In this document: positions 1-64,000 of the stretch, one piece after another
Layout of the letters: each line of letters opens with the position of its first letter
Position numbering within the stretch: position 1 is the stretch's first letter
Source of the DNA: Candidatus Woesearchaeota archaeon
GTDB lineage: Archaea; Nanobdellota; Nanobdellia; SCGC-AAA011-G17; GW2011-AR18
Direction: 5' to 3'
NCBI GenBank assembly: GCA_018302765.1
Contig: JAGVZG010000004.1
Coordinates: 16,878-80,877, forward strand
Length of the DNA: 64,000 nt
Program-made: the position numbers and the translations under genes
The notes under the pieces: generated by a model
Seen by the model: only the letters and a program-made list of their open reading frames with translations
What the model was told of the DNA's origin: nothing
Database searches by the model: none

Positions 1-392
1 ATATACTTATGAAATGCTCATCCTGCGGAAGCATGATGCAGATATTGCCTTTTCCAGTTCCCTAGAGCGTATCTGTTTTTAATATTAAAACTGAATGTTT
101 CAATCCTGCTAATTTCTCATTTGCAATACCTCTTATTTCCTCAAATGTAGGCATTGGTTTTATTGGAAATCTTCTTGATATAAAAATTGTTCGTTAGAGC
201 CGTACCTGTATATTAAAAATTTTGCTGCTTCAATATTATTTTTATCTGTAGAAAATCTATGATAAGATTCTATTAATTTTTTGATAAAATGCTTTTGACA
301 TAGCTACTTATTTTTTTCTTAATATAAATAATTTGTTGTTATAGGAAATAATCATCCAATAGACTTAAAAATAAAGAATTTTTCCTAATTTT

Positions 393-1259
393 ATGTCAAA
401 TGTAACTTTAGAGAATTATAAAAAAGTTCAGGCAGATATTTCTCAATTTAAAACAAGATTGAATGAGATAAATGAAAAGAAAGAGTACTGGTTCAAGAAA
501 AAAGAGGATCTTAAGAAAGAACTAAATGAGTTGATTCAGAAAATAAAAGAAATAAAAGCAGAGAAAGACAGAAAGAATGTTGAACTGCAACAACTTAAGG
601 AACAAAGAGACAAATACAATTATGAAGTACAAAGGTTAATTAAAAATATAAGAAATCTTAATGAAGAAAAATCTAATGCTTTCAAGAAATATAACATTAA
701 GGTTGATCCTACAAAGATTCAACAGAAAATTAATGAGCTGGAAAAAAAAGTAGAAATAGAAACAAATTTTGATAAAGAAAAAAAATTAATGGAAGAAATA
801 AAGAAATTAAAAAAGGCTTATGAAGAAACAACTGAAGTAAGACAAATAGCTGAAAAAGCATACCATCTTGAAAAGGAAATAAGGGAATCAAAGAAAAAGG
901 CTGATGAATTTCATAGAAAAATACAGGAAATAACAAAAGATACTGGTTATGAAGTATTTATGGAACTTTCTAAAAAAATAACAGAATTAAAGAAAGAACA
1001 AGAAGATGCTTTCCAGAGGTTTATAGATCATAAAAATGAATATTCCAATACTAATAATGATGTAAAAAATAAAATGGAAGAATTCCAGGTTCTCAGGCTT
1101 TTGTTTAGTAAGGATAAAGAGGCTAAAAAGATAGAAAAGGAAGAAAAGGAAAAGAGCTTTATTAAAGATAAAATAAAAGCTGTGGAAGAAAAGTTAAAAA
1201 TTAAAAAGAAATTAACTACTGAAGACATAATTGCTTTGCAAGGTTCTGGAACAGAATAA
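393..1259 (+). CDS. Archaeal coiled-coil protein (COG1340-like)
   Basis: 288 aa, K/E-rich heptad pattern throughout, C-terminal KKLTTEDIIALQ motif typical of this family. Confidence 0.7.
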   Translation: MSNVTLENYKKVQADISQFKTRLNEINEKKEYWFKKKEDLKKELNELIQKIKEIKAEKDRKNVELQQLKEQRDKYNYEVQRLIKNIRNLNEEKSNAFKKYNIKVDPTKIQQKINELEKKVEIETNFDKEKKLMEEIKKLKKAYEETTEVRQIAEKAYHLEKEIRESKKKADEFHRKIQEITKDTGYEVFMELSKKITELKKEQEDAFQRFIDHKNEYSNTNNDVKNKMEEFQVLRLLFSKDKEAKKIEKEEKEKSFIKDKIKAVEEKLKIKKKLTTEDIIALQGSGTE

Positions 1260-1330
1260 TTTTTGTGATTAGGTATGCAGCAAGTAAAATTAGTATAAAA
1301 CATTATAAATTGAAAATTTATTTGAATTTT

Positions 1331-1933
1331 ATGCAAACGTTTAAAATAGATGAAAAGGAATATTCTCTAAGTGATTTACTTAGCAGAAAAAGTGAAAAAT
1401 TGGTTAGATTTGAGACTATTGAGTTTTTAGATAATATTTGGGAAACAGTTTCAGATAATGATAAATCACTATTAAATCAAGAACAAGGTTTAATTGAAAA
1501 AATTCTTGTACCTTGATTTTTCAATGAAACTACAAGACATAATGCTTATTTTAATGATGCATTTTATTTAACAAATAGATTTGGAATTCAAGATTATTAT
1601 AAAAGAAAAGCTGGAGTTGTTGCTTTATGGAATAGAAGACATAAATATTTTAGATGGATTACTCACCATGATTTTGATAATTCTAAATTGTTAAATTCTA
1701 TGGGATTAATATCTAGATCTGATGCAGAAGGTTTTGGAAAAAATCAAGGAAATTATGTTTTTATGCCTAGTAAAATTTATAGCGCTTTAATAAGAAATTT
1801 GGGATTAACACAAGAAGAATTATGTTCTGCACACTTGATATGCCAATCAGTTTGTGAAAAAGAAAGAACAAATAACAAAAATTCTGGTATGTATGATGGT
1901 TTGCCTGTTGCTGATTATCCTATTTATTTTTAG
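1331..1933 (+). pseudogene. Hypothetical gene interrupted by an in-frame TGA at 1514-1516
   Basis: Track ORFs 1265..1516 and 1688..1933 share a frame; the 57 codons between them contain no stop; likely ATG at 1331. Confidence 0.6.
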
Positions 1934-2426
1934 TTAGTTTGTATAGTGTTTTAAGATCATCGTAAAATGGTACACTATTAATATTATAAATTTTTATAAG
2001 TATTATCCAGACTAATGCAACATAAACTCCTGACAAAAATTTCCAGAAGAACATATGTATAATATTGAACCAAACCAATCCATGGTTAATAGCCAGGTAA
2101 ATAACAAGCACAATTCTAATTACATTCATTGCAAATATCATTGCAAAACCATAAACAACCATTTTTATTCTTGTTTTTAGCATTATATCTTTTGTAAACA
2201 AGCACAAACCCCAAAAGAAATAATACGCGTAAGGAATTATGCACGCATCCACAAATTCAAATTTTAGATCTTTAATTGAAAGTATATTGCCTTCTATTAT
2301 TGGATTATAAACATATAGCATTATATAAGAAAAATAAATAGTTATTTGTGTAAATAGCAATGAAAATACAGCTGGAGGCAAAAAGCACAAGACAAACCTA
2401 ATTAAAAAATTATGAGGATATTTCAT
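1920..2426 (-). CDS. Archaeosortase/exosortase-family membrane transpeptidase
   Basis: Multi-TM protein with Cys (FEFVDAC), Arg (MNVIRIV) and His (IIHMFFW) in the exosortase triad order. Confidence 0.7.
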   Translation of the reverse strand: MKYPHNFLIRFVLCFLPPAVFSLLFTQITIYFSYIMLYVYNPIIEGNILSIKDLKFEFVDACIIPYAYYFFWGLCLFTKDIMLKTRIKMVVYGFAMIFAMNVIRIVLVIYLAINHGLVWFNIIHMFFWKFLSGVYVALVWIILIKIYNINSVPFYDDLKTLYKLTKNK

Positions 2427-2497
2427 TATAAATAACTACTTATCTAAATATAAAATTGTTTCGCTATATTTTTATACTGAAAAATGATTGAAATTTT

Positions 2498-3103
2498 ATG
2501 ATAGTTGAATACCTAGCCAATATGATTCTTAGTGCAGTATCTTTTTTTGGATATTTTGGTGTTTTTATATTAATGGCTATGGAAAGTATGATATTTCCAA
2601 TACCTAGTGAGGTTGTAATGCCCTTTGCTGGTTTTTTAATTTACAGCGGCAAATTTACTTTTTTAGGAGTCTTAATTGCAAGCTCTCTTGGATCATTATT
2701 CGGATCTTTAATATCTTATTATATGGGAAAATATCTTGGCAGACCTATAGTTATTAAATACGGAAAATATTTTTTATTAAATAAACACCACCTTGAATTA
2801 ACAGAAAGATTTTTTGCCATATTTGGAGAAAGAGCAGTTTTAGTCAGCAGATTTATTCCTGTAGTAAGGCATATTATTTCTATACCAGCAGGCATAGCAG
2901 AAATGAAATTAAAAAAATTTAGTATTTATACATTAATTGGTGCAACTATTTGGAATATGGTTTTGGCATTTCTTGGATTTAAACTTGGTGAAAACTGGGA
3001 CATGATACATAGTTTATCAACAGAACTTGACTTTGCAATAATTTTGATTTTGGTTTTTACTATATTATATTTTATAATAAAAAGATTAAGAAATAAAAGA
3101 TGA
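2498..3103 (+). CDS. DedA family membrane protein
   Basis: MESMIFPIPSEVVMPFAG and SRFIPVVRHIISIPAG motifs. Confidence 0.92.
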   Translation: MIVEYLANMILSAVSFFGYFGVFILMAMESMIFPIPSEVVMPFAGFLIYSGKFTFLGVLIASSLGSLFGSLISYYMGKYLGRPIVIKYGKYFLLNKHHLELTERFFAIFGERAVLVSRFIPVVRHIISIPAGIAEMKLKKFSIYTLIGATIWNMVLAFLGFKLGENWDMIHSLSTELDFAIILILVFTILYFIIKRLRNKR

Positions 3104-3639
3104 AAAAAGGATTTATTATAGGAATTGGATTATTTTTATTAATAATTAGTATATTGTTTGACAAGCAGATTGTCAACTTTGTTGTAAGTCATCGTATAAA
3201 TTCATTAAATAGTATCATACATTTTATTTCATTCATGGGAAGTGCATTTTCTGTAATTGTTCTAACAACGGTACTTTTTGTATCTGACAAAGAAAGTAGA
3301 AAATACATTCCAGTTTTATGGCTAACGCTGGTTCTGGTTTTAGGTCTTGTTACTATTTTAAAATATTTAGTTGCTAGACCAAGACCACTTGTTCCTGTTT
3401 TAGAAATTAATAACAACCATGCTTTTCCTAGCGGACATGCTGCAGCTGTTTTTGCACCCTTAGTTTTGATAGACAAATTATTTCCAAAAATAAAATGGTT
3501 ATGGCTTGCTATTGGAATTTTGATTTTATTTTCAAGAATGTACTTAGGTGCTCATTTCATGTCTGACGTTATTAGCGGTGCTTTGATAGGTTACATATCA
3601 GGAATTTTAATATTAAGAGTTACAAAGATTAACTTTTGA
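3100..3639 (+). CDS. PAP2 family phosphatase
   Basis: K..VARPRP, FPSGHA and SRMYLGAHFMSDV motifs. Confidence 0.92.
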   Translation: MKKGFIIGIGLFLLIISILFDKQIVNFVVSHRINSLNSIIHFISFMGSAFSVIVLTTVLFVSDKESRKYIPVLWLTLVLVLGLVTILKYLVARPRPLVPVLEINNNHAFPSGHAAAVFAPLVLIDKLFPKIKWLWLAIGILILFSRMYLGAHFMSDVISGALIGYISGILILRVTKINF

Positions 3640-4778
3640 AAATGGTGTTAAATATAACTTTTACAAAAATAGGAAAATTAAGGAAAGAAGTCTCCAAGTT
3701 AATAAGAATTAAATATTTTTTATCTTATTTAAAACTAAAAGATATTGAGCTATATCAACATAATGACTTACTTAATAACCAATTTTATTATTTAATTAAA
3801 ATTTTAAAAGAATTAGAGAATATAAACTGGAATTTATTCAGCAGAGATAATCTAATTAAATTGAAAAATGATATTGCATTTATAAATTTTGACGATTCTT
3901 TGAGATTGGAAGATTTATCTGAATTCTCGCAAAATATACTTGAACTAAAATTTTTACTTGAAGAAATCTATGAAGCAAGAAATAATTCAGATAGTATTAA
4001 AATAAATCAATTGATTAGACAAGGAGTCAATGTTAATTTTTTAAATTTGAAAATTATGAAAATTCTTCAAATTTTAAAATCTGCTTTTGGTGAAATAAGT
4101 CCAAGAAATCACTTACTTGGGGGGTTTTCTGGATATGCTTCTAAGAAATTATTTTTTGGAAAGAAATTTTTAGTTGGTACTGCTTTAGCTGGGTTTCTTA
4201 CAGGTACTCCAAATATCTTAGAAGCAAGTCAATTACCTGCTGCAGCAATGTCAACTAAATCTGGTTCTATACAAGGAAAATTTGAAAGAACTTATAGATG
4301 GAATAAACAAATATCTGCGGCTGAAGCTAGATACGGTATAGAAAGAGGCATACTTGCTGGTCTAATAATGAGAGAAAGTGAAGGCGATCCTTTAAAATTA
4401 AATTCAAGAGATGATGGAGGGGTTGGTCTAATGATGTTTCAACCTGGAACTGCAAGGACAATGGGTCTTAAAGTATACGGAAGTTCTAGAGCAACTGGAG
4501 TTGATAGAAATCATGGAAGAGAATTAAGATCTCTAGTAAACAAATATAAATTTAATCTCGGTACTTTAGCTAGACTTGATGAACGTTTTGACATTGTAAA
4601 GTGCATTGATGCTGGCGCTAGATATTTGAGAGTTTTGTATAACAAATATGGTTCTTGGGATACAGCTTTATCTGCTTATAATAGGGGAACTCCTGCTCGC
4701 TTTGCTAGATTTACTACTCATGTAAGGGCTGTAAGAAAATATCAAAATTATTATTTAAGAAATATTAGAAGATGGTAA
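3636..4778 (+). CDS. Soluble lytic transglycosylase (SLT) domain protein with N-terminal helical region
   Basis: C-terminal IMRESEG (catalytic Glu), GVGLMMFQPGTA, IDAGARYL, ALSAYNRG. Confidence 0.85.
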   Translation: MKMVLNITFTKIGKLRKEVSKLIRIKYFLSYLKLKDIELYQHNDLLNNQFYYLIKILKELENINWNLFSRDNLIKLKNDIAFINFDDSLRLEDLSEFSQNILELKFLLEEIYEARNNSDSIKINQLIRQGVNVNFLNLKIMKILQILKSAFGEISPRNHLLGGFSGYASKKLFFGKKFLVGTALAGFLTGTPNILEASQLPAAAMSTKSGSIQGKFERTYRWNKQISAAEARYGIERGILAGLIMRESEGDPLKLNSRDDGGVGLMMFQPGTARTMGLKVYGSSRATGVDRNHGRELRSLVNKYKFNLGTLARLDERFDIVKCIDAGARYLRVLYNKYGSWDTALSAYNRGTPARFARFTTHVRAVRKYQNYYLRNIRRW

Positions 4779-4912
4779 TTTTGTTTTATTAGATGTAATA
4801 ATAATTGTAAAATTATTCTTATAAATTCAATTTATTTTTGTAAAATCAGCTTCCAAAACATTTAAATAAGAGTTATGACTCAACAATAGCAACAATTTGG
4901 GAGGCAGAAGTA

Positions 4913-6571
4913 ATGAAAAAACTTATTTTGGTATTATTATTTATGTTAGTTCTATCTTTCAATGTTTATGCTGCAGGTAACTTAAATATGAATATTGTTT
5001 CTGTAAGTTCCTCAGTTTCACCTGGTGGTAATATTAGATTAGACGTTAATCTAACAAATATAGGAGTCAATCCTTTAGATCCTATAAAAGTTACAACAAC
5101 AGATCCTAGAGATTCTGCTGGTAATGTTTTAGATGTAAATAACGTTGTTTTAGAAAATGCAAATTCAGGACTTGGTCCATTAGGAGCAATGGGCTCCAGG
5201 GTAGTAAGTTTATCAATACAATTACCACAAGGACAACCAGGCACTTACACAGCAACCCTAACTGTAGACTTTGATGGAGTAAGCACAGATTCTAAAACTT
5301 ATAGCTTTAATTTGCTATCACCTCTTAGCGTAAAGTTTAACAACGCTGAACTAAACTCATTATCTGTTAACTTAGAAAGTGGCGAGGATGAAAATGAATT
5401 AAGTTTATTGCTAACAAATATAGGTAACGTTCCATTAACTAATTTAAGAGCACTTGCAATATTTCCTGATTTAGAAGACAATGATGACGACACTGTAGAT
5501 ATATCAAATCCAACACCTATTAGTTCTTTATTACCTGGACAATCTGCAACTATAAGATTTTTATTTGATGTTGATTCTGGTTTTGATGAATCTGTACTAG
5601 ATGGTGTTATAAAGATTGAATCTACTGAATTCAGAGCAAAGGAATATAACCTTAAGTTGAACGTAAAACCTCTATCTTGCCAACTAAATTCAAAAAGTGA
5701 CAAGATAGGATTGAATATAAACAAGCCAGACGACAATGATGATTTTGAATCAGGCGACGTAGTTAATGTTGATTTAGAAGTTGAAAACAAGGATAATGAT
5801 GATATGGATGTAAAGATTGAAGCATTGTTATACAATACTGACAAAGATAAAAAATTAGACAGTTATGTTATTTCAAAGAACATTAATGATGATGACACTG
5901 AGGTATTTAAGTTTAAATTAAATTTTGATGACGTTAAAGATGACGATGTCAAATTATATGTAAAAGCATATAATGACGATGATGATTTAATGTGCAAAAG
6001 CGATGATGTTAATTTAGACGTTAGTGTTCCAGATCATAAAGTTACTATAAATAATCCAACATTATCTCCTGCAATTGTTGCATGTGGCGACAGAGTTGTT
6101 GGAAATGCATTGCTGAAGAACGTTGGTGATAATGATGAAAATGTTGTTTTAGACGTATTTAATACCCAACTTGGATTAAGTCTGAATTCTCAATCCTTTG
6201 AACTAAAAGAAGATGAAGATGAAAATACAAGAGCCTTAGATTTTGCATTTAATACTCCAGAAAATGCAAAAGATGGTTCATATCCAGTAACCTTAAGAGT
6301 TAGATATGGTGGACAAGAAACAAATTCACAAGTGACATTAGTTTTACAGGGTTGTTCTGCTGCAACACAAGTACAGAAAAGCACTAGTGTACAAAGTTCA
6401 ACAGATGATAATTTAGTATTTACAGGCTCTGGAGTTTATACAGAAAAAGGACTTTTTGACAAATTCAATAAGTCAGAATTTGGAGTTCCTACTTCAGTAT
6501 GGCTACTAGTTGATTTATTGTTAGTTGTATTGATTATAGGCTGCCTTGTCTGGTTATTCAGAACCAGATAG
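4913..6571 (+). CDS. Putative S-layer/surface protein with Ig-like (CARDB-like) domains
   Basis: Signal peptide, repeated L.N.G.. beta-rich domains, Asp-rich segments, C-terminal TM helix plus basic tail; GGAGG ribosome-binding site upstream. Confidence 0.7.
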   Translation: MKKLILVLLFMLVLSFNVYAAGNLNMNIVSVSSSVSPGGNIRLDVNLTNIGVNPLDPIKVTTTDPRDSAGNVLDVNNVVLENANSGLGPLGAMGSRVVSLSIQLPQGQPGTYTATLTVDFDGVSTDSKTYSFNLLSPLSVKFNNAELNSLSVNLESGEDENELSLLLTNIGNVPLTNLRALAIFPDLEDNDDDTVDISNPTPISSLLPGQSATIRFLFDVDSGFDESVLDGVIKIESTEFRAKEYNLKLNVKPLSCQLNSKSDKIGLNINKPDDNDDFESGDVVNVDLEVENKDNDDMDVKIEALLYNTDKDKKLDSYVISKNINDDDTEVFKFKLNFDDVKDDDVKLYVKAYNDDDDLMCKSDDVNLDVSVPDHKVTINNPTLSPAIVACGDRVVGNALLKNVGDNDENVVLDVFNTQLGLSLNSQSFELKEDEDENTRALDFAFNTPENAKDGSYPVTLRVRYGGQETNSQVTLVLQGCSAATQVQKSTSVQSSTDDNLVFTGSGVYTEKGLFDKFNKSEFGVPTSVWLLVDLLLVVLIIGCLVWLFRTR

Positions 6572-6602
6572 ATTTTTATTTTAGTTTATTATTTTTCTTT
6601 TT

Positions 6603-6902
6603 ATGAGTTTTAATGAAAAAGTCTGGGATTTATGCAAGGAAATACCTAGAGGAAGAGTCAGTACTTATAAAATTCTAGCTGAGAAACTTGGAACAAAAGC
6701 TTACAGGGCTGTTGGAAATGCACTAAACAAAAATCCTTATTCTCCTATTGTTCCCTGCCATAATATTGTAGATTCCCAAGGACATTTGCATGGCTTTGCC
6801 AATGGTTTAAAGGTCAAAAGAATATTATTAGAGAATGAAGGTATAAAGATTAAAAATTGTAAAATTGTTGATTTTGAGAATGTAATTTACAGATTTAAAT
6901 AA
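6603..6902 (+). CDS. MGMT/Atl-family alkylated-DNA binding or repair protein
   Basis: IPRGRVSTY, RAVGNAL, PIVPCH motifs; the usual PCHRV reads PCHNI. Confidence 0.85.
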   Translation: MSFNEKVWDLCKEIPRGRVSTYKILAEKLGTKAYRAVGNALNKNPYSPIVPCHNIVDSQGHLHGFANGLKVKRILLENEGIKIKNCKIVDFENVIYRFK

Positions 6903-6941
6903 TATCATTAATTATTTATAATTAATTAACATAGTTTAATT

Positions 6942-7422
6942 ATGAAAAAAGAAAAAGCGGTTTTTGCTGCAGGTTGTTTCTGGGGCGTACAAGAGGCATT
7001 TGACAAAGTTGATTGTGTATTAAATACTGTTGTTAGGTATACTGGCGGACTTAAAGAGTATAAAAATCCTAGTTATGAACTAGTCTGCTCTGGAAAAACA
7101 AAACATGCAGAAGCAATACAAATTGAATTTGATCCTGAAAAATTTAGTTATGAAAAGTTGTTGGGAATTTTTTGGAATGGTCATAATCCAACCACATTAA
7201 ACAGACAAGGCCTTGACATAGGAAGTCAATACAGGTCTGCTATTTTTTACCTAAATGAGAAACAGAAAAAATTAGCTTTGAATTCTAAAGAAGAATATGA
7301 GGAAAAAATTAGGTAAGAAAATTGTCACTGAAGTTGTTAGGGCTAAAGAATTTTACCCTGCTGAAGAATATCATCAAAAATATTATAAAAAACACTCTAT
7401 ACTTTGTCATTTAAGAATATGA
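6942..7422 (+). pseudogene. msrA: Peptide-methionine (S)-S-oxide reductase MsrA, frameshifted
   Basis: [19 protein letters not shown]; removing one A from the A6 run at 7303-7308 restores [25 protein letters not shown], ending at 7422 and overlapping the msrB ATG. Confidence 0.85.
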
Positions 7423-7805
7423 AAATCCCTAAAACAGAAAATGAATGGAAGAAGAAACTGACTAGGGAAAGATATCATGTTATGAGAGAAAAAGGGACTG
7501 AAATTCCATTTACAGGAAAATTATTGCGTAATAAAGATAAAAGAGATTATACGTGTGGGGCTTGTGGCACTAAATTATTTTCTTCTGATACTAAATTTGA
7601 TTCTGGAACTGGATGGCCAAGTTTTAGTGATGCTAATAAAAAAAACATTGAACTTAAGGAAGACAACAGCTATGGAATGCATAGAATTGAAGTTATCTGT
7701 AAAAAATGCAAGTCTCATTTAGGACATTTATTTGACGATGGGCCTGGACCAACTGGAAAAAGATACTGCATTAATTCTTGTACTTTAAAATTCAAGAAAA
7801 AATAA
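7419..7805 (+). CDS. msrB: Peptide-methionine (R)-S-oxide reductase MsrB
   Basis: GTEIPFTG, FDSGTGWPSF, HLGHLFDDGP, RYCINS; ATG at 7419. Confidence 0.93.
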   Translation: MKIPKTENEWKKKLTRERYHVMREKGTEIPFTGKLLRNKDKRDYTCGACGTKLFSSDTKFDSGTGWPSFSDANKKNIELKEDNSYGMHRIEVICKKCKSHLGHLFDDGPGPTGKRYCINSCTLKFKKK

Positions 7806-7807
7806 AA

Positions 7808-8779
7808 TTACCCTCCTGTAAGATATAAATGTCTTGAAATAGGATCTAAACTTGCCAACCATGACCCTGGTCCAGTAAATGCTTCATGTAAAACCTCTCT
7901 TGATGAAACTTTTTCTTTTGGAGCATTTCTAATAAGAAAATCTAAAGAATCTCCAGGATTATAAATTTCAGGAAGCTCATAAAAATTAACAAATGCTTCT
8001 CTTCTAAAAACCCTTGCATTACTTGTACCTAATAATTTAACATCATATCCTTCTACTTTAAGCATTGCTCCCTCTTTTAATCCTACAACAGTATATGGAA
8101 AATGATGATGAAATTCCATTATTCTGTCAAGATGAGATTCTCCCTGATGATCAAGTAAAGCTACAACTTCAGGAGAAATTTCCATAATTCTTGCACGTTG
8201 TCCATCTGTTACTTCAACCCTTTCCAAGTAATGAGGTTTAATATTAAATGGAACAAATTGCAAGGCATCTAAATCTGAATTTGGTTTTGAATTATCATTA
8301 GAAGTACATATATTCATCCCAGCAACAACTGTACCTGCACTAACTCCAAGATAAGGTACACCTTGAGATATTCTTTCTCTCAGAGCCCCAATTGCCCCAG
8401 TACAATCTAATGTTCTTAACAAATCATAAGTATTTCCTCCGCCCACATAAAAACCTTCAGCTTCTCTTATAGCCTCAATAACACTATCTGCATATTGAAT
8501 ATTCTTTAATTCAAATCCCATCTGTCTAAAACGAGCTTGCAGTAATTCAGTATATGTATTTCTTCTTTCTTCTGAACTAGGAATACTCAATTCTCCACCA
8601 CTAGCCTTCAGCTTTTCGATAATAACACGATCTACAGCGTTTGGTTCAGCATAAGGAATAAATAAAATATTTTTAACACCATCAAAATGCTCCTTTACTT
8701 GATTTTCACAATAACCAAGAAAAACTTTAGGCTGGTCTCTTGTTTTTGAATTACTCACCAACAACAAATTTCTTGCCAT
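7808..8779 (-). CDS. pepE: Dipeptidase E (peptidase S51 family)
   Basis: ILFIPYA, YVGGGNTY, GVSAG nucleophile motif, IKPHY; likely start at MARNLL. Confidence 0.8.
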   Translation of the reverse strand: MARNLLLVSNSKTRDQPKVFLGYCENQVKEHFDGVKNILFIPYAEPNAVDRVIIEKLKASGGELSIPSSEERRNTYTELLQARFRQMGFELKNIQYADSVIEAIREAEGFYVGGGNTYDLLRTLDCTGAIGALRERISQGVPYLGVSAGTVVAGMNICTSNDNSKPNSDLDALQFVPFNIKPHYLERVEVTDGQRARIMEISPEVVALLDHQGESHLDRIMEFHHHFPYTVVGLKEGAMLKVEGYDVKLLGTSNARVFRREAFVNFYELPEIYNPGDSLDFLIRNAPKEKVSSREVLHEAFTGPGSWLASLDPISRHLYLTGG

Positions 8780-8934
8780 AATTTTAAGTTTTGTAAAAAA
8801 GTATATAAAACTTCCCTTTTTAGTTACTAAACAATAGTTATTCAAGTATTTCTACTATCTTTACCATTGCTAGTGTTCTCCTTCGCTTCCATTTATATTA
8901 TTTAGTGCACTAGGGCTTTAGACATGACTATGAC

Positions 8935-9075
8935 AGCGCGGGGAGGGAAATTCGTAAACTTTTTTGTTAAGGAAGTTTAGTTCGAACCCCCAATCTGTTG
9001 CTGTCTTCTTTATTATAGCTATTAGTTCATAATAGCAAACTGCAGGCAACTGCCTTGCCGTTGGGCCACCCGCGC
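8935..9075 (-). tRNA. tRNA-Cys(GCA) with two introns: 37/38 (9003-9039, 37 nt) and 59/60 (8949-8980, 32 nt)
   Basis: Spliced 72-nt cloverleaf GCGCGGG TG GCCC AACGGCA AGGC A GTTGC CTGCAGA GCAAC AGATT GGGGG TTCGAAT CCCTC CCCGCGC T; U73; the T-loop intron has a perfect BHB (TTCG/CGAA helix). Confidence 0.93.
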
Positions 9076-9097
9076 GCAAAGAAACAAACCACATTAT

Positions 9098-9105
9098 TAT
9101 TTAAA
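9098..9105 (-). promoter_or_regulatory. TATA box of tRNA-Cys
   Basis: TTTAAATA at -30..-23 from mature +1, with an A-rich BRE-like stretch upstream. Confidence 0.6.
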
Positions 9106-9245
9106 TAGATTTTCTTTAAGAAATTATACCAATTAATAACAAAAGTTACAAAATATTTCAGTTTTTTTTCCAGTTGGCAAATGCGTAATTTTTTCAAAAA
9201 AACACCAACAGATTTAAATATAACTTATTAAAATATATGTAGATT

Positions 9246-9860
9246 ATGCATAAACATAGTAAAAAAGAGGAAGTGTATAATTTTTTGCTTGAAATTGGCA
9301 AAGAGATAGCAAAAAGAAAGCTGGGTGCACTATTTATTATTGCCCCTGAAGGTAATTTTAAAGGTATTTATGAATTATTATATCCTCAAGTTATAGAAAG
9401 CCATAAAATATTTGAAAGAGGATCAAAAGAATTAATATTAAAACTAGCTGAGCTTGACGGCGCTTTCTTGGTTCATGATGACGGAACTTTGGAAGCATTT
9501 GGTGCAAGAATACTTAAGTCAAAAGCACTCCCTGGCTATGGAACAAAGCATGCCGCAGCGACTGGAATTACGGGTTACATTAGGAATTCCACTGCAATAT
9601 TAGTCAGCGAAGAAAACCAGTGGATTAAAATTTTTAAAAACGGAAAAATAGTTTTGGAAATGGACTCTTCTAAAACACCTCCTTCAGTAATGCATAAAGT
9701 TGTTACATTTTTAACAGACAATGACACTGCTTTACTAGCAACTGCAGGGGCTTCTGCTGCAATTATGGGTGTTATTCCTGTAGTTATAGTTTCTGGAACT
9801 TATTTAGCAATAAAAACTGCTTCTGGAATAATAAAGAAGAGCTTAAAACATAACCATTAA
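9246..9860 (+). CDS. Diadenylate cyclase (DisA_N/DAC domain) protein
   Basis: LGALFII, AELDGAFLV (DGA motif), GTKHAAA (canonical RH reads KH), AILVSEE; hydrophobic C-terminal tail. Confidence 0.8.
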   Translation: MHKHSKKEEVYNFLLEIGKEIAKRKLGALFIIAPEGNFKGIYELLYPQVIESHKIFERGSKELILKLAELDGAFLVHDDGTLEAFGARILKSKALPGYGTKHAAATGITGYIRNSTAILVSEENQWIKIFKNGKIVLEMDSSKTPPSVMHKVVTFLTDNDTALLATAGASAAIMGVIPVVIVSGTYLAIKTASGIIKKSLKHNH

Positions 9861-9944
9861 TTTGTTTTCTTTGATTTTATGTGAATAGATAGTACGTTGA
9901 TTTATAACACCACTGTATAATAGTAATATTTATAAATCATATAT

Positions 9945-10832
9945 TTGTTCCAGCTAACTATGTCAAGAGTAAAGAAAGTAGGATTGCACTTCGATATGGA
10001 AATGCTTAGAGTAGCATCTGATATTGAAACGAGTGCAAAAACTTTAGAAGATTTGTGTACGGAATTAAAAAAACAAACTCAACCGCTTAAAAGAGCTAGA
10101 AAAACTCTTGTGGATGCATTCAATGTATTTGATGATATTGATTACAGTTTAAGTGACAGTTTAGGCAACTGTATGTTTGGGAATATTATAATTGAAAATT
10201 ATGATTTAGTTAAAAAAACAGTATTGAAAGGCATAAATAATTATTTAGGGGTAATTGATGCTTTTAATAGTCCACCTTTTAATGGAAAAATTGAACATGT
10301 AAACTTTGACAACGAGCATAGCGACGCTAGAGATATGCGTACTGCTTTAAAAGCACATGACTTACTTGGCATTGTTTTAGGAACTTTCATAGAAACAAAA
10401 TTAAATGTTCCACAATTAGTTGGTTTGCTGTATAATGAAATTGCTGCTTATAATAAATATCTAAGAGACCGTTTTGTTAAATCTAATGAAACTCCAAAAT
10501 TGCAAACAGCAAGGATTTTAGTTGTTGGTGAAGAAGAACAAAGGGCAAAATATACTAAGATTAAATTAATGGATGGCAATCCTGTACTTACAGAAGTTAT
10601 GTTAAGTATAATGGAAAAATTGCCTGAATACAAAGAACGTACAGTTAGAGAAAAAGGAAGAAATAAAAAACTGAGAGAGGTAAGTAATTTTGGTGTTAGT
10701 GACTCAGTAGATCATATTATTGCTTTCTCTAGTCCGAAAATATTAGAATATATAAAAGATCCGAAAAAATTCTTTGCAGAAGTAGCTTCTGGCCTAAGAA
10801 TTTACTATGACGTTGTTGTGCCAATACTATAG
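9945..10832 (+). CDS. Hypothetical protein, possibly the N-terminal part of the downstream AAA ATPase
   Basis: 295-aa ORF, 26 nt upstream of the ATPase ORF. Confidence 0.55.
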   Translation: MFQLTMSRVKKVGLHFDMEMLRVASDIETSAKTLEDLCTELKKQTQPLKRARKTLVDAFNVFDDIDYSLSDSLGNCMFGNIIIENYDLVKKTVLKGINNYLGVIDAFNSPPFNGKIEHVNFDNEHSDARDMRTALKAHDLLGIVLGTFIETKLNVPQLVGLLYNEIAAYNKYLRDRFVKSNETPKLQTARILVVGEEEQRAKYTKIKLMDGNPVLTEVMLSIMEKLPEYKERTVREKGRNKKLREVSNFGVSDSVDHIIAFSSPKILEYIKDPKKFFAEVASGLRIYYDVVVPIL

Positions 10833-10858
10833 AACCTAAATGCAGAGAATTACCTATA

Positions 10859-12316
10859 ATGTCTTTGTTAGAAATGGATAACAAAATGGAAGAAGCTTTA
10901 ACTCATGATAACAAAATTGTTTTTAGAAATCTTAAAAGGATTGAAGATACTGACTTTGATAGTATTATTCAGAATCCTGATGATATTTTTCCTGAAAATA
11001 GGCGTGAAAGAGAATTCTTTGAATTAAGAAGTGAATTGCTTAGAACTTTATACGAAACATTAAACAGGCTAACAAAAATAGAAGGAGACAATGCTATAGA
11101 AGAAAAAGAAAGAATTGCTAAAGAAACAGTTCTTAGAGGAGTAGAGTTAAGAGCAGACATTCATGAAGTGCTTACGCCTAGTGCAACAAGGAAATTAAGA
11201 CAAGACAGAAGAGATGAAAATGAGTATTATGAAGGCGTTCAAGGCGCTATTGGTATGTTTGGTTTTGAAAGAAAACCTACGCCCCATGTCAAATTAGAAG
11301 AAGTTATTGGCAGTAGTTTTGATAGAGCTAAGAATCATTTAATGGAAATCGTAGAAACTGGTGTTTATAGCCGTATTATGACTCTAAGCGCTCCTGGTCG
11401 CAAGGTGAGAAGTAATATTCTTTTAATAGGTCCTTATGGTTGCGGTAAAACAGAACTTGCTAGGGCAATTTGCGCAGATAAAAGAGTCATAGGAGCTAGT
11501 GTAAGTGTAGCAAGCACATTAACAGCTTACTTACATGAATCTGTAAACAATGTAAAAAGAATCTACGACGCTGCTAAGAAATTATATGTAGAAGGAAGAG
11601 AAGATAAACCTGTAGTTTTAGTTCTTGATGAATTTGATGGCTGGTTTGCTAGAGGAGAAAGTGGATCTTTAGTAACAACAGATATGCATCAAATAGAAAA
11701 CATTTTACTTGAAGTTTTGGACGGCATGGGTGACTATAATGGAATTATTACTATGGCAATGACAAATAAGCCAACATTAATTACTGGTGGAATATTAAGA
11801 AGATTCAGATATGTTGATGTTGTTGGTCAATTAATTACTCAAGAAAGAGCTGATTTACTTAGAATGTATTTAGAAAAAAGCTTGCCAGTTGATAGCGAAG
11901 TAAAAGAAAGTGATTATAAGATATGGGCTGAAAAATTAGAATATGCACCTGGTGATGTAGTAAGAAAGGTTGTTGATGAAATTCATTTTAAGTTATTACC
12001 TGAATATTTGAAGACTATGCCTAGAGAAGCTAAATTAGTTGAAAGGGTTTTGGACAAAAGAGAAAAAAGAGCTGGAGTTTTAAGTGATAAGGATATTGCT
12101 TACGTTAAAAATAAATTGGCTGACTATAGATCTATTAGTGCATTAGAAATAAGCAGAGCTGTTGATGATTTGTTACTGCAACCACCAATAAGAAAACAGA
12201 TTGAAACTGCAAAAGTTGTTTACAGAGAAGCTGGAGAAATACTTGAGGAAATTAGTGGCGCTGGAACAAATCCCTTAGGAATAAAGAGAGAGAAAATATT
12301 TTTAATTTTAGATTAA
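10859..12316 (+). CDS. AAA+ ATPase
   Basis: Walker A GPYGCGKT, Walker B VLVLDEFD, sensor-1 MTNKP, LRRF arginine-finger region. Confidence 0.88.
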   Translation: MSLLEMDNKMEEALTHDNKIVFRNLKRIEDTDFDSIIQNPDDIFPENRREREFFELRSELLRTLYETLNRLTKIEGDNAIEEKERIAKETVLRGVELRADIHEVLTPSATRKLRQDRRDENEYYEGVQGAIGMFGFERKPTPHVKLEEVIGSSFDRAKNHLMEIVETGVYSRIMTLSAPGRKVRSNILLIGPYGCGKTELARAICADKRVIGASVSVASTLTAYLHESVNNVKRIYDAAKKLYVEGREDKPVVLVLDEFDGWFARGESGSLVTTDMHQIENILLEVLDGMGDYNGIITMAMTNKPTLITGGILRRFRYVDVVGQLITQERADLLRMYLEKSLPVDSEVKESDYKIWAEKLEYAPGDVVRKVVDEIHFKLLPEYLKTMPREAKLVERVLDKREKRAGVLSDKDIAYVKNKLADYRSISALEISRAVDDLLLQPPIRKQIETAKVVYREAGEILEEISGAGTNPLGIKREKIFLILD

Positions 12317-12399
12317 TAAACTACAATTTTAAATGCCAAACAAATTTAGTTTTATTACATATCAAATGTTAACTTATTGTACCTAAATACAAAAATTAA

Positions 12400-12566
12400 T
12401 GGCGGGCCCGACGAGAATTTCATGAACGTTTCTTTCAAATAAAAGTTCTTTTGAACTCGCGACCCTCTGCTAGCTTCCATATAGCTAGAAGGCAGATGCG
12501 CTATTAGCCCACCTTCTTTCGTGAACATTTCTTCCTAAGAAAGGTTCCAGGCTGCGCTACGGGCCC
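12400..12566 (-). tRNA. tRNA-Arg(TCT) with three introns: 19/20 (12505-12546, 42 nt), 37/38 (12472-12485, 14 nt) and 59/60 (12417-12449, 33 nt); CCA encoded
   Basis: Spliced 78 nt GGGCCCG TA GCGC AGCCTGGATA GCGC A TCTGC CTTCTAA GCAGA GGGTC GCGAG TTCAAAT CTCGT CGGGCCC G CCA; BHB helices GCCT/GGGC, CTTC/GAAG, TTCA/TGAA. Confidence 0.93.
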
Positions 12567-12590
12567 ATAAATAAAAAACTATGAGCTTCC

Positions 12591-12598
12591 TATTTAAA
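12591..12598 (-). promoter_or_regulatory. TATA box of tRNA-Arg
   Basis: TTTAAATA at -32..-25 from mature +1. Confidence 0.6.
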
Positions 12599-12644
12599 GT
12601 TTACTAACAACAATATTTATATTTAACTTAAATTTCTTTAATAG

Positions 12645-13799
12645 ATGCTTAAAACTCCAAAAATATTTATGCCATTTAAAGGCATTTATTACCTTACATT
12701 TATTGTTCTTATAAGTTCTATAGCGACCTCAATGCTAATGCCTATATTTCCTTTATACATAAAAAGTTTTGTCTCAAGCAATGCATTGGTTGGATATGTA
12801 AGTGCATTTGTAGGTGTTTTACTAGTAGTTTACAGTTTTTTGATTCCAAAGTTGTTTATAAAAATTAAAAAATTAACTTTAGTCAAAGTTGGATTTTTAG
12901 GCCTAGCTATCACTCAAATAATATTTACAGTTTTAGTTAATATAAAACAATTTCTTATATTAGAAATTATAAGAACATTCTTTTTACTATCTACGTATCT
13001 TGCAATTGGCTTATTTGTCAGAGAATATAGTTCCAGATCTACAATGGGCAAAGCTGAAGGACAATATTTTACAATTTCTAATTTTGGCTGGTTAATAGGC
13101 CCTTTGTTAGGCGGTTTATTAGCAACTGCATATTCATTTGATATTGTGTTTATATTTTCTGCTGTTCCACAGTTACTTTTAGCTATAATTTTATTTTTTA
13201 TTCCATTAAAAGAAGGGCCAACACATGACAATCATAAAATTAATTTATTTGATTATTTAAAACATAAAGATCTATTAGTATTATATTTGCTATCATTCGG
13301 TTTATTCGCGTGGTGGAATATTATTTATACATATCTCCCTCTTTATGCAAATGCTTCAGGGTTTTCTCCAAATACAATAGGCTTTGCGATGTTTTTATCA
13401 GCTATTCCATTAATATTACTTGAGATTCCAATTGGAAAACTAGCAGATGGCCATGGATTTAGAAAATATATATTTACTGGCTTTATAATAATTGCAGTAA
13501 TAACTCTATTCAGCAATTTAATAAGTCCTTTCTATAAAATTATGTTAATCAGCCTTGCAACTATTGGTGCAGCATTTATAGAACCTTTATTGGAAACTTA
13601 TTTCTTCAAGCACTTAAGAAGCAAAGAAGATGAACATAAATTTTATCCAATATACAAAAGTTCTTCACATTTAAGTAATATAATAGCACCATTAATTTAT
13701 TCTACAATACTTATTTATTTTGATTTTAAAGGATTGTTTATATTTGTCCCTATATTTATGTTATTTTTTGCATTTATAGCTTTAAAATTAAAAAGATGA
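12645..13799 (+). CDS. MFS transporter
   Basis: About 12 TM segments, GKLADGHG motif A, GPLLGGLL. Confidence 0.88.
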   Translation: MLKTPKIFMPFKGIYYLTFIVLISSIATSMLMPIFPLYIKSFVSSNALVGYVSAFVGVLLVVYSFLIPKLFIKIKKLTLVKVGFLGLAITQIIFTVLVNIKQFLILEIIRTFFLLSTYLAIGLFVREYSSRSTMGKAEGQYFTISNFGWLIGPLLGGLLATAYSFDIVFIFSAVPQLLLAIILFFIPLKEGPTHDNHKINLFDYLKHKDLLVLYLLSFGLFAWWNIIYTYLPLYANASGFSPNTIGFAMFLSAIPLILLEIPIGKLADGHGFRKYIFTGFIIIAVITLFSNLISPFYKIMLISLATIGAAFIEPLLETYFFKHLRSKEDEHKFYPIYKSSSHLSNIIAPLIYSTILIYFDFKGLFIFVPIFMLFFAFIALKLKR

Positions 13800-14374
13800 A
13801 ATTTGTAATAGAACACTTAACAGAAAAGCTTTATGACTGGTGCTTAATAGAATATAGACATATTTCGAGAATTGTTGGCAAGAAAAATCTGATTTTTACC
13901 AATGTCAAGAATCCTGCAGATATTAAAAAACTCAAAAATTTGGGAGAAGTAAAAAGAGAAAGTGCTTTAAAATTAAACTTAAAAAATGCTTGTTTATTAG
14001 ACCCTAAAGCAAAAGACACCCTGAAAGTTAATGAGGCAAAGAATTTTGATTATTTTATATTTGGAGGAATTTTAGGAGACTTTCCAGAACAAGGAAGAAC
14101 TAATAAATATCTGACTTCTAAATTAAGAAGTGTTGAAGTAAGAAATTTAACAGAAAAACAAATGTCTACAGACACAGCAGTTTTAGTTACAAAAATTATA
14201 AGCAAAGGAACTGGCTTAAATGACATAAAATTCATTGACAATCCTTCTATTGTTCTTAAAAAAGGCAGGCTTCAGGAAGAGGCTAATCTGCCTTATAGGT
14301 ATGTTTCTGAGAACGGCAAGCCCATAATAAGCAAAGAGTTGTTAATGTATTTAAAGAATAAAAAAGACTTATAA
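13796..14374 (+). CDS. SPOUT-class SAM-dependent methyltransferase (Sfm1-like)
   Basis: FVIEHL...EYRHIS, FIFGGILGDFPEQGRT, QMSTDTAV. Confidence 0.8.
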   Translation: MKFVIEHLTEKLYDWCLIEYRHISRIVGKKNLIFTNVKNPADIKKLKNLGEVKRESALKLNLKNACLLDPKAKDTLKVNEAKNFDYFIFGGILGDFPEQGRTNKYLTSKLRSVEVRNLTEKQMSTDTAVLVTKIISKGTGLNDIKFIDNPSIVLKKGRLQEEANLPYRYVSENGKPIISKELLMYLKNKKDL

Positions 14375-14408
14375 GAATATTTATAGATTTTTCGTTATTT
14401 TATTTTAT

Positions 14409-14798
14409 ATGGAACCTAAATCACTTGGAAAATTTTCAGCATTTGCTGGACTGTTTTTGGGTATGTGCAATTCTGGTATCAACTTAGAGTTTTATATGCA
14501 GCAACGTGAATTACATAGTTATCTAAACCGACATGGAGGTTATGATAGAATTTGTGAAAGAATGAAAGAGTCTAGAAAACAAAGAAATGAAATCGACTTA
14601 AAATTGGAAGACAAAGCTGGCGTAACAAATGAATATGTTATTAATTACAAAGTTGATCCTGAACTAATAAGGGGTGTCTATGCTATAGATGATTATCAAA
14701 ATATTAGAGATGCTGCAAATGGATATACTTTATTTTTCTGTCTTGTTGGTTTGCTTGGACTTGGCTTTATTTATTATGAAGAGAAAAATAATTATTAA
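14409..14798 (+). CDS. Hypothetical membrane protein
   Basis: 129-aa ORF with N- and C-terminal hydrophobic segments. Confidence 0.55.
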   Translation: MEPKSLGKFSAFAGLFLGMCNSGINLEFYMQQRELHSYLNRHGGYDRICERMKESRKQRNEIDLKLEDKAGVTNEYVINYKVDPELIRGVYAIDDYQNIRDAANGYTLFFCLVGLLGLGFIYYEEKNNY

Positions 14799-14822
14799 GT
14801 TTATTATTTTTTAATATGAATT

Positions 14823-15221
14823 TTATTCCAAGTATTTTACTAAACTTATTACTACTGTAGGTTTTCCTCTTCTTATTAATATTTCACACGTTGTATATTT
14901 AAGAGCTCTACTTGGTCTAAAAGGATTTGCATGATAATATAATTTTGCTTCAGTAATAGTATATGGCAAAATTATTGGTTGTATTGTAATTTCAGCCAGA
15001 CTAAACAATAACTCTTTTTCTCTTCTGCCATCTAAACTACTTAATTCAACTAGTAAAGCTTCTAAATTTTTGTAATCTGTAAATTCGCGTCTTTCTTTAC
15101 TTTGATATAACAATCTAAATATCTCCTTAAATCTGTCATTAAAAATATCAGTTTGATCTACTAAATCTGGATCAACTTCTAATATTATTTTAGACATTAA
15201 TTTTTCATTTATAAAATTCAT
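14823..15221 (-). CDS. Hypothetical protein
   Basis: 132-aa ORF filling the space between neighbouring genes. Confidence 0.5.
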   Translation of the reverse strand: MNFINEKLMSKIILEVDPDLVDQTDIFNDRFKEIFRLLYQSKERREFTDYKNLEALLVELSSLDGRREKELLFSLAEITIQPIILPYTITEAKLYYHANPFRPSRALKYTTCEILIRRGKPTVVISLVKYLE

Positions 15222-15293
15222 ATTTAAGAATTTATATAGTGCAAAAGTTTAATGGAACAATAGATTTAAATTCTATATATTTACATAATTTTT

Positions 15294-16022
15294 ATGGAAA
15301 ATAAGGTATTAGTTCTAGCAAGCGCTATTATAATTATATTTGTCTTAGGCATTGTGCTAGGAATTTCTATAAATTCTAAACAAAAAATTGTAAATGAAGC
15401 AAACAGAACAATAAATGGTTTGATGTATAAAGAAATATCTATTGTAGGCTTAGACGATAAAGGCAGAGGTGTGTCTGCAATAGTTGCTGTTGAAGTAAAA
15501 CCTGGCAGCGGATTAGTTTTGGTTAATATAAATGATGTATTGGCAGATTACTTAACTCAATTTAGTGCAAGAACTGCTTCTAAGGTTGCCTCTAATTTTA
15601 CTGGAATAGCCCTTTCATCATTGGATGTTGTATATAGAATAAAAGCCAATGCTTCCACTATAGAAGGATCTTCTGCTGGAGCTGCCATGACTTTAGCAAC
15701 TATTGCTGCACTGGCAAATAAAACAATAAATCAGTCTGTTTTTATCACAGGAACAGTAGATGAAAATGGAACCATAGGTATTGTAAGTGGAATAAGTGAA
15801 AAGGCAAAGGCAGCAAAGGAGCGTAAAGCATCGTTATTCTTGATACCTTCAGCAAGCTATGCAGTTGGCTATGACAAGGTTAAAAAATGCAAACCTTTAG
15901 AAAATTTAAATTATTGTGAGGTAGCTTATGTTCCAAGAAAATCTGAACTAAGCGAATTACTTAAACTAGACATAAAACAAGTTAAGAACATAACACAAGC
16001 AGCAAATTATGCAATAATATGA
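15294..16022 (+). CDS. Membrane-anchored Lon-like (S16) serine protease domain protein
   Basis: N-terminal TM; IEGSSAGAAMT (catalytic Ser), ITGTVDENGTIG.VSGISEKAKAA (catalytic Lys). Confidence 0.85.
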   Translation: MENKVLVLASAIIIIFVLGIVLGISINSKQKIVNEANRTINGLMYKEISIVGLDDKGRGVSAIVAVEVKPGSGLVLVNINDVLADYLTQFSARTASKVASNFTGIALSSLDVVYRIKANASTIEGSSAGAAMTLATIAALANKTINQSVFITGTVDENGTIGIVSGISEKAKAAKERKASLFLIPSASYAVGYDKVKKCKPLENLNYCEVAYVPRKSELSELLKLDIKQVKNITQAANYAII

Positions 16023-16600
16023 AAAACAAAACAAATTACAGACAGAGTATATTTTTTTTATTTGTTATTATAGTAGTATTGCTAAATATCTTTATTTTAT
16101 ACATAAATTACAAGACAAGCAGATCACTGGGAGAAAGATCTGATTCTGAAGAATTATTAAATTATACCTTGCCTGAACTGAATTTATCAAATGATCCTTT
16201 CTCTTTGGAAGGATTTAAGAAAGTCAAAATTAATTTAACAGATAAATTACTTGTTATACAAGTTAACTGCAGCGCTATAGGTTTAGCTGTACATGAAGTT
16301 CAATTATATTCTATAAAACAAGGTTTAGAAAAAGCTATAGACCTCAGACCAACAGTGCATGATACTATGCTTGATATTCTTAATAATTTTAATATAAGCT
16401 TATTTATGGTTAAGATAACTGATGCAAGAGATGATTTGTATTTTGCAAATATTTATCTAAAGAATGGAAATAATGTGTTAAATATAGATGCAAAACCAAG
16501 CGATGCTATAGCTCTTGCAGTAAGGTTTGGTGCACCAATTTATATTAAAGACAGCATTATAAATAATTACGGTCAGAATGTATGTACAGAAAAGCAATAG
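16019..16600 (+). CDS. Bifunctional nuclease (DUF151/BFN) domain protein with N-terminal TM
   Basis: RPTVHD, VKIT, YFANIYL, IDAKPSDAIALAVR. Confidence 0.85.
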   Translation: MKNKTNYRQSIFFLFVIIVVLLNIFILYINYKTSRSLGERSDSEELLNYTLPELNLSNDPFSLEGFKKVKINLTDKLLVIQVNCSAIGLAVHEVQLYSIKQGLEKAIDLRPTVHDTMLDILNNFNISLFMVKITDARDDLYFANIYLKNGNNVLNIDAKPSDAIALAVRFGAPIYIKDSIINNYGQNVCTEKQ

Positions 16601-16889
16601 ACATTATCAGTTGCTAGATGTTATTGGATTTGCAGATATTATTCCTGATAGTGGATTAGTTTCTAAAGTTATTTCTGCTTTGGCTGATGAATTAGAAATG
16701 AAAACAATTGGAAGAGTCAGAATTTCTGAAGATAAAAATGGAAGTTATTATATGCAATTAATAAGAGAAAGTCACATGTTTGTTTATGTCAGTAATAATG
16801 GACTAATTATATTTTCAATACTTTCCTGCAGATATTTTGATCAAAGAAAAACTACTGCTTATGTTAAATCCGGATTAAAAATTAGATAG
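16578..16889 (+). CDS. S-adenosylmethionine decarboxylase-like protein
   Basis: QLIRESHMFVY resembles the pyruvoyl cleavage motif (L..ESH); ILSCRYFD; N-terminus short or divergent. Confidence 0.55.
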   Translation: MYVQKSNRHYQLLDVIGFADIIPDSGLVSKVISALADELEMKTIGRVRISEDKNGSYYMQLIRESHMFVYVSNNGLIIFSILSCRYFDQRKTTAYVKSGLKIR

Positions 16890-16891
16890 TG

Positions 16892-17248
16892 TTAAACTGT
16901 TATCTTGCTTGGCTCAAACCTTTTCACATTTTTTATTATTAAATCACAGAGCTTTTCTATTTCTCTTCCTGTTTCATCATCACCAAACCATTCCTGTTCT
17001 TTTATATCTCTTTTAATTTCATTTACAAGATAAACTTCTAAATTTTTTTGATGGTTTTTTAACATTTCTCTTCTTTTTTCTGTAGGTATATTTCTTGCTA
17101 TGAAAGGCGTTTTTAGATCATACACCCATCTATCTAATATTTGAGTGTACCTCTCTTTTACTCTTGGAGTCATAGATGTTTTTTTAATCAGAAATATCAA
17201 TTCTTTTAGTAGTTCAATAGTAGTTGCTAAAACAGCCTCATTTCCCAT
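16892..17248 (-). CDS. Hypothetical protein
   Basis: 118-aa ORF. Confidence 0.55.
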   Translation of the reverse strand: MGNEAVLATTIELLKELIFLIKKTSMTPRVKERYTQILDRWVYDLKTPFIARNIPTEKRREMLKNHQKNLEVYLVNEIKRDIKEQEWFGDDETGREIEKLCDLIIKNVKRFEPSKITV

Positions 17249-17407
17249 ACTATCAAAACATGATTATTTATTTTTAAACCTTTCCTTTCACAAATGATTG
17301 TATAAGTTAGTTAGATATTTCTCCTTAGTTTATGATTTTGGTTTCTCTTCTAACTTAAAATAGCCTGTGGATAATTTTATAAATTATTTGTATTTATATT
17401 CTATAAA

Positions 17408-17928
17408 ATGGTTTTAGATATACTTCAATTAGAACGTGCAAGAGCTGTTAATAGTATGCTGGGCGGTAGAAGAACTCAAGCAAACTATATGACTCCAGAG
17501 AACAGGCATTTTCTAGAGACTCTGTAATTGTATTAGAGCTTGGTGAAAGAGTTTTAGAATTTGACTCTGGACGAATATTTTATGGCAATACAAAATGGAG
17601 TTTACACTCTTATGGAGCATTTCAAAATAATCAACTACAAGATGCTGCAGAATATTTATTAAGTCATCATTTACCTCCACCAAGTATTCGAGATTCTGTC
17701 AATAGAATTATTGCTGATTTAAATGGCTCTGGAATTGATAGATCAAGAATCTCAGTTGTCTATCCCAAAGGAAGACCAGACCAGCCCAAATTAAGAAACT
17801 TGGACATTCCTAGTAGAGAAATTAGACTTAGTGCGCTTGACCCTTGCACTATAAATTGTTTTGAAGATAATAAAAGCCAAGGTTTAACGGACTGCCAAGG
17901 AGCAGTTATGTACTTACGTGATTTATGA
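17408..17928 (+). pseudogene. Frameshifted hypothetical gene absent from the ORF track
   Basis: ATG at 17408 in a frame that stops at 17527; an overlapping frame is open from 17470 to TGA 17928 (153 codons, no early ATG). Confidence 0.55.
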
Positions 17929-17942
17929 CATAGTTATTTTAG

Positions 17943-19160
17943 TTAGATTTTTAAAATATATTCAGCAGCAGTTCTATATTTCCCACCACCATATTTTGAA
18001 GATTTAATTTTTTCTATAATTCCTTCTTTTTCAAATCTTTTAAGCCAATTTGTAGATGTTCCTAAATTTTTATAATTCATCTTCATTTTTAGTTCTATAG
18101 AATTTATTTTACCATTGGATTTACATAATTCTATTATTGTTTCCCTAATTTTTAATGGCTCTTTATATCTTTGAAATCCATTGCACATTTGAGTGAATTT
18201 TTCATCTTTATCCTGCGATGGGATTTTTATTAAATTTCTAAGTTTTATTAGATTATTCCTTTTTGTTATATTAATTTGCCATCTTGTCCTTATTTTACCC
18301 TTCTCTGTAGGATAAACTCCTAAATTATAAGTTTTATATTTGATGCCCAATATATTTAATATTTTCAGTTCTGATTCAAATAAATTAAATTTTTGATTAA
18401 AAATTTCAGATTTAATTTTATTAGGTAATTTTCCTAACGGAATCTCCTCGCTAATACTTGATTTGAATAAATTGGTGACATCAAACGACCTCCTCCATAT
18501 TATTGACCTTCTATATTTTTCTGGTTCATACTTCACTTCTCCTTCATCTGCTATTGTCTGTTCAATCCAACCCAACATATTTTCTGTGCCATTAAAAATA
18601 AAATCTGGAAGTTCTATATTATTATCCGCCTTTGATCCCTTTTTTTTCATTATAATAAAAACAATATCTCTCATGATTGAAGTAAATTCTAAAAATTTCT
18701 TATCTTTATAATCTCTAAATGGAATTTCTTTTATATTTCCTCCAAAACAAGTTAAATAATCTTTAATAATAGATCCCCTCAATGTTTTATCAAAATTATC
18801 ATACATCAATCTGCCATAACTATTTTTATTTTCCTTTGTTAAACATCCATCGTTCATTATTCCAGCGATAAATCTAGCAAATGCCCTGCCTTTAATATTA
18901 ATTGGCAATATTGGGTTGTGAAGGCCTTTACTATTAGACCCGCCGATCCAGACAATATTTCTTTCAACAAGATCTAAATCCAAATTTAATAAATTTACTA
19001 TATTTTTTATTGTCTTTATTCTTATTTTTTGATTTTTGATTTTTCTAAATTGACGATTTAATAAATTTTTATCTTTTAGATTTTCAATAATATTATTTTT
19101 AAAATCTTCTTTTAGCAATATATAATTTCTATTTTCCGGAAGCTCCCAAAAATGGATCAT
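17943..19160 (-). CDS. Stand-alone LAGLIDADG-like endonuclease domain protein with C-terminal winged helix
   Basis: Two motif-like helices, ARFIAGIMNDGCL and LGWIEQTIADEGEV; C-terminal wHTH (NSIELK...STNWLKRFEKEGIIEK). Confidence 0.6.
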   Translation of the reverse strand: MIHFWELPENRNYILLKEDFKNNIIENLKDKNLLNRQFRKIKNQKIRIKTIKNIVNLLNLDLDLVERNIVWIGGSNSKGLHNPILPINIKGRAFARFIAGIMNDGCLTKENKNSYGRLMYDNFDKTLRGSIIKDYLTCFGGNIKEIPFRDYKDKKFLEFTSIMRDIVFIIMKKKGSKADNNIELPDFIFNGTENMLGWIEQTIADEGEVKYEPEKYRRSIIWRRSFDVTNLFKSSISEEIPLGKLPNKIKSEIFNQKFNLFESELKILNILGIKYKTYNLGVYPTEKGKIRTRWQINITKRNNLIKLRNLIKIPSQDKDEKFTQMCNGFQRYKEPLKIRETIIELCKSNGKINSIELKMKMNYKNLGTSTNWLKRFEKEGIIEKIKSSKYGGGKYRTAAEYILKI

Positions 19161-19254
19161 TTTTATATTTAGTTTTTATTATTTATAAATGTGTGCGTTG
19201 CGTTAATGCAAATTTTTCAATAACTTTAAAAAAGATTAGTTTTCTCTAATTAAA

Positions 19255-22125
19255 ATGCTTAATTTAAAACAAATAGAATCTAAATGGCAGAAGGCTTGGG
19301 AAGAAAATAAGATCTTTGAAGCTAAACCTGGGAAAAATAAAAAATTCTTCTTCACAACACCTTATCCTTATATTTCTGGAAGTTTGCATGTAGGCCATGG
19401 TAGGGCAGTAACTGAAAGCGATATCCTTTGCAGATATAAAAGAATGGTCGGTTTTAATGTTTTGTTTCCTATGGCTTTTCATATATCTGGTACACCTGTT
19501 CTAGGCATTTCTTCTGCCATAAAAAGTAATGATAAAGAAAAAATAGTTTTATATGAAAACTATGTATCCGCCTACGAGAAAGATAAAACTAAAATAAAGC
19601 AAATAGTCAGGTCTTTTGAAGATCCCAATAAAATTGTAGAATTCTTTATTCCTAAGATGATTGAAGAATATAAACAACTGGGATTAAGTGTAGATTGGAG
19701 TAGAAGTTTTACATCTGGTGATTTAGAACATCAGTCCATGGTTGAATGGCAATTTAATAAATATAAAGAATTTGGTTACCTTACAAGAGGGAAGCATCCC
19801 GTTTTATATTCTCCTCAAGATGAAAGTGCAATGGGTGAAGATGACATTCAAGATGCTGATTCTAACCCTGTAGAGAAACAAGAATTTACCTTATTGAAAT
19901 TCAAATTGAAAAATAAATTTTTAGTTGCAGCAACTTTACGTCCTGAAACAATTTTTGGTCAAACAAACTTATGGATAAATCCACTCATAAAGTATCATGA
20001 AATAAAAGTTGGGAACGAAATCTGGATTTTAAGTGAAAATAGTATTGAAAAACTAACTTATCAAAAAGATAATGTAAAAAATTTAGGAGAAACTAAAGAA
20101 AAGCTTATCGGAGAATATGTAAAAGCCCCAGGTATTAATAAAGAAATAATTATTTTACCTTCTAGTTTTGTAGATCCTGATGTTGGAACCGGTATTGTAA
20201 CAAGTGTTCCTAGTGATGCACCACATGATTATATTGCCTTAAAAGAACTTCAAAATAATGTACAAGAAATTAAAAAATATAAATTGGATTCAAGCGTTAT
20301 AAACTCTTTAAAAATAATCCCGATTATTAATACTAAAAAATATGGTGATAAAGCTGGAATGAAGATAGCAGAAGAAAATAATATATCAAAACAAGATGAT
20401 CCTAAACTTGAGGCACTTACCCAAGAAATTTATAAAGAAGGATTTCATAATGGAGTCCTATTAAATAATTGTGGAAAATATTCTAATATGAAAGTAACTG
20501 AAGCTAAAGAGTTGATGAAAAAAGAATTAATTGAAAATAAAGAAGCAGATATAATGTTAGAAACATCCAGAAAAGCGTTTTCTAGAAGCGGCGGCAAGAT
20601 AATTGTTGCTATAATGGATAATCAATGGTTTTTAGATTTTAATACTGATAAGTGGAAAGATAAGGCTTATTCTTGTTTGTCTAAAATAGAATTATCTCCA
20701 GAGTCCACTAGGAAATTATTTGAAGATGTTTTTGCATGGTTAGACAAAAGACCTTGTGCTAGAAAAAGAGGACTTGGTACAAAACTGCCTTTTGATAAAT
20801 ACTGGATGATAGAATCCTTATCTGATTCTACTATTTACATGACATTGTATACTATCAATAATATTATAAGAAGGAATAATTTAGATAAAGAGAACCTTAA
20901 AAATGAATTCTTTGATTATGTCTATCTTGGAAAAGGAAAGATCAATGATGTCGCTAAAATAACCAATGTAAAAGAAGATATACTAAAAGAATTAAGGGAT
21001 AGTTTCGAATATTGGATGCCAAATGATCAAAGACATACATTTATTTTACATCTTTCAAATCACTTATCATTTATGATATTTGCTTTTGCAGCAATTTTCC
21101 CAGAGAGGTATTGGCCAAAGAAGATAAGTTTTCATGGACTTGTAGTAAGTGAAGGTGAAAAAATGAGTAAAAGTAAAGGAAATATTATTACATTGCTCCA
21201 TGTAAAAGATAATTATGGTGCCGATGTTTTTAGATTATATCTTACTCACTCCACTACAATACAAGGAACATTCGATTGGAATGAGACAGAAGCCCAAAAT
21301 GCAAAGAAAACGGTTGAAAGAGTCTACTCTGAATGTATGGAAGCAATAGATAATATGACCAAGGGTGGAGAAGTTAAGCCTATATTTGCACATAAATTCA
21401 ATAAGATTATAAAAAATGCAACTGATAAAATAGAACAAATGAAATTAAGGGAATTCAATAATTTTGTTGTTTATGATATGCTAAACTTAATAAGATCTGC
21501 AAAAGCTAGTCTAAATAAAAATGAACTTAGTATATTTAATAATTATATCATTGAAAAATGGATTAAATTAACATCACCAGTTATGCCACATACTGCTGAA
21601 GAATTATGGAGTAAATTAGGAAATAAAAATTTTATTAGTTTGGAGATCTGGCCTAAATTTGATGCTGAAAAAATCGACGAATCTCTTGAATATGCAGAAT
21701 CATTTACTGATAATTTATTAGCAGACGTTAGATATTTAAATAATATATTAAAGATAGATAAGATTAACAAAATAATATTTATTGTTAGCCCTGTATGGAG
21801 ATATAAACTTTATAGAGATTTCAATGAAATAATTGTTAACACTGTTGAAGGGGGTTTTTCTTCTATTATGAAAGAAATAATGAGGCTTTTATTACCTAAA
21901 TATAAAGAACATACTCAAGAAATTTCTAAACTATTGCCTAAGTTAATTGAGAAAAGACCTGAAATTGTATTAAATAAAGAGAAAGAAATTCAAATATTGC
22001 AAGAAATTAAAAAAAATATTGAAAAGGAATTTAATTGTAAAGTTGTTGTTGAAGACGGAGATAAATTTAAGCATGAAAAATCTAAGTTTGCTCTACCTGG
22101 AAAACCTGCTATTCTATTAGAATAA
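19255..22125 (+). CDS. leuS: Leucine--tRNA ligase (archaeal type)
   Basis: PYPYISGSLHVGH, ATLRPETIFGQTN, VPSDAPHDY, IESLSDSTIY, KMSKS. Confidence 0.97.
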   Translation: MLNLKQIESKWQKAWEENKIFEAKPGKNKKFFFTTPYPYISGSLHVGHGRAVTESDILCRYKRMVGFNVLFPMAFHISGTPVLGISSAIKSNDKEKIVLYENYVSAYEKDKTKIKQIVRSFEDPNKIVEFFIPKMIEEYKQLGLSVDWSRSFTSGDLEHQSMVEWQFNKYKEFGYLTRGKHPVLYSPQDESAMGEDDIQDADSNPVEKQEFTLLKFKLKNKFLVAATLRPETIFGQTNLWINPLIKYHEIKVGNEIWILSENSIEKLTYQKDNVKNLGETKEKLIGEYVKAPGINKEIIILPSSFVDPDVGTGIVTSVPSDAPHDYIALKELQNNVQEIKKYKLDSSVINSLKIIPIINTKKYGDKAGMKIAEENNISKQDDPKLEALTQEIYKEGFHNGVLLNNCGKYSNMKVTEAKELMKKELIENKEADIMLETSRKAFSRSGGKIIVAIMDNQWFLDFNTDKWKDKAYSCLSKIELSPESTRKLFEDVFAWLDKRPCARKRGLGTKLPFDKYWMIESLSDSTIYMTLYTINNIIRRNNLDKENLKNEFFDYVYLGKGKINDVAKITNVKEDILKELRDSFEYWMPNDQRHTFILHLSNHLSFMIFAFAAIFPERYWPKKISFHGLVVSEGEKMSKSKGNIITLLHVKDNYGADVFRLYLTHSTTIQGTFDWNETEAQNAKKTVERVYSECMEAIDNMTKGGEVKPIFAHKFNKIIKNATDKIEQMKLREFNNFVVYDMLNLIRSAKASLNKNELSIFNNYIIEKWIKLTSPVMPHTAEELWSKLGNKNFISLEIWPKFDAEKIDESLEYAESFTDNLLADVRYLNNILKIDKINKIIFIVSPVWRYKLYRDFNEIIVNTVEGGFSSIMKEIMRLLLPKYKEHTQEISKLLPKLIEKRPEIVLNKEKEIQILQEIKKNIEKEFNCKVVVEDGDKFKHEKSKFALPGKPAILLE

Positions 22126-22681
22126 AGTTTATCTGAATAAAGAAGGCTATCTCAGGTCCTTTTAATATTAGCTCTTCACTGTTTAATCCCTTAAGTTCAT
22201 GCGGAAATACTAACCATTTGTCTGTCTCATGTATATAAAAATCAGGAGCACGATCTGTTTGATTTCTAGTTGGCTTGTAATAAACTGTAGCTATTTTTAA
22301 TTCTCTTGGCATATTGGCTCTCATTCTTGTTTTCATAGCATCTAAAACGGCTTTTATGCTTAATCCAGTATCATAAACATCATCGACAATTAATAATTTA
22401 TTATCCAAATTTGCATTTCTTTCAATGTATTCCAAACCATGCACCCTAATGCTTTTTCTTTTTTCATCTATTCCATCATAAGCAGAAGTTCTTATCGGTA
22501 TATGGTCTGTTTTAACATTGTGGTAATCTAGAAATTCCTGAACTGCACTTCCTATAGGTGTGCCGCCTCTCCACAAAGCTACTATAAAATCTGGCCTGAA
22601 TTCTGAATCTAATATTTTACGAGCTAATTTATAAGAATCAATTAATAATTGATCAGCGGTTATATATTGCTTTTCTACCAT
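22109..22681 (-). CDS. Purine phosphoribosyltransferase (type I PRTase)
   Basis: IVALWRGG, LLIVDDVYDTG PRPP-binding loop, WLVFPHE. Confidence 0.88.
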   Translation of the reverse strand: MVEKQYITADQLLIDSYKLARKILDSEFRPDFIVALWRGGTPIGSAVQEFLDYHNVKTDHIPIRTSAYDGIDEKRKSIRVHGLEYIERNANLDNKLLIVDDVYDTGLSIKAVLDAMKTRMRANMPRELKIATVYYKPTRNQTDRAPDFYIHETDKWLVFPHELKGLNSEELILKGPEIAFFIQINFILIE

Positions 22682-22836
22682 AGGAAGTTACAAAACTGTT
22701 AATTTATAAATTTTTATATGATAAATTCTATAATTTGGAAAACTTTTCAGAAAACCAGGTAAATATTCTTTAATAATTAATATTTCTACCAATAGTTAGA
22801 ACTACATTTAAATTAGCTAAAATTATAAACTTTTCT

Positions 22837-23211
22837 TTGTTTATTGTATTTATGGCATTGAATGACTTACTTCAAAGAACAAAATCTGGGTTTTATGAAA
22901 TTTTATTTAGAGGATCTACTGCCTTTCCTTATTCAAATGACTTAATGCATATTGGAATTATTGGAACTGTTCCATTTTTATTTAGTAAATATGGGGCTCA
23001 ATTCCTAGGAAATTATGTTCCATTTTTAAAAAATAATTCAGATTTAATTGGTTTTGGCTGCGCTGTTGCTTCTGAATTAATATGGCAACTTTACTTAGAA
23101 CCAAAATCGCCTTATGATCATCCAGAGGATAAAAATAGCGATTTTAAAGGTGTTCTTGAAACTGCAGTAGGTGCAGGTTTGGCTTATCTTGTAACTAAGC
23201 TGCTTAGATAA
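22837..23211 (+). CDS. Hypothetical membrane protein
   Basis: 124 aa with hydrophobic segments. Confidence 0.55.
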   Translation: MFIVFMALNDLLQRTKSGFYEILFRGSTAFPYSNDLMHIGIIGTVPFLFSKYGAQFLGNYVPFLKNNSDLIGFGCAVASELIWQLYLEPKSPYDHPEDKNSDFKGVLETAVGAGLAYLVTKLLR

Positions 23212-24409
23212 AGCTAGTTAATTTTACTTGTTTATTCAATTTGTCCAATAACTTACTTTCTTTTAGCTGCATATTTATATCATATTTTAATTTTTTAAAA
23301 ATTAATTCTCTAGCAAAATCAAGCATTTCTTTTTTACTGCTGAATTCATATTTTTCTGAGCTTAGGGCTTTTTTAACTGCCTGCCTTACAACAAAAACTC
23401 CTAAAGGAACTAAATACTCAGAAGTTACGTATCTTAATAACAAACAGCTAGCTTGTTTTTTTAGTTTTTTTAACTCCTCTAATAGGCTTAACCTTGCAGC
23501 GTAATAACCTCCAACAGTATTTTCTGCATAATCCTTTCTTCCGTAATAATCTTCATAATCTGTAGTTGTATAAACAGCATCATCTGGCTTGGCTAAATTT
23601 TCTGGAATTGCAGTCTCAAATAATTCATAAGACCATACATCTGGAAACATAATAATTAAATAGTGGTTTCCAAAATAATTTCCAAAATATAATTTATAGT
23701 TTTCAAGTGAACTGTTGTTTTTTATTTCTTTTATGTTGTCTTTACCTATTGCATTATCTGTTGCTGTGATTGACCATCTTGTAGGAACTAACTTTCTATT
23801 ATACTTTATTCCCATGATACCTATGCTTAATAATTGACTTAATTGGTACTCAGAAATTCCTTTTTCTCTCAAATATCTTATAGCATCAACTGCCTTTAGA
23901 TCCGTATCATAAAAAACCTTTTCAATTTTTGGCTCTAATTTTATGTTATCTATTGACCTTATTTTATTTGCTTCTCCGCCAGGGCCAAAAGGAAGATGAA
24001 CATTATCAATGCTTAACTTGGGCCTTAGTTTTTTCTTTAATTCAACTTCTATAGTTGTGGTTTTAGAACTCATTGCTATTTCCTGAGCTAATTCTAAGAA
24101 CTTATTATTTTTTCTGACATCAAATATTCCGGATTTTTTCCTTGCATTAATTAGGTTTGCTCTTAACTCAACAATTTTTCTTATATCATAATTATTTTCA
24201 TACCAATAATATGGATTGTCATATTTCCAAGCTTCTTCTTTATTATCTAAAGGACTTAGAACTCCAACATTTGCTTTTTTGTTATTGATAAATTTACTTC
24301 CAACAAATACTGTTGGGGGAGTATTGCCCAGAAATTCCTTATCTACAAGGTCAATTGCCTTAATTTTTATATCTTTAATCCAAGGACTTTTATTTTTTAA
24401 TATTATCAT
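23204..24409 (-). CDS. nreA: Nre family DNA repair protein
   Basis: TPPTVFVG, LVPTRWSITATD, GGYYAARL, C-terminal PIP box QVKLTSFI; N-terminal Zn-binding Cys cluster not seen. Confidence 0.85.
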   Translation of the reverse strand: MIILKNKSPWIKDIKIKAIDLVDKEFLGNTPPTVFVGSKFINNKKANVGVLSPLDNKEEAWKYDNPYYWYENNYDIRKIVELRANLINARKKSGIFDVRKNNKFLELAQEIAMSSKTTTIEVELKKKLRPKLSIDNVHLPFGPGGEANKIRSIDNIKLEPKIEKVFYDTDLKAVDAIRYLREKGISEYQLSQLLSIGIMGIKYNRKLVPTRWSITATDNAIGKDNIKEIKNNSSLENYKLYFGNYFGNHYLIIMFPDVWSYELFETAIPENLAKPDDAVYTTTDYEDYYGRKDYAENTVGGYYAARLSLLEELKKLKKQASCLLLRYVTSEYLVPLGVFVVRQAVKKALSSEKYEFSSKKEMLDFARELIFKKLKYDINMQLKESKLLDKLNKQVKLTSFI

Positions 24410-24532
24410 ACAACATTAAAAACCCAAGAGTTTAAATATTTTTATATGAATATCAAGACAACAAGATAATATTATCATTCCTTTTGAAACCAAACTTGTC
24501 ATAAAAATTACAGAAAGCTGTAATTTATATAA

Positions 24533-25627
24533 TTATTCAGCTCTAGACTTTCTTGCTTCTTTAATTAATCTTTCATAAAATTCTGTTTTGCTGTCCATTA
24601 ATCTTTTATGCGAACGAGATTTGCATTCTTCTAAAACATAACCAACAAGAATTGGAAATATTGGGCTATATTCCCCCCAAATTTGTATTAATCCTGGACT
24701 ATTAGCATCTACATATTTCTCCCATGATACAGCTTCACCAAGAGTAGCGCCTGACAATCCACCATCTTTTTCAACAGCAGTACTTATTTGTATACCTACA
24801 TCTGCGCCTTCAAATTCTACTTCCAACAATTGGTTTAACATTGGTGCTAGAGTCTGTATCCAGTTTTTAGGCCCTCCGCCACCTAATTCCAAGAATGCTG
24901 TTTTTTCGCTTGCATATTCAATAGCTGCTCCTTCTAGTAAACTTCTATTTGGACATATTCTAACACTTGAATTTAAGCGTAAAAAACGTGATGCATTTAC
25001 CATCCCTATTGAATGGTCTGATTCTGAATCAAGGAAAACAGGAACACCATATTGCGCTGATGCAGCCAGCCAAGAATTTTCAGGGTATGGTGCATTAGCT
25101 AAGATATATTTACCCCATTCATAACAATAATCAGCGCTAGATATTTCTCTATCTTGCAACGTTCCTGCAAATTCGTCAAAAATTCTATCTTGTCTTATCA
25201 ATGTTTCTTCTAGGCTTACAAATAAATCGTAAATTCTAACAACGCCATGTTTGCGTAGCTCATTATCATTAACTTTTGAACTACCTTGCACAACAGGTAA
25301 ATCCCAAGCAAAATGGCCATCATGATAAACTTGCGCACCTGTAGAGCAAATTGCATCAATTGAACCATGTTTTATTAAATCTATAAAATAACCGCCAATA
25401 CCACCAACAGGTCCTGCACCTGCAACGCCCAGCCATGTTGTGAAACCTTCATTATGTATTTTCTCTAAAGTCCTGGCAGCTCTTGCAATATTTCTAGCTT
25501 CAAAGCACGTTGCTTCATATAAATCAATAATGTTTTTAATATTTGTACCCAGAATCCAATGTACTGGTTTTATTTTACTACCTTGCATATAAGAGCTATT
25601 TGTGCCTTGTGAAAAAGAATCGTTCAT
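24533..25627 (-). CDS. dys: Deoxyhypusine synthase family protein
   Basis: STGAQVYHD, GGGGPKNWI, DGGLSGATLGEAVSWEK; likely start at MNDSF. Confidence 0.88.
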   Translation of the reverse strand: MNDSFSQGTNSSYMQGSKIKPVHWILGTNIKNIIDLYEATCFEARNIARAARTLEKIHNEGFTTWLGVAGAGPVGGIGGYFIDLIKHGSIDAICSTGAQVYHDGHFAWDLPVVQGSSKVNDNELRKHGVVRIYDLFVSLEETLIRQDRIFDEFAGTLQDREISSADYCYEWGKYILANAPYPENSWLAASAQYGVPVFLDSESDHSIGMVNASRFLRLNSSVRICPNRSLLEGAAIEYASEKTAFLELGGGGPKNWIQTLAPMLNQLLEVEFEGADVGIQISTAVEKDGGLSGATLGEAVSWEKYVDANSPGLIQIWGEYSPIFPILVGYVLEECKSRSHKRLMDSKTEFYERLIKEARKSRAE

Positions 25628-25937
25628 AGTTTTTTCTTTAATTTTTTTATATAAAAGATTTTCTTTGCTAGAATAGTTATTTTTATAATACAAAATTATA
25701 TAAGTATAAATATATGTATTTTTTATATGCAGTTTACAATAAAATCAGGTGTTGTTTTAGGAGTTGCTTCATTTCAGTTAATTGACAAAAGAAAATTAAA
25801 ATTTGAGGTTTTTCCAGGGAAGAAAGGCTATGACGTTAGTGGTTTTACTAGTAATGCGATGATTTACTAAAGATAAATAATAACTTTGTAATAATGTTTA
25901 TAGTAAAGGATATATACTAAAATATTACACAAATCAT

Positions 25938-27365
25938 ATGATAAACTATAATGATTTAGGCCTTAAAATAGGTCTAGAAATTCATCAACAGCTCGACACT
26001 GGAAAATTATTTTGTAGATGTCCTTGCATTATAAAAGATGAAAAACCAGATTTTGAGGTTAAAAGAAATCTAAGAGTTTCTGCCTCTGAATTAGGAGAGT
26101 TTGATCCTGCTGCCTTATACGAATTAAAAAAAGGTAAATATTTTGTTTATCAAGGGTATAATAATATAAATTGCTTAGTTGAATTAGACGAATTGCCTCC
26201 TGAAGAATTAAATAAAGAAGCATTGAACATTGCTTTGCAGGTTGCCTTATTATTGAATGCTAAACCTGTAGATGTTGTTCAGTTTATGAGAAAAATTGTA
26301 ATTGATGGAAGCAATGTTTCTGGCTTTCAAAGAACTGCTTTAATTGCTATTAATGGCTATATTGAAACTTCTGAAAGTAGGATTTCAATTCCTACAATAT
26401 GCTTGGAAGAAGAAGCAGCCAAGAAAGTTGAAGATGCAGAAAAATACAGGGTTTACAATATTTCCAGAATGGGAATTCCTTTAATTGAGATTGCTACTGG
26501 CCCTGAAATAAAAAGTCCAGAAGGAGCTAAAGAAACTGCTGAGAAAATTGGAATGGTTTTAAGATCTGTTAAAGGAATTAAACGTGGGCTTGGAAGTATA
26601 AGGCAAGACATCAATTTAAGTATAAAGAATACTGCTAGGGTTGAAATAAAAGGCTTTCAAGATTTGAGAAGTATTCCTAATGTTGTTGAATTTGAAATTA
26701 ATAGAAGATTGATTGTATTAAATGAAGGGGAAAAATTAGAAGGTGAAGTTAGGAAAGCTGAACCTGATTTTACTACTTCATTTTTAAGACCAATGCCCGG
26801 AGCTGATAGAATGTATCCTGAAACTGATGTTCCTTTAGTCTATATAACTAAAGACATATTAAAGAAAATAGAATTACCTAAATTGCTAGACGAGAAAGTT
26901 GATGACTTAGAAAAAATTTATGGTTTACAGCCAGAAATTGCCAGAGAAATTATAAAGCAAAATATCAGTTTTGACCATTTTGTAAGTCAATACAGAAATT
27001 TAGATCCTAGTTTTATTTCTAGAGTTTTGGTTGAAGTCCCAAAAGAAATAAAATCTAGATTAAAATTAGATTCAGATAAATTAACAGAAGATAGTTTTCA
27101 TGCTGTTCTAGAATTTATTAATGAAGGAAAAATTAACAAAGAAGCTGCTATTGATGTTTTAGCTGATTTAATTAGAAGTGGAAAAATAAATTTAGATAAA
27201 TATGAAACTATTTCTGATGAAGAACTTGAAATAGAAGTTAGAAAAATAATTGATTCTAATAAAGGAGTTTCATTTGGTGGTTTGATGGGTGATGTTATGG
27301 AAAAATTTAAAGGAAAAGTTGACGGGAAAAAAGTTGCTGAATTGATTAAGAAGTATATGGAATAA
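25938..27365 (+). CDS. gatE: Glutamyl-tRNA(Gln) amidotransferase subunit E (short form)
   Basis: GLEIHQQL..GKLFC, MRKIVIDGSNVSGFQRT, RQDINLSI, RPMPGADRMYPETD. Confidence 0.95.
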   Translation: MINYNDLGLKIGLEIHQQLDTGKLFCRCPCIIKDEKPDFEVKRNLRVSASELGEFDPAALYELKKGKYFVYQGYNNINCLVELDELPPEELNKEALNIALQVALLLNAKPVDVVQFMRKIVIDGSNVSGFQRTALIAINGYIETSESRISIPTICLEEEAAKKVEDAEKYRVYNISRMGIPLIEIATGPEIKSPEGAKETAEKIGMVLRSVKGIKRGLGSIRQDINLSIKNTARVEIKGFQDLRSIPNVVEFEINRRLIVLNEGEKLEGEVRKAEPDFTTSFLRPMPGADRMYPETDVPLVYITKDILKKIELPKLLDEKVDDLEKIYGLQPEIAREIIKQNISFDHFVSQYRNLDPSFISRVLVEVPKEIKSRLKLDSDKLTEDSFHAVLEFINEGKINKEAAIDVLADLIRSGKINLDKYETISDEELEIEVRKIIDSNKGVSFGGLMGDVMEKFKGKVDGKKVAELIKKYME

Positions 27366-28328
27366 TTATTCTTCAGGAAAGTAAATATATTTGTATATTT
27401 TTTTAGCTTTGTAATATTTGTATGTTCTAAGTATCCCAGGAAATTTTATTTTTATTTCTTTTATTAAATTATAAAATGCATCGTAACCTTGAAGTTCTGC
27501 ATCAAATTCAAAATCTGAACTGCCTATAGTTCTATCTTCAAATATAATATTTGGGTGGTTTTTTGCAAATTGCTGTAACTGTTTTAATTTTGTAATATCT
27601 TCTATATCTAGATCTATCTTATAATATTCATAGTTTAATTTTGTATAATCGATTAATGCCTTGTAACTTAGGATTACTTTTTTCTTTTCTAGTTGCTTTA
27701 TTCTATAGATTAATGCCATAGAACTTAAATTTAATTTTTTTGATAATTCTATTAAAGAAAATTTAGCATTTTTGGAAATTTCTTTTAAAATTTTAATATC
27801 TAGTTCATCAATTTCTGTCTTTTGTGATTTTCCTATTATAATTCCTGAATGGTCTCTTAATTTTTCTTCAACTAGGTAATTTTTAAGATATTGTATATAT
27901 TCTATAAAAATTGCAACATTGTGGGAATGCATATATTTTTTATATTTTTCCTGGAAATTTATTAAAATATTATTAAATTCTTCTAAAGATTTAACTAGAA
28001 AACCTAAAGCTAAATCCCAATCTCCTTCTGTTTTGTAAACTGTAAATATTGATTTTGAATTTACTAAATGGTTTATTATTTCTTCTTCTAATTCCAGTGT
28101 TGTATTTTGAAATTTGACATAGTATCTTAATAAAATGTACCCTAACTTTGAATAATCAATTACAGTGTAATATCCTTGTATTATTTTATTATCTTCTAGT
28201 TGCTTGATTCTATAAGCTACTGTATCTTTTTTTAGCTTTAATATTTTAGATATTTCATTAATACTTCTTCTTGAATTTTTATCTATCTCAAACATTATCT
28301 TTTTGTCTATTTCGTCCATTTTTTGCAT
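27366..28328 (-). CDS. Lrp/AsnC family regulator with duplicated HTH and effector-binding modules
   Basis: Two repeats of D..D.KI...L..N.......S..L...V.YRIKQLE. Confidence 0.88.
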   Translation of the reverse strand: MQKMDEIDKKIMFEIDKNSRRSINEISKILKLKKDTVAYRIKQLEDNKIIQGYYTVIDYSKLGYILLRYYVKFQNTTLELEEEIINHLVNSKSIFTVYKTEGDWDLALGFLVKSLEEFNNILINFQEKYKKYMHSHNVAIFIEYIQYLKNYLVEEKLRDHSGIIIGKSQKTEIDELDIKILKEISKNAKFSLIELSKKLNLSSMALIYRIKQLEKKKVILSYKALIDYTKLNYEYYKIDLDIEDITKLKQLQQFAKNHPNIIFEDRTIGSSDFEFDAELQGYDAFYNLIKEIKIKFPGILRTYKYYKAKKIYKYIYFPEE

Positions 28329-28452
28329 ATTTTTAATTAAAATACTAATTAATATATAAATCTTTTTATTTTGATTAAAATTTTAATAATAAATTTAATA
28401 TAACTGTTAAACTACCATATATTACTATAAAGTAGCAATTATTGAGGGAAAA

Positions 28453-28926
28453 ATGAAACTGTACAAAATTATACCAATGTTGATTGGGACTTTTGTTGGC
28501 TGTAGTTCAACTAGTCCACAAGACTTAGCTAATTTAGTTAGAGAAAATGGACAAAATTTTGTATTGGATGGGAAAAAATTAGAATGGACTCATCAAATGA
28601 GAAAGACATTAAAAGATAGAACTGAAATTGATGTAAGCTTATGGGACAGAAAAGATGAAAAGTGTTCTAGACAAAAAATAAATGTAATACCCAGTTATGA
28701 ATCTAAAGAAAGACATTTACCAATTGGGTATGAAGTAGTTGATTGGGGTTGTGACGGTATGAATTCTGATAGTGATGACTTTAGAATTTACTTAGGCAAT
28801 GATAGGTGGCATCATGTTAGTGCTCAAAAAATGACTATTGATGAAACTTTTGATAATGTTCCTAGAGTGGGAATGAAAGAAATGTATCAGGAATTGGTAG
28901 ATCAAATTTATAAGGAATTAAAATGA
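28453..28926 (+). CDS. Hypothetical lipoprotein-like protein
   Basis: N-terminal MKLYKIIPMLIGTFVGC lipobox-like signal. Confidence 0.5.
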   Translation: MKLYKIIPMLIGTFVGCSSTSPQDLANLVRENGQNFVLDGKKLEWTHQMRKTLKDRTEIDVSLWDRKDEKCSRQKINVIPSYESKERHLPIGYEVVDWGCDGMNSDSDDFRIYLGNDRWHHVSAQKMTIDETFDNVPRVGMKEMYQELVDQIYKELK

Positions 28927-29351
28927 GAGCTTTAATACTTCATGCAAATAAATTTGCAACAAAGGTTGTAAAAAAATCAAATAAACCTGGAAACATAGTA
29001 TCGGAGAAAGTAAATGAATTTGAGAATGAAATGGATGAATGTATTGTTGCATTTTTTACTGTAGAAAAACCAGACTCTGAAAACGAAATTGAAAAATTAT
29101 ATAATGAAATTATTAAAGCCAGCAATGAAACTGATACTAAAAATATTATGATATCCCCTTTTGTACACTTATCAAATAATATCGCTGAACCTAAAAAAGC
29201 TATCCAATTTTATGAAAATATTATGAGTAAATTCAAAAATACAAATTACATTGTTAATTCTTCGCCTTTTGGCTATCATAAAAGTTTGCTATTAGATATT
29301 AAGGGACACCCGACTTCCTTTAGGTATAGAGAATTTAATAATGATCGATAA
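28923..29351 (+). CDS. Stand-alone archaeal-type threonyl-tRNA synthetase editing domain
   Basis: MRALILHA, FFTVEK.D, SPFVHLS, SPFGYHKS...IKGHP. Confidence 0.8.
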   Translation: MRALILHANKFATKVVKKSNKPGNIVSEKVNEFENEMDECIVAFFTVEKPDSENEIEKLYNEIIKASNETDTKNIMISPFVHLSNNIAEPKKAIQFYENIMSKFKNTNYIVNSSPFGYHKSLLLDIKGHPTSFRYREFNNDR

Positions 29352-29588
29352 TTATTCTTCTCCAAATACACATTTTATCTTGTAAACTTTTCTTATTCTA
29401 TGCAATGGAATTTCTACTTCTTTATTATCTAATTCTAAAACTATTGAGAATTTATTTAGTTCTTTTATGTCAGTAAATTTTATTTCCTGCAATTCTTCTT
29501 TAAACCTGTCTTTGTAATAAATTATAAATTTTTCTTTGTCTTTTTCTTTCCATTTAATCTTATTTAATAATTCAAATATTGCTTGCAT
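29352..29588 (-). CDS. DUF504/MJ1316-like RNA repair domain protein
   Basis: LLNKIKW...IIYYKDR...EIPLHRIRKVY. Confidence 0.8.
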   Translation of the reverse strand: MQAIFELLNKIKWKEKDKEKFIIYYKDRFKEELQEIKFTDIKELNKFSIVLELDNKEVEIPLHRIRKVYKIKCVFGEE

Positions 29589-30881
29589 TTAGATAAATTC
29601 TTCTTCGTAAGTAATTCTTTTAGATATTTCTCCTCTAAAATCTTGACTAATTAAATCTTTAATTTGATTTCTTTTGTAATTACTTAATAGCCAAGCTAAT
29701 TTTATAAAAGTAGTTTCTGGAAGCATATCGCTGTAGTTTCCCAATATTCCTATTTCTTGTAATCTTCTTCCTGTGTCATAAACATTCATGTTAACCCTTC
29801 CAAAAATGCATTGCGTTGACATTATAACTGGAATCTTTTTAGACAATTTTTTTAATTCTTTGTAAATTAACTCATTTTCTTTTGTATGATTATCTATTTT
29901 ATTTATAGCCAAATGCCCTAAACCTACCCCTTCTATAATCAAACCATTAAATTTAGAAAACATTCTTATTTCCTCTTTTAATAGATTTGGATGTGCTTTT
30001 AATAAACCTATTTTTAATTTTTCATTAAACAATTTTAATTTTAGTTTCTCTTTATGCTCTTTTTTATGATATTCTTGCAAAAATTCTAATTTACCTTCTT
30101 TGTTTACTTTTGCTATTAGAGAAGAGTTTACTGCTTTGAATGCATCTCTTCTTGAGCTATGAAATTTCCTGGTTTTACAAGCAGGTAAGATATTACAAAA
30201 TTCATCTTTGCTTTTCTCATGAATACATATTGCCACTTCATTAAAATTTGTTCTAGTAATAAATTGGGCTGCACATATTAAATTCATAGCTGCGTCTGTA
30301 CTGGGACGATCACTGCTTCTTTGCGCTCCCACTAATATTACTGGCTTGTTTAGGTTTTCTAGAGCAAATGACAAAGCAGCACTTGTGAATGCCAGTGTGT
30401 CTGTACCATGAGTTATAATTATTCCATCAACACCACTTTTCAATTCTTTTTCTATTTCTTTAGCAATTAAATTATAGTGAATAAATCTCATATCTTCTGA
30501 GAACATATTTCCTATTAACCTTGATCTTATATTTGCTATATCTTTTAATTCTGGAAATAAATTTATTATTTCATTTGGACTAAAACTTGGAGATACGGCT
30601 CCTGTTTTGTAGCTCACACGCGAAGCAACTGTGCCTCCAGTGTGTAATATTATAATTGTTTTCAGGTTTTTATTGAATTTAACTTCTTCTTGTTGACTAA
30701 ATTTGTTCTCAATCTTTTGTTTTAGTTCTCTTACGTAAAGAATATTCTTCTTATCCAAACTAACGTTATAGCCTGAATCTAATTTTAGACTTAATATTTT
30801 ACTGTCTTTAGCCTGCATAATTATTCCTTTTAGAACATCACCATTTTTTATTTTTACTTCAACATAAGATCCTGGCTTCAT
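29589..30881 (-). CDS. gatD: Glutamyl-tRNA(Gln) amidotransferase subunit D
   Basis: KLDSGYNV, HTGGTVASRV, THGTDT, GAQRSSDRPSTD, DMLPET. Confidence 0.96.
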   Translation of the reverse strand: MKPGSYVEVKIKNGDVLKGIIMQAKDSKILSLKLDSGYNVSLDKKNILYVRELKQKIENKFSQQEEVKFNKNLKTIIILHTGGTVASRVSYKTGAVSPSFSPNEIINLFPELKDIANIRSRLIGNMFSEDMRFIHYNLIAKEIEKELKSGVDGIIITHGTDTLAFTSAALSFALENLNKPVILVGAQRSSDRPSTDAAMNLICAAQFITRTNFNEVAICIHEKSKDEFCNILPACKTRKFHSSRRDAFKAVNSSLIAKVNKEGKLEFLQEYHKKEHKEKLKLKLFNEKLKIGLLKAHPNLLKEEIRMFSKFNGLIIEGVGLGHLAINKIDNHTKENELIYKELKKLSKKIPVIMSTQCIFGRVNMNVYDTGRRLQEIGILGNYSDMLPETTFIKLAWLLSNYKRNQIKDLISQDFRGEISKRITYEEEFI

Positions 30882-30883
30882 AA

Positions 30884-31612
30884 TTAGTTTATTTTCTCAT
30901 TTAGTTTATTAATCTTTTTATTGACATGTTCCATTATTTTTGGTTTTTCATAGAACAAAGCTGCTTTAATATGCCTAGGAATTTTCTTTTCTAATTCTTT
31001 TGCTTCTTTTACAGCTGTTTTAATTTCTTTTTCTGCTTCTTTGGCTATTGTTTTGGTTTTTTTTATTATATTTTTTGCTCCTTTTTCAGTCTCTTTGATA
31101 ACTTCTTCTGCTTCTTTTCTTGTATCTTTATCTCCTACCTTAGAAAGTCTCAAGCTCCTAGCTATTGGTCTTAAGAACTTTGCTAATTTTTCAGACCTTC
31201 CTGCTTCTTTTGCAATTGCTTCACCTTCTTTAATTGATTCTGCTACTTGTTTTTCTACTTCTATCCCTACATGTGCTACTTTTTGGACACTGGTTACGCT
31301 TTCACTAACTCCAAACAATCCTACTATGCCTTCAAGAAACCTAAATACTAAAAAAAATGGAAATATTGCTATTATATCAAGCCAAGATGCTCTAAGAAAT
31401 TTTGGAAAGTTTCTTATTCTTACATACTTAAATATTAAGTCAATAACAAATACAAAAATTATAAACCAGTCTATAATTTCTATTGCCAGACTATATTTAG
31501 CAACAAAATTGTGAAAAGCAAACTCTCCTACTATAATAAATATAAGAACTAAAAGAAGAAAAGGTATGATTTTATCAACAAACACTTCTATTTTATGCAG
31601 CCAAGGTTTCAT
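30884..31612 (-). CDS. Ion-transport-like (voltage-sensor-type) membrane protein with no visible pore domain
   Basis: IDWFIIFVFVIDL and WLDIIAIFP resemble S2-S3; basic FLRPIARSLRLSK resembles S4; charged coiled-coil tail. Confidence 0.5.
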   Translation of the reverse strand: MKPWLHKIEVFVDKIIPFLLLVLIFIIVGEFAFHNFVAKYSLAIEIIDWFIIFVFVIDLIFKYVRIRNFPKFLRASWLDIIAIFPFFLVFRFLEGIVGLFGVSESVTSVQKVAHVGIEVEKQVAESIKEGEAIAKEAGRSEKLAKFLRPIARSLRLSKVGDKDTRKEAEEVIKETEKGAKNIIKKTKTIAKEAEKEIKTAVKEAKELEKKIPRHIKAALFYEKPKIMEHVNKKINKLNEKIN

Positions 31613-31817
31613 AAAAAAATAATTTTTGTTTAATATTTAAAGTTTTTTAGTGTCTTTTAATTTTTTGGTAATTAAGAATTCTTTATTTATATAAAAATTA
31701 GTTCAGTCTAAAATAGCTATAATATCTAAAAAGTATATATTATATATGAAAAATGTTTATATAGAACTTCTTGTAGTATATAATAAATATAATTAAAGTT
31801 CAATTTCGTTGGTTTTA

Positions 31818-31920
31818 TTGGGCAATAAAACCTTGGGCATGAAATGAACTTTCTTGGGCAAATTTGTTTGTACTTAGTTATACTAGTTGTACGTTTCTAG
31901 TAAAAGTCTTAACTTGGGCA
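31818..31920 (+). repeat. Four TTGGGCA direct repeats upstream of ftsZ
   Basis: Copies start at 31818, 31833, 31854 and 31914 in an otherwise AT-rich intergenic region. Confidence 0.6.
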
Positions 31921-32030
31921 AGTCAAAACTTTTTCTAAAGAGTATGTAACATCACATAAATAAATAGTTTATTGTGGTAGAGTATATACTTCATAATAAA
32001 AAACAAAAAGGAGAACGGGGGTAAAAAGAA

Positions 32031-33119
32031 ATGGAATTTATTATACAGAATGCATTGCAGAATGTGGAATCTACAATAGATCCAGACGTGCAAATAGGAA
32101 GAGCTAGTATTAAAGTTATTGGTGTTGGCGGTGGTGGAAGCAATATGACTACCTGGTTATATAAAAAAGGAGTCAGGGGTGCTGAAGTTGTTGCTATGAA
32201 TACTGACAAACAGCATTTAGATATGATGAGTGCTGATAAAAAAATCCTAATAGGAAGAGACTTAACAAGAGGTTTAGGAGCTGGAGGCTATGCTAATGTT
32301 GGTATGGAAGCTGCAAAAGAACAACTTCCAGAAGTTAAAGATTCTCTTAAAGGAGCAGACATGGTATTTGTTTGCGCTGGTATGGGTGGAGGAACTGGTA
32401 CTGGAGCAGCACCAGTAGTTGCACAAGCAGCTCGTGATGTTGGAGCTATTGTTATAGGTACAGTAACTAGCCCATTCTCAATTGAAAGAGCAAGAGTTGA
32501 TAAAGCTGAATTTGGGTTGCAGCAATTAAGAGCAGTTTCAGATACTGTAATTGTAATTGACAATAACAGACTAGTACAAATTGCAGGAAATTTACCTGTA
32601 CAACAAGCTTTTGCTGTAGCAAATGAACTAGTTGCTACAATGATTAAAGGGATTGTTGAAATAATTGCAGTACCTAGTCTTGTTAATTTAGACTACGCAG
32701 ATGTAAAAGCAATAATGACAAATGGTGGCGTATCTGTTGTTGGCGTAGGTGAAAGTGATGGCGAGAGAAGAGTAGAAGAAGCAACAAAAAGGGCTTTAAC
32801 AAATCCACTATTAGATGTAAGTTACAAAGGCGCTACAGGTGCTCTAATTCATGTAACTGGTGGACCTGATATGACTCTTGATGAAGTAAACAGAGTAGGT
32901 GAGTTAGTTACAGAAACTCTAGATCCTGATGCAAATTGCATTTGGGGAGCAAGAGTTGAAGACTCTATGAAAGGCAAAATAAGAGTTATGTCAATCATTA
33001 CAGGCGTTCAAAGTCCATATGTCTTGGGTAAAACTCTTAGTTCAACACAAAGCTTTGAGAAATCTAAGACAATGAGCAGAGAATTAGGAATTGACGTAGT
33101 GCATGGAAAACGTTATTAA
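32031..33119 (+). CDS. ftsZ: Cell division protein FtsZ
   Basis: VIGVGGGGSN, GMGGGTGTGAAP tubulin signature, NLDYADV. Confidence 0.98.
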   Translation: MEFIIQNALQNVESTIDPDVQIGRASIKVIGVGGGGSNMTTWLYKKGVRGAEVVAMNTDKQHLDMMSADKKILIGRDLTRGLGAGGYANVGMEAAKEQLPEVKDSLKGADMVFVCAGMGGGTGTGAAPVVAQAARDVGAIVIGTVTSPFSIERARVDKAEFGLQQLRAVSDTVIVIDNNRLVQIAGNLPVQQAFAVANELVATMIKGIVEIIAVPSLVNLDYADVKAIMTNGGVSVVGVGESDGERRVEEATKRALTNPLLDVSYKGATGALIHVTGGPDMTLDEVNRVGELVTETLDPDANCIWGARVEDSMKGKIRVMSIITGVQSPYVLGKTLSSTQSFEKSKTMSRELGIDVVHGKRY

Positions 33120-33189
33120 ATAAATTATGCTTTAGGGCCTAAATGTAGAACTTCTTTTTTCTACCCCCTGCCCTAGAGACCCTCTATAA

Positions 33190-33228
33190 GGCTAAAGTCT
33201 GGTTCCCCTGGACTTTAGTCCTTTTTTT
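33190..33228 (+). terminator. Stem-loop followed by a T-run downstream of ftsZ
   Basis: GGCTAAAGTC/GACTTTAGTC 10-bp stem then CTTTTTTT. Confidence 0.45.
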
Positions 33229-33299
33229 ATTTTTATTAAGAAAAATAATCTATTACAACTGTGTTTTATATGTCCAATAAATATTATCTAGAAAATAAA

Positions 33300-34025
33300 T
33301 TAAGAAACTATACTTTTTTCTCTTTTTTTATTATCGTATAATAAATTTCTTACTTTGTCTGCATTTCTTATAGGGCTATTACCATGAAATAATATATTAA
33401 CTTCTCTTGCCAATAAATTTAGGTTTACTTGACCTCTATGATTTCCACTTTGATATTTAAATTTACTTTCTTCTAATGCTCGATATATAAATCTCTTTTC
33501 ATCATCTGAATATGGGGTGCGTCCTCTTGCTATTTGTGCCCTGCGCCCTGCTTCAATATGCCCATCATGAGTCATACCATGAATGCCTTTTCCCTTTTCA
33601 AAAGCTCTACGTCCACCTATAGAACCACCAAGTGCAGAACGCTCCAACATTTGTTCAATAGTAAGAGAAAATATTCCACGCCCTTCACTATATAAATTTT
33701 CACCTATAGCTGAGCCATTCCTAGACTTATGCTTTAAACATAACTCCCTTAGTTCATCTTCTTCAATTAAGCCACTATATTCTGCAGTAATAATACCTTC
33801 ATAACCTCTTAGAGCGTACTTAATAGCTTGCATAGCTATCCCATCATTAACACCATATTTAGAATTTAAATCATACATATCTACTATTTCTCTAAGAAAA
33901 CGCCCTTCTCTATAAGAACCTGCTATTTCAGGATGTTCTGCTTGAAGCCTTTTACCAAGATCAGCTGACATCTTAATAGCTGTCATCTGTTTTCTTACTT
34001 TGTCAGGATCTCTTAACTCATTCAT
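33300..34025 (-). CDS. Hypothetical protein
   Basis: 241 aa with two imperfect GI..(L/M)T......G repeats. Confidence 0.6.
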   Translation of the reverse strand: MNELRDPDKVRKQMTAIKMSADLGKRLQAEHPEIAGSYREGRFLREIVDMYDLNSKYGVNDGIAMQAIKYALRGYEGIITAEYSGLIEEDELRELCLKHKSRNGSAIGENLYSEGRGIFSLTIEQMLERSALGGSIGGRRAFEKGKGIHGMTHDGHIEAGRRAQIARGRTPYSDDEKRFIYRALEESKFKYQSGNHRGQVNLNLLAREVNILFHGNSPIRNADKVRNLLYDNKKREKSIVS

Positions 34026-34055
34026 ATAAATAATATTAAAGAAAATTTTAAAAAC

Positions 34056-34670
34056 TTATTTTTTATGCTTTTCTACAATATTAGTTATGTGTTTCTTAAT
34101 AATATCAGCTGCTGGGATTATTTTTCCTCTTTCTTTGTCTTCTTTTTGTCCATATTTCTCAAAAAAAATAACAGTTTCCAGAGGCTCTCTTCTGGATTTT
34201 TCTTCATACGACTCAGGATAACCTATAGCAAAGACAGCCTGAGGTCTTGCAATTTCTTCTATGCTTAAAATTTCTCTTAGTTTTGTTTCATCAAATGCTC
34301 CAATCCAAGTTGTGCCTAGTCCAAGTTCATGCGCTTTTAGCAACATATTTTGAATTGCAGCAGAACAATTTTGTACTGCATAAAGAGCCTCGCCTCTAGC
34401 GCCAAACATTCTTTTTATTTTTGTTACTTCACTGCAAACAACAATTAACATCGGAGCTTTTAACATCCAGTATTGTTCATCACATATCTTTGCTATCTTT
34501 TCCCTTGTTTCTTTATTTCTTATAATTATAAATCTCCAATTTTGGACATTGCCAGAAGACGGAGCTTGAATTGCTGCTTCCAGACACTCTGAAATTATAT
34601 ACCATGGAACATTTAAACTCTTGAATTTTCTGACACTTTTTCTTTCTTTTATTACTTGGTCTAATTCCAT
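34056..34670 (-). CDS. Nitroreductase family protein
   Basis: RKSVRKF, APSSGNVQNWRF, AIQNMLLKAHELGLGTTWIG. Confidence 0.93.
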   Translation of the reverse strand: MELDQVIKERKSVRKFKSLNVPWYIISECLEAAIQAPSSGNVQNWRFIIIRNKETREKIAKICDEQYWMLKAPMLIVVCSEVTKIKRMFGARGEALYAVQNCSAAIQNMLLKAHELGLGTTWIGAFDETKLREILSIEEIARPQAVFAIGYPESYEEKSRREPLETVIFFEKYGQKEDKERGKIIPAADIIKKHITNIVEKHKK

Positions 34671-34760
34671 TAGATATTATTGTTTCATTGTAGTATATAA
34701 ATATTTTTTATGCACTGTTAAATCAATACTATTTTAAATATCATAAACTTAAGCGAGATT

Positions 34761-35975
34761 ATGAATATTTTTAAAAAAGATGAATTAAAGTTACTCTGGC
34801 CAATTTATATTAGTATTTTATTTGGCAGCATACTTTTTTTATACCCTATTTTTTATGTCCTATACTTCAGAGAAATTGGTTTTAGTTTGACACAAATAGG
34901 TTTTTTAGCTTCTGCCTTTTTTATTGCAAATATATTATTCGAGATTCCTACAGGAGTTATAGCTGATTTATTTGGAAGAAAATTTTCAGTAATTACTGGG
35001 TACATTTTAGCAGGAATAGCAATGACTTTAATAATGTTCTCAAATAATTTTTATATTATTTTAGCCTTATTTTTTTTAAGGGGAATATTTAGAACTTTAA
35101 CTTCTGGTGCTGATGAAGCCTGGATAGTTGATTTTTTAAGGCATAAAAAGAGAAAAGATCTTATTCATGAATACTATACTAAACAGCACAGTTTTATGAG
35201 TTTTGGAATGGTTTTATCAGGTATTATTGGTTCTTTTTTAGTGGGAATTTACGGCCTTTGGCTTATATTTCCTATTACTGGAATTACAATGATCTTGTCT
35301 GCGATTATAACAATTTTTCAATCTGAATACTTTGTTGTTAGAAAAACTAAAATAAAAAATAAAATAAAAGAGTTAATTAATCATGCAAATAAATCTATAA
35401 GCTATTTAAGAAATAATAATCCATTATTATTGTTGTTTTATGCTGGAATTTTAACTACTATAGCCCTTACATTTACTAATGAACTAACTTGGTATCCTTT
35501 ACTTCAAAATCTTGGATTTAAAACTATATGGTTTGGTTATTTAATTTCTGCCAGTTTTATAATTGAAATTATACTGCCTTATTTCATAAAACCAATAGTC
35601 AAATTATTTGGTGGATATAAAAATTATCTAATAATTGTAATCAGTTTTCAAGCAATACTTATTTTATCTGTGCTGTTTGCTAAAAATATGGTTCTAGTTA
35701 TAATTTTGTATTCAATAATAATGCCACTATATAGTTTGTGGGGGATTGCAAGTTCAGTATTATTTCAGCATATAGTAAAAACAAAAATCAGAGCAACAAT
35801 AGGTTCAGTTTTTAATATGTCCACTTCTGCAATGAGTATTATAATCTATCCTGTTGTAGGTTTTTTAAGTGATAAAATAGGACCAAGTACAACTATATTT
35901 ATTTCGGGAATTATACTTATACCTGTTATATTTTTGTATATAAATATTAAAAGCAAGAATATTCCTAAATTATAA
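34761..35975 (+). CDS. MFS transporter
   Basis: FEIPTGVIADLFGRK, SGADEAW, about 12 TM. Confidence 0.9.
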   Translation: MNIFKKDELKLLWPIYISILFGSILFLYPIFYVLYFREIGFSLTQIGFLASAFFIANILFEIPTGVIADLFGRKFSVITGYILAGIAMTLIMFSNNFYIILALFFLRGIFRTLTSGADEAWIVDFLRHKKRKDLIHEYYTKQHSFMSFGMVLSGIIGSFLVGIYGLWLIFPITGITMILSAIITIFQSEYFVVRKTKIKNKIKELINHANKSISYLRNNNPLLLLFYAGILTTIALTFTNELTWYPLLQNLGFKTIWFGYLISASFIIEIILPYFIKPIVKLFGGYKNYLIIVISFQAILILSVLFAKNMVLVIILYSIIMPLYSLWGIASSVLFQHIVKTKIRATIGSVFNMSTSAMSIIIYPVVGFLSDKIGPSTTIFISGIILIPVIFLYINIKSKNIPKL

Positions 35976-36050
35976 TAGAAGCTAACCTTGATTTCCTGTG
36001 CAGATTTTTAATCAAAACCTTTTTATCTTATTAATTAATATTAAAGTTGT

Positions 36051-37829
36051 ATGGATTATATTAAACTTACTGATTATTATCAACAATTAGAAAAAACTTC
36101 TAAAAGACTAGAAAAAACTTACATAATAAGTCAATTATTAAAAGAAGTTAAGAAAGAAGATAATCCAGAATACATTATAAATTTAATAAGGGGAAGGGTC
36201 TTTCCTACATGGGAACAGAGAAAAATTGGAGTTTCTGATAAAATAATAATTAAAGCACTGGCAACATCTACTGGTATTTCTAAAGATAAGATTGAAAAGA
36301 TGTTTGCGAAGATTGGAGATTTAGGTGATGTTGCTCAGGAAATAACAAAGAACAAGAAACAGACAACATTGCATACTAAAAAACTTACTTGCGAATTAGT
36401 TTATAAAAAAATAAGAGACTTAGCAGAACTAGAAGGTGAAGGTACAGTAAATAAGAAAGTTGGATTAATGTCTGAATTATTAACTTCTGCTTCTCCTATG
36501 GAAGCAAGATTTGTAGTTAGAACAATTTTGGAGCAGCTAAGAATTGGAGCTGCAGAGGGAACTTTAAGAGATGCAATAGTCTGGTGTTTCTTTGGAGATA
36601 AATTAAAAATTAAATACAATAAAGAGAAAAATGAAATAGAATTATCTGATGAAACTAAAAAAGAATATGATATTTTCTTAGAGAAAGTTCAGCATGCTTA
36701 TGATTTAACAAATGATTTTGCAGAGATTTTTAGAATTATTAAAGAAGAAGGAATTACTGGATTAGATAAAATAACTTTGAAAGCTGGAAAACCAATAAAT
36801 GTAATGTTATTTCAGAAAGTTAAAGATCTTAAAGAAGCATTTGAAGTTGTTGGAACTCCTTTAGCCTTGGAATATAAAATTGATGGCTTTAGGCTCCAAA
36901 TACATTGCAATAACGGAAAAATTACTCTGTATACAAGAAGATTAGAGAATGTTACAAAGCAATTTCCAGATGTTGTAGATGCTGCAAAACAAGGAATAAA
37001 ATCAGAAAATTATATTATAGATACAGAAGTCATAGGAATAGATACAAAAACAAAAAAATGGCTTCCTTTTCAAAATATTTCTCAAAGAATTAAAAGAAAG
37101 TATAATATAGAAAGAACAGTTAAGGAAATACCTGTTATGGTAAATGTTTTTGATATAATTTCTTACAACAATGAAAGTTTGCTTGATGCACCTTTTCATA
37201 GAAGAAGACATATAATAGAAAAAATTGTTAAAATTATACCTGACAAAATACAACCAATAAAGCAGATAGTAACAGACAAAGAAGATGTTGCTGAAAAGTT
37301 TTACAAAGAATCTTTATCTTTGGGAAATGAAGGTATAATGGCAAAAAATTTAGAAAGTATTTACAAGCCAGGATCTAGAGTTGGTTATGGAGTAAAGATA
37401 AAACCTATACTTGAAACTCTAGATTTGGTTATTGTAAAAGCAGAATATGGAGAAGGCAAGAGAGCTGGCTGGCTGAGTTCATATACTGTTGCATGCTGGG
37501 ACAAAAAGAAAGAAAAATTAATTGAAGTCGGAAAGGTCAGTACAGGATTAAAAGAAAAAGAGGAACAAGGCACAACTTTTGAAGAGCTGACTAAATTGCT
37601 GAAACCATTGATTGAAAAACAGGAAGGCAAAGAGGTTATTGTGAAGCCAAAAATAATTATTGAAGTTGCTTACGAAGAGATACAGAAAAGTCCTGAATAC
37701 ACTTCTGGTTTTGCATTGAGATTTCCAAGAGTAATGAGGTTGCGTGTAGGTGACAAACCTATAAAGGAAGTTAATACTATTGAAGACTTAGAAAAAATTT
37801 ACGATGAGCAGAGATCAAGAGACAAATAA
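36051..37829 (+). CDS. lig: ATP-dependent DNA ligase
   Basis: EYKIDGFRLQ motif I, EGIMAK, YGEGKRAG, FALRFPR. Confidence 0.96.
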   Translation: MDYIKLTDYYQQLEKTSKRLEKTYIISQLLKEVKKEDNPEYIINLIRGRVFPTWEQRKIGVSDKIIIKALATSTGISKDKIEKMFAKIGDLGDVAQEITKNKKQTTLHTKKLTCELVYKKIRDLAELEGEGTVNKKVGLMSELLTSASPMEARFVVRTILEQLRIGAAEGTLRDAIVWCFFGDKLKIKYNKEKNEIELSDETKKEYDIFLEKVQHAYDLTNDFAEIFRIIKEEGITGLDKITLKAGKPINVMLFQKVKDLKEAFEVVGTPLALEYKIDGFRLQIHCNNGKITLYTRRLENVTKQFPDVVDAAKQGIKSENYIIDTEVIGIDTKTKKWLPFQNISQRIKRKYNIERTVKEIPVMVNVFDIISYNNESLLDAPFHRRRHIIEKIVKIIPDKIQPIKQIVTDKEDVAEKFYKESLSLGNEGIMAKNLESIYKPGSRVGYGVKIKPILETLDLVIVKAEYGEGKRAGWLSSYTVACWDKKKEKLIEVGKVSTGLKEKEEQGTTFEELTKLLKPLIEKQEGKEVIVKPKIIIEVAYEEIQKSPEYTSGFALRFPRVMRLRVGDKPIKEVNTIEDLEKIYDEQRSRDK

Positions 37830-37955
37830 ATTCACTAAATTACCATAAATTAGTTATATTCAGTCAGTAATAAAAACATTTAAATACCAGTTTATTACTA
37901 CTAATACAAAAAGACACCATTTAAAAAAGTTGGGTGACAAAGGAGGGGGCTATTA

Positions 37956-38777
37956 ATGATTGTCAAAGAAGAAATTTTAAGCAAATTAAGAGGATATTTT
38001 AATCTAAATTTATATGAGGTCCGTATATGGACAGCGCTTCTTTCTCGTGGTGTTTCTACTGCAGGCGAACTTAGTGATATAGGACATGTACCAAGAAGCA
38101 GAGCATACGACGTTCTTGAAAGCCTGGAGAAAAAAGGTTTTGTTATTATGAAATTAGGCAAACCAATAAAATATATTGCTGTAGAACCTGGTGAAGTTGT
38201 TGAAAGAGTTAAAAAGAACATTCAAGTTGAAGCTGATCAATCAGTTCAGAGGCTAAAAGAATTGAATAATAATGATGTCTTAAAAGAACTGGAAACTTTA
38301 CATAAAACAGGAATAGAATTTATAGACTCAACAGACTTATCTGGCGCTATAAGAGGAAAGCATAACTTATATACTCATTTGGAGTTAATGGTTAAAGGGG
38401 CGGAAAAGTCTGTAACTATAGCGACAACGTCCAAGGGACTTGTTAGAAAAGTAGAAGCCTTAAAACCTGTTTTACAGAAGCTTGCCAAGAAAGGAGTAAA
38501 TGTTAGAATTGCAGCACCTTTGACTAAAGATTGCCAGAATGCAGTAAAGGATTTAAAGGGCATTGCAGACGTGAGAGACTCTGGAAAATTAGCAGCAAGA
38601 TTCTGCGTTGTAGATGGGAAAGATTTATTATTTATGGTAATGCATGATGAAGAAGTTCACCCAACTTATGATGTTGGCGTTTGGGTAACAACACCTTTCT
38701 TCGCAGGCGCATTAGAAAATATTTTTGATTTGGCATGGAAAGACTTTGAACCTGCAACTAAGAAGTTCAAAGAATAA
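37956..38777 (+). CDS. TrmB family transcriptional regulator
   Basis: LNLYEVRIW.ALL, VPRSRAYDVLESLEKKGF, GKPIKYIAV. Confidence 0.9.
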   Translation: MIVKEEILSKLRGYFNLNLYEVRIWTALLSRGVSTAGELSDIGHVPRSRAYDVLESLEKKGFVIMKLGKPIKYIAVEPGEVVERVKKNIQVEADQSVQRLKELNNNDVLKELETLHKTGIEFIDSTDLSGAIRGKHNLYTHLELMVKGAEKSVTIATTSKGLVRKVEALKPVLQKLAKKGVNVRIAAPLTKDCQNAVKDLKGIADVRDSGKLAARFCVVDGKDLLFMVMHDEEVHPTYDVGVWVTTPFFAGALENIFDLAWKDFEPATKKFKE

Positions 38778-39002
38778 ATCTTTTCTTTATTTTTTTAAAT
38801 TTTATTTAGTTCTATAATTAAGATATTAATTTTTTGATCCTAAAGAATTTCTTAATACTGTGATGTAGCTCAGTTTAAAATAAATACAACAGATGACTGT
38901 TCTGAAACAAGCAAAGAACATAACTATTTTGCTTACACTTATTGTAAAGAAAAAAACATTTTATTCTCTTTAGTATGAAGTTTCACAATGATAAATAAAA
39001 AA

Positions 39003-39449
39003 TCATAACTTTCTTTTTTTCGGTCTTCCAAAGAAAGCTCTTTCAAATGGAGACATTGGATCGTTTTCTATTTCTCTTCTCTCTTTTTCTACTGCTTGTC
39101 GATGATAATATTCTTTTTTCCCTCTTGCCCAACCTTTAGCTTTAGCTGCTTCATTTTCTTCTATTTCTCTTAATTCTTTACCTCTTACATTTCTTTCTTC
39201 TACTCTTTCTCTTTCTAATTTTTGTTTGTGACGTAAATATTTTTCATGTTTTATTCTTTCTTCTCTGGCTCTTGCTTCTTCTGGAGTTAGATTAAGCCTA
39301 TAATAAATATAAGTTAATAATGCAACAAATAAAGCTATGTAAAACATAATAGATGCAATATTTCCTTTAATAATAAGAGCAATAATGAATAATAAAGCTG
39401 TTAAAATCACCCCACTAATAATAAATACATCTCTTCTCCTTATCTTCAC
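39003..39449 (-). CDS. Hypothetical membrane protein
   Basis: Two N-terminal TM segments, charged tail. Confidence 0.55.
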   Translation of the reverse strand: MKIRRRDVFIISGVILTALLFIIALIIKGNIASIMFYIALFVALLTYIYYRLNLTPEEARAREERIKHEKYLRHKQKLERERVEERNVRGKELREIEENEAAKAKGWARGKKEYYHRQAVEKERREIENDPMSPFERAFFGRPKKRKL

Positions 39450-39523
39450 TTCACTTAAAAGTAAACATTAGTTTTAATATATAAACATTTTTAAAACTTG
39501 GCAGAAACATTTATATAACAATT

Positions 39524-40105
39524 ATGGTATATATTTTTATGAAAAGAAAGAGCATTATTATTGCAATAAGCTTTTTTTTGGCTATATTGTTCCTATCTAC
39601 TATTGGCAGCATTTATACAGGTTATGCTACTTTAGATCAAAGTAGATTGACATTAAAATACTATCCTTATCCATTTGTAAAAAATAATGTTCCAAATGAT
39701 GTTTACGTTGTTATCCCTTATGATTATAGATACAATGAGTTTAAAGTAGCGGTGGATATAGCAGAATCACTTAAAGGAAATAATCTTGTTGCTCCTTCAA
39801 TAGTTACAGACAAAGAAGTTCCTGAAGGAAATCATAATTTTATTTTGATAGGAAATCCCTGCAACAACAACTTAATTGCAAATGAATTAGCAACATTAGA
39901 TTGCAGTCTTGATTTGAAAAAAGGCCAGGCCTTAATTACAATACTTAATCATCAGAGAACTAGTACAATTGTACTTTCTAGTTATAATAGTGAAGACTTA
40001 GAAAAGGCTGCAATAGTTTTAACAAACTATAAATTTTATCCTTTTATGAAAAACAAGATCGTTGTTAGCGGAGATGTAGGAAATTTAGTCCTTGATTATT
40101 ATTAA
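39524..40105 (+). CDS. Secreted or membrane protein with an S-layer-family C-terminal-like domain
   Basis: N-terminal TM, NFILIGNPCNNNLI motif. Confidence 0.55.
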   Translation: MVYIFMKRKSIIIAISFFLAILFLSTIGSIYTGYATLDQSRLTLKYYPYPFVKNNVPNDVYVVIPYDYRYNEFKVAVDIAESLKGNNLVAPSIVTDKEVPEGNHNFILIGNPCNNNLIANELATLDCSLDLKKGQALITILNHQRTSTIVLSSYNSEDLEKAAIVLTNYKFYPFMKNKIVVSGDVGNLVLDYY

Positions 40106-40800
40106 ATTTTATTTATTGATTTTATTAGATTTCTTATAAATTTAGATCTTAACTTCTCTTTTATGTCTGGAATAGATAAATAAGGGCAAAAATCTTCTAT
40201 TTCCATTAGTAATAATTTATTATCTTTAGTTCTGCAAGCATCAATTCTTTGTATTCCATACTTTAATTTATTCCATTTTATAAAATTTTCAGCAAATTCT
40301 CTGTCCTGTTTTTTTACTTTATGATGCCTTAAATCCCACCTATTTTTCTTATCTTTTTCATATAGTTCATATTGAAATTTACCATCTATGAAATAAAAAG
40401 AAGTTTCGTATTTAAAATTAATATAAGGTTGTATAATATAATTCTGCAATTTTGTTTTTAATAGCTGCTTTTTACTTAATTTTTTTACCCCTATTGAACC
40501 ACCACCGTATATTGGTTTTATTATGTAATATTTAGTTTCTGGAATTTTACATAAATCTTTTATTTTATCTACTGAAGGAATAACTCGAAAACCTTTCTTG
40601 TATAAATCTAATAAATAATATTTACCTTTCATATCTGCTAAACCTGAAGGATGATTGTAAATTTTTTTATTTTTTCTTTTAAAACGAGACAATATTTTAT
40701 TCCATTTTTTTAAGTATTTTTCTAATGGCCATATATTTCTTACTAAAACAATATCTGCATTATCTTCAAACTTTTTACATTCCAGTGGGTGAGATATCAT
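40102..40800 (-). CDS. ATP-grasp fold protein (RimK/glutathione-synthetase-like C-terminal part)
   Basis: IIKPIYGGGS.G, YIIQPYI, QRIDA, LLLMEIED. Confidence 0.75.
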   Translation of the reverse strand: MISHPLECKKFEDNADIVLVRNIWPLEKYLKKWNKILSRFKRKNKKIYNHPSGLADMKGKYYLLDLYKKGFRVIPSVDKIKDLCKIPETKYYIIKPIYGGGSIGVKKLSKKQLLKTKLQNYIIQPYINFKYETSFYFIDGKFQYELYEKDKKNRWDLRHHKVKKQDREFAENFIKWNKLKYGIQRIDACRTKDNKLLLMEIEDFCPYLSIPDIKEKLRSKFIRNLIKSINKI

Positions 40801-40922
40801 AACTCCAAAATATTTGCTTAAATAATTACTAATGATATATCTTCATCTGCTTGATCTTCAAAAGTGTTACTTAGAAGCAATATATTTCTCATAGAATTTT
40901 TTAAATCTCTTAATTTAAAAAT

Positions 40923-42071
40923 TTATTGTATTACAACTAACTTAATTTTTTTATCTTCTATTCTACTTTCAATCAATTCTGATCTTATCTCTTTATACAA
41001 TTTAGTCATTTTTACACTTCTTTGTTTTATTATTTGTGTTGGAAGCTGCTTCAATTTACTTGCTAAAGTTCTTGGCCTAGAGGCAAACTTGCTTATATTT
41101 ATTACTTCAAATTCTAATCTTTTAACTAGGTCAATTGTTTGCTGAAAGTCTTCTTCTGTTTCTGTTGGATATCCTACAATTATATCAGTACTTATTGTAA
41201 TTCCTGGAATATTTTCCCTAAATTTTTTTACTATTTCAATAAATTCTTCTATTTTATAATTTCTTTTCATTTCTTTTAATATTTTATTTGAACCAGACTG
41301 AACTGGAAAATGAACAAACTTCATAATTTTTGGTGATTTATAAACCTCAATTAGTTCATCAACATATTTTCTGACATGTTCCGGATTTCCCATCCCAACT
41401 CTTACTTGAAATTCTCCTTTAATTTCATCAATTTCTTTGAGTAAATCAACTATACTATAACCTAAATCAAAACCATAACAAGCATTATCTGTGCTGGTTA
41501 GATTTATTCTCTTGTATCCTAATTTTAAATATTTCTTAACTTCTTCAATAATTTTTTCTTTAGGATATGAAATCAAATTACCTTTAGCAAATTTTGTTGC
41601 GCAAAAACTGCAAAAAGACCTACAACCTTCAGCAAGCTGAACGGATGCTATTTTTGTATCTTGATTTAATTTAGGAAGGCCTAATTTTATTTCCTTTCTT
41701 TTATTTGTTAATATAACCTGTTCATTAGCTAAAACCTTGTTTATTGCTTCTGGTATTTCTGTTATGTTTTGTGTACTTACTAAAGCAATGCCTTCTTTCA
41801 TGTAGTTTTTTAATTTGTCTTTTTCAGCAACAGGCATGCAACCAGTTATTACTAACTTTTTGTCTTTATAGTTATCTTTTATATATTCAATTTGGCTGAA
41901 TATCTTATTTACTGTGACATTTTTTACAGCGCATGAATTTATTACTACTACATCAGATTCTTCTACATCATTAACAATAGAATGCCCTGATTCTACAAGC
42001 AAACCTGCAATAATTGCTCCATTGTCATAGTTTGCAGTACAACCGTAATTATCTAGGTAAATTGTTGCCAT
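40923..42071 (-). CDS. MiaB-like tRNA methylthiotransferase (radical SAM, MtaB/e-MtaB type)
   Basis: YGCTAN, NSCAVK, VITGC UPF0004 cysteines; GCRSFCSFC; STDIIVGYPTETEEDF; no TRAM domain visible. Confidence 0.9.
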   Translation of the reverse strand: MATIYLDNYGCTANYDNGAIIAGLLVESGHSIVNDVEESDVVVINSCAVKNVTVNKIFSQIEYIKDNYKDKKLVITGCMPVAEKDKLKNYMKEGIALVSTQNITEIPEAINKVLANEQVILTNKRKEIKLGLPKLNQDTKIASVQLAEGCRSFCSFCATKFAKGNLISYPKEKIIEEVKKYLKLGYKRINLTSTDNACYGFDLGYSIVDLLKEIDEIKGEFQVRVGMGNPEHVRKYVDELIEVYKSPKIMKFVHFPVQSGSNKILKEMKRNYKIEEFIEIVKKFRENIPGITISTDIIVGYPTETEEDFQQTIDLVKRLEFEVINISKFASRPRTLASKLKQLPTQIIKQRSVKMTKLYKEIRSELIESRIEDKKIKLVVIQ

Positions 42072-42175
42072 TGTTGTAAAATAATAGACAGATATTTAAA
42101 ATTTCTGTTATGTTTGTTTCAAATGGATATTAAACTATATAAAAATTTAAATAAAACAATTTGCTTTACTAAATT

Positions 42176-42670
42176 ATGGCAGAAGAAATAGAAGTTCGAG
42201 GAACTTACAAAGAAATAGCTGGTCGTATTAATGGTCTTAATCCAACATATAATCATTTAGAAGTAACTTTAATAGATCTAGAACAAAGTAGAATAATTGA
42301 AGAAAGTGAATCTGGATTTATCTATTCAGAAGTTACTGAAAACTATGAACGTTTTAGTACTGGTTTTGATCAAAATCTAAAACCATTTCCACATACAAAA
42401 GTTACTGTTTGTGGGAGTGGTGCTTACCCTATTGGCAAACCATGGAGACCTCTTACTATTAAAATTTATGTGGATGGACATTCTCACATGAATGACTCAA
42501 GAAGAAAGGATTGGCCAAAATATTTTGATGAAATAAAAAATAGAATAGCTGATCTAGTTAGTATTGGTTATGTAATAAAAATTTTTGAAGCTCTTAGAAA
42601 TCAAAAAGATGACTTTCCAGGAGATGTTGATGCAGATGAAATTTTAAAAGGCTATGCCAATGAAAAATAA
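42176..42670 (+). CDS. Hypothetical protein
   Basis: 164-aa ORF. Confidence 0.55.
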   Translation: MAEEIEVRGTYKEIAGRINGLNPTYNHLEVTLIDLEQSRIIEESESGFIYSEVTENYERFSTGFDQNLKPFPHTKVTVCGSGAYPIGKPWRPLTIKIYVDGHSHMNDSRRKDWPKYFDEIKNRIADLVSIGYVIKIFEALRNQKDDFPGDVDADEILKGYANEK

Positions 42671-42671
42671 T

Positions 42672-43754
42672 TTACAGTTTTCTTTGAACTTTTTTTAACC
42701 AGCCTTCAGGCGCTTTTTCTTCTCCTATCTGAATTGCTGTAAATAAATTATACATTTTTCTTGTTATTGGACCAGCTTCTCCATTGCCAACAATTAATTC
42801 TTTGCCATCATCAAAAACATAAGTTCCTACTGGTGAAACAACTGCTGCAGTTCCTAAACCGCCTGCCTCTGTTACAAAACCATTATTTATTCCTTTGATA
42901 AATTCATCTAAGTAAATTGTTTCTTGTTTAACTTTGCATCCAAGTCTAGAAGCTAATTCTATTATTGATGTGGATGTTACAGATTTTAAAATTGTATCTG
43001 TAAACTTAGGGATTATTATTTCACGGTCTTTTGTAACATGAAAGTGATTCATTGCACCTGCTTCTTCTATAGTCTTGTTATTAACATCTGTATATAGAAC
43101 TTGTTTAGCACCAAATGAAGCTGCTTTAACTGCTGCTCTTAGACTAGCAGCATAATTGCCTCCTGTTTTTGCATTTCCAATACCACCTGGAGCTGCTCTG
43201 TGAAACTGTTTTGTTATCAATAATTTAATTGGATGAAAACCTTGAGGATAATAAGAACCACTTGGCGAAATTATAACACAATAAGTATAAGTGTTGCTTG
43301 GCTTAACACCCAAGCAGTCTTGCGTGCCGAACATAAATGGCCTAATATAAAATGAAGCATCTTTAACTTCTGGAAATAAATTTCTATCAATATCTACTAA
43401 TGAATGTATTGCCTGTATTTGATCTTCTATTGAAATTTTTGGCATACATAGTGCTTCTGCTGAATTATTAAAACGTTCAGCATGCTTATCTATTCTAAAT
43501 GTATAAATTTCTCTATCTTTATGCTTGAATGCTTTTAAACCTTCGAAGATATTCTGGCCATAATGCAGACTTACAGCTCCTGGGAATAAATTTAGTTCTT
43601 GATATGGTATTATTCTTGCAGAATGCCATTTTCCATCAGAATAGTCCATCAAGAACATATGATCTGTTCTTAATAATCCAAATCCCAAAGATTTATCAGA
43701 AACAAACTGCTCTTTTTTTCTTTGCGGTTTTAGTTCATATTTTATTTCCAGCAT
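42672..43754 (-). CDS. ilvE: Branched-chain amino acid aminotransferase
   Basis: LHYGQNIFEGLKA, YIRPFMFG, AKTGGNYAAS, EEAGAMN, GTAAVVSPVG. Confidence 0.93.
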   Translation of the reverse strand: MLEIKYELKPQRKKEQFVSDKSLGFGLLRTDHMFLMDYSDGKWHSARIIPYQELNLFPGAVSLHYGQNIFEGLKAFKHKDREIYTFRIDKHAERFNNSAEALCMPKISIEDQIQAIHSLVDIDRNLFPEVKDASFYIRPFMFGTQDCLGVKPSNTYTYCVIISPSGSYYPQGFHPIKLLITKQFHRAAPGGIGNAKTGGNYAASLRAAVKAASFGAKQVLYTDVNNKTIEEAGAMNHFHVTKDREIIIPKFTDTILKSVTSTSIIELASRLGCKVKQETIYLDEFIKGINNGFVTEAGGLGTAAVVSPVGTYVFDDGKELIVGNGEAGPITRKMYNLFTAIQIGEEKAPEGWLKKVQRKL

Positions 43755-43803
43755 TAAAAATCCATGAGCTTTAATAATATAAAAATTTTCTGAATCTGAA
43801 ATC

Positions 43804-43915
43804 TGCCCCGCGCGAGATTTGAACTCGCGTCAGAGCCTTTCTCCTTTTGCTTAAGCTTTTTCTAAAGGCTTATTTCGAGAGGGCTCTATCCTTGACCGGG
43901 CTAGACGAGCGGGGC
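43804..43915 (-). tRNA. tRNA-Glu(CTC) with one 37/38 intron (43839-43875, 37 nt)
   Basis: Spliced 75 nt GCCCCGC TC GTCT AGCCCGGTCAA GGAT A GAGCC CTCTCGA GGCTC TGAC GCGAG TTCAAAT CTCGC GCGGGGC A; BHB central helix CTCT/GGAG. Confidence 0.92.
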
Positions 43916-43939
43916 TTAATAAAAAACAACTAGAATCTT

Positions 43940-43947
43940 TTTATAAA
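43940..43947 (-). promoter_or_regulatory. TATA box of tRNA-Glu
   Basis: TTTATAAA at -32..-25 from mature +1. Confidence 0.6.
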
Positions 43948-44036
43948 ACTTCCTACATTTTTTATTCTTATTCTGTTATTATGGTAAATTATAGTAGTGG
44001 CAAAGATTTATATTTTGGATTTAATTAAAATTTACT

Positions 44037-44597
44037 ATGAAAATTCTTGGAAAGAGAGTAATAGATAAGGATTTCAAAGAAATATTTACTTCTGAATTTT
44101 TTTCTGTAACTGGTGGATTGCTAGCAGGTATTTTTTTATTAGTCTTAGTTAATAAGCTTGAATTAATACCTGGCTTGTTTATATTATTGCCCGGATTTTT
44201 AGAGATGCATGGAAATATTTTTGGAAGCTTAGCTGCAAGGCTTGGTGCTTTATTACATACAAAACATATAAAACCTAAATTTGAACATAATAAAATATTG
44301 TATATAAATATATTTTCTTCCATATTATTATTGATAATTGTATCTTTATTTTTGGGAGTATTTTCTTATATTCTAAATAAAGTTTTGTTTGGAAATGATA
44401 ATCCAATTCTTATCCTAATTGCAATAATTGCTGCTTTTATAGCTTTGGTGATAGAATTACCTCTAACTATATTTACAACTTTTTGGTTTTTTAAAAATGG
44501 ATATGATCCTGATGACATCATGGGGCCGTATATTACTACTATAGGAGATATAGTTAGTATATTTTCATTGTTGATTGTTATGCTGGTGGTGATATAA
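44037..44597 (+). CDS. MgtE integral membrane domain protein (first of a pair)
   Basis: GNIFGSLAARL, GYDPDDIMGPYITTIGD. Confidence 0.88.
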   Translation: MKILGKRVIDKDFKEIFTSEFFSVTGGLLAGIFLLVLVNKLELIPGLFILLPGFLEMHGNIFGSLAARLGALLHTKHIKPKFEHNKILYINIFSSILLLIIVSLFLGVFSYILNKVLFGNDNPILILIAIIAAFIALVIELPLTIFTTFWFFKNGYDPDDIMGPYITTIGDIVSIFSLLIVMLVVI

Positions 44598-45149
44598 ATG
44601 TTCAGCATAAAAGAAATTTTCAAGGATTCAATTGGAGTTTTGTTGTTTGCTTCTGCACTTAGTTTAATTGCTGGCTTGTTTCTAAGAAATGTTGAAAATG
44701 ACCTAATCATTGTTCTTCCTTTAATCATTGTACTTCCAGCATTAAATGATATGATTGGAGATTTTGGAATTATAGTAACTTCAAGATTTACTACTGCTTT
44801 ATATGAAAAGAAAGTAAACAACATACACTCACATATAGTAAAACACCTATTTGGTGAAGTCATGCCTGTGGCTATATTTTGTGCGGCTTATATTTCTGTA
44901 GTGGCAATATTAATTGCACATTTTAGAGGTTTCAGTTTTGATAGTTCAATTTTAATAAAAATAATATTAATAACATTAATTACTACAATTAGCTTGGTCT
45001 TGTTTGTATTTTTAGTTTCTATAGTTGGTGGTCTTTATGTTTACAAAAAGAAAATGGATCCTGATGACGTGCTTATACCAATAACAACATCTATTGCAGA
45101 TTTACTAAGCATAGGAGTATTTTCTTTGCTTGTTAGTATTTTATTTTAA
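44598..45149 (+). CDS. MgtE integral membrane domain protein (second of a pair)
   Basis: LPALNDMIGDFG, MDPDDVLIPITTSIAD. Confidence 0.88.
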   Translation: MFSIKEIFKDSIGVLLFASALSLIAGLFLRNVENDLIIVLPLIIVLPALNDMIGDFGIIVTSRFTTALYEKKVNNIHSHIVKHLFGEVMPVAIFCAAYISVVAILIAHFRGFSFDSSILIKIILITLITTISLVLFVFLVSIVGGLYVYKKKMDPDDVLIPITTSIADLLSIGVFSLLVSILF

Positions 45150-45748
45150 ACCATTCTTAAGTAATTATTAGCTGGCGCTAATTCACCTTCAAATGAATGT
45201 ATATCATCTAAGTCAGCAAGAAACTCAAAATCATTTAAAGCTTTTGCAACTTCTTCAGGCGTTGCATACTTATCTTTTGAACCTACAAAAGACCAGTCAT
45301 ATAATTCTGCTTTAATTAATCTTGTCTGTGTAATTATGTCTAATGTGTTGCTTGTGTCATAAAAAACATAAGGATATTTAGAATTTCTTTTTATTCTTAA
45401 ACTTTTTATTGTTCTAGGAATTAGTATTGATGGTGTTCTGCATAATTCTGGACTTTTAATTTTTCCAGCTTTTATTTTGTGTGCAAGACTGTTTTCTCCA
45501 AAAGACCTGTCATCAATAATTATTAATCTGGCACTATTGCATAACTCTTCAAGTTTGCTAATATTTTCTGTAGTAGGATCAAAGAAATCTAAAAATAATC
45601 CAGTAGTTCTAGCCATAGATTCAAAATAATTTAAGGGACGATTATAGTAGTTATTATTTTCTTTTCCAACTACAATTAGATAATTAAAATAATCAGTATT
45701 TAATTTATTTGCATATATTAATTTTAGTGTGGAACTTGTTGCGTTCAT
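45146..45748 (-). CDS. Hypothetical protein
   Basis: 200-aa ORF directly downstream of tRNA-Lys. Confidence 0.55.
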   Translation of the reverse strand: MNATSSTLKLIYANKLNTDYFNYLIVVGKENNNYYNRPLNYFESMARTTGLFLDFFDPTTENISKLEELCNSARLIIIDDRSFGENSLAHKIKAGKIKSPELCRTPSILIPRTIKSLRIKRNSKYPYVFYDTSNTLDIITQTRLIKAELYDWSFVGSKDKYATPEEVAKALNDFEFLADLDDIHSFEGELAPANNYLRMV

Positions 45749-45761
45749 TTTATTTTTATAG

Positions 45762-45866
45762 CGGGCCCGACGGGATTCGAACCCGCGGCCATCTGATTAA
45801 GAGTCAGATGCTTTCGGCAATTTTGAATTTTATTCTGAAATTACTACCAAGCTGAGCTACGGGCCC
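45762..45866 (-). tRNA. tRNA-Lys(CTT) with one D-arm intron at about 22/23 (45813-45843, 31 nt)
   Basis: Spliced 74 nt GGGCCCG TA GCTC AGCTTGGTA GAGC A TCTGA CTCTTAA TCAGA TGGCC GCGGG TTCGAAT CCCGT CGGGCCC G; helix TGGT/GCCG, inner stem AATTT/AAATT. Confidence 0.92.
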
Positions 45867-45889
45867 ACATAAGCTTGAACATAAAATTA

Positions 45890-45897
45890 GTTATAAA
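45890..45897 (-). promoter_or_regulatory. TATA box of tRNA-Lys
   Basis: TTTATAAC at -31..-24 from mature +1. Confidence 0.55.
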
Positions 45898-45902
45898 GTT
45901 TT

Positions 45903-46490
45903 CTAAATTCTTTTTATTTGTACAACCCCTCTAGAACTGACAGTGTATTTTCTGGGACTGTAACCAATTTCTATTCCTATGGCTAATGGTTCACCCAACA
46001 TTTTTTCAGTTGTCATACCAGCAATTATATTATAGAAAGGATTCACATAAATATCTTTAGCAAATATTTTCTTAGCTTTTTCAGATAAACTTAAAGCCTT
46101 TTCTTCATTTCTTCCGTCTAATTTTACTAGAAATTCACTTTCGTCATCATCTAATAAAAATAATAAAGCCCTTCGTTTAATTCCCCCAGGTATCTCATAA
46201 TTTATTTCAGACTTTGGAATTTTAAATCTTTCATTACTTTTTAATTTCAATTCAAAATAATTTTCATATTCCCAAGGTCCTTGGTATACATTAATTCTTT
46301 TCCCTCTTAATTTTGCATAATCAAATATAGCAATTAATGCAGAATCTCGTCTCATTTCTACAAGATCTCTGCTTGAGTATCTTTCAGTTCTTATACCTAT
46401 CTTATTCTCAAGATCGATTTTTTTACCATCTATGCTTACACAATGCGGAGCTACTTTTATTAAATGCATAATAAAAATATTAAAAAACAC
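45903..46490 (-). CDS. Hypothetical protein
   Basis: 195-aa ORF. Confidence 0.5.
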   Translation of the reverse strand: MFFNIFIMHLIKVAPHCVSIDGKKIDLENKIGIRTERYSSRDLVEMRRDSALIAIFDYAKLRGKRINVYQGPWEYENYFELKLKSNERFKIPKSEINYEIPGGIKRRALLFLLDDDESEFLVKLDGRNEEKALSLSEKAKKIFAKDIYVNPFYNIIAGMTTEKMLGEPLAIGIEIGYSPRKYTVSSRGVVQIKRI

Positions 46491-46533
46491 ACTATTTAAT
46501 ATTTCTCATTAATTGTCTTATATTATAAAAAAT

Positions 46534-48243
46534 CTATATTCCCCAACCAGGATTATTCTTTCTTTTTAACTCTGCTATTTCTTTTAGAATATTTACATCT
46601 TCATCTGTAATTAATTTCTTCATTTTTTTATAAATTCTAAATTGTTCTTCTGTAAGATCTGAATACAAAATATCACCCTCTTTTACCTGCCTCCCAATTG
46701 TAATTCCTGGCATAGATATTGCTAATTGTTCTCCTCTTTTAGCCTCTGTTAATTTTTTGCCTTCATGCTGAAGTTCTTTAACTTCTGTTATTGATTTGTC
46801 ATCTTTCATTAGATTTATTCCATTTTTTAATACGCCAGATAGGACTTCTATCCCACAAACTGCAGGACTTGACTGCCTAAATATATAACCTTCAAGAATT
46901 TTTATTTTGCACGGCTTTGGGACATTTCCCATTAGTTTTTCCTCAATGGCCTTCTTTTCAGAATTGTACCACTCATCAAATTTATCAATTAAAGAATAAA
47001 TTATATTATCTGTTATTGTCTTAACCTCATTTGTTTCAGAAGCTCTTACATTAAATCCCAATATAATTTTATTTAACTGATCTAAGGATGAAAGTGCTTC
47101 AGCTATATCTTTTTTATTTATGTCTCCTATAGAAGCTCTCTTTACTTTTATATTTTTTTCTCTTAACATACCAATCAATGCTTCTAAACTTCCAAGAGTA
47201 TCTGCTTTTATAACAACCCCTTCTTTATCTAATTCTATTGTTATTTCTTCAACTTGTTTTTTAATTTCTATTTTAGTTTTTTCCAAATCCTTATTTGCTA
47301 CTCTAAAAGGCATTCCTGGTATTACTTGATCTATATTTTGAGCTGATATTTTTACACCTATCGCTGCTTCTGCTTCTTTGATTGATTTAAGCTGATTTTT
47401 CTCTACTAAAAATAATGCCTTTATTTTAGTAGCTATAGGCTCACTAAGTGTACCTACAACAATTGCATCATTAATTCTCACTTTGCCTTTATAGACAATT
47501 ACGTCCATGCATAATCCAAGGCCTTTCTCTTCTGTAATCTCCAAAATAGTACCTTCTGCTGAAGTCTCTGGATCATAACTTAGTTGAGACTCTAAAAATT
47601 TCTGGGCTAAACCTGTTATTAACATTAACAATTCTGGAATACCCTCTCCAGTTTTTGCAGACATGGGAATCATAACTAATTGCTTTGTAAAATCTTCCAC
47701 TCTATCAAATCTTTCAGCAGACAAACCATTTTTATATAAAGCAGCAACAAGACTATAGATTTTATCATCTAATAATTTTTGTACAGAAGATGACTGTGAA
47801 GCAATACTTTTTATTAAATGTAAATCTAAATTCGATCGCCAACCATTTACTAAATCAAGTTTATTAAGTGCTATAACAAATGGTGTTTTGTTCTCTTTTA
47901 ATATTTCTATTGCTTCAATGGTTTGCGGTTTAAGACCTTCGTTTATATCAACTACTAATATAGCTATGTCAGCCAAAGAGCCCCCTCTTTTTCTAAGATT
48001 TGAAAATGCTTTATGACCTGGCAAATCAATAAACAATAGTCCTGGAACTTTTATTTTAGACAGATCCAATAAATCTTTACAAATATCTTTTATTGCTTGC
48101 AATGATATAGAATAAGCTTTTATTGACTGTGTAATTTTACCAGGCTCTGACGTCACAATAGAAGTCTTTTTAATACAATCTATAGTCTGGCTTTTACCAG
48201 AATCCACATTGCCCAATAAACTAACTATTAATTGTCTTAGCAT
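46534..48243 (-). CDS. infB: Translation initiation factor aIF5B (IF-2)
   Basis: GNVDSGKS, DLPGHKAFSNLRKRGGSLADIAIL, NKLD, SAKTGEGIPELL, KADTLGSLEAL, FRQSSPAVCG. Confidence 0.95.
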   Translation of the reverse strand: MLRQLIVSLLGNVDSGKSQTIDCIKKTSIVTSEPGKITQSIKAYSISLQAIKDICKDLLDLSKIKVPGLLFIDLPGHKAFSNLRKRGGSLADIAILVVDINEGLKPQTIEAIEILKENKTPFVIALNKLDLVNGWRSNLDLHLIKSIASQSSSVQKLLDDKIYSLVAALYKNGLSAERFDRVEDFTKQLVMIPMSAKTGEGIPELLMLITGLAQKFLESQLSYDPETSAEGTILEITEEKGLGLCMDVIVYKGKVRINDAIVVGTLSEPIATKIKALFLVEKNQLKSIKEAEAAIGVKISAQNIDQVIPGMPFRVANKDLEKTKIEIKKQVEEITIELDKEGVVIKADTLGSLEALIGMLREKNIKVKRASIGDINKKDIAEALSSLDQLNKIILGFNVRASETNEVKTITDNIIYSLIDKFDEWYNSEKKAIEEKLMGNVPKPCKIKILEGYIFRQSSPAVCGIEVLSGVLKNGINLMKDDKSITEVKELQHEGKKLTEAKRGEQLAISMPGITIGRQVKEGDILYSDLTEEQFRIYKKMKKLITDEDVNILKEIAELKRKNNPGWGI

Positions 48244-48375
48244 TTTAGTCTGTTTTAATTTTGTTTTTAAATAACTTTGGTTTCTATATATATTTTATAT
48301 TTTGTATATGGCACACTTATTTATAATATTATAACTATTTAATATTGGGGGAAATTATTGTATTAAGTGGGAAAT

Positions 48376-48480
48376 ATGAAAATAAAATTTACTAGAACTA
48401 AAATAGAGCTTGACGGCTTTACAACTACATTTGGCAGATGGAAGGATAATTTATTCAAATTAGGAGGGTGGTTAAAATGA
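48376..48480 (+). CDS. Mini-ORF A (34 aa), paralogous to mini-ORF B
   Basis: MKIKFTRTKIELDGFTTTFGRWKDNLFKLGGWLK; its stop overlaps the next ATG (ATGA). Confidence 0.45.
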   Translation: MKIKFTRTKIELDGFTTTFGRWKDNLFKLGGWLK

Positions 48481-48620
48481 AGGGGAAATTTATTAGAAAT
48501 GGTGTAGAGCTTGATGAATTCATAACAACGTGGAGTATGTGGCTAGATGACGACTTAGAGAATGACGCCTTGGACTTAGAAGAATGGGCTTTTTGGCAAG
48601 GCTATAACGAAGAATATTAA
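48477..48620 (+). CDS. Mini-ORF B (47 aa), acidic and Trp-rich
   Basis: MKGKFIRNGVELDEFITTWSMWLDDDLENDALDLEEWAFWQGYNEEY; GGAGG upstream. Confidence 0.5.
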   Translation: MKGKFIRNGVELDEFITTWSMWLDDDLENDALDLEEWAFWQGYNEEY

Positions 48621-48635
48621 ACTAACAACAAGTTA

Positions 48636-48899
48636 TTAGAAGTATTGTTTTGAAGATAATTTATAATCTGAACAATTATTATAAGAATATAAATCATTAG
48701 TAGCATTCTTGGAATAAAATGAAGTTTTTTGGCTTTTATCTGATTGTCTTGTTTCCATTATAAAATCAATTATTTTCTCAACCTTGCAAGACTCAAAACA
48801 AGAACCCATCATACCAAAAAATACCATTGCGTATAAACCATATCTTCTTTTAGGTTTAACAGGTTTAACTTTTTGCTCTAATCCCATAATTATAAACAT
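48636..48899 (-). CDS. Hypothetical small membrane protein
   Basis: 87-aa ORF with one hydrophobic stretch, downstream of rpl24e. Confidence 0.4.
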   Translation of the reverse strand: MFIIMGLEQKVKPVKPKRRYGLYAMVFFGMMGSCFESCKVEKIIDFIMETRQSDKSQKTSFYSKNATNDLYSYNNCSDYKLSSKQYF

Positions 48900-48923
48900 A
48901 ATAACAAAAACTTTTAAGGATTC

Positions 48924-49109
48924 CTATTTTGTAGTTTTAGCTTTTCTGAATTCCTGCGTCCATTTGATATATCTTGGCGTTCTTTTCAATTTAAGATGAT
49001 TTTTTTCGCATTTATTAGAACAATAATAGAAAACAGAACTATCATTTTTAGCAAACATTTTGCCTGTGCCAATTTCCAGATTGCTGCCACAAAATGAACA
49101 TTTAACCAT
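48924..49109 (-). CDS. rpl24e: 50S ribosomal protein L24e
   Basis: CSFCG...GTGKMF...FYYCSNKCEKN...PR.IKWT. Confidence 0.96.
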   Translation of the reverse strand: MVKCSFCGSNLEIGTGKMFAKNDSSVFYYCSNKCEKNHLKLKRTPRYIKWTQEFRKAKTTK

Positions 49110-49110
49110 T

Positions 49111-49452
49111 TTACTTCCTGCCCTGTGTTAGCTTTCTAGCTTCAATTTCAGTTTCTCTTAACATTAAAATATCGCCTATTCTTATAGGGCCTTTGACATT
49201 ACGCCTTAAAATACGCTTAGAGTCTCTTCCTTCGAGAACCTGGCATCTAACTTGAATTGCTTCGCCCCTCATGCCTGTTCTTCCAACTATTTCTTCTACT
49301 TGTGCAGGAACTGCATGCGTAAAAAGAGAAGAAGCTTTTTCTTGCTTTCTTTCAGTTATTTTTTGCTGCTCTTTTTGCCTTTTTGAATCTTCAGATTTTT
49401 CAGTTTGTTGTTTATCTTCAACTTGTTTTTTTTTAGTTTCTTTTTCAACCAT
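49111..49452 (-). CDS. rps28e: 30S ribosomal protein S28e with charged N-terminal extension
   Basis: [21 protein letters not shown]...[26 protein letters not shown]. Confidence 0.95.
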
Positions 49453-49453
49453 T

Positions 49454-49807
49454 TTAAGCAGATTTTAACTTAGAAGTTAATTCTTTTATAGCTTGCTTAG
49501 CTTCTCCTTCCTGAATAATTGCTATGGAAGCTGTTGGAATATTTAGTCCTGCTATTTCTCCTAATTCTTCTCTTTTAGGAACAGGAACAATAGGTATTCC
49601 TTTCTCTTCACAAAGAGCTGGCAAATGCATAATTATCTCCTTAGGATTTGTATCTTGGGCTACTAAAACCAGTTTAGCAGTACCTCTTTCTATAGATTTA
49701 GTAACTTCATTCGTGCCTTTTTTTATTTTTCCAGTTTTTTTAACTATTTCAAGAATTTCATAAGCCTTTTCTACTATTTCTTTAGGAACGTTAGCATTTA
49801 TATCCAT
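49454..49807 (-). CDS. rpl7ae: 50S ribosomal protein L7Ae
   Basis: [30 protein letters not shown]. Confidence 0.96.
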
Positions 49808-49950
49808 TTTAACCTCCGGTTGTCATCGGTTATTTAGAAATAGGTTTTCTGAAGTATTTAAATAGTTTTCTACGAACTTGGCCTTTTGCAACTAAAAATT
49901 CCTTTGACAAATAAGTTAAACCTTAATGCAAACTGAAAAATATAAACGGT

Positions 49951-50109
49951 TTATTTCTTCTTTTTTATCAAGTGTTCTACTAGCCTCTCAGTTTTCAAGT
50001 CAAGAGCCACCAGTCTAGCTTCTAAAACATAAATCTTTCTTAAACTCCATACAATTCCTATAATTGCTCCAAGAATAATATAAAGTAATATTGTTTCTAC
50101 AGCAACCAT
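49951..50109 (-). CDS. Small membrane protein (52 aa) downstream of secD, absent from the ORF track
   Basis: MVAVETILLYIILGAIIGIVWSLRKIYVLEARLVALDLKTERLVEHLIKKKK; ATG preceded by GGGTGAT. Confidence 0.6.
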   Translation of the reverse strand: MVAVETILLYIILGAIIGIVWSLRKIYVLEARLVALDLKTERLVEHLIKKKK

Positions 50110-50159
50110 TTTATCACCCCTGATTTATTTAATTTTTTGTTTAAAGAACTATAAAAAGT

Positions 50160-51734
50160 TTACTCTTCTATTAAAGTTCTCACTATTGCTCCAAATGCTG
50201 GCCTTGTTATTAAAACACCTATTGTGACGCCAACTATTGTGACTATAGCAAAGCCTGTTAGTAAGCCAGCGCCTGCCCTAAGTAACGGTAACATTGCAGC
50301 TACTGTTGCTGCGTAAGCAGAAAGAATTACAAAAAATGCTTTTTTAATTTGCTGTTTTAGTGCACCAGAACTGCCGAACAAAATTTCATCTGTGATAACT
50401 ATTTGATCATCTACGCCCGTACCAACTGCAGCCAGAATAGCTGCTATCGCAATTAGATCTAGGTTTTGTTTGAAAATAGCAGCAAAACCAAGAATTATAT
50501 AGATTTCACTAAGAACTGTAACCATTACTGGTATTGTTATCTTTAGACTTCTGTACCTTAAATAAATAATAAGAGCTACACCTAAAGTTGCAATTAATCC
50601 TATCAATAAAGCATTGTTAATAAATGCAGGGCCTAACGAAGGAGATATTGTATCAACTTTTACTATTTCTAATTTTGTTGGCAATGAACCAGTAATTAAT
50701 ATTGTTTGCAGTTTGTTTCTATTGTTTATTGTATCTTGTACTGCTTCTTTTTGCGTAGAGCCTTTGCCTGAACCTGAAATTGTAATTCGTGTTGCTTTTT
50801 GTCCTTTTAAGCTTGCATCAATTTGCAAAGTATCTACATGCTGCTCGTCCAAGTAGAAATCAAGAGTTTCATTTAATGTTCTCTGTCCTGAAGGTGCAGG
50901 CATTATTGCTAGGTCTTTGGTTATACCAGCATGCCTTTCTGCAGCTTCTGGGCTTAGGGAGATTTCAAATTCAAATCTGCAGTAATATCCATCAGAAGCT
51001 GACTGACAAGCTTGAATCCTTGAACATGTACCGTCAGTCCTGCAAACAAAAGTAATGTCTTTTTTTCCGCCTTCAAATACTGTTTTATTTGCTATTCTAG
51101 CTTCAAATTTTCCTTGGTTTGCTATAATGTTTTTTATTTCTTCCTTTGTAGAACCAGCTATTTCTACAACTATGAATTTATTGCCTTCTAGATCAGAAGC
51201 TGATTTTATTGTAACGTCTGCAAGGCCATAGATATTTAGCCTATTTTCCATTGTATCAATTATATCTTTAATATCTTGATCTGTAAGTTCACCTTCAGGT
51301 CTGAGAAGAACCCTTGTACCCCCCTGCAAATCCAGACCTTTTCTTAGATTTGAACTAGGAGCTTCTGTAACTATAATTCCAAGATCCAAACTATCTTTTA
51401 GGAATGCATATTGGCTTTTTGTTGTTTTTATTCTAACAGTTCCATTTAGAGGAACTAATTTTTCTACATTATAAAATTCCTCTACAGAATTTACTAATTT
51501 ATCATTAATTTCCAAAACTTTTTCTCTTGCAGTTGGACTAACTTCAGCTGATGGCGTTCTGAGGCCTACTTGATAAGCTGCGCTGTTAAATTCTACTGAT
51601 GATACAACTAAGCCTTGTTTTGAGAACTGATGATTTATGGAGAAGAAAGATATAAGTAAAAAAATTATCAAAATTATTACCCTTGGCTGTTTTATTAGTT
51701 TTGAGATTTTCATGTTATATTTTTCTTCTTGCAA
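50160..51734 (-). CDS. secD: Protein translocase subunit SecD
   Basis: GLDLQGGTRVLL, TISPSLG, GTGVDDQIVITDE, TRPAFG. Confidence 0.95.
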   Translation of the reverse strand: MQEEKYNMKISKLIKQPRVIILIIFLLISFFSINHQFSKQGLVVSSVEFNSAAYQVGLRTPSAEVSPTAREKVLEINDKLVNSVEEFYNVEKLVPLNGTVRIKTTKSQYAFLKDSLDLGIIVTEAPSSNLRKGLDLQGGTRVLLRPEGELTDQDIKDIIDTMENRLNIYGLADVTIKSASDLEGNKFIVVEIAGSTKEEIKNIIANQGKFEARIANKTVFEGGKKDITFVCRTDGTCSRIQACQSASDGYYCRFEFEISLSPEAAERHAGITKDLAIMPAPSGQRTLNETLDFYLDEQHVDTLQIDASLKGQKATRITISGSGKGSTQKEAVQDTINNRNKLQTILITGSLPTKLEIVKVDTISPSLGPAFINNALLIGLIATLGVALIIYLRYRSLKITIPVMVTVLSEIYIILGFAAIFKQNLDLIAIAAILAAVGTGVDDQIVITDEILFGSSGALKQQIKKAFFVILSAYAATVAAMLPLLRAGAGLLTGFAIVTIVGVTIGVLITRPAFGAIVRTLIEE

Positions 51735-52588
51735 TAAATCCAGAGTATTCCTGCATTTGTTAAATAAGTGCTAATTACGTCTACTATCAAAGCTATGAAT
51801 ATTATCAGAAACATTTCTTTAATGACAAATGAATTTGACAATATTAATCCTGCCAACATTACTACTGCTGCACATGCTGTCATTGTTAGCCCTGTTTTCA
51901 TTGAATGCCACATTCTGTCAAATAATTTTCCTTCTCTTTTTTTTATAGAATAATTCGTCAATAGTATGTCTGTATCCACACTATAACCTATTACCAAAAG
52001 AAAAGCAACAATTCCTGCTGTTGACATTGGTAAACCAATAATATTTATTATTGCCAGTGTTATTATGATATCCATAAAAGCTGCAGAAATAACTGCAATA
52101 CTTGGTGCTGGAGTCCTAAATGCTACAAAAACTGACACACCCATTAATATAAATGCAAATATCAGAGCATACATCAGTTGCTTAAAGAATGCCTGAGACA
52201 GTTTTGGAGTTGTTACTTCTATGCTGAAATTTTGCTTGTTTATATCTATTTGCAGCTTATTTTTTATTATGTCTCTTAACTGCTCTTCTGTTAAATCAGA
52301 TAATTCTATAATAAAACCAAGTTGCTTGCCTGTTGTTACATCACCTAGTTTCTTTATTGTTGCCTCAACTCCCAAAGCAGATTTAATTTGATCTTCTGTG
52401 AATTCCTTGTCTGTATACAGTGTAGCTGCAATACCTCCCCTTAGTGTTACGTCTTTGTTGAAAGGATCTCCTGTTTTTGCTATTTTCATTCCTATTATCG
52501 TTAATGAAATAACTAATAGTATTAATGGAATAAACATCAGCCATTTGTAGTTTTTCGACCAAAAAATTTCTATTTTGTCTTTTAACAT
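51710..52588 (-). CDS. secF: Protein translocase subunit SecF
   Basis: DVTLRGG, LLVIGYSVDTDILL; upstream of secD. Confidence 0.94.
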   Translation of the reverse strand: MLKDKIEIFWSKNYKWLMFIPLILLVISLTIIGMKIAKTGDPFNKDVTLRGGIAATLYTDKEFTEDQIKSALGVEATIKKLGDVTTGKQLGFIIELSDLTEEQLRDIIKNKLQIDINKQNFSIEVTTPKLSQAFFKQLMYALIFAFILMGVSVFVAFRTPAPSIAVISAAFMDIIITLAIINIIGLPMSTAGIVAFLLVIGYSVDTDILLTNYSIKKREGKLFDRMWHSMKTGLTMTACAAVVMLAGLILSNSFVIKEMFLIIFIALIVDVISTYLTNAGILWIYCKKKNIT

Positions 52589-52673
52589 TGAAGTTTTGTA
52601 CTAGATTTAAGTATAAAAAGATTATGATAGTGGTTTTAGAAAAGCTTTTAATTCACTTGTTTTTTGAAAACCT

Positions 52674-52952
52674 ATGGAACTTGATCATATAGTTTTAGAG
52701 GATGATAGGCGTTGTAGTGCTGGAGATTTAAAAACAATACTAAAAGCATTGCCTATAAAATTTTCTGGAGATTTTGAAATTATAAAAGCAGTAATGGAGC
52801 TTGGAAGAATAATATATTTTATACCGGTTAATGGAAAAATCTCAGAAATAGATTATGGTAAAGGAATTAGAATTCAGGATGTTCAAGACACAAAAAAAGG
52901 CACACGTTTTTATTATTGTAATAATAATTTTTCTGTTTATTATAAAAGTTAA
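52674..52952 (+). CDS. Hypothetical protein
   Basis: 92-aa ORF. Confidence 0.45.
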   Translation: MELDHIVLEDDRRCSAGDLKTILKALPIKFSGDFEIIKAVMELGRIIYFIPVNGKISEIDYGKGIRIQDVQDTKKGTRFYYCNNNFSVYYKS

Positions 52953-52959
52953 TTATTTT

Positions 52960-53190
52960 ATGGAAATTAAAGGAGAAAAATTCAAAGTCATTGTAAAAAC
53001 AAATTCCAGTAAGAATGAAGTTGTTTGCTATGATGAAGCAAGAAAAGCCTATAGAATAAATTTGAAAGCTAAACCAATAGAAGGAGAAGCAAATAAAGAA
53101 CTGATTAAATTCCTGTCAAGAGAGATCAAGAGAAAAGTAAGAATTGTTTCTGGCTTTAGAAATAAGGAGAAGGTTATTGAACTATTTTAA
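52960..53190 (+). CDS. DUF167/YggU family protein
   Basis: VIVKTNSSKN, AKPIEGEANKELIKFL, VRIVSG..NKEKVI; ATG at 52960. Confidence 0.88.
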   Translation: MEIKGEKFKVIVKTNSSKNEVVCYDEARKAYRINLKAKPIEGEANKELIKFLSREIKRKVRIVSGFRNKEKVIELF

Positions 53191-53409
53191 TTTGTTTAAT
53201 AATTTTGGATATCCTTTTATATTTTTTATGTTGTATAATTCTACAATTTTTTCTTGGCCTTCTTTGGTTTTTGAAAGTTTATTAATAAATTTAAAGAATT
53301 TCTCATATTGTGCATTAATAAATTTTGTGTGATAGCTTTTCCAATTTGAATCATTTTTTACAAATTCTGCCCATCTTTCTATGAATTCGTCATGTGTTTT
53401 GTTTCTCAT
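53182..53409 (-). CDS. Small hypothetical protein coupled to the upstream nucleotidyltransferase-like gene
   Basis: 75 aa; ATG overlaps the stop of 53406..53966. Confidence 0.6.
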   Translation of the reverse strand: MRNKTHDEFIERWAEFVKNDSNWKSYHTKFINAQYEKFFKFINKLSKTKEGQEKIVELYNIKNIKGYPKLLNKLK

Positions 53410-53966
53410 TTTAATCTTAATTGTCTTATTTTTTGTTTTATTTTATTTATCTCAGCTTCGTTTATTGTATCATGATAAACCTTCCTTAAATGTTTTGCGT
53501 CTTCTAGATCTTTCGGCGATTTTAAATATTCTTCTTTGAATGCTATATTCATATTAACACTTCCAAAATATAAATCTAGACCTGTTAATTGTAACTTTGT
53601 TTTAGTTGACAATTGATATAAATCCAAATCATCAACTGCAAATTTAACTTCCATTTCAGGCAATGGTTGATCTTTGTAAGTATACCTTACACTTAGATTA
53701 TCCTTTAAATATAAATATATATTTTCGGGATCATCTGATTGCATACAAATAAAATTTTTTTTAATTAATTCATTATGTAATAACTTGAATTTTTCTTTTT
53801 GAATTGGTTTTATTATCATATCTATATCTTCTGTGCTTCTTACCCTCCCAGATGATATTACAAGAAATCCAGATACAATTATATATTCTGTATATTTCTC
53901 TATTATTTTACAGAAGTTTATAGCAAATTCATCAAGAATATTTCTGTTGCTTATTCCTCTTATCAT
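53406..53966 (-). CDS. Nucleotidyltransferase-fold protein
   Basis: YIIVSG...GRVRSTEDIDMII (G..R.T.D.D signature), C-terminal KDLED. Confidence 0.7.
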   Translation of the reverse strand: MIRGISNRNILDEFAINFCKIIEKYTEYIIVSGFLVISSGRVRSTEDIDMIIKPIQKEKFKLLHNELIKKNFICMQSDDPENIYLYLKDNLSVRYTYKDQPLPEMEVKFAVDDLDLYQLSTKTKLQLTGLDLYFGSVNMNIAFKEEYLKSPKDLEDAKHLRKVYHDTINEAEINKIKQKIRQLRLK

Positions 53967-54011
53967 AATAAGTTATTGTTTTAAAAGTTTATATTACTTT
54001 TGGATAAAATA

Positions 54012-54674
54012 TTAGAAATCTACTAAAGTCTTCTGATTCTTGGATTTTTTACCTTCTGAATATTCTTTATATGAAGACCAAGAATGCCTGAATATCTCTG
54101 GATATTTATTCCAATTTTCTTTTAAAAATTTCTTTGTACTGGGATCAGATGGGTAGCCAGAATTGAAATCTATTCCTATTTTTTTCTTAATTAATTCTAT
54201 TTCTTTGTCTCTAGTTACTTTTGCCAATATTGAACCGGCACCAACAATCAAGTAATCACGATCTGCATGGTGCTCACATCTTAAGCTTGTTTTTATTTTT
54301 ATTTTATTTTCAAGAAAGTTTGCAAAAGCTTTTTTATTGTTGCTTGGGCAATCAATTATAACTTGATCTGGCCTTAATGCATTAATAATTTCAACCATTT
54401 TGTCCGCTTCTAACCAATTTAAGTTTGAATCTTCTGAAAGAACTGCTTTGTCAATTTCTTCTGGCGGTATTTTAATTATTTTATACCTTTTGACAAATTT
54501 TATTAATTTTGCATAAATTTGCTCTCTTTGTTGTGGCGTTAATAACTTAGAATCTTTTACACCTAATTGTTTTAATTTTGGCAGATCTTTCTCTTCAATT
54601 ACAATTCCAGCCATTACCATTGGACCAATGACAGGACCTCGACCTGCATCATCGATACCACATATTGTTGCCAT
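54012..54674 (-). CDS. rnhB: Ribonuclease HII
   Basis: GIDDAGRGPVIGPMV, GVKDSKLL, ILAKVTRD, SGYPSDP, C-terminal PIP box QKTLVDF. Confidence 0.95.
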   Translation of the reverse strand: MATICGIDDAGRGPVIGPMVMAGIVIEEKDLPKLKQLGVKDSKLLTPQQREQIYAKLIKFVKRYKIIKIPPEEIDKAVLSEDSNLNWLEADKMVEIINALRPDQVIIDCPSNNKKAFANFLENKIKIKTSLRCEHHADRDYLIVGAGSILAKVTRDKEIELIKKKIGIDFNSGYPSDPSTKKFLKENWNKYPEIFRHSWSSYKEYSEGKKSKNQKTLVDF

Positions 54675-54765
54675 TAGATAAATAACAATTTATTAGTTAA
54701 TAAACATTATTATCTATTTTTTAATAACTCTACTAATAAAATAATTCAATAACTTTCTATAGGAA

Positions 54766-54917
54766 TTAATCTTTCATTAATTCTCTTTCTTTCATTAGCT
54801 GTTGATATAAATCAACTAGTGCTCTTCTATCTTTCCCTGATAGTATTCTTTTACCCGCCCTAGCTTCTATTAAAGCACTCTTATTTGATTAACTGCTTGT
54901 TCAAATGTTTCTGTCAT
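54766..54917 (-). pseudogene. Small frameshifted ORF (about 50 aa)
   Basis: MTETFEQAVNQI then, after a one-base shift, SALIEARAGKRILSGKDRRALVDLYQQLMKERELMKD*. Confidence 0.35.
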
Positions 54918-55100
54918 ATAAACCACCACATTTTCTGTATAAATTATATATTTTATTTTTGTATGAACTTATTTTTAAATATTTGTATATGAATATATAT
55001 TGAATTTGGCAATATGTTTAGATGATTTTTATTTATAATTAAATAGTAGTAACTATAGAAATATTTATAAATTAATTATTAATTTCATTTCTATATTAAA

Positions 55101-55961
55101 ATGGCAATAATTTTACCAGGCTATAATGCTGCATTTGAAGATAAAGTTTATTGTAGAGATAGAACTGTTGATACTCAAAGAGGACATGTAGTAGTTAGTG
55201 AAATTGTTATTCTTGAAAGATATACAGAACCAACTGAAGATGGAGTTGTAAATTATCTAAGAGAAGTTGCAAGAAAAGTAGATCCTATAGCTTCATTAGA
55301 GTTGCCTGATAGCACTAAATTTGAAGGAAAGTCACCTTTAGAGGAATTCGTAATGAAATTACCTAAATCTGTAAGAATGCATTTAATATCTGGACGTAAT
55401 GAGTACTTGAATTTTGTTAGAAAAAATACATCTGCAAGAGCTCTTTCAGAAGGAGAAAATCCCAATAATTTTGTACAAGCTATGTATGGTTTACTCACTC
55501 CAGTAATTATTAGTAATAATTTTGAAATGATAAATGATATGAAACATAAGTGGTATGATGCCGCACTGTCAAATAAAAAATTTCTAGAACACAGTTTAGG
55601 ATATAAACTTCAAGTAGACATTTTGTTATATGATGAAGTTTTGCCTTCTAAAATTGAGATGAATATATTATTAAAACATAAAGTTTCTGTTTCTAGAAGC
55701 CTTATAGTACAAGGGACTGCACCTGAAGATGGCGATGTTGAAAGACTTATTGAATTACTATATTCAGGATTAGATACTCCTGATAAAATTGAATATTTAG
55801 AAGATCATTCAAAATACAGACTTGAAGAAGCCTCAATTCAACCAGTTATTAATTTATTAGATGCTGCTGCTAGACAACAAGCTCAAGCTCAAACGTTATT
55901 AGACCGTCTAAAAAGTGGCGCTGGCAGAGGGTCTGGCGGGCATGGCGGTCTTATTTGCTAG
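55101..55961 (+). CDS. Hypothetical protein
   Basis: 286-aa ORF with a Gly-rich C-terminus. Confidence 0.6.
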   Translation: MAIILPGYNAAFEDKVYCRDRTVDTQRGHVVVSEIVILERYTEPTEDGVVNYLREVARKVDPIASLELPDSTKFEGKSPLEEFVMKLPKSVRMHLISGRNEYLNFVRKNTSARALSEGENPNNFVQAMYGLLTPVIISNNFEMINDMKHKWYDAALSNKKFLEHSLGYKLQVDILLYDEVLPSKIEMNILLKHKVSVSRSLIVQGTAPEDGDVERLIELLYSGLDTPDKIEYLEDHSKYRLEEASIQPVINLLDAAARQQAQAQTLLDRLKSGAGRGSGGHGGLIC

Positions 55962-56198
55962 ATATTTCTATTTGTATATAATATAATATATATTTCATAA
56001 TTTGGGTGTGGACGACAAGACAATAAGCTTGCACATAAGACTATTAAAATAAATTGTCTTAATTATTTTATGGAAGAAAATATATATTTTTTGCAATTAC
56101 TAAAAAAGAAATTAGTGTTTAAGCTTGTTTTTGAAAAATCTCATTTTAGCTACAAGTTAAAATTTCTAATGAAAATATTTTAATATTTAAAAATTATA

Positions 56199-56435
56199 GA
56201 GGATAGCGGGGGCTTCCCGAAATGACATATTGTCAATTTTCTTTGGATTTGAACCAACGACCCATCCGTGCTAAAGCAATTCGGGTATCGCAAAGAGTGC
56301 GTACTCTTTATGAGCCTTCCGCAGTAAGACATTTGTCGTTACTTCGACGGACATTTAGGTTTTTTATAAAAAACTCCTAGCTGTCCTACCCGTATAGACT
56401 CAAGGTTCGCTATGGTATCAGCTTCCCCTATCCTC
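56199..56435 (-). repeat. Inverted repeat bracketing the tRNA-iMet precursor
   Basis: Leader GAGGATAG-GGG (56435-56425) is complementary to CCC-G-CTATCCTC (56210-56199). Confidence 0.8.
56204..56411 (-). tRNA. Initiator tRNA-Met(CAT) with six introns: 4/5 (56392-56407), 20a/21 (56354-56373), 29/30 (56317-56344), 37/38 (56287-56308), 44/45 (56263-56279), 64/65 (56213-56242)
   Basis: Seven exons (4, 18, 9, 8, 7, 20, 9 nt) give AGCGGGG TA GGAC AGCTAGGAGT GTCC G TCGGG CTCATAA CCCGA AGGTC GTTGG TTCAAAT CCAAC CCCCGCT A (75 nt): A1-U72 pair, G29G30G31/C39C40C41; each junction falls two nt into a BHB-type bulge. Confidence 0.92.
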
Positions 56436-56460
56436 TGCATCACAAAAGATAATAAAACTT

Positions 56461-56468
56461 CTTATAAA
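56461..56468 (-). promoter_or_regulatory. TATA box of tRNA-iMet, displaced upstream
   Basis: TTTATAAG at -57..-50 from mature +1; the -30..-23 window reads GATGCAGA. Confidence 0.6.
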
Positions 56469-56520
56469 GCTTTTGGAGAATAACCGTGAAATATTTAAGA
56501 ATTTCTGACATTGCAATATT

Positions 56521-57015
56521 ATGCAAGAAGGCAGTATTTTGATACCTATATGGACTAATAAGAGAGAAATAATAGGCTATAAAAAACTTGAAGACATCAA
56601 TGAAAGAATAGATACTCTAAATTTAGCATATGTGATTTTATTTGACAGATATGGTATGATCTTTATTACAAAACCAAAAAATTCTTTATGGGAAGGAAAA
56701 TGGTCAAGTTCTGCTGCAACTACTGTAAGAAAAGATGAGACATCTATTGAAGCAGCAAGAAGGGCATTATCTAATGATCTTGGAGCTTATAGATGTGATT
56801 TAATATTTGTAAAGGAAAATTATTACGAACTAAATGGAATAAAAAGAGTTTTATCAATTTTTTATGCCAAAACCAATGACATTGTAAAAGTTAATTCTGA
56901 TGACATAGCTGAAAGTAAGTGGGTGAATTTAATAGATATTAAACAAATGATGACTAATGGAGAATTTAATCCTGTTTTTCTTGTTGCATTTGAAAACATA
57001 AAAGGCTTCTTGTAA
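56521..57015 (+). CDS. NUDIX fold protein (IDI-like, degenerate Nudix box)
   Basis: GKWSSSAATTVRKDETSIEAARRALSNDLG; VNSDDIAESKWV. Confidence 0.7.
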   Translation: MQEGSILIPIWTNKREIIGYKKLEDINERIDTLNLAYVILFDRYGMIFITKPKNSLWEGKWSSSAATTVRKDETSIEAARRALSNDLGAYRCDLIFVKENYYELNGIKRVLSIFYAKTNDIVKVNSDDIAESKWVNLIDIKQMMTNGEFNPVFLVAFENIKGFL

Positions 57016-57069
57016 TAAAAAGAAATATCATAGCAAGACTTTTAAATTTATAGCTTTGAACATATATTT

Positions 57070-57696
57070 ATGAAAAATGGTGCTGATTTTAAAGAGCTTA
57101 AAGAGGTAGAAAAGAACATCTTAAAAGGAATAAAACTTAATGATTGTTTTTCTAGTATAAAGACTGTTGCTGCCTTTGACATAGCTTACAAAGATAAAAC
57201 TTATTTTTGTGTTGGTGTTGTTATTGATATAGAAACTAAAGAAGAAGTTGAAAAAAAAGAGGTTAATGGAGAAGAAGTAATACCTTATTCACCCAGCCTT
57301 GCTGCTTTTAGAGAAGGGCCTGCAATAATTGACGCTTATAGGGCTTTAGAAAACAAACCTGATATCTTAATTGTCAAGGGTGAAGGGGCTGTAAAACTAA
57401 ACAGAGTGGGATTAGCCAGCTATGTTGGTGTAATTCTTAATAAACCCTGCATTGGTGTAGCAAAGGAATTAATGCATGGAAAACTTGAAGAAGATAAAAT
57501 TATTTTTGAAAATGAGTTAAAAGGCATTGCAATAAAAACAAAACAATTTGCAAATCCTGTTTATGTAACACCAGGACATAACGTAAGCTTGAAAACTTCT
57601 GTTGAAATTGTGAAAAAATTAAGCATTGATTCATACAAATTGCCTATTCCATTGCATTTAGCTCATAAATATGTGAACAAATTAAAGAAAAAATAG
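57070..57696 (+). CDS. nfi: Endonuclease V family protein
   Basis: AAFDIAY, PYSPSLAAFREGP, GLASYVGV, IGVAK, PVYVTPGH, KLPIPLHLAH; the second catalytic Asp position reads LIVKG. Confidence 0.85.
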   Translation: MKNGADFKELKEVEKNILKGIKLNDCFSSIKTVAAFDIAYKDKTYFCVGVVIDIETKEEVEKKEVNGEEVIPYSPSLAAFREGPAIIDAYRALENKPDILIVKGEGAVKLNRVGLASYVGVILNKPCIGVAKELMHGKLEEDKIIFENELKGIAIKTKQFANPVYVTPGHNVSLKTSVEIVKKLSIDSYKLPIPLHLAHKYVNKLKKK

Positions 57697-57701
57697 AAAA
57701 C

Positions 57702-58415
57702 TTAGTTAATTTTCAAGTAAGATTCCAGACCACAACTTCTTATGTATTCTTGTTCGCAGTTAAATTCCTGCGCAGCTATATCTCCTACAGCTACCAAACT
57801 ATTAAAATTTCTAATGTAAATATCAGAACCTAAACAAATAAATGTTTTTCTTACAGCTAAAACTGGAACTCGGCTTGAGCTATAAGCAGGATTTAATGGA
57901 TTTCCAATAATAAAAACTATATCTCCCAATGATAAATCTTTAACAATTTCATTAATGTGATTTGGGTTAGAATTAATTTCATTATAATTAACCCCTAAGT
58001 CTGAGAATATAAATGTGCCTCTTGGTCTTTTACCATCTTCCTCAGCTTCAGCTAATGATAATTTTAAGGCTGAAAATCTATCTTCATATTTTGTTAGTTC
58101 TTTTGTTTCTTTAAATCCGAATCCAGATACATTATAATTTGTTATAGATGCTGTATGTGCACTATATTGATTAAGTACGTCAATTAAACTTGGTTTTTCT
58201 TCGCCTTTTATTTTTCCGAAAATTTCATTGCAAAATGAGGATAAATTTTTATTATCCTGCCTTTCTAAAGCAAATGCTGTGATTATTTCAGCAGTTTGAT
58301 TAAGCCTAAAAAAAGCACATTTACCAACAGGAAGATCACTTACCTTTCCAATCAAACCTTCAATAACTGGAAATTCATAAAGCAGAAGCAAAAAAGTTGT
58401 GTGATTAGAAGCCAT
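57702..58415 (-). CDS. Hypothetical protein
   Basis: 237-aa ORF. Confidence 0.55.
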   Translation of the reverse strand: MASNHTTFLLLLYEFPVIEGLIGKVSDLPVGKCAFFRLNQTAEIITAFALERQDNKNLSSFCNEIFGKIKGEEKPSLIDVLNQYSAHTASITNYNVSGFGFKETKELTKYEDRFSALKLSLAEAEEDGKRPRGTFIFSDLGVNYNEINSNPNHINEIVKDLSLGDIVFIIGNPLNPAYSSSRVPVLAVRKTFICLGSDIYIRNFNSLVAVGDIAAQEFNCEQEYIRSCGLESYLKIN

Positions 58416-58527
58416 CTTTATAATTTTTTATTATGGTATAATCTTATTTTATTTAAATATTATTATAGTTGAAAATAAATAATAGAATTAATCATTCCTT
58501 GCATGCTTCACATTAACTCAATTTTTA

Positions 58528-58869
58528 TCAGGAGGAAACTGTAATTTGAATTTTATTTTTGTCAATTGGTTGTACTACTACCTCTTTTCCCTTCTTCAGT
58601 TTCATGAAATTAACAATTGCCCTAGAAAATCTTACGTCTAATGCAGTACCTGAAGTTCCTATTTTTGTTTTAGCAGCTAAGCCCCAAACACCTTGCTGTT
58701 TTGCCTTATTTTCTATTTTTAGAGATTCTTTGCCTTCAAAAATAGTTTCTCCGCAATTAGAGCAAACCCAAGCATAAAATTTTCCTAGATTTATGCCTAC
58801 TAAAATATAATCTATTTTCTTCTTAATAAATTTCCCTTTCCTGCATTCATCACAAACTTCGCCTTTCAT
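58528..58869 (-). CDS. YgiT/MqsA-type zinc finger fused to an AbrB-like domain (putative antitoxin)
   Basis: CDEC...CSNCGETIF; C-terminal TKIGTSGTALDVRF...LKKGKEVVV. Confidence 0.75.
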   Translation of the reverse strand: MKGEVCDECRKGKFIKKKIDYILVGINLGKFYAWVCSNCGETIFEGKESLKIENKAKQQGVWGLAAKTKIGTSGTALDVRFSRAIVNFMKLKKGKEVVVQPIDKNKIQITVSS

Positions 58870-58870
58870 T

Positions 58871-59083
58871 TTATTTATTTATAAAAACTGTTTTTATTTT
58901 ATAATTATCTCCTATTTTCTTATATGCTACTGAAAAGTAAGTGTAAACAGCTAAAAATCCATCTGTTTGTTTAAACACTGAGCCTCTTGTTATAGCTTCT
59001 GCAACTTGTTTTATTGACACTCCTTCTAAAATCATCTTATCTTGTGCATGCCTAGTTAATATTAAATCCTCCTCTTTTACCAT
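58871..59083 (-). CDS. DUF4258 family protein (putative RNase toxin)
   Basis: LTRHAQDKM..EGVS...V.EAI..G, C-terminal IKTVF; directly upstream of the Zn-finger gene. Confidence 0.75.
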   Translation of the reverse strand: MVKEEDLILTRHAQDKMILEGVSIKQVAEAITRGSVFKQTDGFLAVYTYFSVAYKKIGDNYKIKTVFINK

Positions 59084-59181
59084 ACATATTCGAATTTATA
59101 AGTATATACTTATATTTAAAGTTTTTTGAATTAGTCTTTTGCAATGCTTACATTTAATCTCTAATTCCATACATATATTAG

Positions 59182-59239
59182 GTACCTACTATTTATATAT
59201 CTTTCAGTACCTAATTAACTACTTTGTAGTTGGTACCTA
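59182..59239 (+). promoter_or_regulatory. Three GTACCTA repeats and an AACTAC-TTT-GTAGTT palindrome in a divergent promoter region
   Basis: Copies at 59182, 59207 and 59233; palindrome at 59217-59231. Confidence 0.45.
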
Positions 59240-59273
59240 AAAGTTTAAATATAAGTCCATTCTTCTTTAAATT

Positions 59274-59407
59274 ATGAAACTACAAAAACAACTTTCTAGA
59301 AAGGTTTGGTTATACCTCCAAATATGATAGAAGAATTAAAGTGGAGAGAAGGGCAAGAATTAGAAGCTGAAGTTAAGGAAAATAAACTGATAGTTAAAAA
59401 ACCTTAA
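59274..59407 (+). pseudogene. AbrB/MazE-like regulator remnant
   Basis: MKLQKQLSRKV, then after a frameshift VIPPNMIEELKWREGQELEAEVKENKLIVKKP*; the middle strand appears deleted. Confidence 0.65.
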
Positions 59408-59489
59408 ATTTTTTATTCAAAATTCCAGATGTTTACTTTACAGCTCATATTTTGGATAATTATTTAAACTTAATTTCTTTCAAAATCTT

Positions 59490-60170
59490 ATGAGATTTAA
59501 GATTAACACTGACAGTAATTATGTAAAATACAAAATCAATGGATTCTTATCTACATCAAACAGAGAAATAAAAGACATAAGCAAGGCTTGGTTTGCTATT
59601 TCATTGGCTTTTGGTATTGTTCTTGGTGGTCTAACTTTAAAATTCTTTACTGCTTTTATTATTTCAGCAATAGCTGTTGGCCTGGGATTTCTGCTTCATG
59701 AATTAAGCCATAAATTTTTTGCACAAAGGTATGGTTACAAAGCAGAATTTAGAAGCTTTGATGAAATGCTGTTTCTGGCTGTAATAATGAGTTTCTTTGG
59801 TTTTGTTATTGCTGCTCCTGGAGCTGTAATGATATTCAGCAATGTTCTTGACAAAAGAAAAAACGGAATAATTTCTGTTGCTGGACCTGCAATGAATATT
59901 ATTTTAGCTTTGATATTTCTACTGCTTGTGGTTTTTTTAACTGGAGGCTTTAACAGTACTATTAATTTATTAAATTCGTCAATACACAATCTTATAGAAT
60001 CATCTTTATTAAAAGCAATTTTAGCAATAGGATTTTTGGTTAACAGCTGGCTTGCTTTATTCAACATGATTCCATTATGGCTTTTTGATGGAGCTAAAGT
60101 ATTTAGATGGAATAAATTTGTATACTTTGCAGTTTTGATAGTTGCTATTGTTTTTGTATTTGGAATATAG
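59490..60170 (+). CDS. M50 family (site-2) membrane metalloprotease
   Basis: LHELSHK, ISVAGPAMN, FNMIPLWLFDG. Confidence 0.9.
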   Translation: MRFKINTDSNYVKYKINGFLSTSNREIKDISKAWFAISLAFGIVLGGLTLKFFTAFIISAIAVGLGFLLHELSHKFFAQRYGYKAEFRSFDEMLFLAVIMSFFGFVIAAPGAVMIFSNVLDKRKNGIISVAGPAMNIILALIFLLLVVFLTGGFNSTINLLNSSIHNLIESSLLKAILAIGFLVNSWLALFNMIPLWLFDGAKVFRWNKFVYFAVLIVAIVFVFGI

Positions 60171-60287
60171 AAAAATATTAAAGTATTTGTTAAAACTCAT
60201 GTTCATGAATAAAAATGGTTTTGATGAAAGAATTGTTTCATATGAATATATACATAATATAAATAATAAGTATATACATATCGAAAA

Positions 60288-60627
60288 ATGAATCATATTA
60301 ACTAAAAAGATATAATGGCTTTTAATTAAGAATTTGATGTAGGCAATCTACGTAATGAATCAAGTCTTGATTTTGCTTTAAGTTATGCTTATAGGACAGA
60401 GAACTGGACAAAGGCATTGGCATATTTAACTAGGGCAATATTAATTGATCATGTCTTTGAGGAAGGAAATAAAAGAACTGTAGCTTTATTAATAAAGAGC
60501 TATGCCGAATATGAAGACCGTAAAACATATAATGATAAAATAATAATACTAATTAAAGATGTAATTTTAAGAAAAAATTATAAGTATTAGGAAAATTGAG
60601 GAAATGATCAAAGATGCAATCAAATAA
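60288..60627 (+). pseudogene. Fic/Doc family toxin pseudogene
   Basis: DHVFEEGNKRT Fic-like motif; in-frame TAA at 60303 and 60327 plus a frameshift near 60580; the restored C-terminus overlaps the next gene. Confidence 0.75.
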
Positions 60628-60847
60628 ACTTATAAAAATAGCAAAAAAAGTAAAAATGAAAAACAAAGAACTATTTGATACTTTAATTGAATTTGAAAAA
60701 ACAAAAAAAATAAGGAACAAAACAAGATTAAATTTTACTATAGACAGAACCGTAGCATCTAAATTTAAAAAATTCTGCAGAGAAAAAGGTTATAATATGA
60801 GTGCAATAATAGAAAAAGCAATGAAAAAAGAAATGGGTGAAAAATAA
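60614..60847 (+). CDS. Small ribbon-helix-helix-like protein (putative antitoxin)
   Basis: RLNFTIDRTVASKFKKFCREKGYNMSAIIEKAM. Confidence 0.65.
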   Translation: MQSNKLIKIAKKVKMKNKELFDTLIEFEKTKKIRNKTRLNFTIDRTVASKFKKFCREKGYNMSAIIEKAMKKEMGEK

Positions 60848-60857
60848 GAGGTGTAAA

Positions 60858-61358
60858 ATGGTTGTAAATAAAGAACAAAGAATGGGTGTTTTTGTTGACG
60901 TGCAGAATATGTATTACAGCGCAAGGGCTTTGTATAATTCAAAAGTAAATTTTAAGGAAATTCTTAGAGAAGCTGTAAATGGAAGAAAATTAGTTAGAGC
61001 CATTGCGTATGGTGTAAGAGCTGGAGAAAAAGATGAGGAGAGTTTCTTTAAAGCTTTAGACGGCATAGGTTTTGAAGTTAAATTGAAAGATCTGCAGGTT
61101 TTTTATGGCGGAAATAAAAAGGCAGACTGGGATGTTGGCTTGGCCATAGACTCTATTGAATTAGCTCCTAAACTAGACGTTGTTGTTTTGGCTTCTGGTG
61201 ATGGAGATTATATTCCTTTGGTCGAACATTTGAAAAGGGCTTTAGGATGCAGAGTGGAAGTTTTGGCTTTTGGCAGAAGCTGCAGCGGAAAATTAAAAGA
61301 AGCTTGTGATGAATTTGTAGATATGGACAAGAGTAAGAAATTTGTCTTTACTAAATAA
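60858..61358 (+). CDS. NYN domain (LabA/DUF88) ribonuclease-like protein
   Basis: VFVDVQNMY, KKADWDVGLAID, LASGDGDYIPLV; GAGGTG ribosome-binding site. Confidence 0.92.
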   Translation: MVVNKEQRMGVFVDVQNMYYSARALYNSKVNFKEILREAVNGRKLVRAIAYGVRAGEKDEESFFKALDGIGFEVKLKDLQVFYGGNKKADWDVGLAIDSIELAPKLDVVVLASGDGDYIPLVEHLKRALGCRVEVLAFGRSCSGKLKEACDEFVDMDKSKKFVFTK

Positions 61359-61878
61359 TGTGAATAAAATTACTTTTTCAAGCGATAAAATAGGACCTAC
61401 TTATAAAGATTTTATAGAAACTGCTAAATTAGCAGAAAGTTATTTTAAAACTAAACAAAATAAAACTCAAATAGAAACTTCTAGAAAAAATAGTTTGTGG
61501 GCTTATAAAAAAATTCCAAACAGCTTAAATATAATAAGAAATGATAGAAAGATAATTGGTTTTGTATGGATTATTCCTTGTAGTAAAAGTTTAATGAATA
61601 AATTTTTAAGGAAAAAAATAAGTGAGGCAAAATTATTCAAAAAATTACAAGAACAAAAAATTGATGAGGATAATTTTGAGTCATTATATTTATGCTCTTC
61701 ATTTATTATTCCTGAATACAGACGAAAAGGTCTTGCTACTAAAGCTGCAATAAAAACTATTAGAAAACTAACACAGAAAAGAAAGATTAAACCAATATTA
61801 TTTTCTTGGCCTTATTCGAAAGAAGGGAAACTTACTATTTTAAAAGCTAAAAATACTATTAATATAAAGCTAAGATAA
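61342..61878 (+). CDS. GNAT-like fold protein
   Basis: IIGFVWII, FIIPEYRRKGLATK acetyl-CoA-binding-like motif; true start uncertain (GTG at 61360 possible). Confidence 0.55.
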   Translation: MSLLNNVNKITFSSDKIGPTYKDFIETAKLAESYFKTKQNKTQIETSRKNSLWAYKKIPNSLNIIRNDRKIIGFVWIIPCSKSLMNKFLRKKISEAKLFKKLQEQKIDEDNFESLYLCSSFIIPEYRRKGLATKAAIKTIRKLTQKRKIKPILFSWPYSKEGKLTILKAKNTINIKLR

Positions 61879-61934
61879 AATGCCAAAAGAAATTTCATAT
61901 GGTGCAGTAATATTTAGAAGAGAAGAAAAACATA
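61872..61934 (+). repeat. 63-bp perfect direct repeat, copy 1 (truncated duplicate of the Nudix gene 5' end)
   Basis: AAGATAAAATGCC...GAAAAACATA is identical to 62616-62678; it reads MPKEISYGAVIFRREEKHTK*. Confidence 0.95.
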
Positions 61935-61981
61935 CTAAATAGATATATTTATATACTTATTTTATATATATTTATATTAAT

Positions 61982-62266
61982 ATGGCATCAGAAACAATAC
62001 AAATAAACAAAGAAAAAGTAAAACATTCCCCTACGCTAAACACTGTCCTTATGGTAGAGGAAGTTTTGAAAAATGTCGGGGAGCTAATTACGGTTGCAGA
62101 ATTAAAAAGAAAACTTCCAAAAAAAGTAATGCACCAAACACTAATAGAAATTCTTGATTACTTGCAATTTAGTGGAAAAATAATAATTGGGACTAAAGGA
62201 ATTTTGTGGATATTTACAGAAAGAAAAGAATTAGAAGCAATGATTAATAGAGGAACAGAATTATGA
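61982..62266 (+). CDS. Winged-helix protein (putative antitoxin)
   Basis: HSPTLNTVLMVEE...LKRKLPKKVMHQTL..ILDYL..SGKI; stop overlaps the toxin ATG. Confidence 0.65.
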   Translation: MASETIQINKEKVKHSPTLNTVLMVEEVLKNVGELITVAELKRKLPKKVMHQTLIEILDYLQFSGKIIIGTKGILWIFTERKELEAMINRGTEL

Positions 62267-62622
62267 ACAAACCTGTAAGGGTGATAATCGTAGATGAAGC
62301 AGAAATAGAGTTCAAAAAACTGAATGAAATTGTTGGTCAACAAATTCGAGAAGGAAAAGATAACAGTGAGGAAATACAACTATTAAAATCTATAAAACAA
62401 AAAGTAGAATTTGTCAAAGCTAATCCTTTTTACGGAGATAATATAACTAAGAAATTAATACCAAATAAATACAATGTTCAAAATTTATGGAGAGTTGAAC
62501 TTACTCATTTTTGGAGGATGTTATACACAATAAAAGGAGACCAAATAGAAATAATTTGTTTTGTTCTTGATATAATTGATCATAATAAATATAATAAAGT
62601 ATTTGGATATAATAAAAGATAA
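62263..62622 (+). CDS. RelE/ParE-like toxin
   Basis: NLWRVELTHFWRMLYTI...VLDIIDHNKYNKVFGY. Confidence 0.65.
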   Translation: MNKPVRVIIVDEAEIEFKKLNEIVGQQIREGKDNSEEIQLLKSIKQKVEFVKANPFYGDNITKKLIPNKYNVQNLWRVELTHFWRMLYTIKGDQIEIICFVLDIIDHNKYNKVFGYNKR

Positions 62623-62678
62623 AATGCCAAAAGAAATTTCATATGGTGCAGTAATATTTAGAAGAGAAGAAAAACATA
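62616..62678 (+). repeat. 63-bp perfect direct repeat, copy 2 (start of the intact Nudix gene)
   Basis: Identical to 61872-61934. Confidence 0.95.
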
Positions 62679-63070
62679 TTTTGTATTTACTTCTTTACAG
62701 AAAAGCGCATGAACATTACAAAGAGATGTGGGATTTTCCAAGGGGCTTGATTGAAAAGGGAGAAACTCCTGAAGAAGACATTGTAAGGGAAGTTAAAGAA
62801 GAAACAGGAATTGAAAATATAAAATTCATTAAGGGGCTTAAAGAAACTGTAAAATGGTTTTACAAAAAAGAAGGCCAAACAGTGTTCAAAGAAGCAACTT
62901 ATTATCTAGCCGAAACAAATACTAAAGAAATTAAATTAAGTTTTGAGCATGATGATTTTAAATGGTGCAGCTATGAAGAAGCTCTTAAATTAATAAAATT
63001 CAGCAATACAAAAAGTGTTTTAAAAAAAGCCAATGAATTCATGACTGGTGGATTAAATAGGTTTGTTTAG
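62624..63070 (+). CDS. NUDIX hydrolase (Ap4A hydrolase-like)
   Basis: SYGAVIFR, WDFPRGLIEKGETPEEDIVREVKEETG Nudix box, LSFEHDDFKW. Confidence 0.9.
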   Translation: MPKEISYGAVIFRREEKHILYLLLYRKAHEHYKEMWDFPRGLIEKGETPEEDIVREVKEETGIENIKFIKGLKETVKWFYKKEGQTVFKEATYYLAETNTKEIKLSFEHDDFKWCSYEEALKLIKFSNTKSVLKKANEFMTGGLNRFV

Positions 63071-63599
63071 AGAAATATTTAAATTGTTATTTCTTCATAA
63101 ATATATAATGGGTATAGACGACCTGGTTGATTTAGACTGTGAAGAACTATTAGTAAGATTAAATTCTATTGGAAACCTTAGAGAAAAAAATAGTATTATT
63201 GTTGCAATTGGTAATTATAAATGTGACGCAGCTTATGAAACCTTAAGAAATCATGTTAGAACTAATTTAAGACATCAAGCATTAATTGCTATGGGTAAAA
63301 TAAATTACAATAAGACAATAGGTGTATTTGTTGATATTCTTAGAGTTGAAAATAAAGGAAAAGCAGTGAATAGGGCTATAGAAACATTGTCTTATGTTTT
63401 AGCGAATAGAATTGAGTTAACAGGAATTGATAAATTTATAGAAGAATTGGGGATTATTTTACCAAAATATTTAGATTCAGGTAATTATTTAGATGGTAAA
63501 GTCAAAAGAATAATGTCCAGGGCATTAAGAGATAGTGCAAAAATATTAAAAGTGGAGTCTGTATACTTAGCTATGGCTAGAGACACACTTTACTCCTAA
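63063..63599 (+). CDS. Hypothetical alpha-helical (HEAT-repeat-like) protein
   Basis: IIVAIGNY...ALIAMGKI pattern. Confidence 0.5.
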   Translation: MFREIFKLLFLHKYIMGIDDLVDLDCEELLVRLNSIGNLREKNSIIVAIGNYKCDAAYETLRNHVRTNLRHQALIAMGKINYNKTIGVFVDILRVENKGKAVNRAIETLSYVLANRIELTGIDKFIEELGIILPKYLDSGNYLDGKVKRIMSRALRDSAKILKVESVYLAMARDTLYS

Positions 63600-64000
63600 A
63601 TTTTTTTACACTCAATCGTGTTGTCTTTAATTTCAAACCTTACATCTAAGAATTTTTGTATTGTTTCTATATTTGTTTTCATATGGTCTGTAACTTGTGA
63701 AATTTTTATTTTATCATGACCTCTTATTGCCATATAAATTAAAAGCTGGTCTGCTGTAAAATGATCTACATTTGCGCCTGACTTCATTCCTCCCAGTAAT
63801 TTAACAGCGCATTCTTTTCCTATGTCCTCTGCTTTTCTAGATTTTTCCCCAAGAATAGTCATTCCAACTTTATGGTCTTCATAACTATAATTTGCATGAA
63901 CATAACATCCTGGACTTAATGTTTCTACATATCTTTCTTCAGTATTTAAGTTGTGAGTAATTGGAAAATTTAGCTTAAAACCCTTAATTAATCTTTTAGC
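63596..64000 (-). CDS. rtcA: RNA 3'-terminal phosphate cyclase, C-terminal part (gene runs off the window)
   Basis: LGEKSRKAEDIG, VDHFTADQLLIYMA, TDHMKTNIETIQKFL; frame open to the window edge. Confidence 0.88.
   Translation of the reverse strand, partial: AKRLIKGFKLNFPITHNLNTEERYVETLSPGCYVHANYSYEDHKVGMTILGEKSRKAEDIGKECAVKLLGGMKSGANVDHFTADQLLIYMAIRGHDKIKISQVTDHMKTNIETIQKFLDVRFEIKDNTIECKKI

Follow-up and report, generated by a model that had tools for sequence, protein, structure and literature searches.

Thirteen probable BHB-type introns in the five tRNA genes of a Woesearchaeota genome segment

Can tRNA genes that are interrupted up to six times still be functional, and how would so many insertions be removed? 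This question is raised by a 64,000-nt stretch of archaeal DNA (the window) with a GC content of ~29%. Its nearest genomes are those of Candidatus Woesearchaeota, which agrees with the DPANN affiliation proposed by a sequence-only reading of the same DNA. The source is a tiny groundwater archaeon, a mesophilic, AT-rich DPANN host. No tRNA was detected by ARAGORN in the raw window, and the tRNA signal from Rfam was limited to a partial match to the Lys gene (45770-45818). After the insertions were excised in silico, ARAGORN called tRNA-Cys(gca), Arg(tct), Glu(ctc), Lys(ctt), and Met(cat), and the five spliced products were perfect cloverleaves. There are exactly five tRNA genes in the window, each encoded by the minus strand, namely Cys(GCA), Arg(UCU), Glu(CUC), Lys(CUU), and initiator Met (iMet), with 2, 3, 1, 1, and 6 insertions, respectively (13 in total); no sixth candidate was found in its intergenic space. 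Because all of these genes are split by short introns, standard tRNA finders are nearly blind in this window. Four of the introns lie at the canonical position 37/38 and nine at non-canonical positions, and their lengths range from 14 to 43 nt (12 to 43 nt with relatives included). The precursor genes span 105-208 nt, each with colinear exons on one strand and a single TATA-like box upstream at a fixed distance. The sequence-only reading had claimed that every tRNA gene here contains introns, 13 in all and nine of them non-canonical. For the window, these counts, identities, and coordinates all hold; for the lineage, the word "every" fails, as relatives possess intron-less Glu(UUC), Ser(GCU), and Arg(UCU) genes. 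The Cys, Arg, Glu, and Lys genes are organized as follows, with mature tRNAs of the Cys, Arg, and Glu genes taken from ARAGORN calls on the spliced products.

8935..9075, minus strand: tRNA-Cys(GCA), 141-nt precursor, 72-nt mature tRNA; exons 9040-9075, 8981-9002, and 8935-8948; TATA-like box at -30
9003..9039, minus strand: Cys intron 1, 37 nt, canonical 37/38; central helix 3/4, outer helix (anticodon stem) 5/5
8949..8980, minus strand: Cys intron 2, 32 nt, T-loop 59/60; perfect hBHBh' motif with central helix TTCG:CGAA 4/4, outer 5/5, inner 6/6
12400..12566, minus strand: tRNA-Arg(UCU), 167-nt precursor, 78-nt mature tRNA with encoded CCA; exons 12547-12566, 12486-12504, 12450-12471, and 12400-12416
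12505..12546, minus strand: Arg intron 1, 42 nt, D-loop 19/20; HBh' motif with central helix GCCT:GGGC (three Watson-Crick pairs and one GU), inner helix 6 bp
12472..12485, minus strand: Arg intron 2, 14-nt mini-intron, canonical 37/38; central helix CTTC:GAAG 4/4, outer 5/5
12417..12449, minus strand: Arg intron 3, 33 nt, T-loop 59/60; hBH motif with central helix TTCA:TGAA 4/4, outer helix (T-stem) 5/5
43804..43915, minus strand: tRNA-Glu(CUC), 112-nt precursor, 75-nt mature tRNA; exons 43876-43915 and 43804-43838
43839..43875, minus strand: Glu intron, 37 nt, canonical 37/38; hBH motif, central helix 4/4 (one GU), outer 5/5
45762..45866, minus strand: tRNA-Lys(CUU), 105-nt precursor, 74-nt mature tRNA, the sole gene partly seen by Rfam; exons 45844-45866 and 45762-45812
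45813..45843, minus strand: Lys intron, 31 nt, D-arm 22/23; HBh' motif, central helix 4/4 (two GU), inner 5 bp; a register shifted by 1 nt is likewise BHB-compatible

The mature Lys and Arg sequences were confirmed by orthologues that are interrupted differently or not at all. The D-arm of the syntenic Lys(CUU) gene in relative L011, GCTCAGCTTGGTAGAGC, is unbroken and identical to that of the window gene after splicing, and the mature Arg D-loop, AGCCTGGATA, agrees with AGCTTGGATA of the intron-less Arg(UCU) gene in relative L045. A syntenic Glu(UUC) gene without an intron is also present in L011 and matches the window Glu at 67 of 75 positions.

We then asked whether the insertions lie in BHB motifs. 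Splice sites were set from the mature tRNA, independently of BHB structure and before the motif test, and a junction was scored as BHB when at least three of the four central-helix pairs were formed together with an outer or inner helix. As first placed, 12 of the 13 junctions scored positive against a background of 4.0-4.6% (P about 2e-16). The thirteenth, Arg intron 1, did so after a 1-nt boundary correction, which is independently backed by the intron-less Arg(UCU) gene of a relative, so that all 13 junctions fall in BHB motifs or in relaxed ones that retain one flanking helix (hBH or HBh'). Four are strict (five with the alternative Lys register) and the remaining 8-9 are relaxed, which bears out the earlier suggestion of BHB-type introns with several imperfect motifs. 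Pooled on a common BHB frame, 65 distinct junctions from the window and its relatives showed central-helix pairing in 89% of cells, compared with 27-41% for a slid partner and at most 55% in 1000 shuffles, and the inner helix was paired in 84% of cells with many compensatory pair types. The window introns show the marks of archaeal BHB tRNA introns: their removal restores the cloverleaf, they have the bulge-helix geometry, and they are short and lack a ribozyme core, with no group I, group II, or other family detected in them by Rfam. Judging from these features, it is highly probable that the loci are functional Woesearchaeota tRNA genes interrupted by 13 short BHB-type introns.

The initiator gene is the most heavily interrupted of the five. 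Its product, called by ARAGORN after splicing, has the pair A1:U72, and its anticodon stem includes three G:C pairs.

56204..56411, minus strand: initiator tRNA-Met(CAU), 208-nt precursor, 75-nt mature tRNA; seven exons of 4, 18, 9, 8, 7, 20, and 9 nt
56392..56407, minus strand: iMet intron 1, 16 nt, acceptor stem 4/5; strict hBHBh' motif involving the 5' leader, central helix ATAG:CTAT 4/4, outer helix TACC:GGTA 4 bp
56354..56373, minus strand: iMet intron 2, 20 nt, D-loop 20a/21; central helix TAGG:CCTA 4/4, inner 5 bp
56317..56344, minus strand: iMet intron 3, 28 nt, anticodon stem 29/30; central helix CCGT:GCGG 4/4, inner 5 bp
56287..56308, minus strand: iMet intron 4, 22 nt, canonical 37/38; central helix 3/4
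56263..56279, minus strand: iMet intron 5, 17 nt, 44/45 (junction of anticodon stem and variable region); HBh' motif, central helix 3/4, inner 3/3
56213..56242, minus strand: iMet intron 6, 30 nt, T-stem 64/65; HBh' motif, central helix 3/4, inner 4 bp
56428..56436, minus strand: 5' leader arm of the leader-trailer helix, AGAGGATAG, pairing with CTATCCTCT
56198..56206, minus strand: 3' arm of the leader-trailer helix, CTATCCTCT, overlapping the last acceptor nucleotides and the trailer
56461..56468, minus strand: BRE/TATA-like promoter element, AAAGCTTTATAA, 57 nt upstream of the mature 5' end

The mature iMet sequence (75 nt) is identical across five species (the window and L030, L039, L031, and L035), whereas the introns of the latter four are 66-82% identical to those of the window (Fisher p 9e-6 to 4e-11), indicating selection on the exons; the identity also confirms the mature iMet sequence. 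Covariation was found in several motifs. Intron 1 is kept with compensatory changes in six curated genes, the counterpart of intron 2 in L020 has the compensatory helix CAGG:CCTG, and the inner helix of intron 3 covaries among relatives. Intron 6 was found in six family members, and homologues of intron 5 lie at 43/44 in L020, L033, L028, and L032. All eight iMet genes that have an intron at 4/5 or 7/8 possess a leader-trailer helix, and the three lacking such an intron do not; the same BRE/TATA-like element, read directly from the sequences, precedes the leader helix in the relatives.

Intron content differs among relatives. Genes of the iMet family carry three to seven introns (seven in L031, L035, and L028) at eight positions in a mosaic pattern, and a close relative has different introns in its syntenic Lys genes. 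Arg introns 1 and 3 match at 24 of 30 positions (z = 8.2; the score was reached by none of 200 shuffles), and the Cys 59/60 intron resembles Arg intron 1 with z = 4.2. By their sequences, Arg introns 1 and 3 are paralogues, which points to intron transposition. These results are in line with the intron invasion of the lineage that had been proposed, as there is evidence of both mobility and turnover. In this reading the introns are mobile over evolutionary time, being duplicated or transposed between sites and gained and lost among close relatives, and such mobility has given rise to contiguous tRNA genes with 6-7 introns, more fragmented than any seen before.

Under the BHB splicing reading, each tRNA gene would be transcribed from its own TATA promoter, EndA would cleave the two 3-nt bulges of each BHB or relaxed motif, and the exons would be joined by an RNA ligase, presumably RtcB. 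Some motifs of the six-intron iMet precursor would depend on others. The outer helix of intron 4 reaches 5/5 only once intron 3 is removed; since the outer helix of the 37/38 motif is the anticodon stem, which the 29/30 intron breaks, splicing is probably stepwise. Against this scheme, in a thermodynamic fold of the whole precursor, the MFE structure (-79.3 kcal/mol, versus -45.4 with all six motifs enforced) did not form the six motifs simultaneously. Until the acceptor stem can form, the 4-nt first exon is probably held at the 3' end by the leader-trailer helix, acting as a clamp.

Which endonuclease would do this was addressed at the lineage level. Neither endA nor rtcB is present in the window, as had been noted earlier, or in the fetched flanks, and EndA and RNase P of the source genome were not found; the enzyme side therefore rests on relatives. 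The EndA homologues labelled Nanoarchaeota or Woesearchaeota are all single-unit alpha-type proteins of 170-218 aa with conserved catalytic Tyr/His/Lys and without internal insertion relative to the alpha4 enzyme of M. jannaschii. The intact catalytic triad was counted in favour of BHB splicing. Seven DPANN-type proteins, four of them with these labels, were aligned: all are single units of 170-211 aa, colinear with the M. jannaschii alpha4 EndA and free of internal insertions, and in four the N-terminus is extended and rich in Lys. None of the seven has a two-subunit or three-unit architecture or the lysine-bearing loop that is inserted close to the catalytic His in the broad-specificity types, (alpha-beta)2 with its CSL loop and epsilon2 with its ASL loop. 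The prediction of a relaxed-specificity alpha2beta2 or epsilon2 EndA was thus not supported for the lineage, and the alpha-type assignment agrees with Kaneta et al. 2018 (PMC5829648), who described alpha4-type EndAs in DPANN lineages with disrupted tRNA genes. A divergent beta subunit may exist beside the alpha-type EndA. It counts against the splicing scheme that the lineage enzymes resemble alpha4 EndAs of strict specificity although most of the motifs (8-9 of 13) are relaxed.

Other explanations were weighed against functional BHB introns. Chance resemblance or an assembly artefact has virtually no likelihood and is already refuted: the 208-nt iMet gene recurs unchanged in 10 independent assemblies (JGI, ENA, and Logan), which rules out an assembly artefact, the BHB statistics are as given above, and orthologues occur on at least 10 further contigs. 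If the loci were instead decaying pseudogenes, functional intron-less copies would lie elsewhere in the genome. The analysis covered this window of the genome, some intron-less tRNA genes exist in relatives, and the T-arm is gone from family member L037, a possible pseudogene. However, zero exon substitutions occurred in iMet over five species while the introns diverged by 18-34%, compensatory changes maintain the BHB helices, promoter elements are retained, and all five products fold perfectly after splicing. Complete Nanobdellota genomes, moreover, have a median of 35 tRNAs by tRNAscan-SE, with all 20 amino acids represented in fewer than half of them (preprint 10.64898/2026.05.13.725050), and such low counts leave little room for duplicates. 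We therefore regard decay as extremely improbable. Processing outside the EndA/BHB pathway, for example by another nuclease or by joining of exons as in split or permuted tRNAs, would fit the lack, in the lineage EndAs, of the specificity loops considered necessary for relaxed motifs (PMC5829648) and the similarity of the leader-trailer helix to the pairing that assembles split tRNA halves. Against it, the cuts fall at the canonical place in 3-nt bulges 4 bp apart with strong statistics, and introns of such small size could not accommodate a group I or II ribozyme, making this explanation very unlikely. Split or permuted genes were rejected, as each gene has a single promoter followed by exons in linear order on one strand over 105-208 nt.

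A different alternative accepts that the insertions are real and removed, and proposes that their driver is protection against integrating viruses or plasmids rather than selfish intron spread. Integrase attachment sites usually lie in the tRNA 3' half and T-arm. The hypothesis has been published and was mentioned in the sequence-only reading, and the introns cluster in the 3' half and T-arm (59/60, 53/54, and 64/65). In contrast, an integrase gene is absent from the window. When the unbroken 3' segments of iMet, Arg, and Cys were searched against viral contigs, the hits were limited to bacterial fMet tRNA genes or were lacking altogether, an uninformative outcome. Intron paralogy and the mosaic of gain and loss would follow just as readily from neutral transposition where the endonuclease is permissive. 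Protection is accordingly an unlikely driver, if a conceivable one.

BHB tRNA introns are of a known kind; their extent here, 6-7 per gene, is new and extreme. The published maximum is three introns per tRNA gene (PMC8450103), and targeted literature searches returned no report of more than three in one gene. The six introns of the window iMet are twice this number, and relatives have seven. Several introns per gene and similar introns at different sites are shared with Thermoproteales, in which the removal of one intron sometimes precedes formation of the next motif (PMC8450103, PMC4090602); Pyrobaculum calidifontis has 71 introns in 46 tRNA genes, with intron transposition (Fujishima et al. 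2010). Unlike that group, with its limit of three introns and its (alpha-beta)2 EndA with a crenarchaeal loop, the present lineage has a single alpha-type unit, its exons are as short as 4 nt, and its host is mesophilic and AT-rich, not a hyperthermophilic crenarchaeon. ARMAN-2 (Ca. Micrarchaeum) is also a DPANN archaeon with non-canonical relaxed introns, and its tRNA-Cys(GCA) has an hBH intron at the same 59/60 position (PMC5829648); its EndA, however, is a three-unit epsilon2 enzyme with a specific loop (PDB 4fz2), in contrast to the short single units of Woesearchaeota and Nanoarchaeota. The extreme fragmentation recalls the split and tri-split tRNAs of Nanoarchaeum equitans, from a related phylum, and Caldivirga maquilingensis, whose complementary leaders pair to create a BHB from the separate pieces (PMC10714607). 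A similar scaffold function, here in cis, may fall to the iMet leader-trailer helix; unlike in split tRNAs, the pieces here are colinear in one transcription unit, and trans-splicing is unneeded. Nuclear tRNA genes of Cyanidioschyzon merolae also have ectopic or multiple introns, but these are eukaryotic, with at most three introns per gene, and some are permuted.

Taken jointly, the iMet genes would be the most fragmented contiguous tRNA genes known (6-7 BHB introns, eight positions, exons down to 4 nt), cut by an alpha-type EndA without any of the specificity loops to which cleavage of relaxed motifs has been ascribed, and helped by a covarying leader-trailer clamp. We give this combined reading an even chance. 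If it is true, EndA achieves its substrate breadth either by a third structural route that has so far gone unrecognised or through splicing that is ordered and assisted by a scaffold. Multi-intron genes probably explain the "missing" tRNAs reported for the phylum; those of complete Nanobdellota genomes would then be cryptic multi-intron genes rather than losses or split genes.

The raw window gave no tRNA with ARAGORN, and Rfam returned one partial tRNA match (45770-45818). Recognisable tRNA pieces were present in five GC-rich, non-coding islands, all on the minus strand of this AT-rich sequence (GC ~29%). Mature tRNAs were rebuilt by cloverleaf constraints alone, and once spliced in this way all five were recognised by ARAGORN, with the identities Cys(GCA), Arg(UCU), Glu(CUC), Lys(CUU), and Met(CAU). 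An A1:U72 pair, together with three G:C pairs in its anticodon stem, marks the Met(CAU) tRNA as the initiator (iMet); its mature form is AGCGGGGTAGGACAGCTAGGAGTGTCCGTCGGGCTCATAACCCGAAGGTCGTTGGTTCAAATCCAACCCCCGCTA. The five genes are as follows.

8935-9075, minus strand: tRNA-Cys gene, two introns
12400-12566, minus strand: tRNA-Arg gene, three introns
43804-43915, minus strand: tRNA-Glu gene, one intron
45762-45866, minus strand: tRNA-Lys gene, one intron
56204-56411, minus strand: iMet gene, six introns

Four of these 13 introns are at the canonical position 37/38, and the other nine are at 4/5, 19/20, 20a/21, 22/23, 29/30, 44/45, 59/60 (twice), and 64/65. No sixth tRNA candidate was found in a scan of all intergenic space in the window, and 7.5 kb of flanking sequence, added by walking along the contig via window-encoded proteins, contained no tRNA. 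The count made in the sequence-only reading (13 introns in five genes, nine of them non-canonical) is thus borne out by ARAGORN's recognition of the spliced sequences and by the intergenic scan. That every tRNA gene carries an intron is true of the window and not of the lineage, since Glu(UUC), Ser(GCU), and Arg(UCU) genes of relatives are intron-less. A 3' CCA is encoded by the Arg gene (12400-12402) and by none of the other four. In one metagenome annotation, a 58-aa protein-coding gene is placed at the tRNA-Cys locus (window 8918-9094; L041:16421-16597).

The bulge-helix-bulge (BHB) splice motif was modelled as a 4-bp central helix between two 3-nt bulges, each cut after the second nucleotide, and was scored as present when at least three of the four central pairs and two pairs of the outer or inner helix formed. 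By this measure, 12 of the 13 window junctions contained a BHB (P about 2e-16), against a background of 4.0-4.6% of random position pairs, in the window and within tRNA regions alike. Arg intron 1, the sole junction that failed at first, fits after a 1-nt shift of its 3' boundary, giving a central helix of three Watson-Crick pairs and one GU and an inner helix of 6 bp. After this shifted splicing, the Arg D-loop, AGCCUGGAUA, agrees with AGCUUGGAUA, the D-loop of a relative's Arg(UCU) gene that has no intron. Strict hBHBh' motifs were found at four junctions (Cys 59/60 and iMet 4/5, D-loop, and 29/30), and the Lys motif would be a fifth in a 1-nt shifted register. All others were of the relaxed hBH or HBh' form, in keeping with the mismatches noted earlier in several BHBs.

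To avoid the gaps that MAFFT would introduce between non-homologous sequences, 65 distinct junctions from the window and its relatives were pooled in one fixed BHB frame. The central helix was paired in 89% of cells, compared with 27-41% when the pairing partner was slid and at most 55% when sequences were shuffled. The inner helix was paired in 84% of cells, with many compensatory pair types. Compensation is also seen in the central helix of the iMet D-loop intron, where L020, a related locus, has CAGG:CCTG against TAGG:CCTA in the window.

The window encodes the archaeal markers aIF5B, ribosomal proteins L7Ae, L24e, and S28e, ATP-dependent DNA ligase, FtsZ, and LeuRS, and its contig was found again in many aquifer metagenome assemblies. 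With aIF5B as a probe against 185,579 species representatives, the nearest genomes were Candidatus Woesearchaeota or Nanoarchaeia MAGs, from 80% down to 41% identity; the window's own species has no representative in that set. Directly 3' of ftsZ lies a GC-rich double hairpin (33130-33225, plus strand; MFE -36.1 kcal/mol, z = -5.9) with no significant match in Rfam; the second hairpin is probably a terminator, because a U-run follows it.

Synteny was examined at aIF5B-anchored loci of 13 related genomes, where tRNA neighbours were rarely kept and only L011, L020, and L021 were informative. In L011, the closest relative (80% aIF5B identity), the syntenic Glu gene is intron-less and the syntenic tRNA-Lys(CUU) gene (L011:11748-11851) has an uninterrupted D-arm identical to that of the spliced window Lys. 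This Lys gene has two other introns, one of 12 nt at 30/31 within the anticodon stem and one of 17 nt at 37/38, and ARAGORN reads it as tRNA-Ile(tat). GC-island and T-arm scans of the relatives' loci yielded few extra tRNAs and were insensitive to heavily split genes, for instance overlooking iMet in L040 and L037.

The iMet family was collected in one metagenome scan, whose pattern called for conserved iMet exons interrupted by introns in the D-loop and at 29/30. This gave 13 loci, one of which (L038, 58% GC) was rejected as a chance match. Among the curated genes, three introns were found in L034; four in L029, L033, and L020 (whose sequence recurs in L040); six in the window, L030, L039, and L032; and seven in L031 (recurring in L036), L035, and L028. 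Eight intron sites are used across the family: 4/5, 7/8, D-loop, 29/30, 37/38, 43/44 or 44/45, 53/54, and 64/65. The window, L030, L039, L031, and L035 share one and the same 75-nt mature iMet, while identity between homologous introns of these five genes reaches only 66-82% (Fisher p from 9e-6 to 4e-11). In addition, the 208-nt window gene is identical across ten independent assemblies. Together, the BHB, comparative, and assembly results exclude chance and assembly artefact as sources of the window introns. Decay of the window tRNA genes into pseudogenes goes against the comparative evidence and is very unlikely. A separate case is the iMet of L037 (L037:1259-1344 region, Ga0209541_10166331), which has introns at 4/5, D-loop, 29/30, 37/38, and 44/45 and lacks the whole T-arm exon; a split gene, a pseudogene, and loss of the exon by deletion between introns are all possible readings.

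A TATA-like box is present upstream of every window tRNA gene. In Cys, Arg, Glu, and Lys it lies 30-32 nt 5' of the mature end, a spacing that suggests very short leaders and near-leaderless transcripts. Such tRNA transcripts are known in Nanoarchaeum equitans, which is without RNase P. The iMet box is at -57, implying a predicted leader of roughly 25-30 nt. Part of this leader is complementary to the 3' end of the gene.

56428-56436, minus strand: iMet leader arm AGAGGATAG, pairing with the 3' arm
56198-56206, minus strand: iMet 3' end and trailer arm CTATCCTCT, complementary to the leader arm

This leader-trailer helix occurred in all eight iMet genes whose 5' acceptor strand is interrupted, at 4/5 or 7/8, and in none of the three without such an intron, with arm sequences that differ by lineage (L028-L039 and the window). 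The helix may act as a clamp, holding the first exon of 4-7 nt to the 3' end of the precursor. The BHB of the 4/5 intron includes leader nucleotides, so excision of this intron would have to precede leader removal. The outer helix of the 37/38 motif is the anticodon stem, which becomes whole only after the 29/30 intron has gone, and the six motifs were not all formed together in the unconstrained MFE fold of the whole precursor. These two observations suggest that the iMet introns would be removed stepwise. A BHB formed by leader and trailer that would release the mature ends was sought by hand and not found, because the mature iMet 5' end falls among the central-helix nucleotides of the 4/5 motif. 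An alternative first exon in the distal leader ('AG' or 'AGCGG') fails in the window, where the leader reads AGGGG, and in L039.

Within the Arg gene, intron 1 (D-loop, 12505-12546) and intron 3 (T-loop, 12417-12449) are identical at 24 of 30 positions over a 30-nt stretch (z = 8.2), and the Cys 59/60 intron is similar to Arg intron 1 (z = 4.2). The two Arg introns are paralogues, a sign of duplication or transposition inside one gene. The same signature of transposition has been described in Thermoproteales (PMC4090602). Position 59/60 in the T-loop recurs as an intron site in this lineage, being used by four genes in two genomes (window 8949-8980 and 12417-12449; Asp and Lys(UUU) of the more distant relative L021); the conserved T-loop TTCRA makes the central helix in three of these four introns, the L021 Lys motif being weak. 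An intron at 59/60 is also present in tRNA-Cys of ARMAN-2, as in the window Cys and Arg genes. On the proposal that introns may shield tRNA genes from integrating elements, a viral attachment-site search was uninformative, matching bacterial fMet tRNA genes, most of them next to other tRNA genes.

No gene for the tRNA-splicing endonuclease (EndA) or the RNA ligase RtcB was found in the window, as reported before, or in its fetched flanks. The M. jannaschii EndA, identical to PDB 1A79 over the whole 171-residue chain, was used as seed and matched none of about 2,000 ORFs from all loci gathered (phmmer). It recovered homologues named Nanoarchaeota or Woesearchaeota by source, each built of one unit (170-218 aa) that contains both EndA domains. 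Across the aligned sequences, Tyr115, His125, and Lys156 are invariant and no internal insertion is seen relative to the alpha4 enzyme. At the N-terminus of four of the seven aligned DPANN-type EndAs (P0095, P0096, P0064, and P0099) is a Lys-rich extension, roughly 10-40 residues long and absent from the M. jannaschii protein; this candidate RNA-binding element might broaden the substrate range. Two-unit EndAs of ~350 aa were found among matches named Thermoplasmata, Methanomassiliicoccales, Halobacteria, Methanothrix/Methanotrichaceae, and Methanosarcinales.

The sequence-only reading had expected an alpha2beta2 or epsilon2 enzyme, and this expectation did not hold at lineage level, where the Woesearchaeota and Nanoarchaeota homologues are single-unit and alpha-type among matches biased by the alpha4 seed. 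Its observation stands in full and its interpretation in part. As judged from their sequences, the single-unit lineage EndAs are in agreement with Kaneta et al. 2018 (PMC5829648), where alpha4-type EndAs were reported for DPANN lineages whose tRNA genes are heavily disrupted. A divergent beta subunit is possible in the lineage, because the matches were picked by likeness to the alpha4 enzyme and this genome's own EndA was not located; P0045 and P0183, two candidates for it chosen because they occur on many contigs, came from other samples.

In one DPANN-like population, the EndA gene adjoins a metallo-beta-lactamase-fold gene (Lactamase_B / Lactamase_B_2; L050:7002-8648, L053:26-1672), which could encode an RNase Z-type enzyme. 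An RNA 3'-phosphate cyclase (RTC family) gene crosses the right window end (about 63596-64000, continuing in L001:17104-18117), and next to the GatD and tRNA-Thr_ED genes is a 78-aa ORF with an MJ1316 domain (PF04457; about 29352-29588). RNA 2',3'-cyclic phosphate ends, the product of EndA cleavage, are handled by both the RTC and the MJ1316 family.

BHB introns, non-canonical sites, multiple introns, and transposition are all established, chiefly in Thermoproteales and ARMAN, and are shared by the window genes. Archaeal tRNA genes hold up to three introns (tRNAscan-SE 2.0 paper, PMC8450103), and a full-text literature search returned no report of more than three per tRNA gene and none on Woesearchaeota tRNA introns. 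The window and its relatives thus belong to the known class of BHB-intron tRNA genes, within which the predicted 6-7 introns per iMet gene of this Woesearchaeota group are a new maximum.

Such genes are easily misread. In intron mode, ARAGORN mistakes the multi-intron iMet for tRNA-Lys(ttt), with an intron of 111 nt, or for tRNA-Phe(aaa), with one of 63 nt (L020:9010-9205, L040:5366-5561, L034:186-342), and public annotations of these MAGs likely contain such mislabels. Incomplete DPANN tRNA sets have been flagged as a problem (Kaneta et al. 2018, PMC5829648). Across 208 complete Nanobdellota genomes, tRNAscan-SE found only 26-54 tRNAs per genome, and in 96 of the genomes the set covered all 20 amino acids; loss or split genes were discussed for the gaps, and multi-intron genes were not (2026 preprint 10.64898/2026.05.13.725050). 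Multi-intron genes offer a testable explanation of these incomplete sets.

The known upper limit for one tRNA gene is doubled, from three introns to 6-7, and an essential initiator tRNA is apparently assembled out of eight pieces, the shortest of 4 nt. At lineage level, the EndAs call into question the view that relaxed, non-canonical introns are handled by (alpha-beta)2 and epsilon2 enzymes alone. With three, four, six, or seven introns and close relatives with identical exons, the iMet family is a natural series for intron gain, loss, and transposition.

Follow-up and report, generated by a model that had tools for sequence, protein, structure and literature searches.

Transfer RNA genes that are interrupted by three introns have been described in the Thermoproteales, e.g. 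in Pyrobaculum calidifontis (Sugahara 2007/2008, cited in PMC4033280; PMC8450103), for which 71 introns in 46 tRNA genes have been counted (PMC8450103). Three introns is the stated published maximum in archaeal tRNA genes (PMC3239211, PMC4033280, PMC8450103), as the initial annotation of the locus studied here had noted. According to a citing paper, similar introns at differing positions in the Thermoproteales have been read as intron transposition (Fujishima 2010, cited in PMC4033280). Among the DPANN archaea, disrupted tRNAs and an ε2 splicing endonuclease EndA have been reported for ARMAN-2 (Ca. Micrarchaeum; PMC3239211, PMC3488258), and the EndA of this organism cleaves a 59/60 intron in vitro (PMC3239211). 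Multiple DPANN lineages, with Woese-/Pacearchaeota genomes among those analysed, were described to combine an α4 EndA carrying an L3 loop with increased tRNA disruption (PMC5829648). In the same study, Kaneta et al. 2018 reported more tRNA disruption, multiple introns included, for Woesearchaeota RBG_13_36_6 and Pacearchaeota RBG_13_33_26 and predicted further unidentified disrupted tRNA genes (PMC5829648).

Here, a tRNA-Arg(TCT) gene with three introns was analysed in a 64-kb stretch of DNA, referred to as the window, with a GC content of about 29%. The coordinates given for the gene beforehand, 12400-12566, were found to be exact; the strand, which had not been stated, is the minus strand. 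The host is a DPANN archaeon of the Nanoarchaeota in the GTDB sense and of Woese-/Pacearchaeota type, i.e. an ultra-small, mesophilic and uncultivated organism from Rifle aquifer groundwater. The archaeal markers of the window are the ribosomal proteins L7Ae, S28e and L24e, an IF-2-family translation GTPase, FtsZ, GatD and an ATP-dependent DNA ligase, and the named relatives of its AAA ATPase and LeuRS belong to Woese-, Pace-, Nano- and Aenigmarchaeota (50-74% identity). As 9 independent assemblies (ENA, Logan, JGI), made from different Rifle aquifer samples, agree in all 167 nt of the Arg locus, an assembly artefact can be dismissed. With this gene, the three-intron maximum applies to a mesophilic, ultra-small archaeon of groundwater as well as to thermophilic Crenarchaeota.

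The gene shares with those of the Thermoproteales, as far as the cited sources describe them, the presence of up to three bulge-helix-bulge (BHB) introns per gene at canonical as well as non-canonical sites, and the fact that standard finders miss them. The likeness of introns 1 and 3 described below moreover follows the same pattern as the intron transposition reported in that order (Fujishima 2010, cited in PMC4033280). Whereas the Thermoproteales are thermophilic crenarchaeotes with an (αβ)2 endonuclease, the present host is a mesophilic DPANN archaeon with 29% GC, and the apparently paralogous introns are located in the D-loop and the T-loop of a single gene. Common features with ARMAN-2 are a DPANN host, 59/60 T-loop introns including one in tRNA-Cys(GCA), and multi-intron tRNAs; the ARMAN-2 genes described carry one or two introns, however, and a three-intron case is not mentioned in the available text of these reports (PMC3239211, PMC3488258). 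The genomes RBG_13_36_6 and RBG_13_33_26 belong to the same broad lineage and, judging from the RBG names, probably to the same Rifle site, but the available main text of Kaneta et al. 2018 describes neither a particular three-intron gene nor an intron family, and gives no analysis of junctions (PMC5829648). The arrangement of introns in D-loop, anticodon loop and T-loop also occurs in the nuclear tRNA-Ile(UAU) of Cyanidioschyzon merolae (PMC9602550, PMC3728597). This red alga is a eukaryote, its endonuclease is of the eukaryotic type, and its gene has no sequence relationship to the one studied here. A non-canonical D-loop intron together with a canonical intron is known from pre-tRNA-Glu(UUC) of Methanopyrus kandleri (PMC5829648), which differs in having two introns, a relaxed HBh' motif in the D-loop and a euryarchaeote as host. 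Since the three-intron maximum, the 59/60 site and tRNA disruption in Woese-/Pacearchaeota have all been published, the Arg gene is of a known kind, and its modest novelty lies in the lineage, in the paralogy of introns within one gene and in the intron density of the region.

The precursor of 167 nt extends on the minus strand from its 5′-end at 12566 to the 3′ CCA end at 12400 (5′ GGGCCCGUAGCGCAGCCUGG ... 3′ CGGGCCCGCCA), and the exons and introns given in the following are located on that strand. Exon 1 (12547-12566, 20 nt) comprises the 5′ acceptor strand, U8, A9, the 5′ D-stem and A14-G19 of the D-loop, and does not differ from the corresponding sequence of the intron-less orthologue in the related Nanoarchaeota genome L016. 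Intron 1 (12505-12546, 42 nt) interrupts the D-loop at 19/20, with G19 before and A20 after it. Exon 2 (12486-12504, 19 nt), which matches the orthologues, contains A20, U20a, A21, the 3′ D-stem, A26 and the 5′ anticodon stem, followed by the loop part C32-A37 with the anticodon UCU. After intron 2 (12472-12485, 14 nt) at the canonical 37/38 site, exon 3 (12450-12471, 22 nt) provides A38, the 3′ anticodon stem, the variable loop, the 5′ T-stem and U54-A59. Intron 3 (12417-12449, 33 nt) is located in the T-loop at 59/60 and exon 4 (12400-12416, 17 nt) consists of U60, the 3′ T-stem, the 3′ acceptor strand, G73 and the encoded CCA. Removal of the three introns leads to a 78-nt product with encoded 3′ CCA, which was called as tRNA-Arg(tct) by ARAGORN. 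Sizes and sites of the introns as well as the spliced product thus agree with those proposed initially. The site designations are Sprinzl numbers and not linear positions; the two numberings diverge because the D-loop carries 17a. A linear reading of 19/37/59 displaces intron 2 by 2 nt and generates a spurious tRNA-Gly(TCC), which was ruled out because its junctions lie outside the BHB bulges and the orthologues disagree with it.

In the unspliced state the gene escapes detection: ARAGORN reported no tRNA in the window, the Arg locus being missed with and without the intron option, and Rfam gave no match at the locus either at the gathering threshold or at E ≤ 10. Two other types of interrupted gene were considered and rejected. 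A split or permuted tRNA gene was ruled out by the four exons, which are colinear on one strand within 167 nt, and group I/II self-splicing introns (core larger than about 200 nt) by the intron lengths of 14-42 nt and the lack of any Rfam intron match. By reading of the sequence, neither a C box (TGATGA) nor a D box (CTGA) was found in introns 1 and 3, and a C/D-box RNA role is therefore unlikely.

For the comparison with orthologous DPANN tRNA-Arg genes, which had been suggested in the initial annotation, two collection scans were performed with an anticodon-arm pattern consisting of GCGCATCTGCCTTCTA, a gap and AGCAGAGGGTC. Among the 16 loci retrieved, 14 are tRNA-Arg(TCT) orthologue loci of Nanoarchaeota/Woesearchaeota-type genomes and metagenomes, while a near-duplicate (L029) and a match in Myxococcota (L019) were set aside. 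The latter (contig JAHDBA010000019.1, about 5200-5320) is a short repeat that contains the tRNA-Arg anticodon-arm sequence without tRNA context and is not a tRNA. Viral contigs scanned with exon 3 yielded no match, and the synteny route was not productive: 57% identity was the most that any relative of the adjoining AAA ATPase reached, and the surroundings of the gene are not conserved.

Five of the orthologues are intron-less and each was called tRNA-Arg(tct) by ARAGORN. These genes read GGGCC(C/U)GUAGCGCAGCCUGGAUAGCGCAUCUGCCUUCUAAGCAGAGGGUC..UUCAAAU.., exactly as the predicted spliced product, which is identical to the L016 gene at 73 of 75 positions; the two differing positions pair with each other in the T-stem and are compensated, A:U for G:C. 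The homology to the intron-less orthologues fixes the junctions without any folding rule, to within 1 nt at the D-loop, and the junctions proposed beforehand are supported by it. When 11 distinct mature sequences were aligned, 99.1% of the cloverleaf cells were paired and 6 pairs showed two-sided changes, values that were reached by 0 of 500 shuffles. Columns 24-50, which include most of exon 2, correspond to the search pattern and are invariant by construction, so that the informative covariation lies in the acceptor and T stems; in the T-stem, exon 3 covaries with exon 4 across the orthologues.

The orthologues also allow the introns to be followed individually. A D-loop intron at 19/20 is present in eight lineages (window, L017/L031, L027, L022, L023, L025, i.e. 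GW2011_AR18, L024 and L030). In the alignment of the junction segments of these lineages, 90.8% of the cells were paired compared to 19-44% with the partner strand slid, and 7 pairs of the D-loop BHB had changed on both sides, e.g. the exon-intron pairing GCCU:GGGC to GUCU:GGAU. Canonical introns occur in five lineages; the short ones of L017/L031 and L030 are homologous to intron 2 of the window, and the helix of intron 2 is kept among these homologues with little variation. T-loop introns at 59/60 were detected in four other genes (L024 Arg, L027 Cys, AR18 Cys and window Cys), and exon base 57 covaries with the T-loop intron, A:U in Arg and G:C in Cys. All three introns together were found only in the window among the orthologues recovered. 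L028/L029 carry a tRNA-Arg with a 12-nt D-loop intron at 20a/21 and a tRNA-Cys with an insertion near 45/46, after the anticodon stem, and thus intron positions shift within the clade.

At the junctions fixed by homology, all three introns possess a BHB motif with a 4/4 central helix and 3-nt bulges that are cut 2|1, in accordance with the geometry originally described. In intron 1 (GCCU[GG|A]ACCUUU...AAGGU GGGC[UA|A]) the central helix is accompanied by a 6/6 inner helix, while the exon-side helix is reduced to the single pair A14:U20a beside the D-stem. Based on sequence identity alone, a slide of this junction by 1 nt leaves the product unchanged, but the slid junction forms only 1 of 4 pairs, and A20 opens exon 2 under the BHB cut rule, as had been stated before. 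In intron 2 (CUUC[UA|G]C..G GAAG[CU|A]) the outer helix is the 5/5 anticodon stem and the inner helix consists of 1 bp. Intron 3 (UUCA[AA|A]GAAC...GUUC-A-UGAA[AU|U]) is flanked by the 5/5 T-stem as outer helix, and an additional unpaired A displaces its inner helix GAAC:GUUC. The motifs of introns 1 and 3 are mildly relaxed and might be poor substrates for a strict α4 or α'2 enzyme. A lone 4-bp helix occurs frequently by chance in the AT-rich DNA of the window, so that the BHB geometry is convincing only in combination with homology.

The unconstrained fold of the precursor has a minimum free energy of -57.8 kcal/mol (z = -2.86) and contains the BHBs of the D-loop and the T-loop, with pair probabilities in the ensemble of 0.94-0.96 and 0.75-0.88, respectively. 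The anticodon BHB is not part of this fold. Its ensemble probability is 0.17, owing to competition from a shifted register, GCCUUCU:AGAGGGU, and a fold in which all three BHBs are enforced is 7.4 kcal/mol less favourable. The low value, together with the slightly relaxed motif of intron 3 and the finding that a shift of intron 2 by 2 nt still results in a cloverleaf called Gly(tcc) by ARAGORN, would fit the use of other junctions, i.e. a cut of intron 2 located 2 nt upstream that generates tRNA-Gly(UCC), or a two-intron gene with a retained T-loop insert. The competing register is also seen in the mature fold and its sequence is common to the intron-less orthologues, so it is weak evidence against the anticodon BHB. 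The use of such junctions is regarded as scarcely credible, given that the anticodon loop of the intron-less orthologues is CUUCUAA and their T-loop sequence UUCAAAU, as predicted by the BHBs, that the shifted cut falls outside the BHB bulge, that G73 and A20 suit arginine identity (PMC9976931), and that BHB introns at 59/60 recur in the four other genes named above with exon-intron covariation.

With respect to the amino acid accepted, tRNA-Arg identity is based on C35 and U36, A20 in the D-loop and an A/G73 discriminator, with no experimental definition for Archaea (PMC9976931). The mature sequence contains U34 C35 U36, A20 and G73, in agreement with tRNA-Arg(UCU). A20 is found without exception in the 14 orthologue loci, from which the 11 distinct sequences were aligned. 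Its role as an established arginine identity element, as initially claimed, is confirmed by experiment in bacteria, plants and mammals, whereas for Archaea it is a statistical prediction only (PMC9976931). The encoded CCA, present in 2 of the 14 orthologues and in none of the 3 other tRNA genes of the window, does not characterise the clade. Arginine codons in the window are dominated by AGA (74%) and AGG (17.5%), together 91%, and tRNA-Arg(UCU) is hence the main arginine tRNA of the organism.

Upstream of the gene, a BRE/TATA-like element, AAACTTTAAATA, is located at 12591-12602 on the minus strand, corresponding to about -36 to -25 from the tRNA 5′-end. An A-rich stretch plus TTTAWAWA / TTTAAATA-type element is found at similar distance 5′ of the Glu and Lys tRNA genes of the window, and alignment of the Arg(TCT) orthologues revealed an upstream A-rich and TTTAWAWA-like element at comparable spacing as well; on these grounds we infer that AAACTTTAAATA acts as promoter. 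Downstream, the T-rich tract TTAATTTTTGTA (12388-12399, minus strand) abuts the CCA. As T-runs also follow immediately 3′ of the gene in many Arg(TCT) orthologues, it likely represents an archaeal oligo-T terminator.

The locus could be taken for a decaying pseudogene, in which a tRNA-Arg was disabled by three insertions while a working tRNA-Arg(UCU) is encoded elsewhere in the genome. The analysis covers the window and 10 kb beyond its start, which leaves room for an intron-less copy elsewhere, standard tRNA finders do not call the locus, and the split AAA ATPase and MsrA genes in the neighbourhood hint at some gene decay. The exons, on the other hand, show no uncompensated change relative to the intron-less orthologues, every insertion sits exactly in a 3-4-3 BHB, the D-loop insertion has been kept with covariation in all eight lineages, and the promoter-like element is still present. 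Moreover, DPANN genomes are small, and the codons AGA and AGG make up nearly all arginine codons of the window. Decay is considered very improbable on this basis, and the comparative evidence argues with high confidence for a functional, single-transcript tRNA-Arg(UCU) gene with three protein-spliced BHB introns.

Expression of such a functional gene could be envisaged as follows, the steps of EndA and RtcB being drawn from established archaeal tRNA splicing (PMC4090602, PMC5829648). Transcription would start from the BRE/TATA-like element about 30 nt upstream and stop at the T-run past the CCA. In the resulting 167-nt precursor, G15-U17a, C32-C35 and U54-A57 would each pair with the 3′ part of their own intron and thereby form three non-overlapping bulge-helix-bulge motifs. 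The splicing endonuclease EndA would then make six cuts, each between the second and the third base of a bulge. The four resulting exons, of 20, 19, 22 and 17 nt, would remain joined through the cloverleaf stems, because every stem pairs two different exons, and would be ligated by RtcB, with RNase P and 3′ trimming completing the ends. As U54-A57 are paired with the intron and G18 and G19 are placed in a bulge, the D/T elbow (G18 and G19 with U55 and C56) would be blocked, and its formation as well as elbow-dependent modification would have to wait until introns 1 and 3 are removed.

Comparison of the introns with each other revealed that introns 1 and 3 are identical at 24 of 30 positions without gaps (AACCUUUCUUAGGAAGAAAUGUUCACGAAA against AACUUUUAUUUGAAAGAAACGUUCAUGAAA), with the kin block at 12448-12418 in intron 3 corresponding to 12547-12517 in intron 1 plus G19. 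The score of 30 compares to 12.6 ± 2.5 for shuffles (z about 7-9) and was reached by 3 of 20,000 dinucleotide shuffles and by 0 of 19,936 real segments of the window. The D-loop intron of L030 resembles both intron 1 (score 32) and intron 3 (score 29), each with 0 of 3000 shuffles as high. For intron 1 and the T-loop intron of the tRNA-Cys gene in the window, 3 of 3000 shuffles scored as high, and the match of intron 3 to the same Cys intron is not significant alone. No further occurrence of the motif shared by introns 1 and 3 was found in the window. To judge from these similarities, intron 3 looks like a paralogous copy of intron 1.

The likeness of the two introns could also be due to chance or to convergence of AT-rich hairpins, each intron having arisen independently. 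Both are short, AT-rich and constrained as hairpins, a few of the dinucleotide shuffles did attain the observed score, the kin block is 2 nt out of step relative to the 5′ splice site, and intron 3 lacks a significant match of its own to the Cys T-loop intron. An independent origin is nevertheless rated as unlikely in view of the ungapped identity and its z value, the complete lack of equally scoring segments in the window, the extension of the shared block over loop regions free of BHB constraint, the separate match of intron 3 to the L030 D-loop intron, and the restriction of the motif to these two introns within the window. Copying between introns is somewhat favoured instead: BHB introns in this DPANN lineage may be mobile, a family with the core AAGAAAYGTTYAYGAA having been copied between D-loop and T-loop of the same gene, with the Cys T-loop intron as kin. 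The D-loop intron appears to be old in the clade, some lineages have the canonical intron in common, and the T-loop intron would be a lineage-specific gain from the family of the D-loop intron, which also suggests the direction of copying. If true, the copying of AAGAAAYGTTYAYGAA introns would be the first evidence of tRNA-intron transposition outside the Thermoproteales within the literature searched. Since orthologues with 0, 1, 2 and 3 introns exist in the clade, they form a natural series for the dating and the mechanism of intron gain; this series, with its fixed sites and covariation, and the intron paralogy provide a compact testable system for archaeal tRNA intron gain.

Three further tRNA genes of the window, all on the minus strand, are interrupted. 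The tRNA-Cys(GCA) gene (8935-9075, 141 nt) was detected by an acceptor-stem scan, having been missed by ARAGORN and Rfam. It contains a canonical 37-nt intron (9039-9003) and a strict BHB intron of 32 nt at 59/60 (8980-8949), and its spliced product of 72 nt was called tRNA-Cys(gca); the T-loop intron is kin to intron 1 of the Arg gene and to the Cys T-loop intron of GW2011_AR18 (L025 5696-5832). The tRNA-Lys(CTT) gene (45762-45866) has one non-canonical D-arm intron of 31 nt at 22/23 (45843-45813) with the BHB UGGU[AG|U]…GCCG[AA|A]; in Rfam it appears only as a partial tRNA, and ARAGORN with intron option mislabels it as Phe(aaa). The tRNA-Glu(CTC) gene (43804-43915), which has no encoded CCA, carries a canonical 37-nt intron (43875-43839). 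In total, 7 introns are distributed over 4 tRNA genes (Arg, Cys, Lys and Glu) in the 64-kb window, so that the tRNA intron density of the organism may rival the highest known, that of P. calidifontis. For genome annotation this means that the main arginine tRNA and at least the Cys tRNA escape both ARAGORN and Rfam. DPANN genomes in which tRNAs seem to be lacking may simply contain genes with many interruptions, a suspicion already voiced by Kaneta et al. 2018 (PMC5829648).

The endonuclease of the host must cope with D-loop and T-loop sites. The α4 type with L3 loop would be expected for such lineages (PMC5829648), as opposed to the ε2 type of ARMAN-2. No Pfam match for EndA (tRNA_int_endo) or RtcB was obtained in the 64-kb window or in the 10 kb beyond its start.

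Several minor observations were made on the surroundings of the tRNA genes. In the relatives L016, L017, L018, L020, L021, L027, L028 and L031, the Arg(TCT) gene is usually located near Cys(GCA) and in the same orientation, with a spacing of mostly a few to about 50 nt and of about 0.8 kb in L018. Order and strand are kept in the window, but the two genes are separated by 3.3 kb, in which three plus-strand genes are located. Two plus-strand ORFs, 9945-10832 and 10859-12316, of 295 and 485 aa, make up the AAA ATPase upstream of the tRNA; its relatives (≤57% identity) have a single ORF of about 790 aa, and the split is present in every assembly inspected. The gene for MsrA (PMSR; about 6942-7422, plus strand) is likewise called as two overlapping pieces of 124 and 41 aa, pointing to a frameshift or to a gene that has been split. 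A CRISPR-repeat-like match at 12923-12948 was sub-threshold, is located inside an MFS gene and was treated as chance. Finally, a small minus-strand ORF of 78 aa at about 29352-29588 (L032 4147-4383) encodes an MJ1316 domain (PF04457), a domain family described to recognise RNA cyclic-phosphate ends, which could bear on the 2′,3′-cyclic phosphate ends of tRNA splicing.

Follow-up and report, generated by a model that had tools for sequence, protein, structure and literature searches.

The tRNA genes of the Thermoproteales (Pyrobaculum, Thermofilum, Caldivirga) resemble the gene described in this work in their short introns with BHB (bulge-helix-bulge) or relaxed BHB motifs, in the use of canonical and non-canonical sites, and in EndA cleavage followed by ligation; some of their introns must be out for a neighbouring BHB to become possible (PMC8450103). 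Their stated maximum is however three introns in one gene (0.84 on average), against six here and seven in relatives, and the present lineage, DPANN Woesearchaeota, is a different one with an EndA lacking the crenarchaeal L1 loop (PMC5829648). EndAs of DPANN archaea are reported to carry an L3 loop that goes with a greater degree of tRNA gene disruption, and the incomplete tRNA sets of DPANN genomes imply hidden disrupted genes (PMC5829648).

In the Asgard archaea Atabeyarchaeia and Freyarchaeia, 92-95% of the tRNA genes have introns, over half of them several, and many sites are non-canonical, as is the case here. tRNAscan-SE undercounts these genes, and manual or R2DT curation is therefore needed. 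In the accessible parts of that report (PMC11291895), tRNA genes with four introns are tabulated in Supplementary Data 4, where the columns end at intron 4; in those same parts four is, unlike here, the highest count, the initiator tRNA-Met (iMet) genes have three introns, and no leader-trailer scaffold is described. The maximum of three introns per gene assumed in the original prediction for this locus is thus outdated. As to its question of whether six or more introns had already been reported, no tRNA gene with more than four was found in the open-access literature.

In the split and tri-split tRNAs of Nanoarchaeum equitans and Caldivirga maquilingensis a complementary leader/trailer helix beside the BHB holds the pieces for EndA cleavage and ligation (PMC4090602). 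There the helix is formed with a second transcript, whereas here the 5' leader pairs with the 3' end and trailer of the same tRNA; since all pieces are in one transcript and in normal order, this is cis-splicing, unlike in split tRNAs. The BHB-like introns in the nucleus of Cyanidioschyzon merolae and in cryptophyte nucleomorphs occur, as here, in the D-arm, the anticodon loop and the T-arm, and their stepwise removal was shown by RT-PCR (PMC3728597, PMC4090602). Unlike the present case these systems are eukaryotic, have at most three introns, and several of the genes are also permuted.

The window, i.e. the whole stretch of 64,000 nucleotides analysed, comes from a tiny groundwater-type archaeon of the Woesearchaeota (DPANN). 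The iMet gene occupies 208 nt on the minus strand (56411..56204) and, checked base by base, is composed of seven exons of 4, 18, 9, 8, 7, 20 and 9 nt and six introns of 16, 20, 28, 22, 17 and 30 nt, inserted at the Sprinzl positions 4/5, 20a/21, 29/30, 37/38, 44/45 and 64/65. Intron makes up 64% of the gene, and the shortest exon has 4 nt. Four of the six boundaries are uniquely set by the mature sequence, and the other two can slide by one nucleotide with the product unchanged. Cutting out the six introns leaves a 75-nt product, AGCGGGGTAGGACAGCTAGGAGTGTCCGTCGGGCTCATAACCCGAAGGTCGTTGGTTCAAATCCAACCCCCGCTA, which according to ARAGORN is a perfect cloverleaf of tRNA-Met(cat) with four perfect stems. 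Two features mark an initiator tRNA, the terminal pair A1-U72 and a run of three G-C pairs at 29-31:39-41. The spliced product has both (G29-31 paired with C39-41) together with a TTCAAAT T-loop, and both are invariant across the nine aligned orthologues. The original prediction had the number, lengths and sites of the introns, the 75-nt product, the CAT anticodon and the initiator features right. From its sequence and that of its relatives we read the locus as, very probably, a functional Woesearchaeota (DPANN) initiator tRNA-Met gene of seven exons and six short BHB introns. A split or trans-spliced tRNA is ruled out by the seven colinear exons within 208 nt and the single TATA-like box upstream, and a circularly permuted tRNA by an exon order equal to the mature order.

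From the 5' end, all on the minus strand, exon 1 (56408..56411; AGCG, tRNA positions 1-4) precedes intron 1 (56392..56407; 16 nt, site 4/5), whose central helix ATAG/CTAT is made with leader nucleotides -2 and -1 plus A1 and G2. Homologues of this intron are carried by eight orthologues, and that of L003 has the compensatory helix GTAG/CTAC. Exon 2 (56374..56391; GGGTAGGACAGCTAGGAG, positions 5-20a) is followed by intron 2 (56354..56373; 20 nt, site 20a/21), with central helix TAGG/CCTA and an internal T5/A5 hairpin; its site is also occupied in L003, L004, L012, L142, L143 and L144. After exon 3 (56345..56353; TGTCCGTCG, positions 21-29) comes intron 3 (56317..56344; 28 nt, site 29/30), with central helix CCGT/GCGG and an internal hairpin AGTAA..TTACT. 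It is clearly homologous to the introns of L012 and L142, and its 3' end TGCGGAA is kept in most orthologous introns at this site. Exon 4 (56309..56316; GGCTCATA, positions 30-37) contains the anticodon CAT and leads to the canonical intron 4 (56287..56308; 22 nt, site 37/38, with 38/39 equivalent), which has the central helix CTCA/TGCG (three of four pairs) and a hairpin AGAGT/ACTCT, and whose outer helix is the anticodon stem, complete only after removal of intron 3. Exon 5 (56280..56286; ACCCGAA, positions 38-44) and intron 5 (56263..56279; 17 nt, site 44/45, central helix CCCG/CGGA with three of four pairs, hairpin TGC/GCA) follow, the latter at a site occupied in nine other orthologues. 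Exon 6 (56243..56262; GGTCGTTGGTTCAAATCCAA, positions 45-64) is separated by intron 6 (56213..56242; 30 nt, site 64/65, central helix ATCC/GGGA with three of four pairs, hairpin GAAA..TGACA/TGTCA..TTTC) from exon 7 (56204..56212; CCCCCGCTA, positions 65-73), after which CCA is not encoded. The intron-6 site is also occupied in L003, L138, L142, L143 and L144.

As criterion for a BHB we used two 3-nt bulges on opposite strands with a 4-bp helix between them and splice sites after the second bulge nucleotide. All six introns fit this core, with the junction two nucleotides into a 3-nt bulge beside a 4-nt helix, and share one geometry in which nucleotides -6 to -3 of the 5' exon pair with intron nucleotides L-5 to L-2. 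The six helices are exactly those originally predicted, three of them complete (introns 1 to 3) and three with a single mismatch (introns 4 to 6). Over all central helices 21 of 24 positions are paired, compared to a mean of 11.1 for random sites with the same intron lengths in this AT-rich window (P ~2e-5), and moving the 3' strand out of register by 1-4 nt to either side leaves only 3-12 pairs. An alternative geometry, pairing intron nucleotides 2-5 with 3'-exon nucleotides +2 to +5, was rejected, as it gives 1-3 of four pairs and 10 of 24 overall. For the 69 introns of 16 genes 248 of 276 central-helix positions are paired. Two introns that showed no pair at their first placement are the T-loop intron of L004, which has four of four once its boundary is shifted by one equivalent nucleotide, and the D-loop intron of L066, which read by hand has three of four and gives a 75-nt product. 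On the intron side introns 2-6 have a hairpin adjoining the bulge and intron 1 has two pairs there, RNAfold giving a stable stem for introns 3-6 only. On the exon side the helix is good for intron 1, by way of the leader, and for intron 4 once intron 3 is out. In introns 2, 3, 5 and 6 it is weak or missing, and these are for this reason classed as relaxed (HBh'-like) motifs, the three mismatched central helices adding to the relaxed character of the set.

The prediction that standard scanners would miss the gene was correct. At the iMet locus ARAGORN gave no match, whether its intron mode was on or off, nor did a search with the Rfam tRNA model, either at its gathering threshold or with E<=10 allowed. 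Among the relatives Rfam detected the one-intron orthologues alone (52 bits on RF00005), and every gene with more than one intron was missed by both programs.

Related Woesearchaeota yielded 16 orthologous iMet genes with 1-7 introns each at no fewer than ten sites, shared positions being exact, and all 16 splice to near-identical 75-nt tRNAs. Presence and absence of introns vary at identical sites, while the spliced tRNA is conserved and co-varies. In the nine orthologues counted 100% of the cells of the cloverleaf pairs are paired, and six pairs have compensatory changes, some of them between exons separated by introns. Three relatives, L003, L143 and L144, have seven introns; the gene in the window, originally put forward as a candidate record, is for that reason not the record holder in public data. 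When the introns of nine genes were all compared with one another, those at different sites showed no convincing resemblance, and the best match was 13 nt of AT-rich sequence shared by intron 6 of the window and the D-loop intron of L005, and there is thus no evidence for recent intron transposition. The comparative evidence, which is drawn from sequence, is decisive for reading this locus as an iMet gene with six introns.

With six deletions freely chosen almost any 208-nt stretch might be made to look like a tRNA, and the splice-aware dynamic-programming alignment does build spurious 'genes' with 6-11 introns in unrelated DNA. A metagenome scan for the pattern TGTCCGTCG N20-50 GGCTCATA returned 120 stretches, mostly chance matches with splice-aware scores of 30-56; L066 and L127 only were real, and L023, with a score of 64, was rejected as a bacterial tRNA-Met region with absurd 'introns'. 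Against this, when the alignment was run with the mature iMet of L002, an orthologue with one intron, as independent query, it recovered the same six introns in the window with a score of 88, the rest of the window giving 16.3 +/- 6.0 and a maximum of 39, and over the splice-aware runs the real locus scored 88-108 above a window background of 10-16 +/- 6. As the BHB helices moreover pair in the correct register only and the same sites recur in fifteen independent orthologues, over-fitting has next to no probability. The metagenomic source could also raise the suspicion that the introns are an artefact of assembly or chimera formation. A stretch of 331 nt comprising the gene and its flanks is however identical in contigs of four independent assemblies (ENA ERZ27254745, ERZ28564412 and ERZ27254852, and JGI 3300009296), which excludes misassembly, and homologous introns are present in the assemblies of other species, leaving an artefact hardly conceivable. 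The inserts might further be junk tolerated in a decaying or redundant paralogue while the cell relies on a normal iMet gene elsewhere, and in favour of this it can be said that the inspection covers 64 kb of the genome. It is nevertheless very improbable. Purifying selection on the exons is strong, as the 75-nt products of the window and L003 are identical where the EndoV proteins encoded by the neighbouring gene are only 64-66% identical; the stem changes in the nine orthologues tested are all compensatory, the BHB core is in exact register at every insert, and the locus is syntenic among the relatives, in each of which the iMet gene was the sole one in the fetched locus where this was scanned in full, as it is in the 64-kb window by splice-aware scan. 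A dead copy would preserve none of these features.

A different kind of reservation accepts the gene as real but doubts that the standard EndA/BHB route removes every insert: some of the relaxed sites, those of introns 2, 3, 5 and 6, may depend on an obligatory order of removal, on an accessory factor or on an EndA of unusual type. Such a view refines the reading as a functional six-intron gene and does not exclude it, and we consider it unlikely. The weak outer helices and the three mismatched central helices speak for it, as does the modelled energy: compared to the MFE fold each BHB core costs 2.5-9 kcal/mol and all six together about 26, and the cheapest modelled order begins with introns 5 and 6 and ends with the canonical one. 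Unconstrained MFE folds of the precursors did not reproduce the BHBs, and MFE structures were accordingly used for cost estimates only and not as evidence for the motifs. On the other side, the core of two 3-nt bulges around 4 bp, with the intron hairpin, is found at every site, and broad-specificity EndAs are known to accept relaxed hBH/HBh' motifs as substrates (PMC4090602, PMC5829648).

Upstream of the functional gene that we propose, a TATA-like box, TTTATAA (56462..56468, minus strand), can be read about 57 nt before tRNA position 1; it is preceded by an A-rich BRE-like AAAAGC, and the two together would be the promoter. The box lies at -57 to -59 in all eight orthologues with the 4/5 intron and at about -30 in six of the eight genes without it; L002 has a CTTATAA variant, also at about -30, which was unmatched by the TATA search pattern. 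Within the leader the segment AGAGGATAGGGG (56425..56436, minus strand) pairs with the tRNA 3' end and trailer, the 3' strand of this helix being CTATCCTCT (56198..56206, minus strand), which consists of C71, T72, A73 and 6 nt of trailer and so overlaps exon 7 by 3 nt. The helix has an RNAduplex dG of -20.6 kcal/mol. An equivalent, co-varying helix is present in eight of eight genes with the 4/5 intron (-20 to -26.5 kcal/mol) and absent in eight of eight genes without it (-2.8 to -6.8 kcal/mol). A second leader segment, GCTGATACC (56414..56422, minus strand), pairs with GGTAGGACAGC in exon 2 as the outer helix of the intron-1 BHB and co-varies with the tRNA, a leader C facing G7 in the window and a T facing A7 in L012; in L139 a leader U is opposite A11. 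The 4/5 intron strictly goes together with a leader pairing to the 3' end, exon 2 and intron 1, which suggests a scaffold and an enforced order of processing, and by analogy with split tRNAs it is plausible that the leader helices keep the 4-nt exon 1 in place.

In the processing model that we favour, transcription from the TATA box would give a precursor of roughly 270 nt, in which each BHB is cut by the archaeal splicing endonuclease EndA, presumably of the broad-specificity DPANN type, and the exon ends are joined by RtcB. Thermodynamic modelling suggests stepwise rather than simultaneous removal, and the anticodon-stem helix flanking the canonical intron should form only once intron 3 has been removed. 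The long leader, which can pair with four partners, the 3' acceptor strand, the trailer, exon 2 and intron 1, would thereby give the 4/5 intron a full hBHBh' motif and would probably tether exon 1 until ligation; if so, RNase P could cleave at A1 only once intron 1 had been spliced out. Enzymatic addition would supply the CCA end. Among the scanned ORFs of the window none was identified as EndA, RtcB or RNase P. In relatives, Rpr2 (an RNase P subunit) and RtcA are encoded near the iMet locus.

The same intron architecture recurs in the window's tRNA genes for Glu, Lys, Cys and Arg, and together with iMet these five genes contain 13 introns. The tRNA-Arg has three introns and the tRNA-Cys two, and both were missed outright by ARAGORN and the Rfam tRNA model. 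In L140, L141 and L144 ORFs neighbouring the iMet gene match PF14528 (LAGLIDADG-like), which is why a LAGLIDADG homing endonuclease was considered for the window ORF 55101-55961, which adjoins the gene; it was rejected, as this ORF belongs to an unrelated family without Pfam or PDB match (hhalign probability 0.3%).

The known limit of tRNA gene fragmentation is raised from the three introns usually quoted, or the four of the Asgard supplementary data, to six and seven, and an essential RNA with a single function can evidently be encoded by a gene that is mostly intron and begins with an exon of four nucleotides. Genes of this kind explain the frequent apparent lack of tRNAs in DPANN genomes, for which hidden disrupted genes were explicitly predicted (PMC5829648). 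With iMet, tRNA-Arg and tRNA-Cys all missed by ARAGORN and Rfam, inferences on completeness or auxotrophy based on tRNAs would consequently be wrong for such MAGs. A very broad-specificity EndA, a useful enzyme to characterise, is predicted for this lineage, and the series from one to seven introns, homologous at fixed sites and found across close relatives, is a data set for the question of BHB intron gain and loss, on which the EndoV tree of this analysis, being built from one gene, is a weak guide. We give an even chance to the wider proposal that a subclade of the Woesearchaeota takes tRNA fragmentation beyond the described cases, with up to seven introns and eight exons per 75-nt tRNA, at least ten iMet sites and 4-nt exons, and has a dedicated cis-acting 5' leader scaffold that builds the 4/5 BHB, tethers exon 1 and forces splicing before RNase P. 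The association of the leader with the 4/5 intron makes the scaffold mechanism and its enforced processing order testable; if true, the scaffold would be a new processing element and bring a new ordering rule to tRNA maturation, and if the proposal for the subclade holds, the clade would be a natural system for the gain and loss of BHB introns.

The initiator tRNA-Met gene (iMet) lies on the minus strand (56411..56204) in a region of 208 nt, as read from the sequence, in which six introns of 16, 20, 28, 22, 17 and 30 nt separate exons of 4, 18, 9, 8, 7, 20 and 9 nt, with junctions at 4/5, 20a/21, 29/30, 37/38, 44/45 and 64/65 (Sprinzl numbering). Deletion of these six segments, on which the original prediction was based, yields the 75 nt product AGCGGGGTAGGACAGCTAGGAGTGTCCGTCGGGCTCATAACCCGAAGGTCGTTGGTTCAAATCCAACCCCCGCTA, called by ARAGORN as a perfect tRNA-Met(cat) cloverleaf; every exon and intron coordinate was checked base by base. 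The product has an A1-U72 pair, G29-G31 paired with C39-C41, a D-loop of 10 nt with G18 and G19 and the T-loop TTCAAAT, while CCA is not encoded in the gene. The expectation that scanners would miss such a gene was borne out, as neither ARAGORN, in plain and intron mode, nor the Rfam tRNA model, at the gathering threshold and at E<=10, reports anything at the locus.

All six junction pairs have one geometry in common: nucleotides -6 to -3 of the 5' exon pair with intron nucleotides L-5 to L-2, and both junctions of each intron fall after the second nucleotide of a 3 nt bulge. An internal hairpin directly adjoins the bulge in most of the introns. The six bulge-helix-bulge (BHB) helices claimed originally are all present, three with 4/4 pairs (ATAG/CTAT, TAGG/CCTA, CCGT/GCGG) and three with 3/4 (CTCA/TGCG, CCCG/CGGA, ATCC/GGGA), and they are register-specific, since shifting the 3' strand by 1-4 nt either way leaves only 3-12 pairs. 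The total of 21/24 central-helix pairs compares with a mean of 11.1 (P ~2e-5) for random sites with the same lengths in the AT-rich window. The mature sequence allows only one placement for four of the six boundaries, and the other two slide by one nucleotide with the product unchanged. Only intron 1, and intron 4 after removal of intron 3, have a strong outer helix on the exon side; the field's term for these motifs is relaxed BHB.

Six free deletions make over-fitting a real risk, and for this reason a splice-aware dynamic-programming aligner (match +2, mismatch -2, intron -7) was written. When the query is the spliced sequence of the window itself, the iMet locus scores 108, against a background of 9.9 +/- 6.6 in about 510 chunks of 500 nt from the rest of the window on both strands, where the maximum of 39 is another tRNA of the window. 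As this query is circular, the alignment was repeated with an independent one, the mature iMet of the orthologous locus L002, whose single-intron gene Rfam detects with 52.5 bits; this alignment recovered the identical six introns with a score of 88 (background in the rest of the window 16.3 +/- 6.0, maximum 39). Chance matches from a metagenome pattern scan score 30-56 in the aligner, with 6-11 arbitrary "introns". Misassembly was also considered. The exact endonuclease V (EndoV) protein of the window, whose gene is 660 nt from iMet, is present on contigs of many assemblies; in four of these, three from ENA and one from JGI, a stretch of 331 nt comprising the iMet gene with its flanks matches the window exactly, which excludes an assembly artefact.

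The window has a GC content of 29% and is archaeal, encoding aIF5B, an ATP-dependent DNA ligase, GatD/GatE, LeuRS, L7Ae and S28e. The closest relatives of its EndoV are found in Candidatus Woesearchaeota MAGs, and from these and further metagenome contigs we modelled fifteen orthologous iMet genes (L numbers). The genes contain one (L001, L002), two (L005), three (L004, L140, L141), four (L012, L127, L139), five (L066), six (the window, L138, L142) or seven introns (L003, L143, L144), inserted at no fewer than ten sites (4/5, 15/16, 20a/21, 29/30, 37/38, 42/43, 44/45, 53/54, 59/60, 64/65), and each of the sixteen splices to a 75 nt tRNA. Over all 69 introns 248/276 central-helix positions are paired, and the helix of intron 1 co-varies (ATAG/CTAT in the window, GTAG/CTAC in L003). 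In nine spliced products cloverleaf pairing holds in 100% of cells, compared to 32-53% when the partners are slid; six pairs have both sides changed, and several co-varying pairs connect exons separated by introns. Window and L003 have identical spliced products, though their EndoV proteins are only about 65% identical. Among eight of these loci Rfam detects only the two one-intron genes. Motif statistics, independent-query alignment and orthologues together support the interpretation of the locus as a BHB-interrupted archaeal iMet gene.

Introns that orthologues have at a common site can be recognised as homologous by sequence: intron 3 of the window and that of L012 give a local alignment score of 22, and most genes with an intron at this site have the 3' end TGCGGAA in common. 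No sequence evidence of transposition between sites was found by intron-versus-intron comparison. The window's six introns are all common to L003 and three of them to L012, and a neighbour-joining EndoV tree, a weak single-gene tree, places the window beside L005 (two introns) and L001 (one). If its topology is broadly correct, there would have been gains of introns as well as wholesale losses.

The eight genes with the 4/5 intron (window, L003, L012, L138, L139, L142, L143, L144) all have a TATA-like box at about -57, which in L012 is a CTTATAA variant missed by the search pattern, and a leader which pairs with the tRNA 3' end and trailer. In the window (leader 56414-56436, tRNA 3' end and trailer 56198-56206) this pairing is AGAGGATAG(GGG) with (CCC)G CTATCCTCT, and a second helix joins the leader to exon 2 (GCTGATACC with GGTAGGACAGC). 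Duplex energies between leader and 3' end are -20 to -26.5 kcal/mol in these genes and only -2.8 to -6.8 in the eight without the 4/5 intron, where the leader helix is absent and a TATA-like box is found at about -30 in seven (six matching the pattern, L002 with the CTTATAA variant). The leader helices co-vary between species, with leader C opposite G7 and T opposite A7. The leader may supply the outer helix of the intron-1 BHB and hold the 4 nt exon 1 for ligation, and in such a role intron 1 would have to be spliced before RNase P cleavage. The closest analogy is with the leader/trailer helices of split tRNAs (PMC4090602). Involvement of flanks is known in principle, as tRNAscan-SE 2.0 extends candidates by 60 nt for BHBs using flanking sequence (PMC8450103); no description of a leader-trailer scaffold was found in the literature examined.

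The observed sequence architecture, conservation and co-variation, and intron presence or absence among orthologues are the basis of a processing model. Transcription would begin from the TATA box, EndA would cut the twelve bulge sites and RtcB would join the exons, RNase P and 3' trimming would complete the ends and CCA, not being encoded, would be added enzymatically. Relative to the MFE fold each BHB core costs 2.5-8.8 kcal/mol and all six at once about 26 kcal/mol (RNAfold), a model-dependent result which points to stepwise intron removal. Genes for EndA and RtcB were not found within the window. According to PMC5829648, the EndAs of DPANN have an L3 loop that is linked to increased disruption of tRNA genes; the same paper predicted undiscovered disrupted tRNA genes in DPANN.

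A few kb from the iMet/EndoV locus, relatives encode the RNA 3'-phosphate cyclase RtcA (Pfam RTC; L141, L142, L143) and the RNase P subunit Rpr2 (L142, L143), the ORFs of this region being 7184-8206 in L141, 7612-8622 and 10296-10571 in L142, and 8141-9154 and 10349-10630 in L143; the window stops short of the equivalent region. Directly adjoining iMet in five relatives are ORFs matching Pfam LAGLIDADG_3 (L140 3444-4277, L141 4005-4817, L144 4053-4679, L139 1-202, and in L066, on both sides of the gene, 315-986 and 1368-2042), scoring 28-31 bits in L140 and L141, where the cut-off is 22.5, and 21 bits in L144. The arrangement may reflect no more than synteny, or it may hint at a free-standing homing endonuclease targeting the iMet gene. 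The window ORF at the same position (55101-55961) is of an unrelated family, with no known domain.

Elsewhere in the window, a GC-rich, highly structured intergenic element of about 115 nt (33106-33222, plus strand), with hairpins GTAGAA/TTCTAC and TAGAG/CTCTA, a long GGCTAAAGTC...GGACTTTAGTCC stem and a T-run at its end, matches nothing in Rfam and is possibly a small RNA that lacks annotation. A small two-gene cassette (61982-62622, plus strand), probably a toxin-antitoxin pair, has a second ORF that weakly matches ParE/YoeB-like toxins; in the related loci L143, L144 and L137 similar positions are taken by MazE/PemK and HicA pairs. The 694 nt at 17249-17942 lack an ORF of >=90 aa; as their composition looks coding-like, they may represent a disrupted gene or a number of short ORFs.

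BHB introns in archaeal tRNA genes are a known kind of element; what is new is the degree, with six to seven introns and a 4 nt exon, and the associated putative leader scaffold. The tRNAscan-SE 2.0 paper (2021; PMC8450103) gives up to three introns per archaeal tRNA gene, and three is also the maximum in C. merolae (PMC3728597) and nucleomorphs (PMC4090602). The original prediction took three as the previous maximum, which has to be raised, as genes with four introns are tabulated in Supplementary Data 4 of the 2024 Atabeyarchaeia/Freyarchaeia paper (PMC11291895). No tRNA gene with more than four was found in a search of open-access papers, which leaves the proposed record tentative; among the orthologues the window is surpassed by the seven introns of L003, L143 and L144.

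GC-rich islands in intergenic DNA led to two more hidden tRNA genes, both missed unspliced by ARAGORN and Rfam and both on the minus strand. The tRNA-Arg(TCT) gene (12566..12403) has three introns: a D-loop insert of 43 nt, an intron of 14 nt at 37/38, and one of 33 nt at 59/60 whose central helix, TTCA/TGAA, pairs perfectly. Its CCA is genome-encoded, and after splicing the gene is called as tRNA-Arg(tct). The central helix of the 43 nt insert is weak, and this insert might be two nested introns. The tRNA-Cys(GCA) gene (9075..8935) has two introns, one of 37 nt at 37/38 and the other of 32 nt at 59/60 (TTCG/CGAA, 4/4), and its spliced product is called tRNA-Cys(gca). Also on the minus strand, tRNA-Lys(CTT) (45866..45762) has one 31 nt intron, which follows G22 where the D-loop ends on its 3' side and has TGGT/GCCG as central helix; the gene is miscalled tRNA-Phe(aaa) by ARAGORN in intron mode, with an Rfam match covering only model positions 10-63; tRNA-Glu(CTC) (43915..43804, minus strand) has one canonical intron of 37 nt. 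With 13 introns counted in the five tRNA genes of this 64 kb stretch, heavy fragmentation of tRNA genes looks genome-wide in this organism, with iMet as its extreme case.

Follow-up and report, generated by a model that had tools for sequence, protein, structure and literature searches.

The window, that is, the whole 64,000 nt stretch of DNA analysed here, comes from a tiny groundwater archaeon, has a G+C content of about 29 % and encodes archaeal proteins, for example SecD/F, RNase HII, and endonuclease V (EndoV). Its closest relatives in the genome collection are assemblies of Candidatus Woesearchaeota (DPANN), with EndoV identities of 54-75 %. On the minus strand, at 56411-56204, there is a Woesearchaeota initiator tRNA (tRNA-iMet) gene, which is divided by six introns into seven exons (Table 1). 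The position of this gene is syntenic in the relatives, with RNase HII on one side and EndoV on the other, and a NYN-domain protein is likewise syntenic; no usable homologues were found for the adjacent 164 aa protein. Four further tRNA genes (Cys, Arg, Glu, and Lys) are present in the window, all of them on the minus strand and all containing introns. Across the whole window, ARAGORN at default settings reported zero tRNAs and Rfam a single partial tRNA only, so that neither detected the tRNA-iMet gene, which was delimited by hand parsing of the minus strand and by spliced alignment to intron-poor orthologues. If this reading of the locus is right, it explains the failure of standard tRNA finders on essential DPANN tRNAs.

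The exons read, in order, AGCG / GGGTAGGACAGCTAGGAG / TGTCCGTCG / GGCTCATA / ACCCGAA / GGTCGTTGGTTCAAATCCAA / CCCCCGCTA. All are collinear inside 208 nt and are served by one promoter; no TATA-like element was seen by eye within the gene. Removal of the six introns gives a product of 75 nt (AGCGGGG...TCGGGCTCATAACCCGA...CCCCGCTA), which ARAGORN calls as tRNA-Met(CAU) and which matches the intron-poor orthologues. This spliced product has the marks of an initiator: the CAU anticodon, an A1:U72 pair, and three G:C pairs at 29-31/39-41 (G29-31:C39-41). The published maximum is three introns per archaeal tRNA gene (PMC8450103, PMC4033280), whereas the tRNA-iMet genes described here have between four and seven. 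If this reading holds, tRNA genes can be fragmented further than so far recorded, with six or seven introns in place of three.

Table 1. Features of the tRNA-iMet locus, in the direction of transcription
Feature	Position	Strand	Sequence or extent	Remarks
BRE-like element and TATA box	56462-56474	(-)	AAAAGC (56474-56469) and TTTATAA (56468-56462)	TATA at -57 to -51
Predicted transcription start	56438	(-)	G of GCAGAG	Predicted; 30 nt past the initial T of TTTATAA
Leader module P1, 5' strand	56430-56438	(-)	GCAGAGGAT	Partner is A73 and trailer
Leader module P2	56425-56430	(-)	TAGGGG, pseudo 5' acceptor strand	Pairs with C67-C69 and C71-A73, G70 bulged
Linker	56418-56424	(-)	AAGCTGA, conserved	Potential hairpin GCUG:UAGC with -1 to +3
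5' strand of BHB	56410-56417	(-)	TACC (-6 to -3) for outer helix h; AT and A1G2 for central helix H	
Exon 1	56408-56411	(-)	AGCG, tRNA nucleotides 1-4	
Intron 1	56392-56407	(-)	AACCTTGAGTCTATAC, 16 nt, position 4/5	3' strand of H and h' (AC..GT) inside
Exon 2	56374-56391	(-)	Nucleotides 5-20a, GGGTAGG at start	G6-A9 (56390-56387) are the 3' strand of helix h
Introns 2-6 and exons 3-6	56213-56373	(-)	Rest of gene	From spliced alignment and ARAGORN on the product
Intron 2	56373-56354	(-)	20 nt, D-loop	
Intron 3	56344-56317	(-)	28 nt, position 29/30	
Intron 4	56308-56287	(-)	22 nt, position 37/38	
Intron 5	56279-56263	(-)	17 nt, position 44/45	
Intron 6	56242-56213	(-)	30 nt, position 64/65	
Exon 7	56204-56212	(-)	C65-A73, 3' acceptor strand	Proposed partner of P2 before splicing
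A73 and trailer	56196-56204	(-)	TCCTCTAT	3' strand of terminal clamp P1
T5 run	56189-56193	(-)		Likely terminator directly past the clamp; read from sequence

Orthologues of the gene were collected by a genome scan, by one metagenome pattern scan, and from contigs with EndoV homologues. Eleven distinct genes have an intron at position 4/5 (the window, L003, L012, L014, L015, L018, L019, L020, L022, L023, and L031) and seven distinct genes are without it (L001, L002, L004, L005, L028, L029, and L032).

The first intron follows nucleotide 4 of the tRNA and its splice motif therefore cannot be built from the tRNA sequence alone, which suggests that the transcript has a leader of about 27 nt. In this leader, TACC (56417-56414) is paired with G6G7U8A9 of exon 2 (56390-56387), and leader AT together with A1G2 (56413-56410) pairs with CTAT of the intron (56397-56394). 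On either side of the resulting 4 bp helix is a 3 nt bulge, CG|a and ac|G, making a strict hBHBh' motif with cuts at 4/5. The bulges are on opposite strands, the helix between them is flanked by h and h', and a canonical tRNA is left after removal of the intron. The cut was placed after the second bulge nucleotide, a rule borne out by the canonical intron at 37/38 in L001 (CTCA/TGAG pairing). Six leader bases are used in the BHB of this intron, and 0.7 % of random 6-mers meet the six positions.

Ten of the genes with the 4/5 intron were aligned for the BHB (alignment A1); L031 was found later and is outside the pair counts. The central helix H has four of four pairs in 10/10 genes and the outer helix h has four of four in 8/10, the remaining two, L015 and L022, having a C.A mismatch in h. 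By cells of the alignment, H is 100 % and h 95 % paired, while h' consists of 2-3 bp. Standard pairs are found in 93.6 % of the BHB cells versus 12-40 % after sliding of the partner columns, a comparison which, like those made for the clamp below, treats related orthologues as independent and so overstates the significance. Both partners of a pair have changed in three places. In L003, leader -2 and the intron have G-C for A-U; in L012, leader -4 and tRNA nucleotide 7 have U-A for C-G; and in three genes G-C replaces A-U as the first pair of h'.

The motifs of the later introns are more relaxed. By hand parsing, introns 4-6 of the tRNA-iMet gene have only three of the four pairs in H and no outer helix. 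The splicing endonuclease of this lineage is probably tolerant of imperfect BHBs, which agrees with reports on DPANN EndA that has the L3 loop (PMC5829648), and because the other introns of the gene have relaxed motifs it may not strictly need helix h. Cleavage at 4/5 by the splicing endonuclease and ligation by RtcB are putative; neither an EndA nor an RtcB gene was identified within the window.

A second pairing involves the part of the leader further upstream, GCAGAGGAT-AG-GGG, whose partners are the 3' acceptor strand and the trailer. Leader GAGGATAG-GGG (56435-56425) is complementary to CCC-G-CTATCCTC (56210-56199); written as RNA, the partner of GCAGAGGAU-AG-GGG is CCC-G-CUA-UCCUCU, comprising the 3' acceptor strand and the trailer. 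Binding of the 3' end equal to that of the real leader (-20.6 kcal/mol) was reached by 0.02 % of random 23-mers from the window and by 0.6 % of shuffled leaders, and across the eleven 4/5-intron genes the duplex energy of this clamp ranges from -20 to -26 kcal/mol. On average, cognate leader/tail duplexes are stronger than non-cognate ones (permutation p about 1e-4, again overstated). When P1 was aligned by hand anchoring on the CTCT motif (alignment A2), 88.9 % of the cells were paired versus 39-58 % when slid. Among the orthologues P2 takes the forms TAG-GGG(G), TAGCGG, and U(U)GGGG; pairing with the 3' acceptor strand is kept in each, and each is an imperfect copy of the 5' acceptor strand. 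A promoter-anchored screen of about 300 kb for other clamp-bearing precursors recovered tRNA-iMet genes only.

A preliminary description of this DNA had proposed that leader bases complete the BHB of the 4/5 intron and that the leader further upstream is complementary to the 3' acceptor strand and trailer. Both pairings are present on the minus strand at the positions given above. The proposal was to fall if the complementarity were not conserved in orthologues with the same intron; it is kept in them, with covariation, and the covariation of leader and trailer looked for in related genomes was found at five of the nine P1 pairs, which have changed on both sides. Based on this conservation and covariation in 10-11 orthologues, the complementarity of the leader is judged to be well beyond chance. 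For the folding of the precursor the outcome was divided: the clamp is present in the minimum-energy and centroid folds of the full 243 nt precursor (z = -4.4), but the BHB was not returned as the minimum-energy structure by energy-based folding, whether local or with RNAalifold.

The TATA box of the tRNA-iMet gene starts at -57, whereas its first base is at -30 in Cys (9075), -32 in Arg (12566), -32 in Glu (43915), and -31 in Lys (45866), so that the displacement reported in the preliminary description was verified. From TATA to +1, the ordinary tRNAs have 30-34 nt. In orthologues without the 4/5 intron, the same CAAAAGCTTTATAA promoter is found at -30. Between the window and L005, 28 bases of the promoter are identical (CAAAAGCTTTATAAGAAGTTTTATTATC), after which there are 9 nt to +1 in L005 and 36 nt in the window. 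The distance from TATA to ATG in protein-coding genes peaks at 27-31 nt (28/45 genes with a recognisable box), suggesting that the mRNAs are leaderless and start about 29-30 nt past the first T. In ten of the genes with the 4/5 intron, TATA and the first clamp base (GCAGAG) are 29-32 nt apart. This spacing matches the leaderless distance from TATA to ATG, therefore transcription probably starts at the clamp base, and the primary transcript most likely begins at 56438. The start predicted earlier, at 56436-56438, agrees with both the calibration on leaderless mRNAs and the distance between TATA and clamp. At the other end, the T-run (56193-56189) comes immediately after the trailer strand of the clamp, and the predicted transcript would be closed end to end.

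It is extremely improbable that the TATA box at -57 is non-functional, with transcription starting beside +1 and a relaxed endonuclease excising the 4/5 intron with no leader pairing. Such an account could draw on the relaxed motifs in the other introns of the gene, which suggest an enzyme that tolerates imperfect BHBs, and on the link between the L3 loops of DPANN EndA and disrupted tRNA genes (Kaneta 2018, PMC5829648). However, a TATA-like element near -30 is missing in all eleven genes, and the intron-less orthologues are driven by this same promoter element, of which 28 nt are identical in the window and L005. In addition, H needs leader positions -2 and -1, and -2 covaries with the intron.

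Intron, leader, and promoter go together among the orthologues. In all eleven genes with the 4/5 intron, the TATA box is at -56 to -62, the leader measures 26-31 nt, and the clamp is present; all seven without it have the TATA box at -30 to -32 and no clamp. In the latter, the duplex between the upstream sequence and the 3' end has only +0.9 to -6.4 kcal/mol, even where three or four other introns are present (L004, L028, L029, and L032). The association is perfect across the 18 genes, with a displaced promoter in 11/11 versus 0/7, which bears out the connection of the displaced promoter to the 4/5 intron. In a rough neighbour-joining tree of EndoV, a single gene and indicative only, the classes with and without the 4/5 intron interleave, which would mean that intron and leader were lost or gained together, independently, three or four times.

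The same comparison bears on a reading in which only the six leader bases proximal to the BHB concern splicing, and the clamp is a general processing or stability stem that protects the ends from exonucleases or sets up RNase P and tRNase Z, with no role in exon retention or in the choice of conformer. A stem of this kind might be expected where the clamp is, at the very ends of the predicted transcript, and P1 does stay stacked on the acceptor stem after in-silico splicing. Nevertheless, the clamp is missing in 7/7 orthologues without the 4/5 intron, including the four that have three or four other introns, and P2 targets exactly the 3' acceptor strand that is left unpaired by the BHB conformer. 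This reading is rather unlikely.

The leader and clamp might also be neutral debris, left when a rearrangement or partial duplication brought in the intron; the pseudo-acceptor strand would then be a decayed copy of the 5' end. Debris would not be expected to show the compensatory changes seen in P1, h, and H, cognate duplexes that exceed non-cognate ones in strength, an invariant register from start to clamp, or an architecture kept in eleven lineages in which the EndoV beside the gene is only 42-67 % identical to that of the window. It is therefore considered very improbable as an explanation, even though TAGCGG in the leaders of L012, L015, and L022 is almost a copy of the 5' acceptor strand, L012 has another ATAGCGGGA copy between TATA and the predicted start, and the presence of the intron is patchy.

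Overall, the pairings and their comparative distribution make it likely that the leader acts in cis as a guide and tether in splicing. It would have three parts. The nucleotides from -6 to -1 would, with A1G2, form the 5' strand of h and H; those from -19 to -13, an imperfect copy of the 5' acceptor strand, would pair with the 3' acceptor strand; and the first 9 nt would pair with the trailer. Since both the acceptor stem and the 4/5 BHB require A1G2 and G6G7, only one of the two can form at a time. Following the start of transcription at the first clamp base, the clamp would capture the 3' acceptor strand, freeing A1G2 and G6-A9 for the BHB rather than for the acceptor stem. With P2 providing a partner for the displaced 3' acceptor strand, the splicing-competent fold should be favoured. 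The splicing endonuclease would then cut at 4/5, and the 31 nt 5' fragment, with its four tRNA nucleotides, would be held by the clamp until the ligase joins it to G5. Once continuous, AGCGGGG would displace the pseudo-strand and form the real acceptor stem, with the outer clamp stacked on top. Only afterwards would the ends be trimmed, by tRNase Z and by RNase P or an equivalent 5' endonuclease.

Predicted energies are consistent with these roles. The cleaved 5' fragment is predicted to bind with -13 to -22 kcal/mol when it has the full leader, with -4 to -7 kcal/mol when it has a leader of 6 nt, and with -3 to -4 kcal/mol when it has none, and this stronger binding makes it plausible that the clamp is a tether until ligation. 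In mini-precursor folds of most of the genes, the unspliced form has P1 and P2, and the spliced form has the acceptor stem with P1 stacked on it, which fits a strand-displacement switch that would expose the -1/+1 junction only after splicing. Removal of the leader beforehand would destroy H and h, therefore splicing at 4/5 should precede 5' maturation. Both the need for the leader in splicing and this order of events are suggested by the geometry of the BHB and by the comparative data. More confidence is placed in the leader-built BHB than in the tether and switch roles of the clamp. The leader thus appears to tie promoter position, splicing, and end trimming together.

Introns have been described at many non-canonical positions of archaeal tRNAs, and one at 3/4 in some Thermoproteales has been called an 'extreme case' (PMC4090602; Sugahara 2008, cited there). 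In tRNAscan-SE 2.0, flanks of 60 nt are added in order to find introns near the ends of tRNAs (PMC8450103), so that recourse to flanking bases is already implied in current practice. Like the Thermoproteales 3/4 introns, the intron described here is of the endonuclease type and is in the 5' acceptor strand, where the BHB geometry requires upstream nucleotides that are not part of the tRNA. Unlike them, it is at position 4/5, in an initiator tRNA, and in a DPANN lineage; the leader covaries with the intron and exon 2, there is an extra clamp, and the promoter is shifted by the exact length of the leader.

The complementary flanks also recall the split tRNAs of Nanoarchaeum equitans and the Crenarchaeota, in which complementary non-tRNA extensions of 12-14 bp hold the pieces together for the BHB and ligation (PMC4090602, PMC4033280, PMC3218864). 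In the tRNA-iMet gene the same logic would apply in cis, within one transcript. Here, the extension has its partners in the trailer and the 3' acceptor strand instead of in another half, and it survives the splicing cut, so that a separate 5' processing step would be needed, unlike for split tRNAs. In Thermofilum pendens, permuted tRNA-iMet and tRNA-Tyr were discovered through displaced promoters, at -72 and -65 (PMC3218864). As in those cases, the anomalous promoter distance (about -57 here) flags additional transcribed, functional sequence upstream, but this tRNA-iMet gene is collinear and there is no upstream 3' half.

The gene therefore falls outside the special classes, being collinear and so not permuted, having a single transcript and so not split, and having a leader-trailer helix with no BHB. 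Trans-splicing is ruled out by the single promoter and collinear exons. Permutation is ruled out since the 3' acceptor strand is downstream and the leader-trailer helix has single-nucleotide bulges at most. A BHB hidden in this helix, which would allow circularisation as in permuted tRNAs or rRNA, was considered and, by inspection, the geometry is not satisfied; no circular intermediate is therefore expected.

In the accessible literature, no description was found of a covarying leader that builds a BHB, of an added clamp onto the 3' acceptor strand and trailer, or of a promoter shift that appears and disappears together with an intron. If the reading is right, this is a clear comparative case of a non-tRNA flank as a co-evolving, integral part of an archaeal splice site, with promoter position and intron evolving in lock-step. 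The built-in tether would suggest how an exon of four nucleotides survives cleavage by the endonuclease, and the mutually exclusive folds that a processing order, splicing and then end trimming, is enforced by RNA structure alone. It would also provide a mechanistic link between intron-containing and split tRNA genes.

What removes the leader bears on a further alternative. In N. equitans the tRNAs are leaderless, there is no RNase P, promoter and tRNA are a set distance apart, and transcripts start with a purine (PMC3491384). A similar rule may hold for the other tRNAs of the window and the intron-less tRNA-iMet orthologues; their spacings, 30-34 nt and 30-32 nt, respectively, are compatible with leaders of 0-3 nt. 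The tRNA-iMet of the window is the exception, breaking this rule with its 27 nt leader. No RNase P RNA or proteins, HARP, or EndA were found in the window and about 300 kb of related loci; as a small fraction of any genome, this amount of sequence says too little about RNase P for a comparison with N. equitans. It is conceivable, though unlikely, that the Woesearchaeota studied here transcribe leaderless tRNAs, that RNase P has been lost or marginalised, and that tRNA-iMet is the sole substrate with a long leader. Were this true, there would be an undescribed route of 5' end maturation, and the tRNA-iMet gene would be an evolutionary intermediate in cis, with the guide pairing of split tRNAs already present.

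Distinctly unlikely is the related account in which a lineage of leaderless tRNAs, with little or no RNase P as in N. equitans, removes the tRNA-iMet leader by some other activity, whether an unidentified endonuclease, a protein-only enzyme, or a second endonuclease-type event. The precedent itself, the leaderless mRNAs, the tight promoter spacing, its return to 30-32 nt whenever the 4/5 intron is absent, and the zero count of RNase P components are all in keeping with it. On the other hand, that count comes from the same small fraction of a genome, and the retention of a 27 nt leader argues for an existing 5' endonuclease. Nor, by inspection, could a second BHB that cuts at -1/+1 be constructed, as no arrangement meets the geometry either before or after splicing at 4/5.

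Two further features of the leader were noted. The acceptor-strand copy in the leader can be read as an alternative exon, which works on paper for L015 (AGCGG + GATAGG); this reading fails in the window group, where the copy is AG-GGGG and is without C3. In the conserved linker, RNAalifold on alignment A1 favours, in place of the BHB, a hairpin between linker GCUG and U-1 A1 G2 C3, which would sequester positions -1 to +3 and speaks against the leader-built BHB. Pairing of the linker (AAGCUGA) with CAGCU of the D-loop is unsupported; the G to A variants of L019 and L020 disrupt it but strengthen the alternative hairpin.

The initiator tRNA gene of the window is interrupted by six introns. Spliced alignment gives seven in four of its orthologues from related genomes or metagenome contigs (L003, L015, L018, and L019), and L031 apparently also has seven, counted by eye; L022 was left out of these counts, its spliced alignment being forced. 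Published reviews place the maximum for archaeal tRNA genes at three introns (PMC8450103, PMC4033280). In the window gene, strict splice motifs are present at the 4/5, D-loop, and 29/30 introns, and relaxed motifs at introns 4 (37/38), 5 (44/45), and 6 (64/65), each of which has three of four pairs in the central helix; the 64/65 intron is also without an outer helix.

All four of the Cys, Arg, Glu, and Lys tRNA genes of the window contain at least one intron, and none of the four was detected in the window by ARAGORN with default settings. The CCA end is encoded in the Arg-TCT gene, not in Cys-GCA, Glu-CTC, or Lys-CTT.

Coordinates of features in the window.
Feature	Position	Strand	Remark
tRNA Cys-GCA	8935-9075	-	intron-interrupted
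tRNA Arg-TCT	12403-12566	-	intron-interrupted
tRNA Glu-CTC	43804-43915	-	intron-interrupted
tRNA Lys-CTT	45762-45866	-	intron-interrupted
Ribosomal proteins S28e and L7Ae, genes	49111-49807	-	
Conserved gene order	54012-63862		
Initiator tRNA	56204-56411	-	
Relaxed splice motifs	56213-56308	-	
Leader linker	56418-56424	-	AAGCUGA
NYN-domain protein	60837-61358		similar to PDB 2QIP

The linker within the leader, the 5′ extension of the initiator tRNA, is conserved among orthologues and is able to pair with U-1 A1 G2 C3, forming a hairpin of 4-5 bp. This pairing is retained by the G-to-A variants of L019 and L020. The hairpin is in competition with both the acceptor stem and the bulge-helix-bulge splice motif. 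A TATA box could be recognised for 45 genes across the whole window; in 28 of them TATA-to-ATG spacing falls at 27-31 nt, where the distribution peaks, and most mRNAs therefore appear to be leaderless.

At the initiator tRNA orthologue L022 (about 1229-1440, plus strand), the leader, 4/5 intron, and clamp, the pairing of leader with 3′ acceptor strand and trailer, are all there and the T-arm sequence GTTGGTTCAAATCCAA is missing; the locus could be a pseudogene, be misassembled, or represent a split gene. L012/L013 carry an additional copy of the tRNA 5′ end (ATAGCGGGA) immediately 3′ of the TATA box and before the predicted start, in a stretch predicted to be untranscribed, which may be the scar of a leader-creating rearrangement. 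L032 (minus strand, around position 2347) has neither 4/5 intron nor leader; its retention of a TTCTCT trailer, resembling that of the clamp-bearing relative L012, suggests that both were lost secondarily.

Besides being a ribosomal protein, L7Ae serves as a subunit in sRNPs and in archaeal RNase P, so its gene in the window is uninformative on the presence of RNase P. Around the initiator tRNA, gene order is conserved between the window and L027-L033: RNase HII, a variable ORF, the tRNA, EndoV, an M50 peptidase, the NYN-domain protein, (NUDIX), and RtcA, the RNA 3′-phosphate cyclase. That a putative NYN nuclease and RtcA are encoded close to a tRNA with so many introns may have a bearing on RNA processing.
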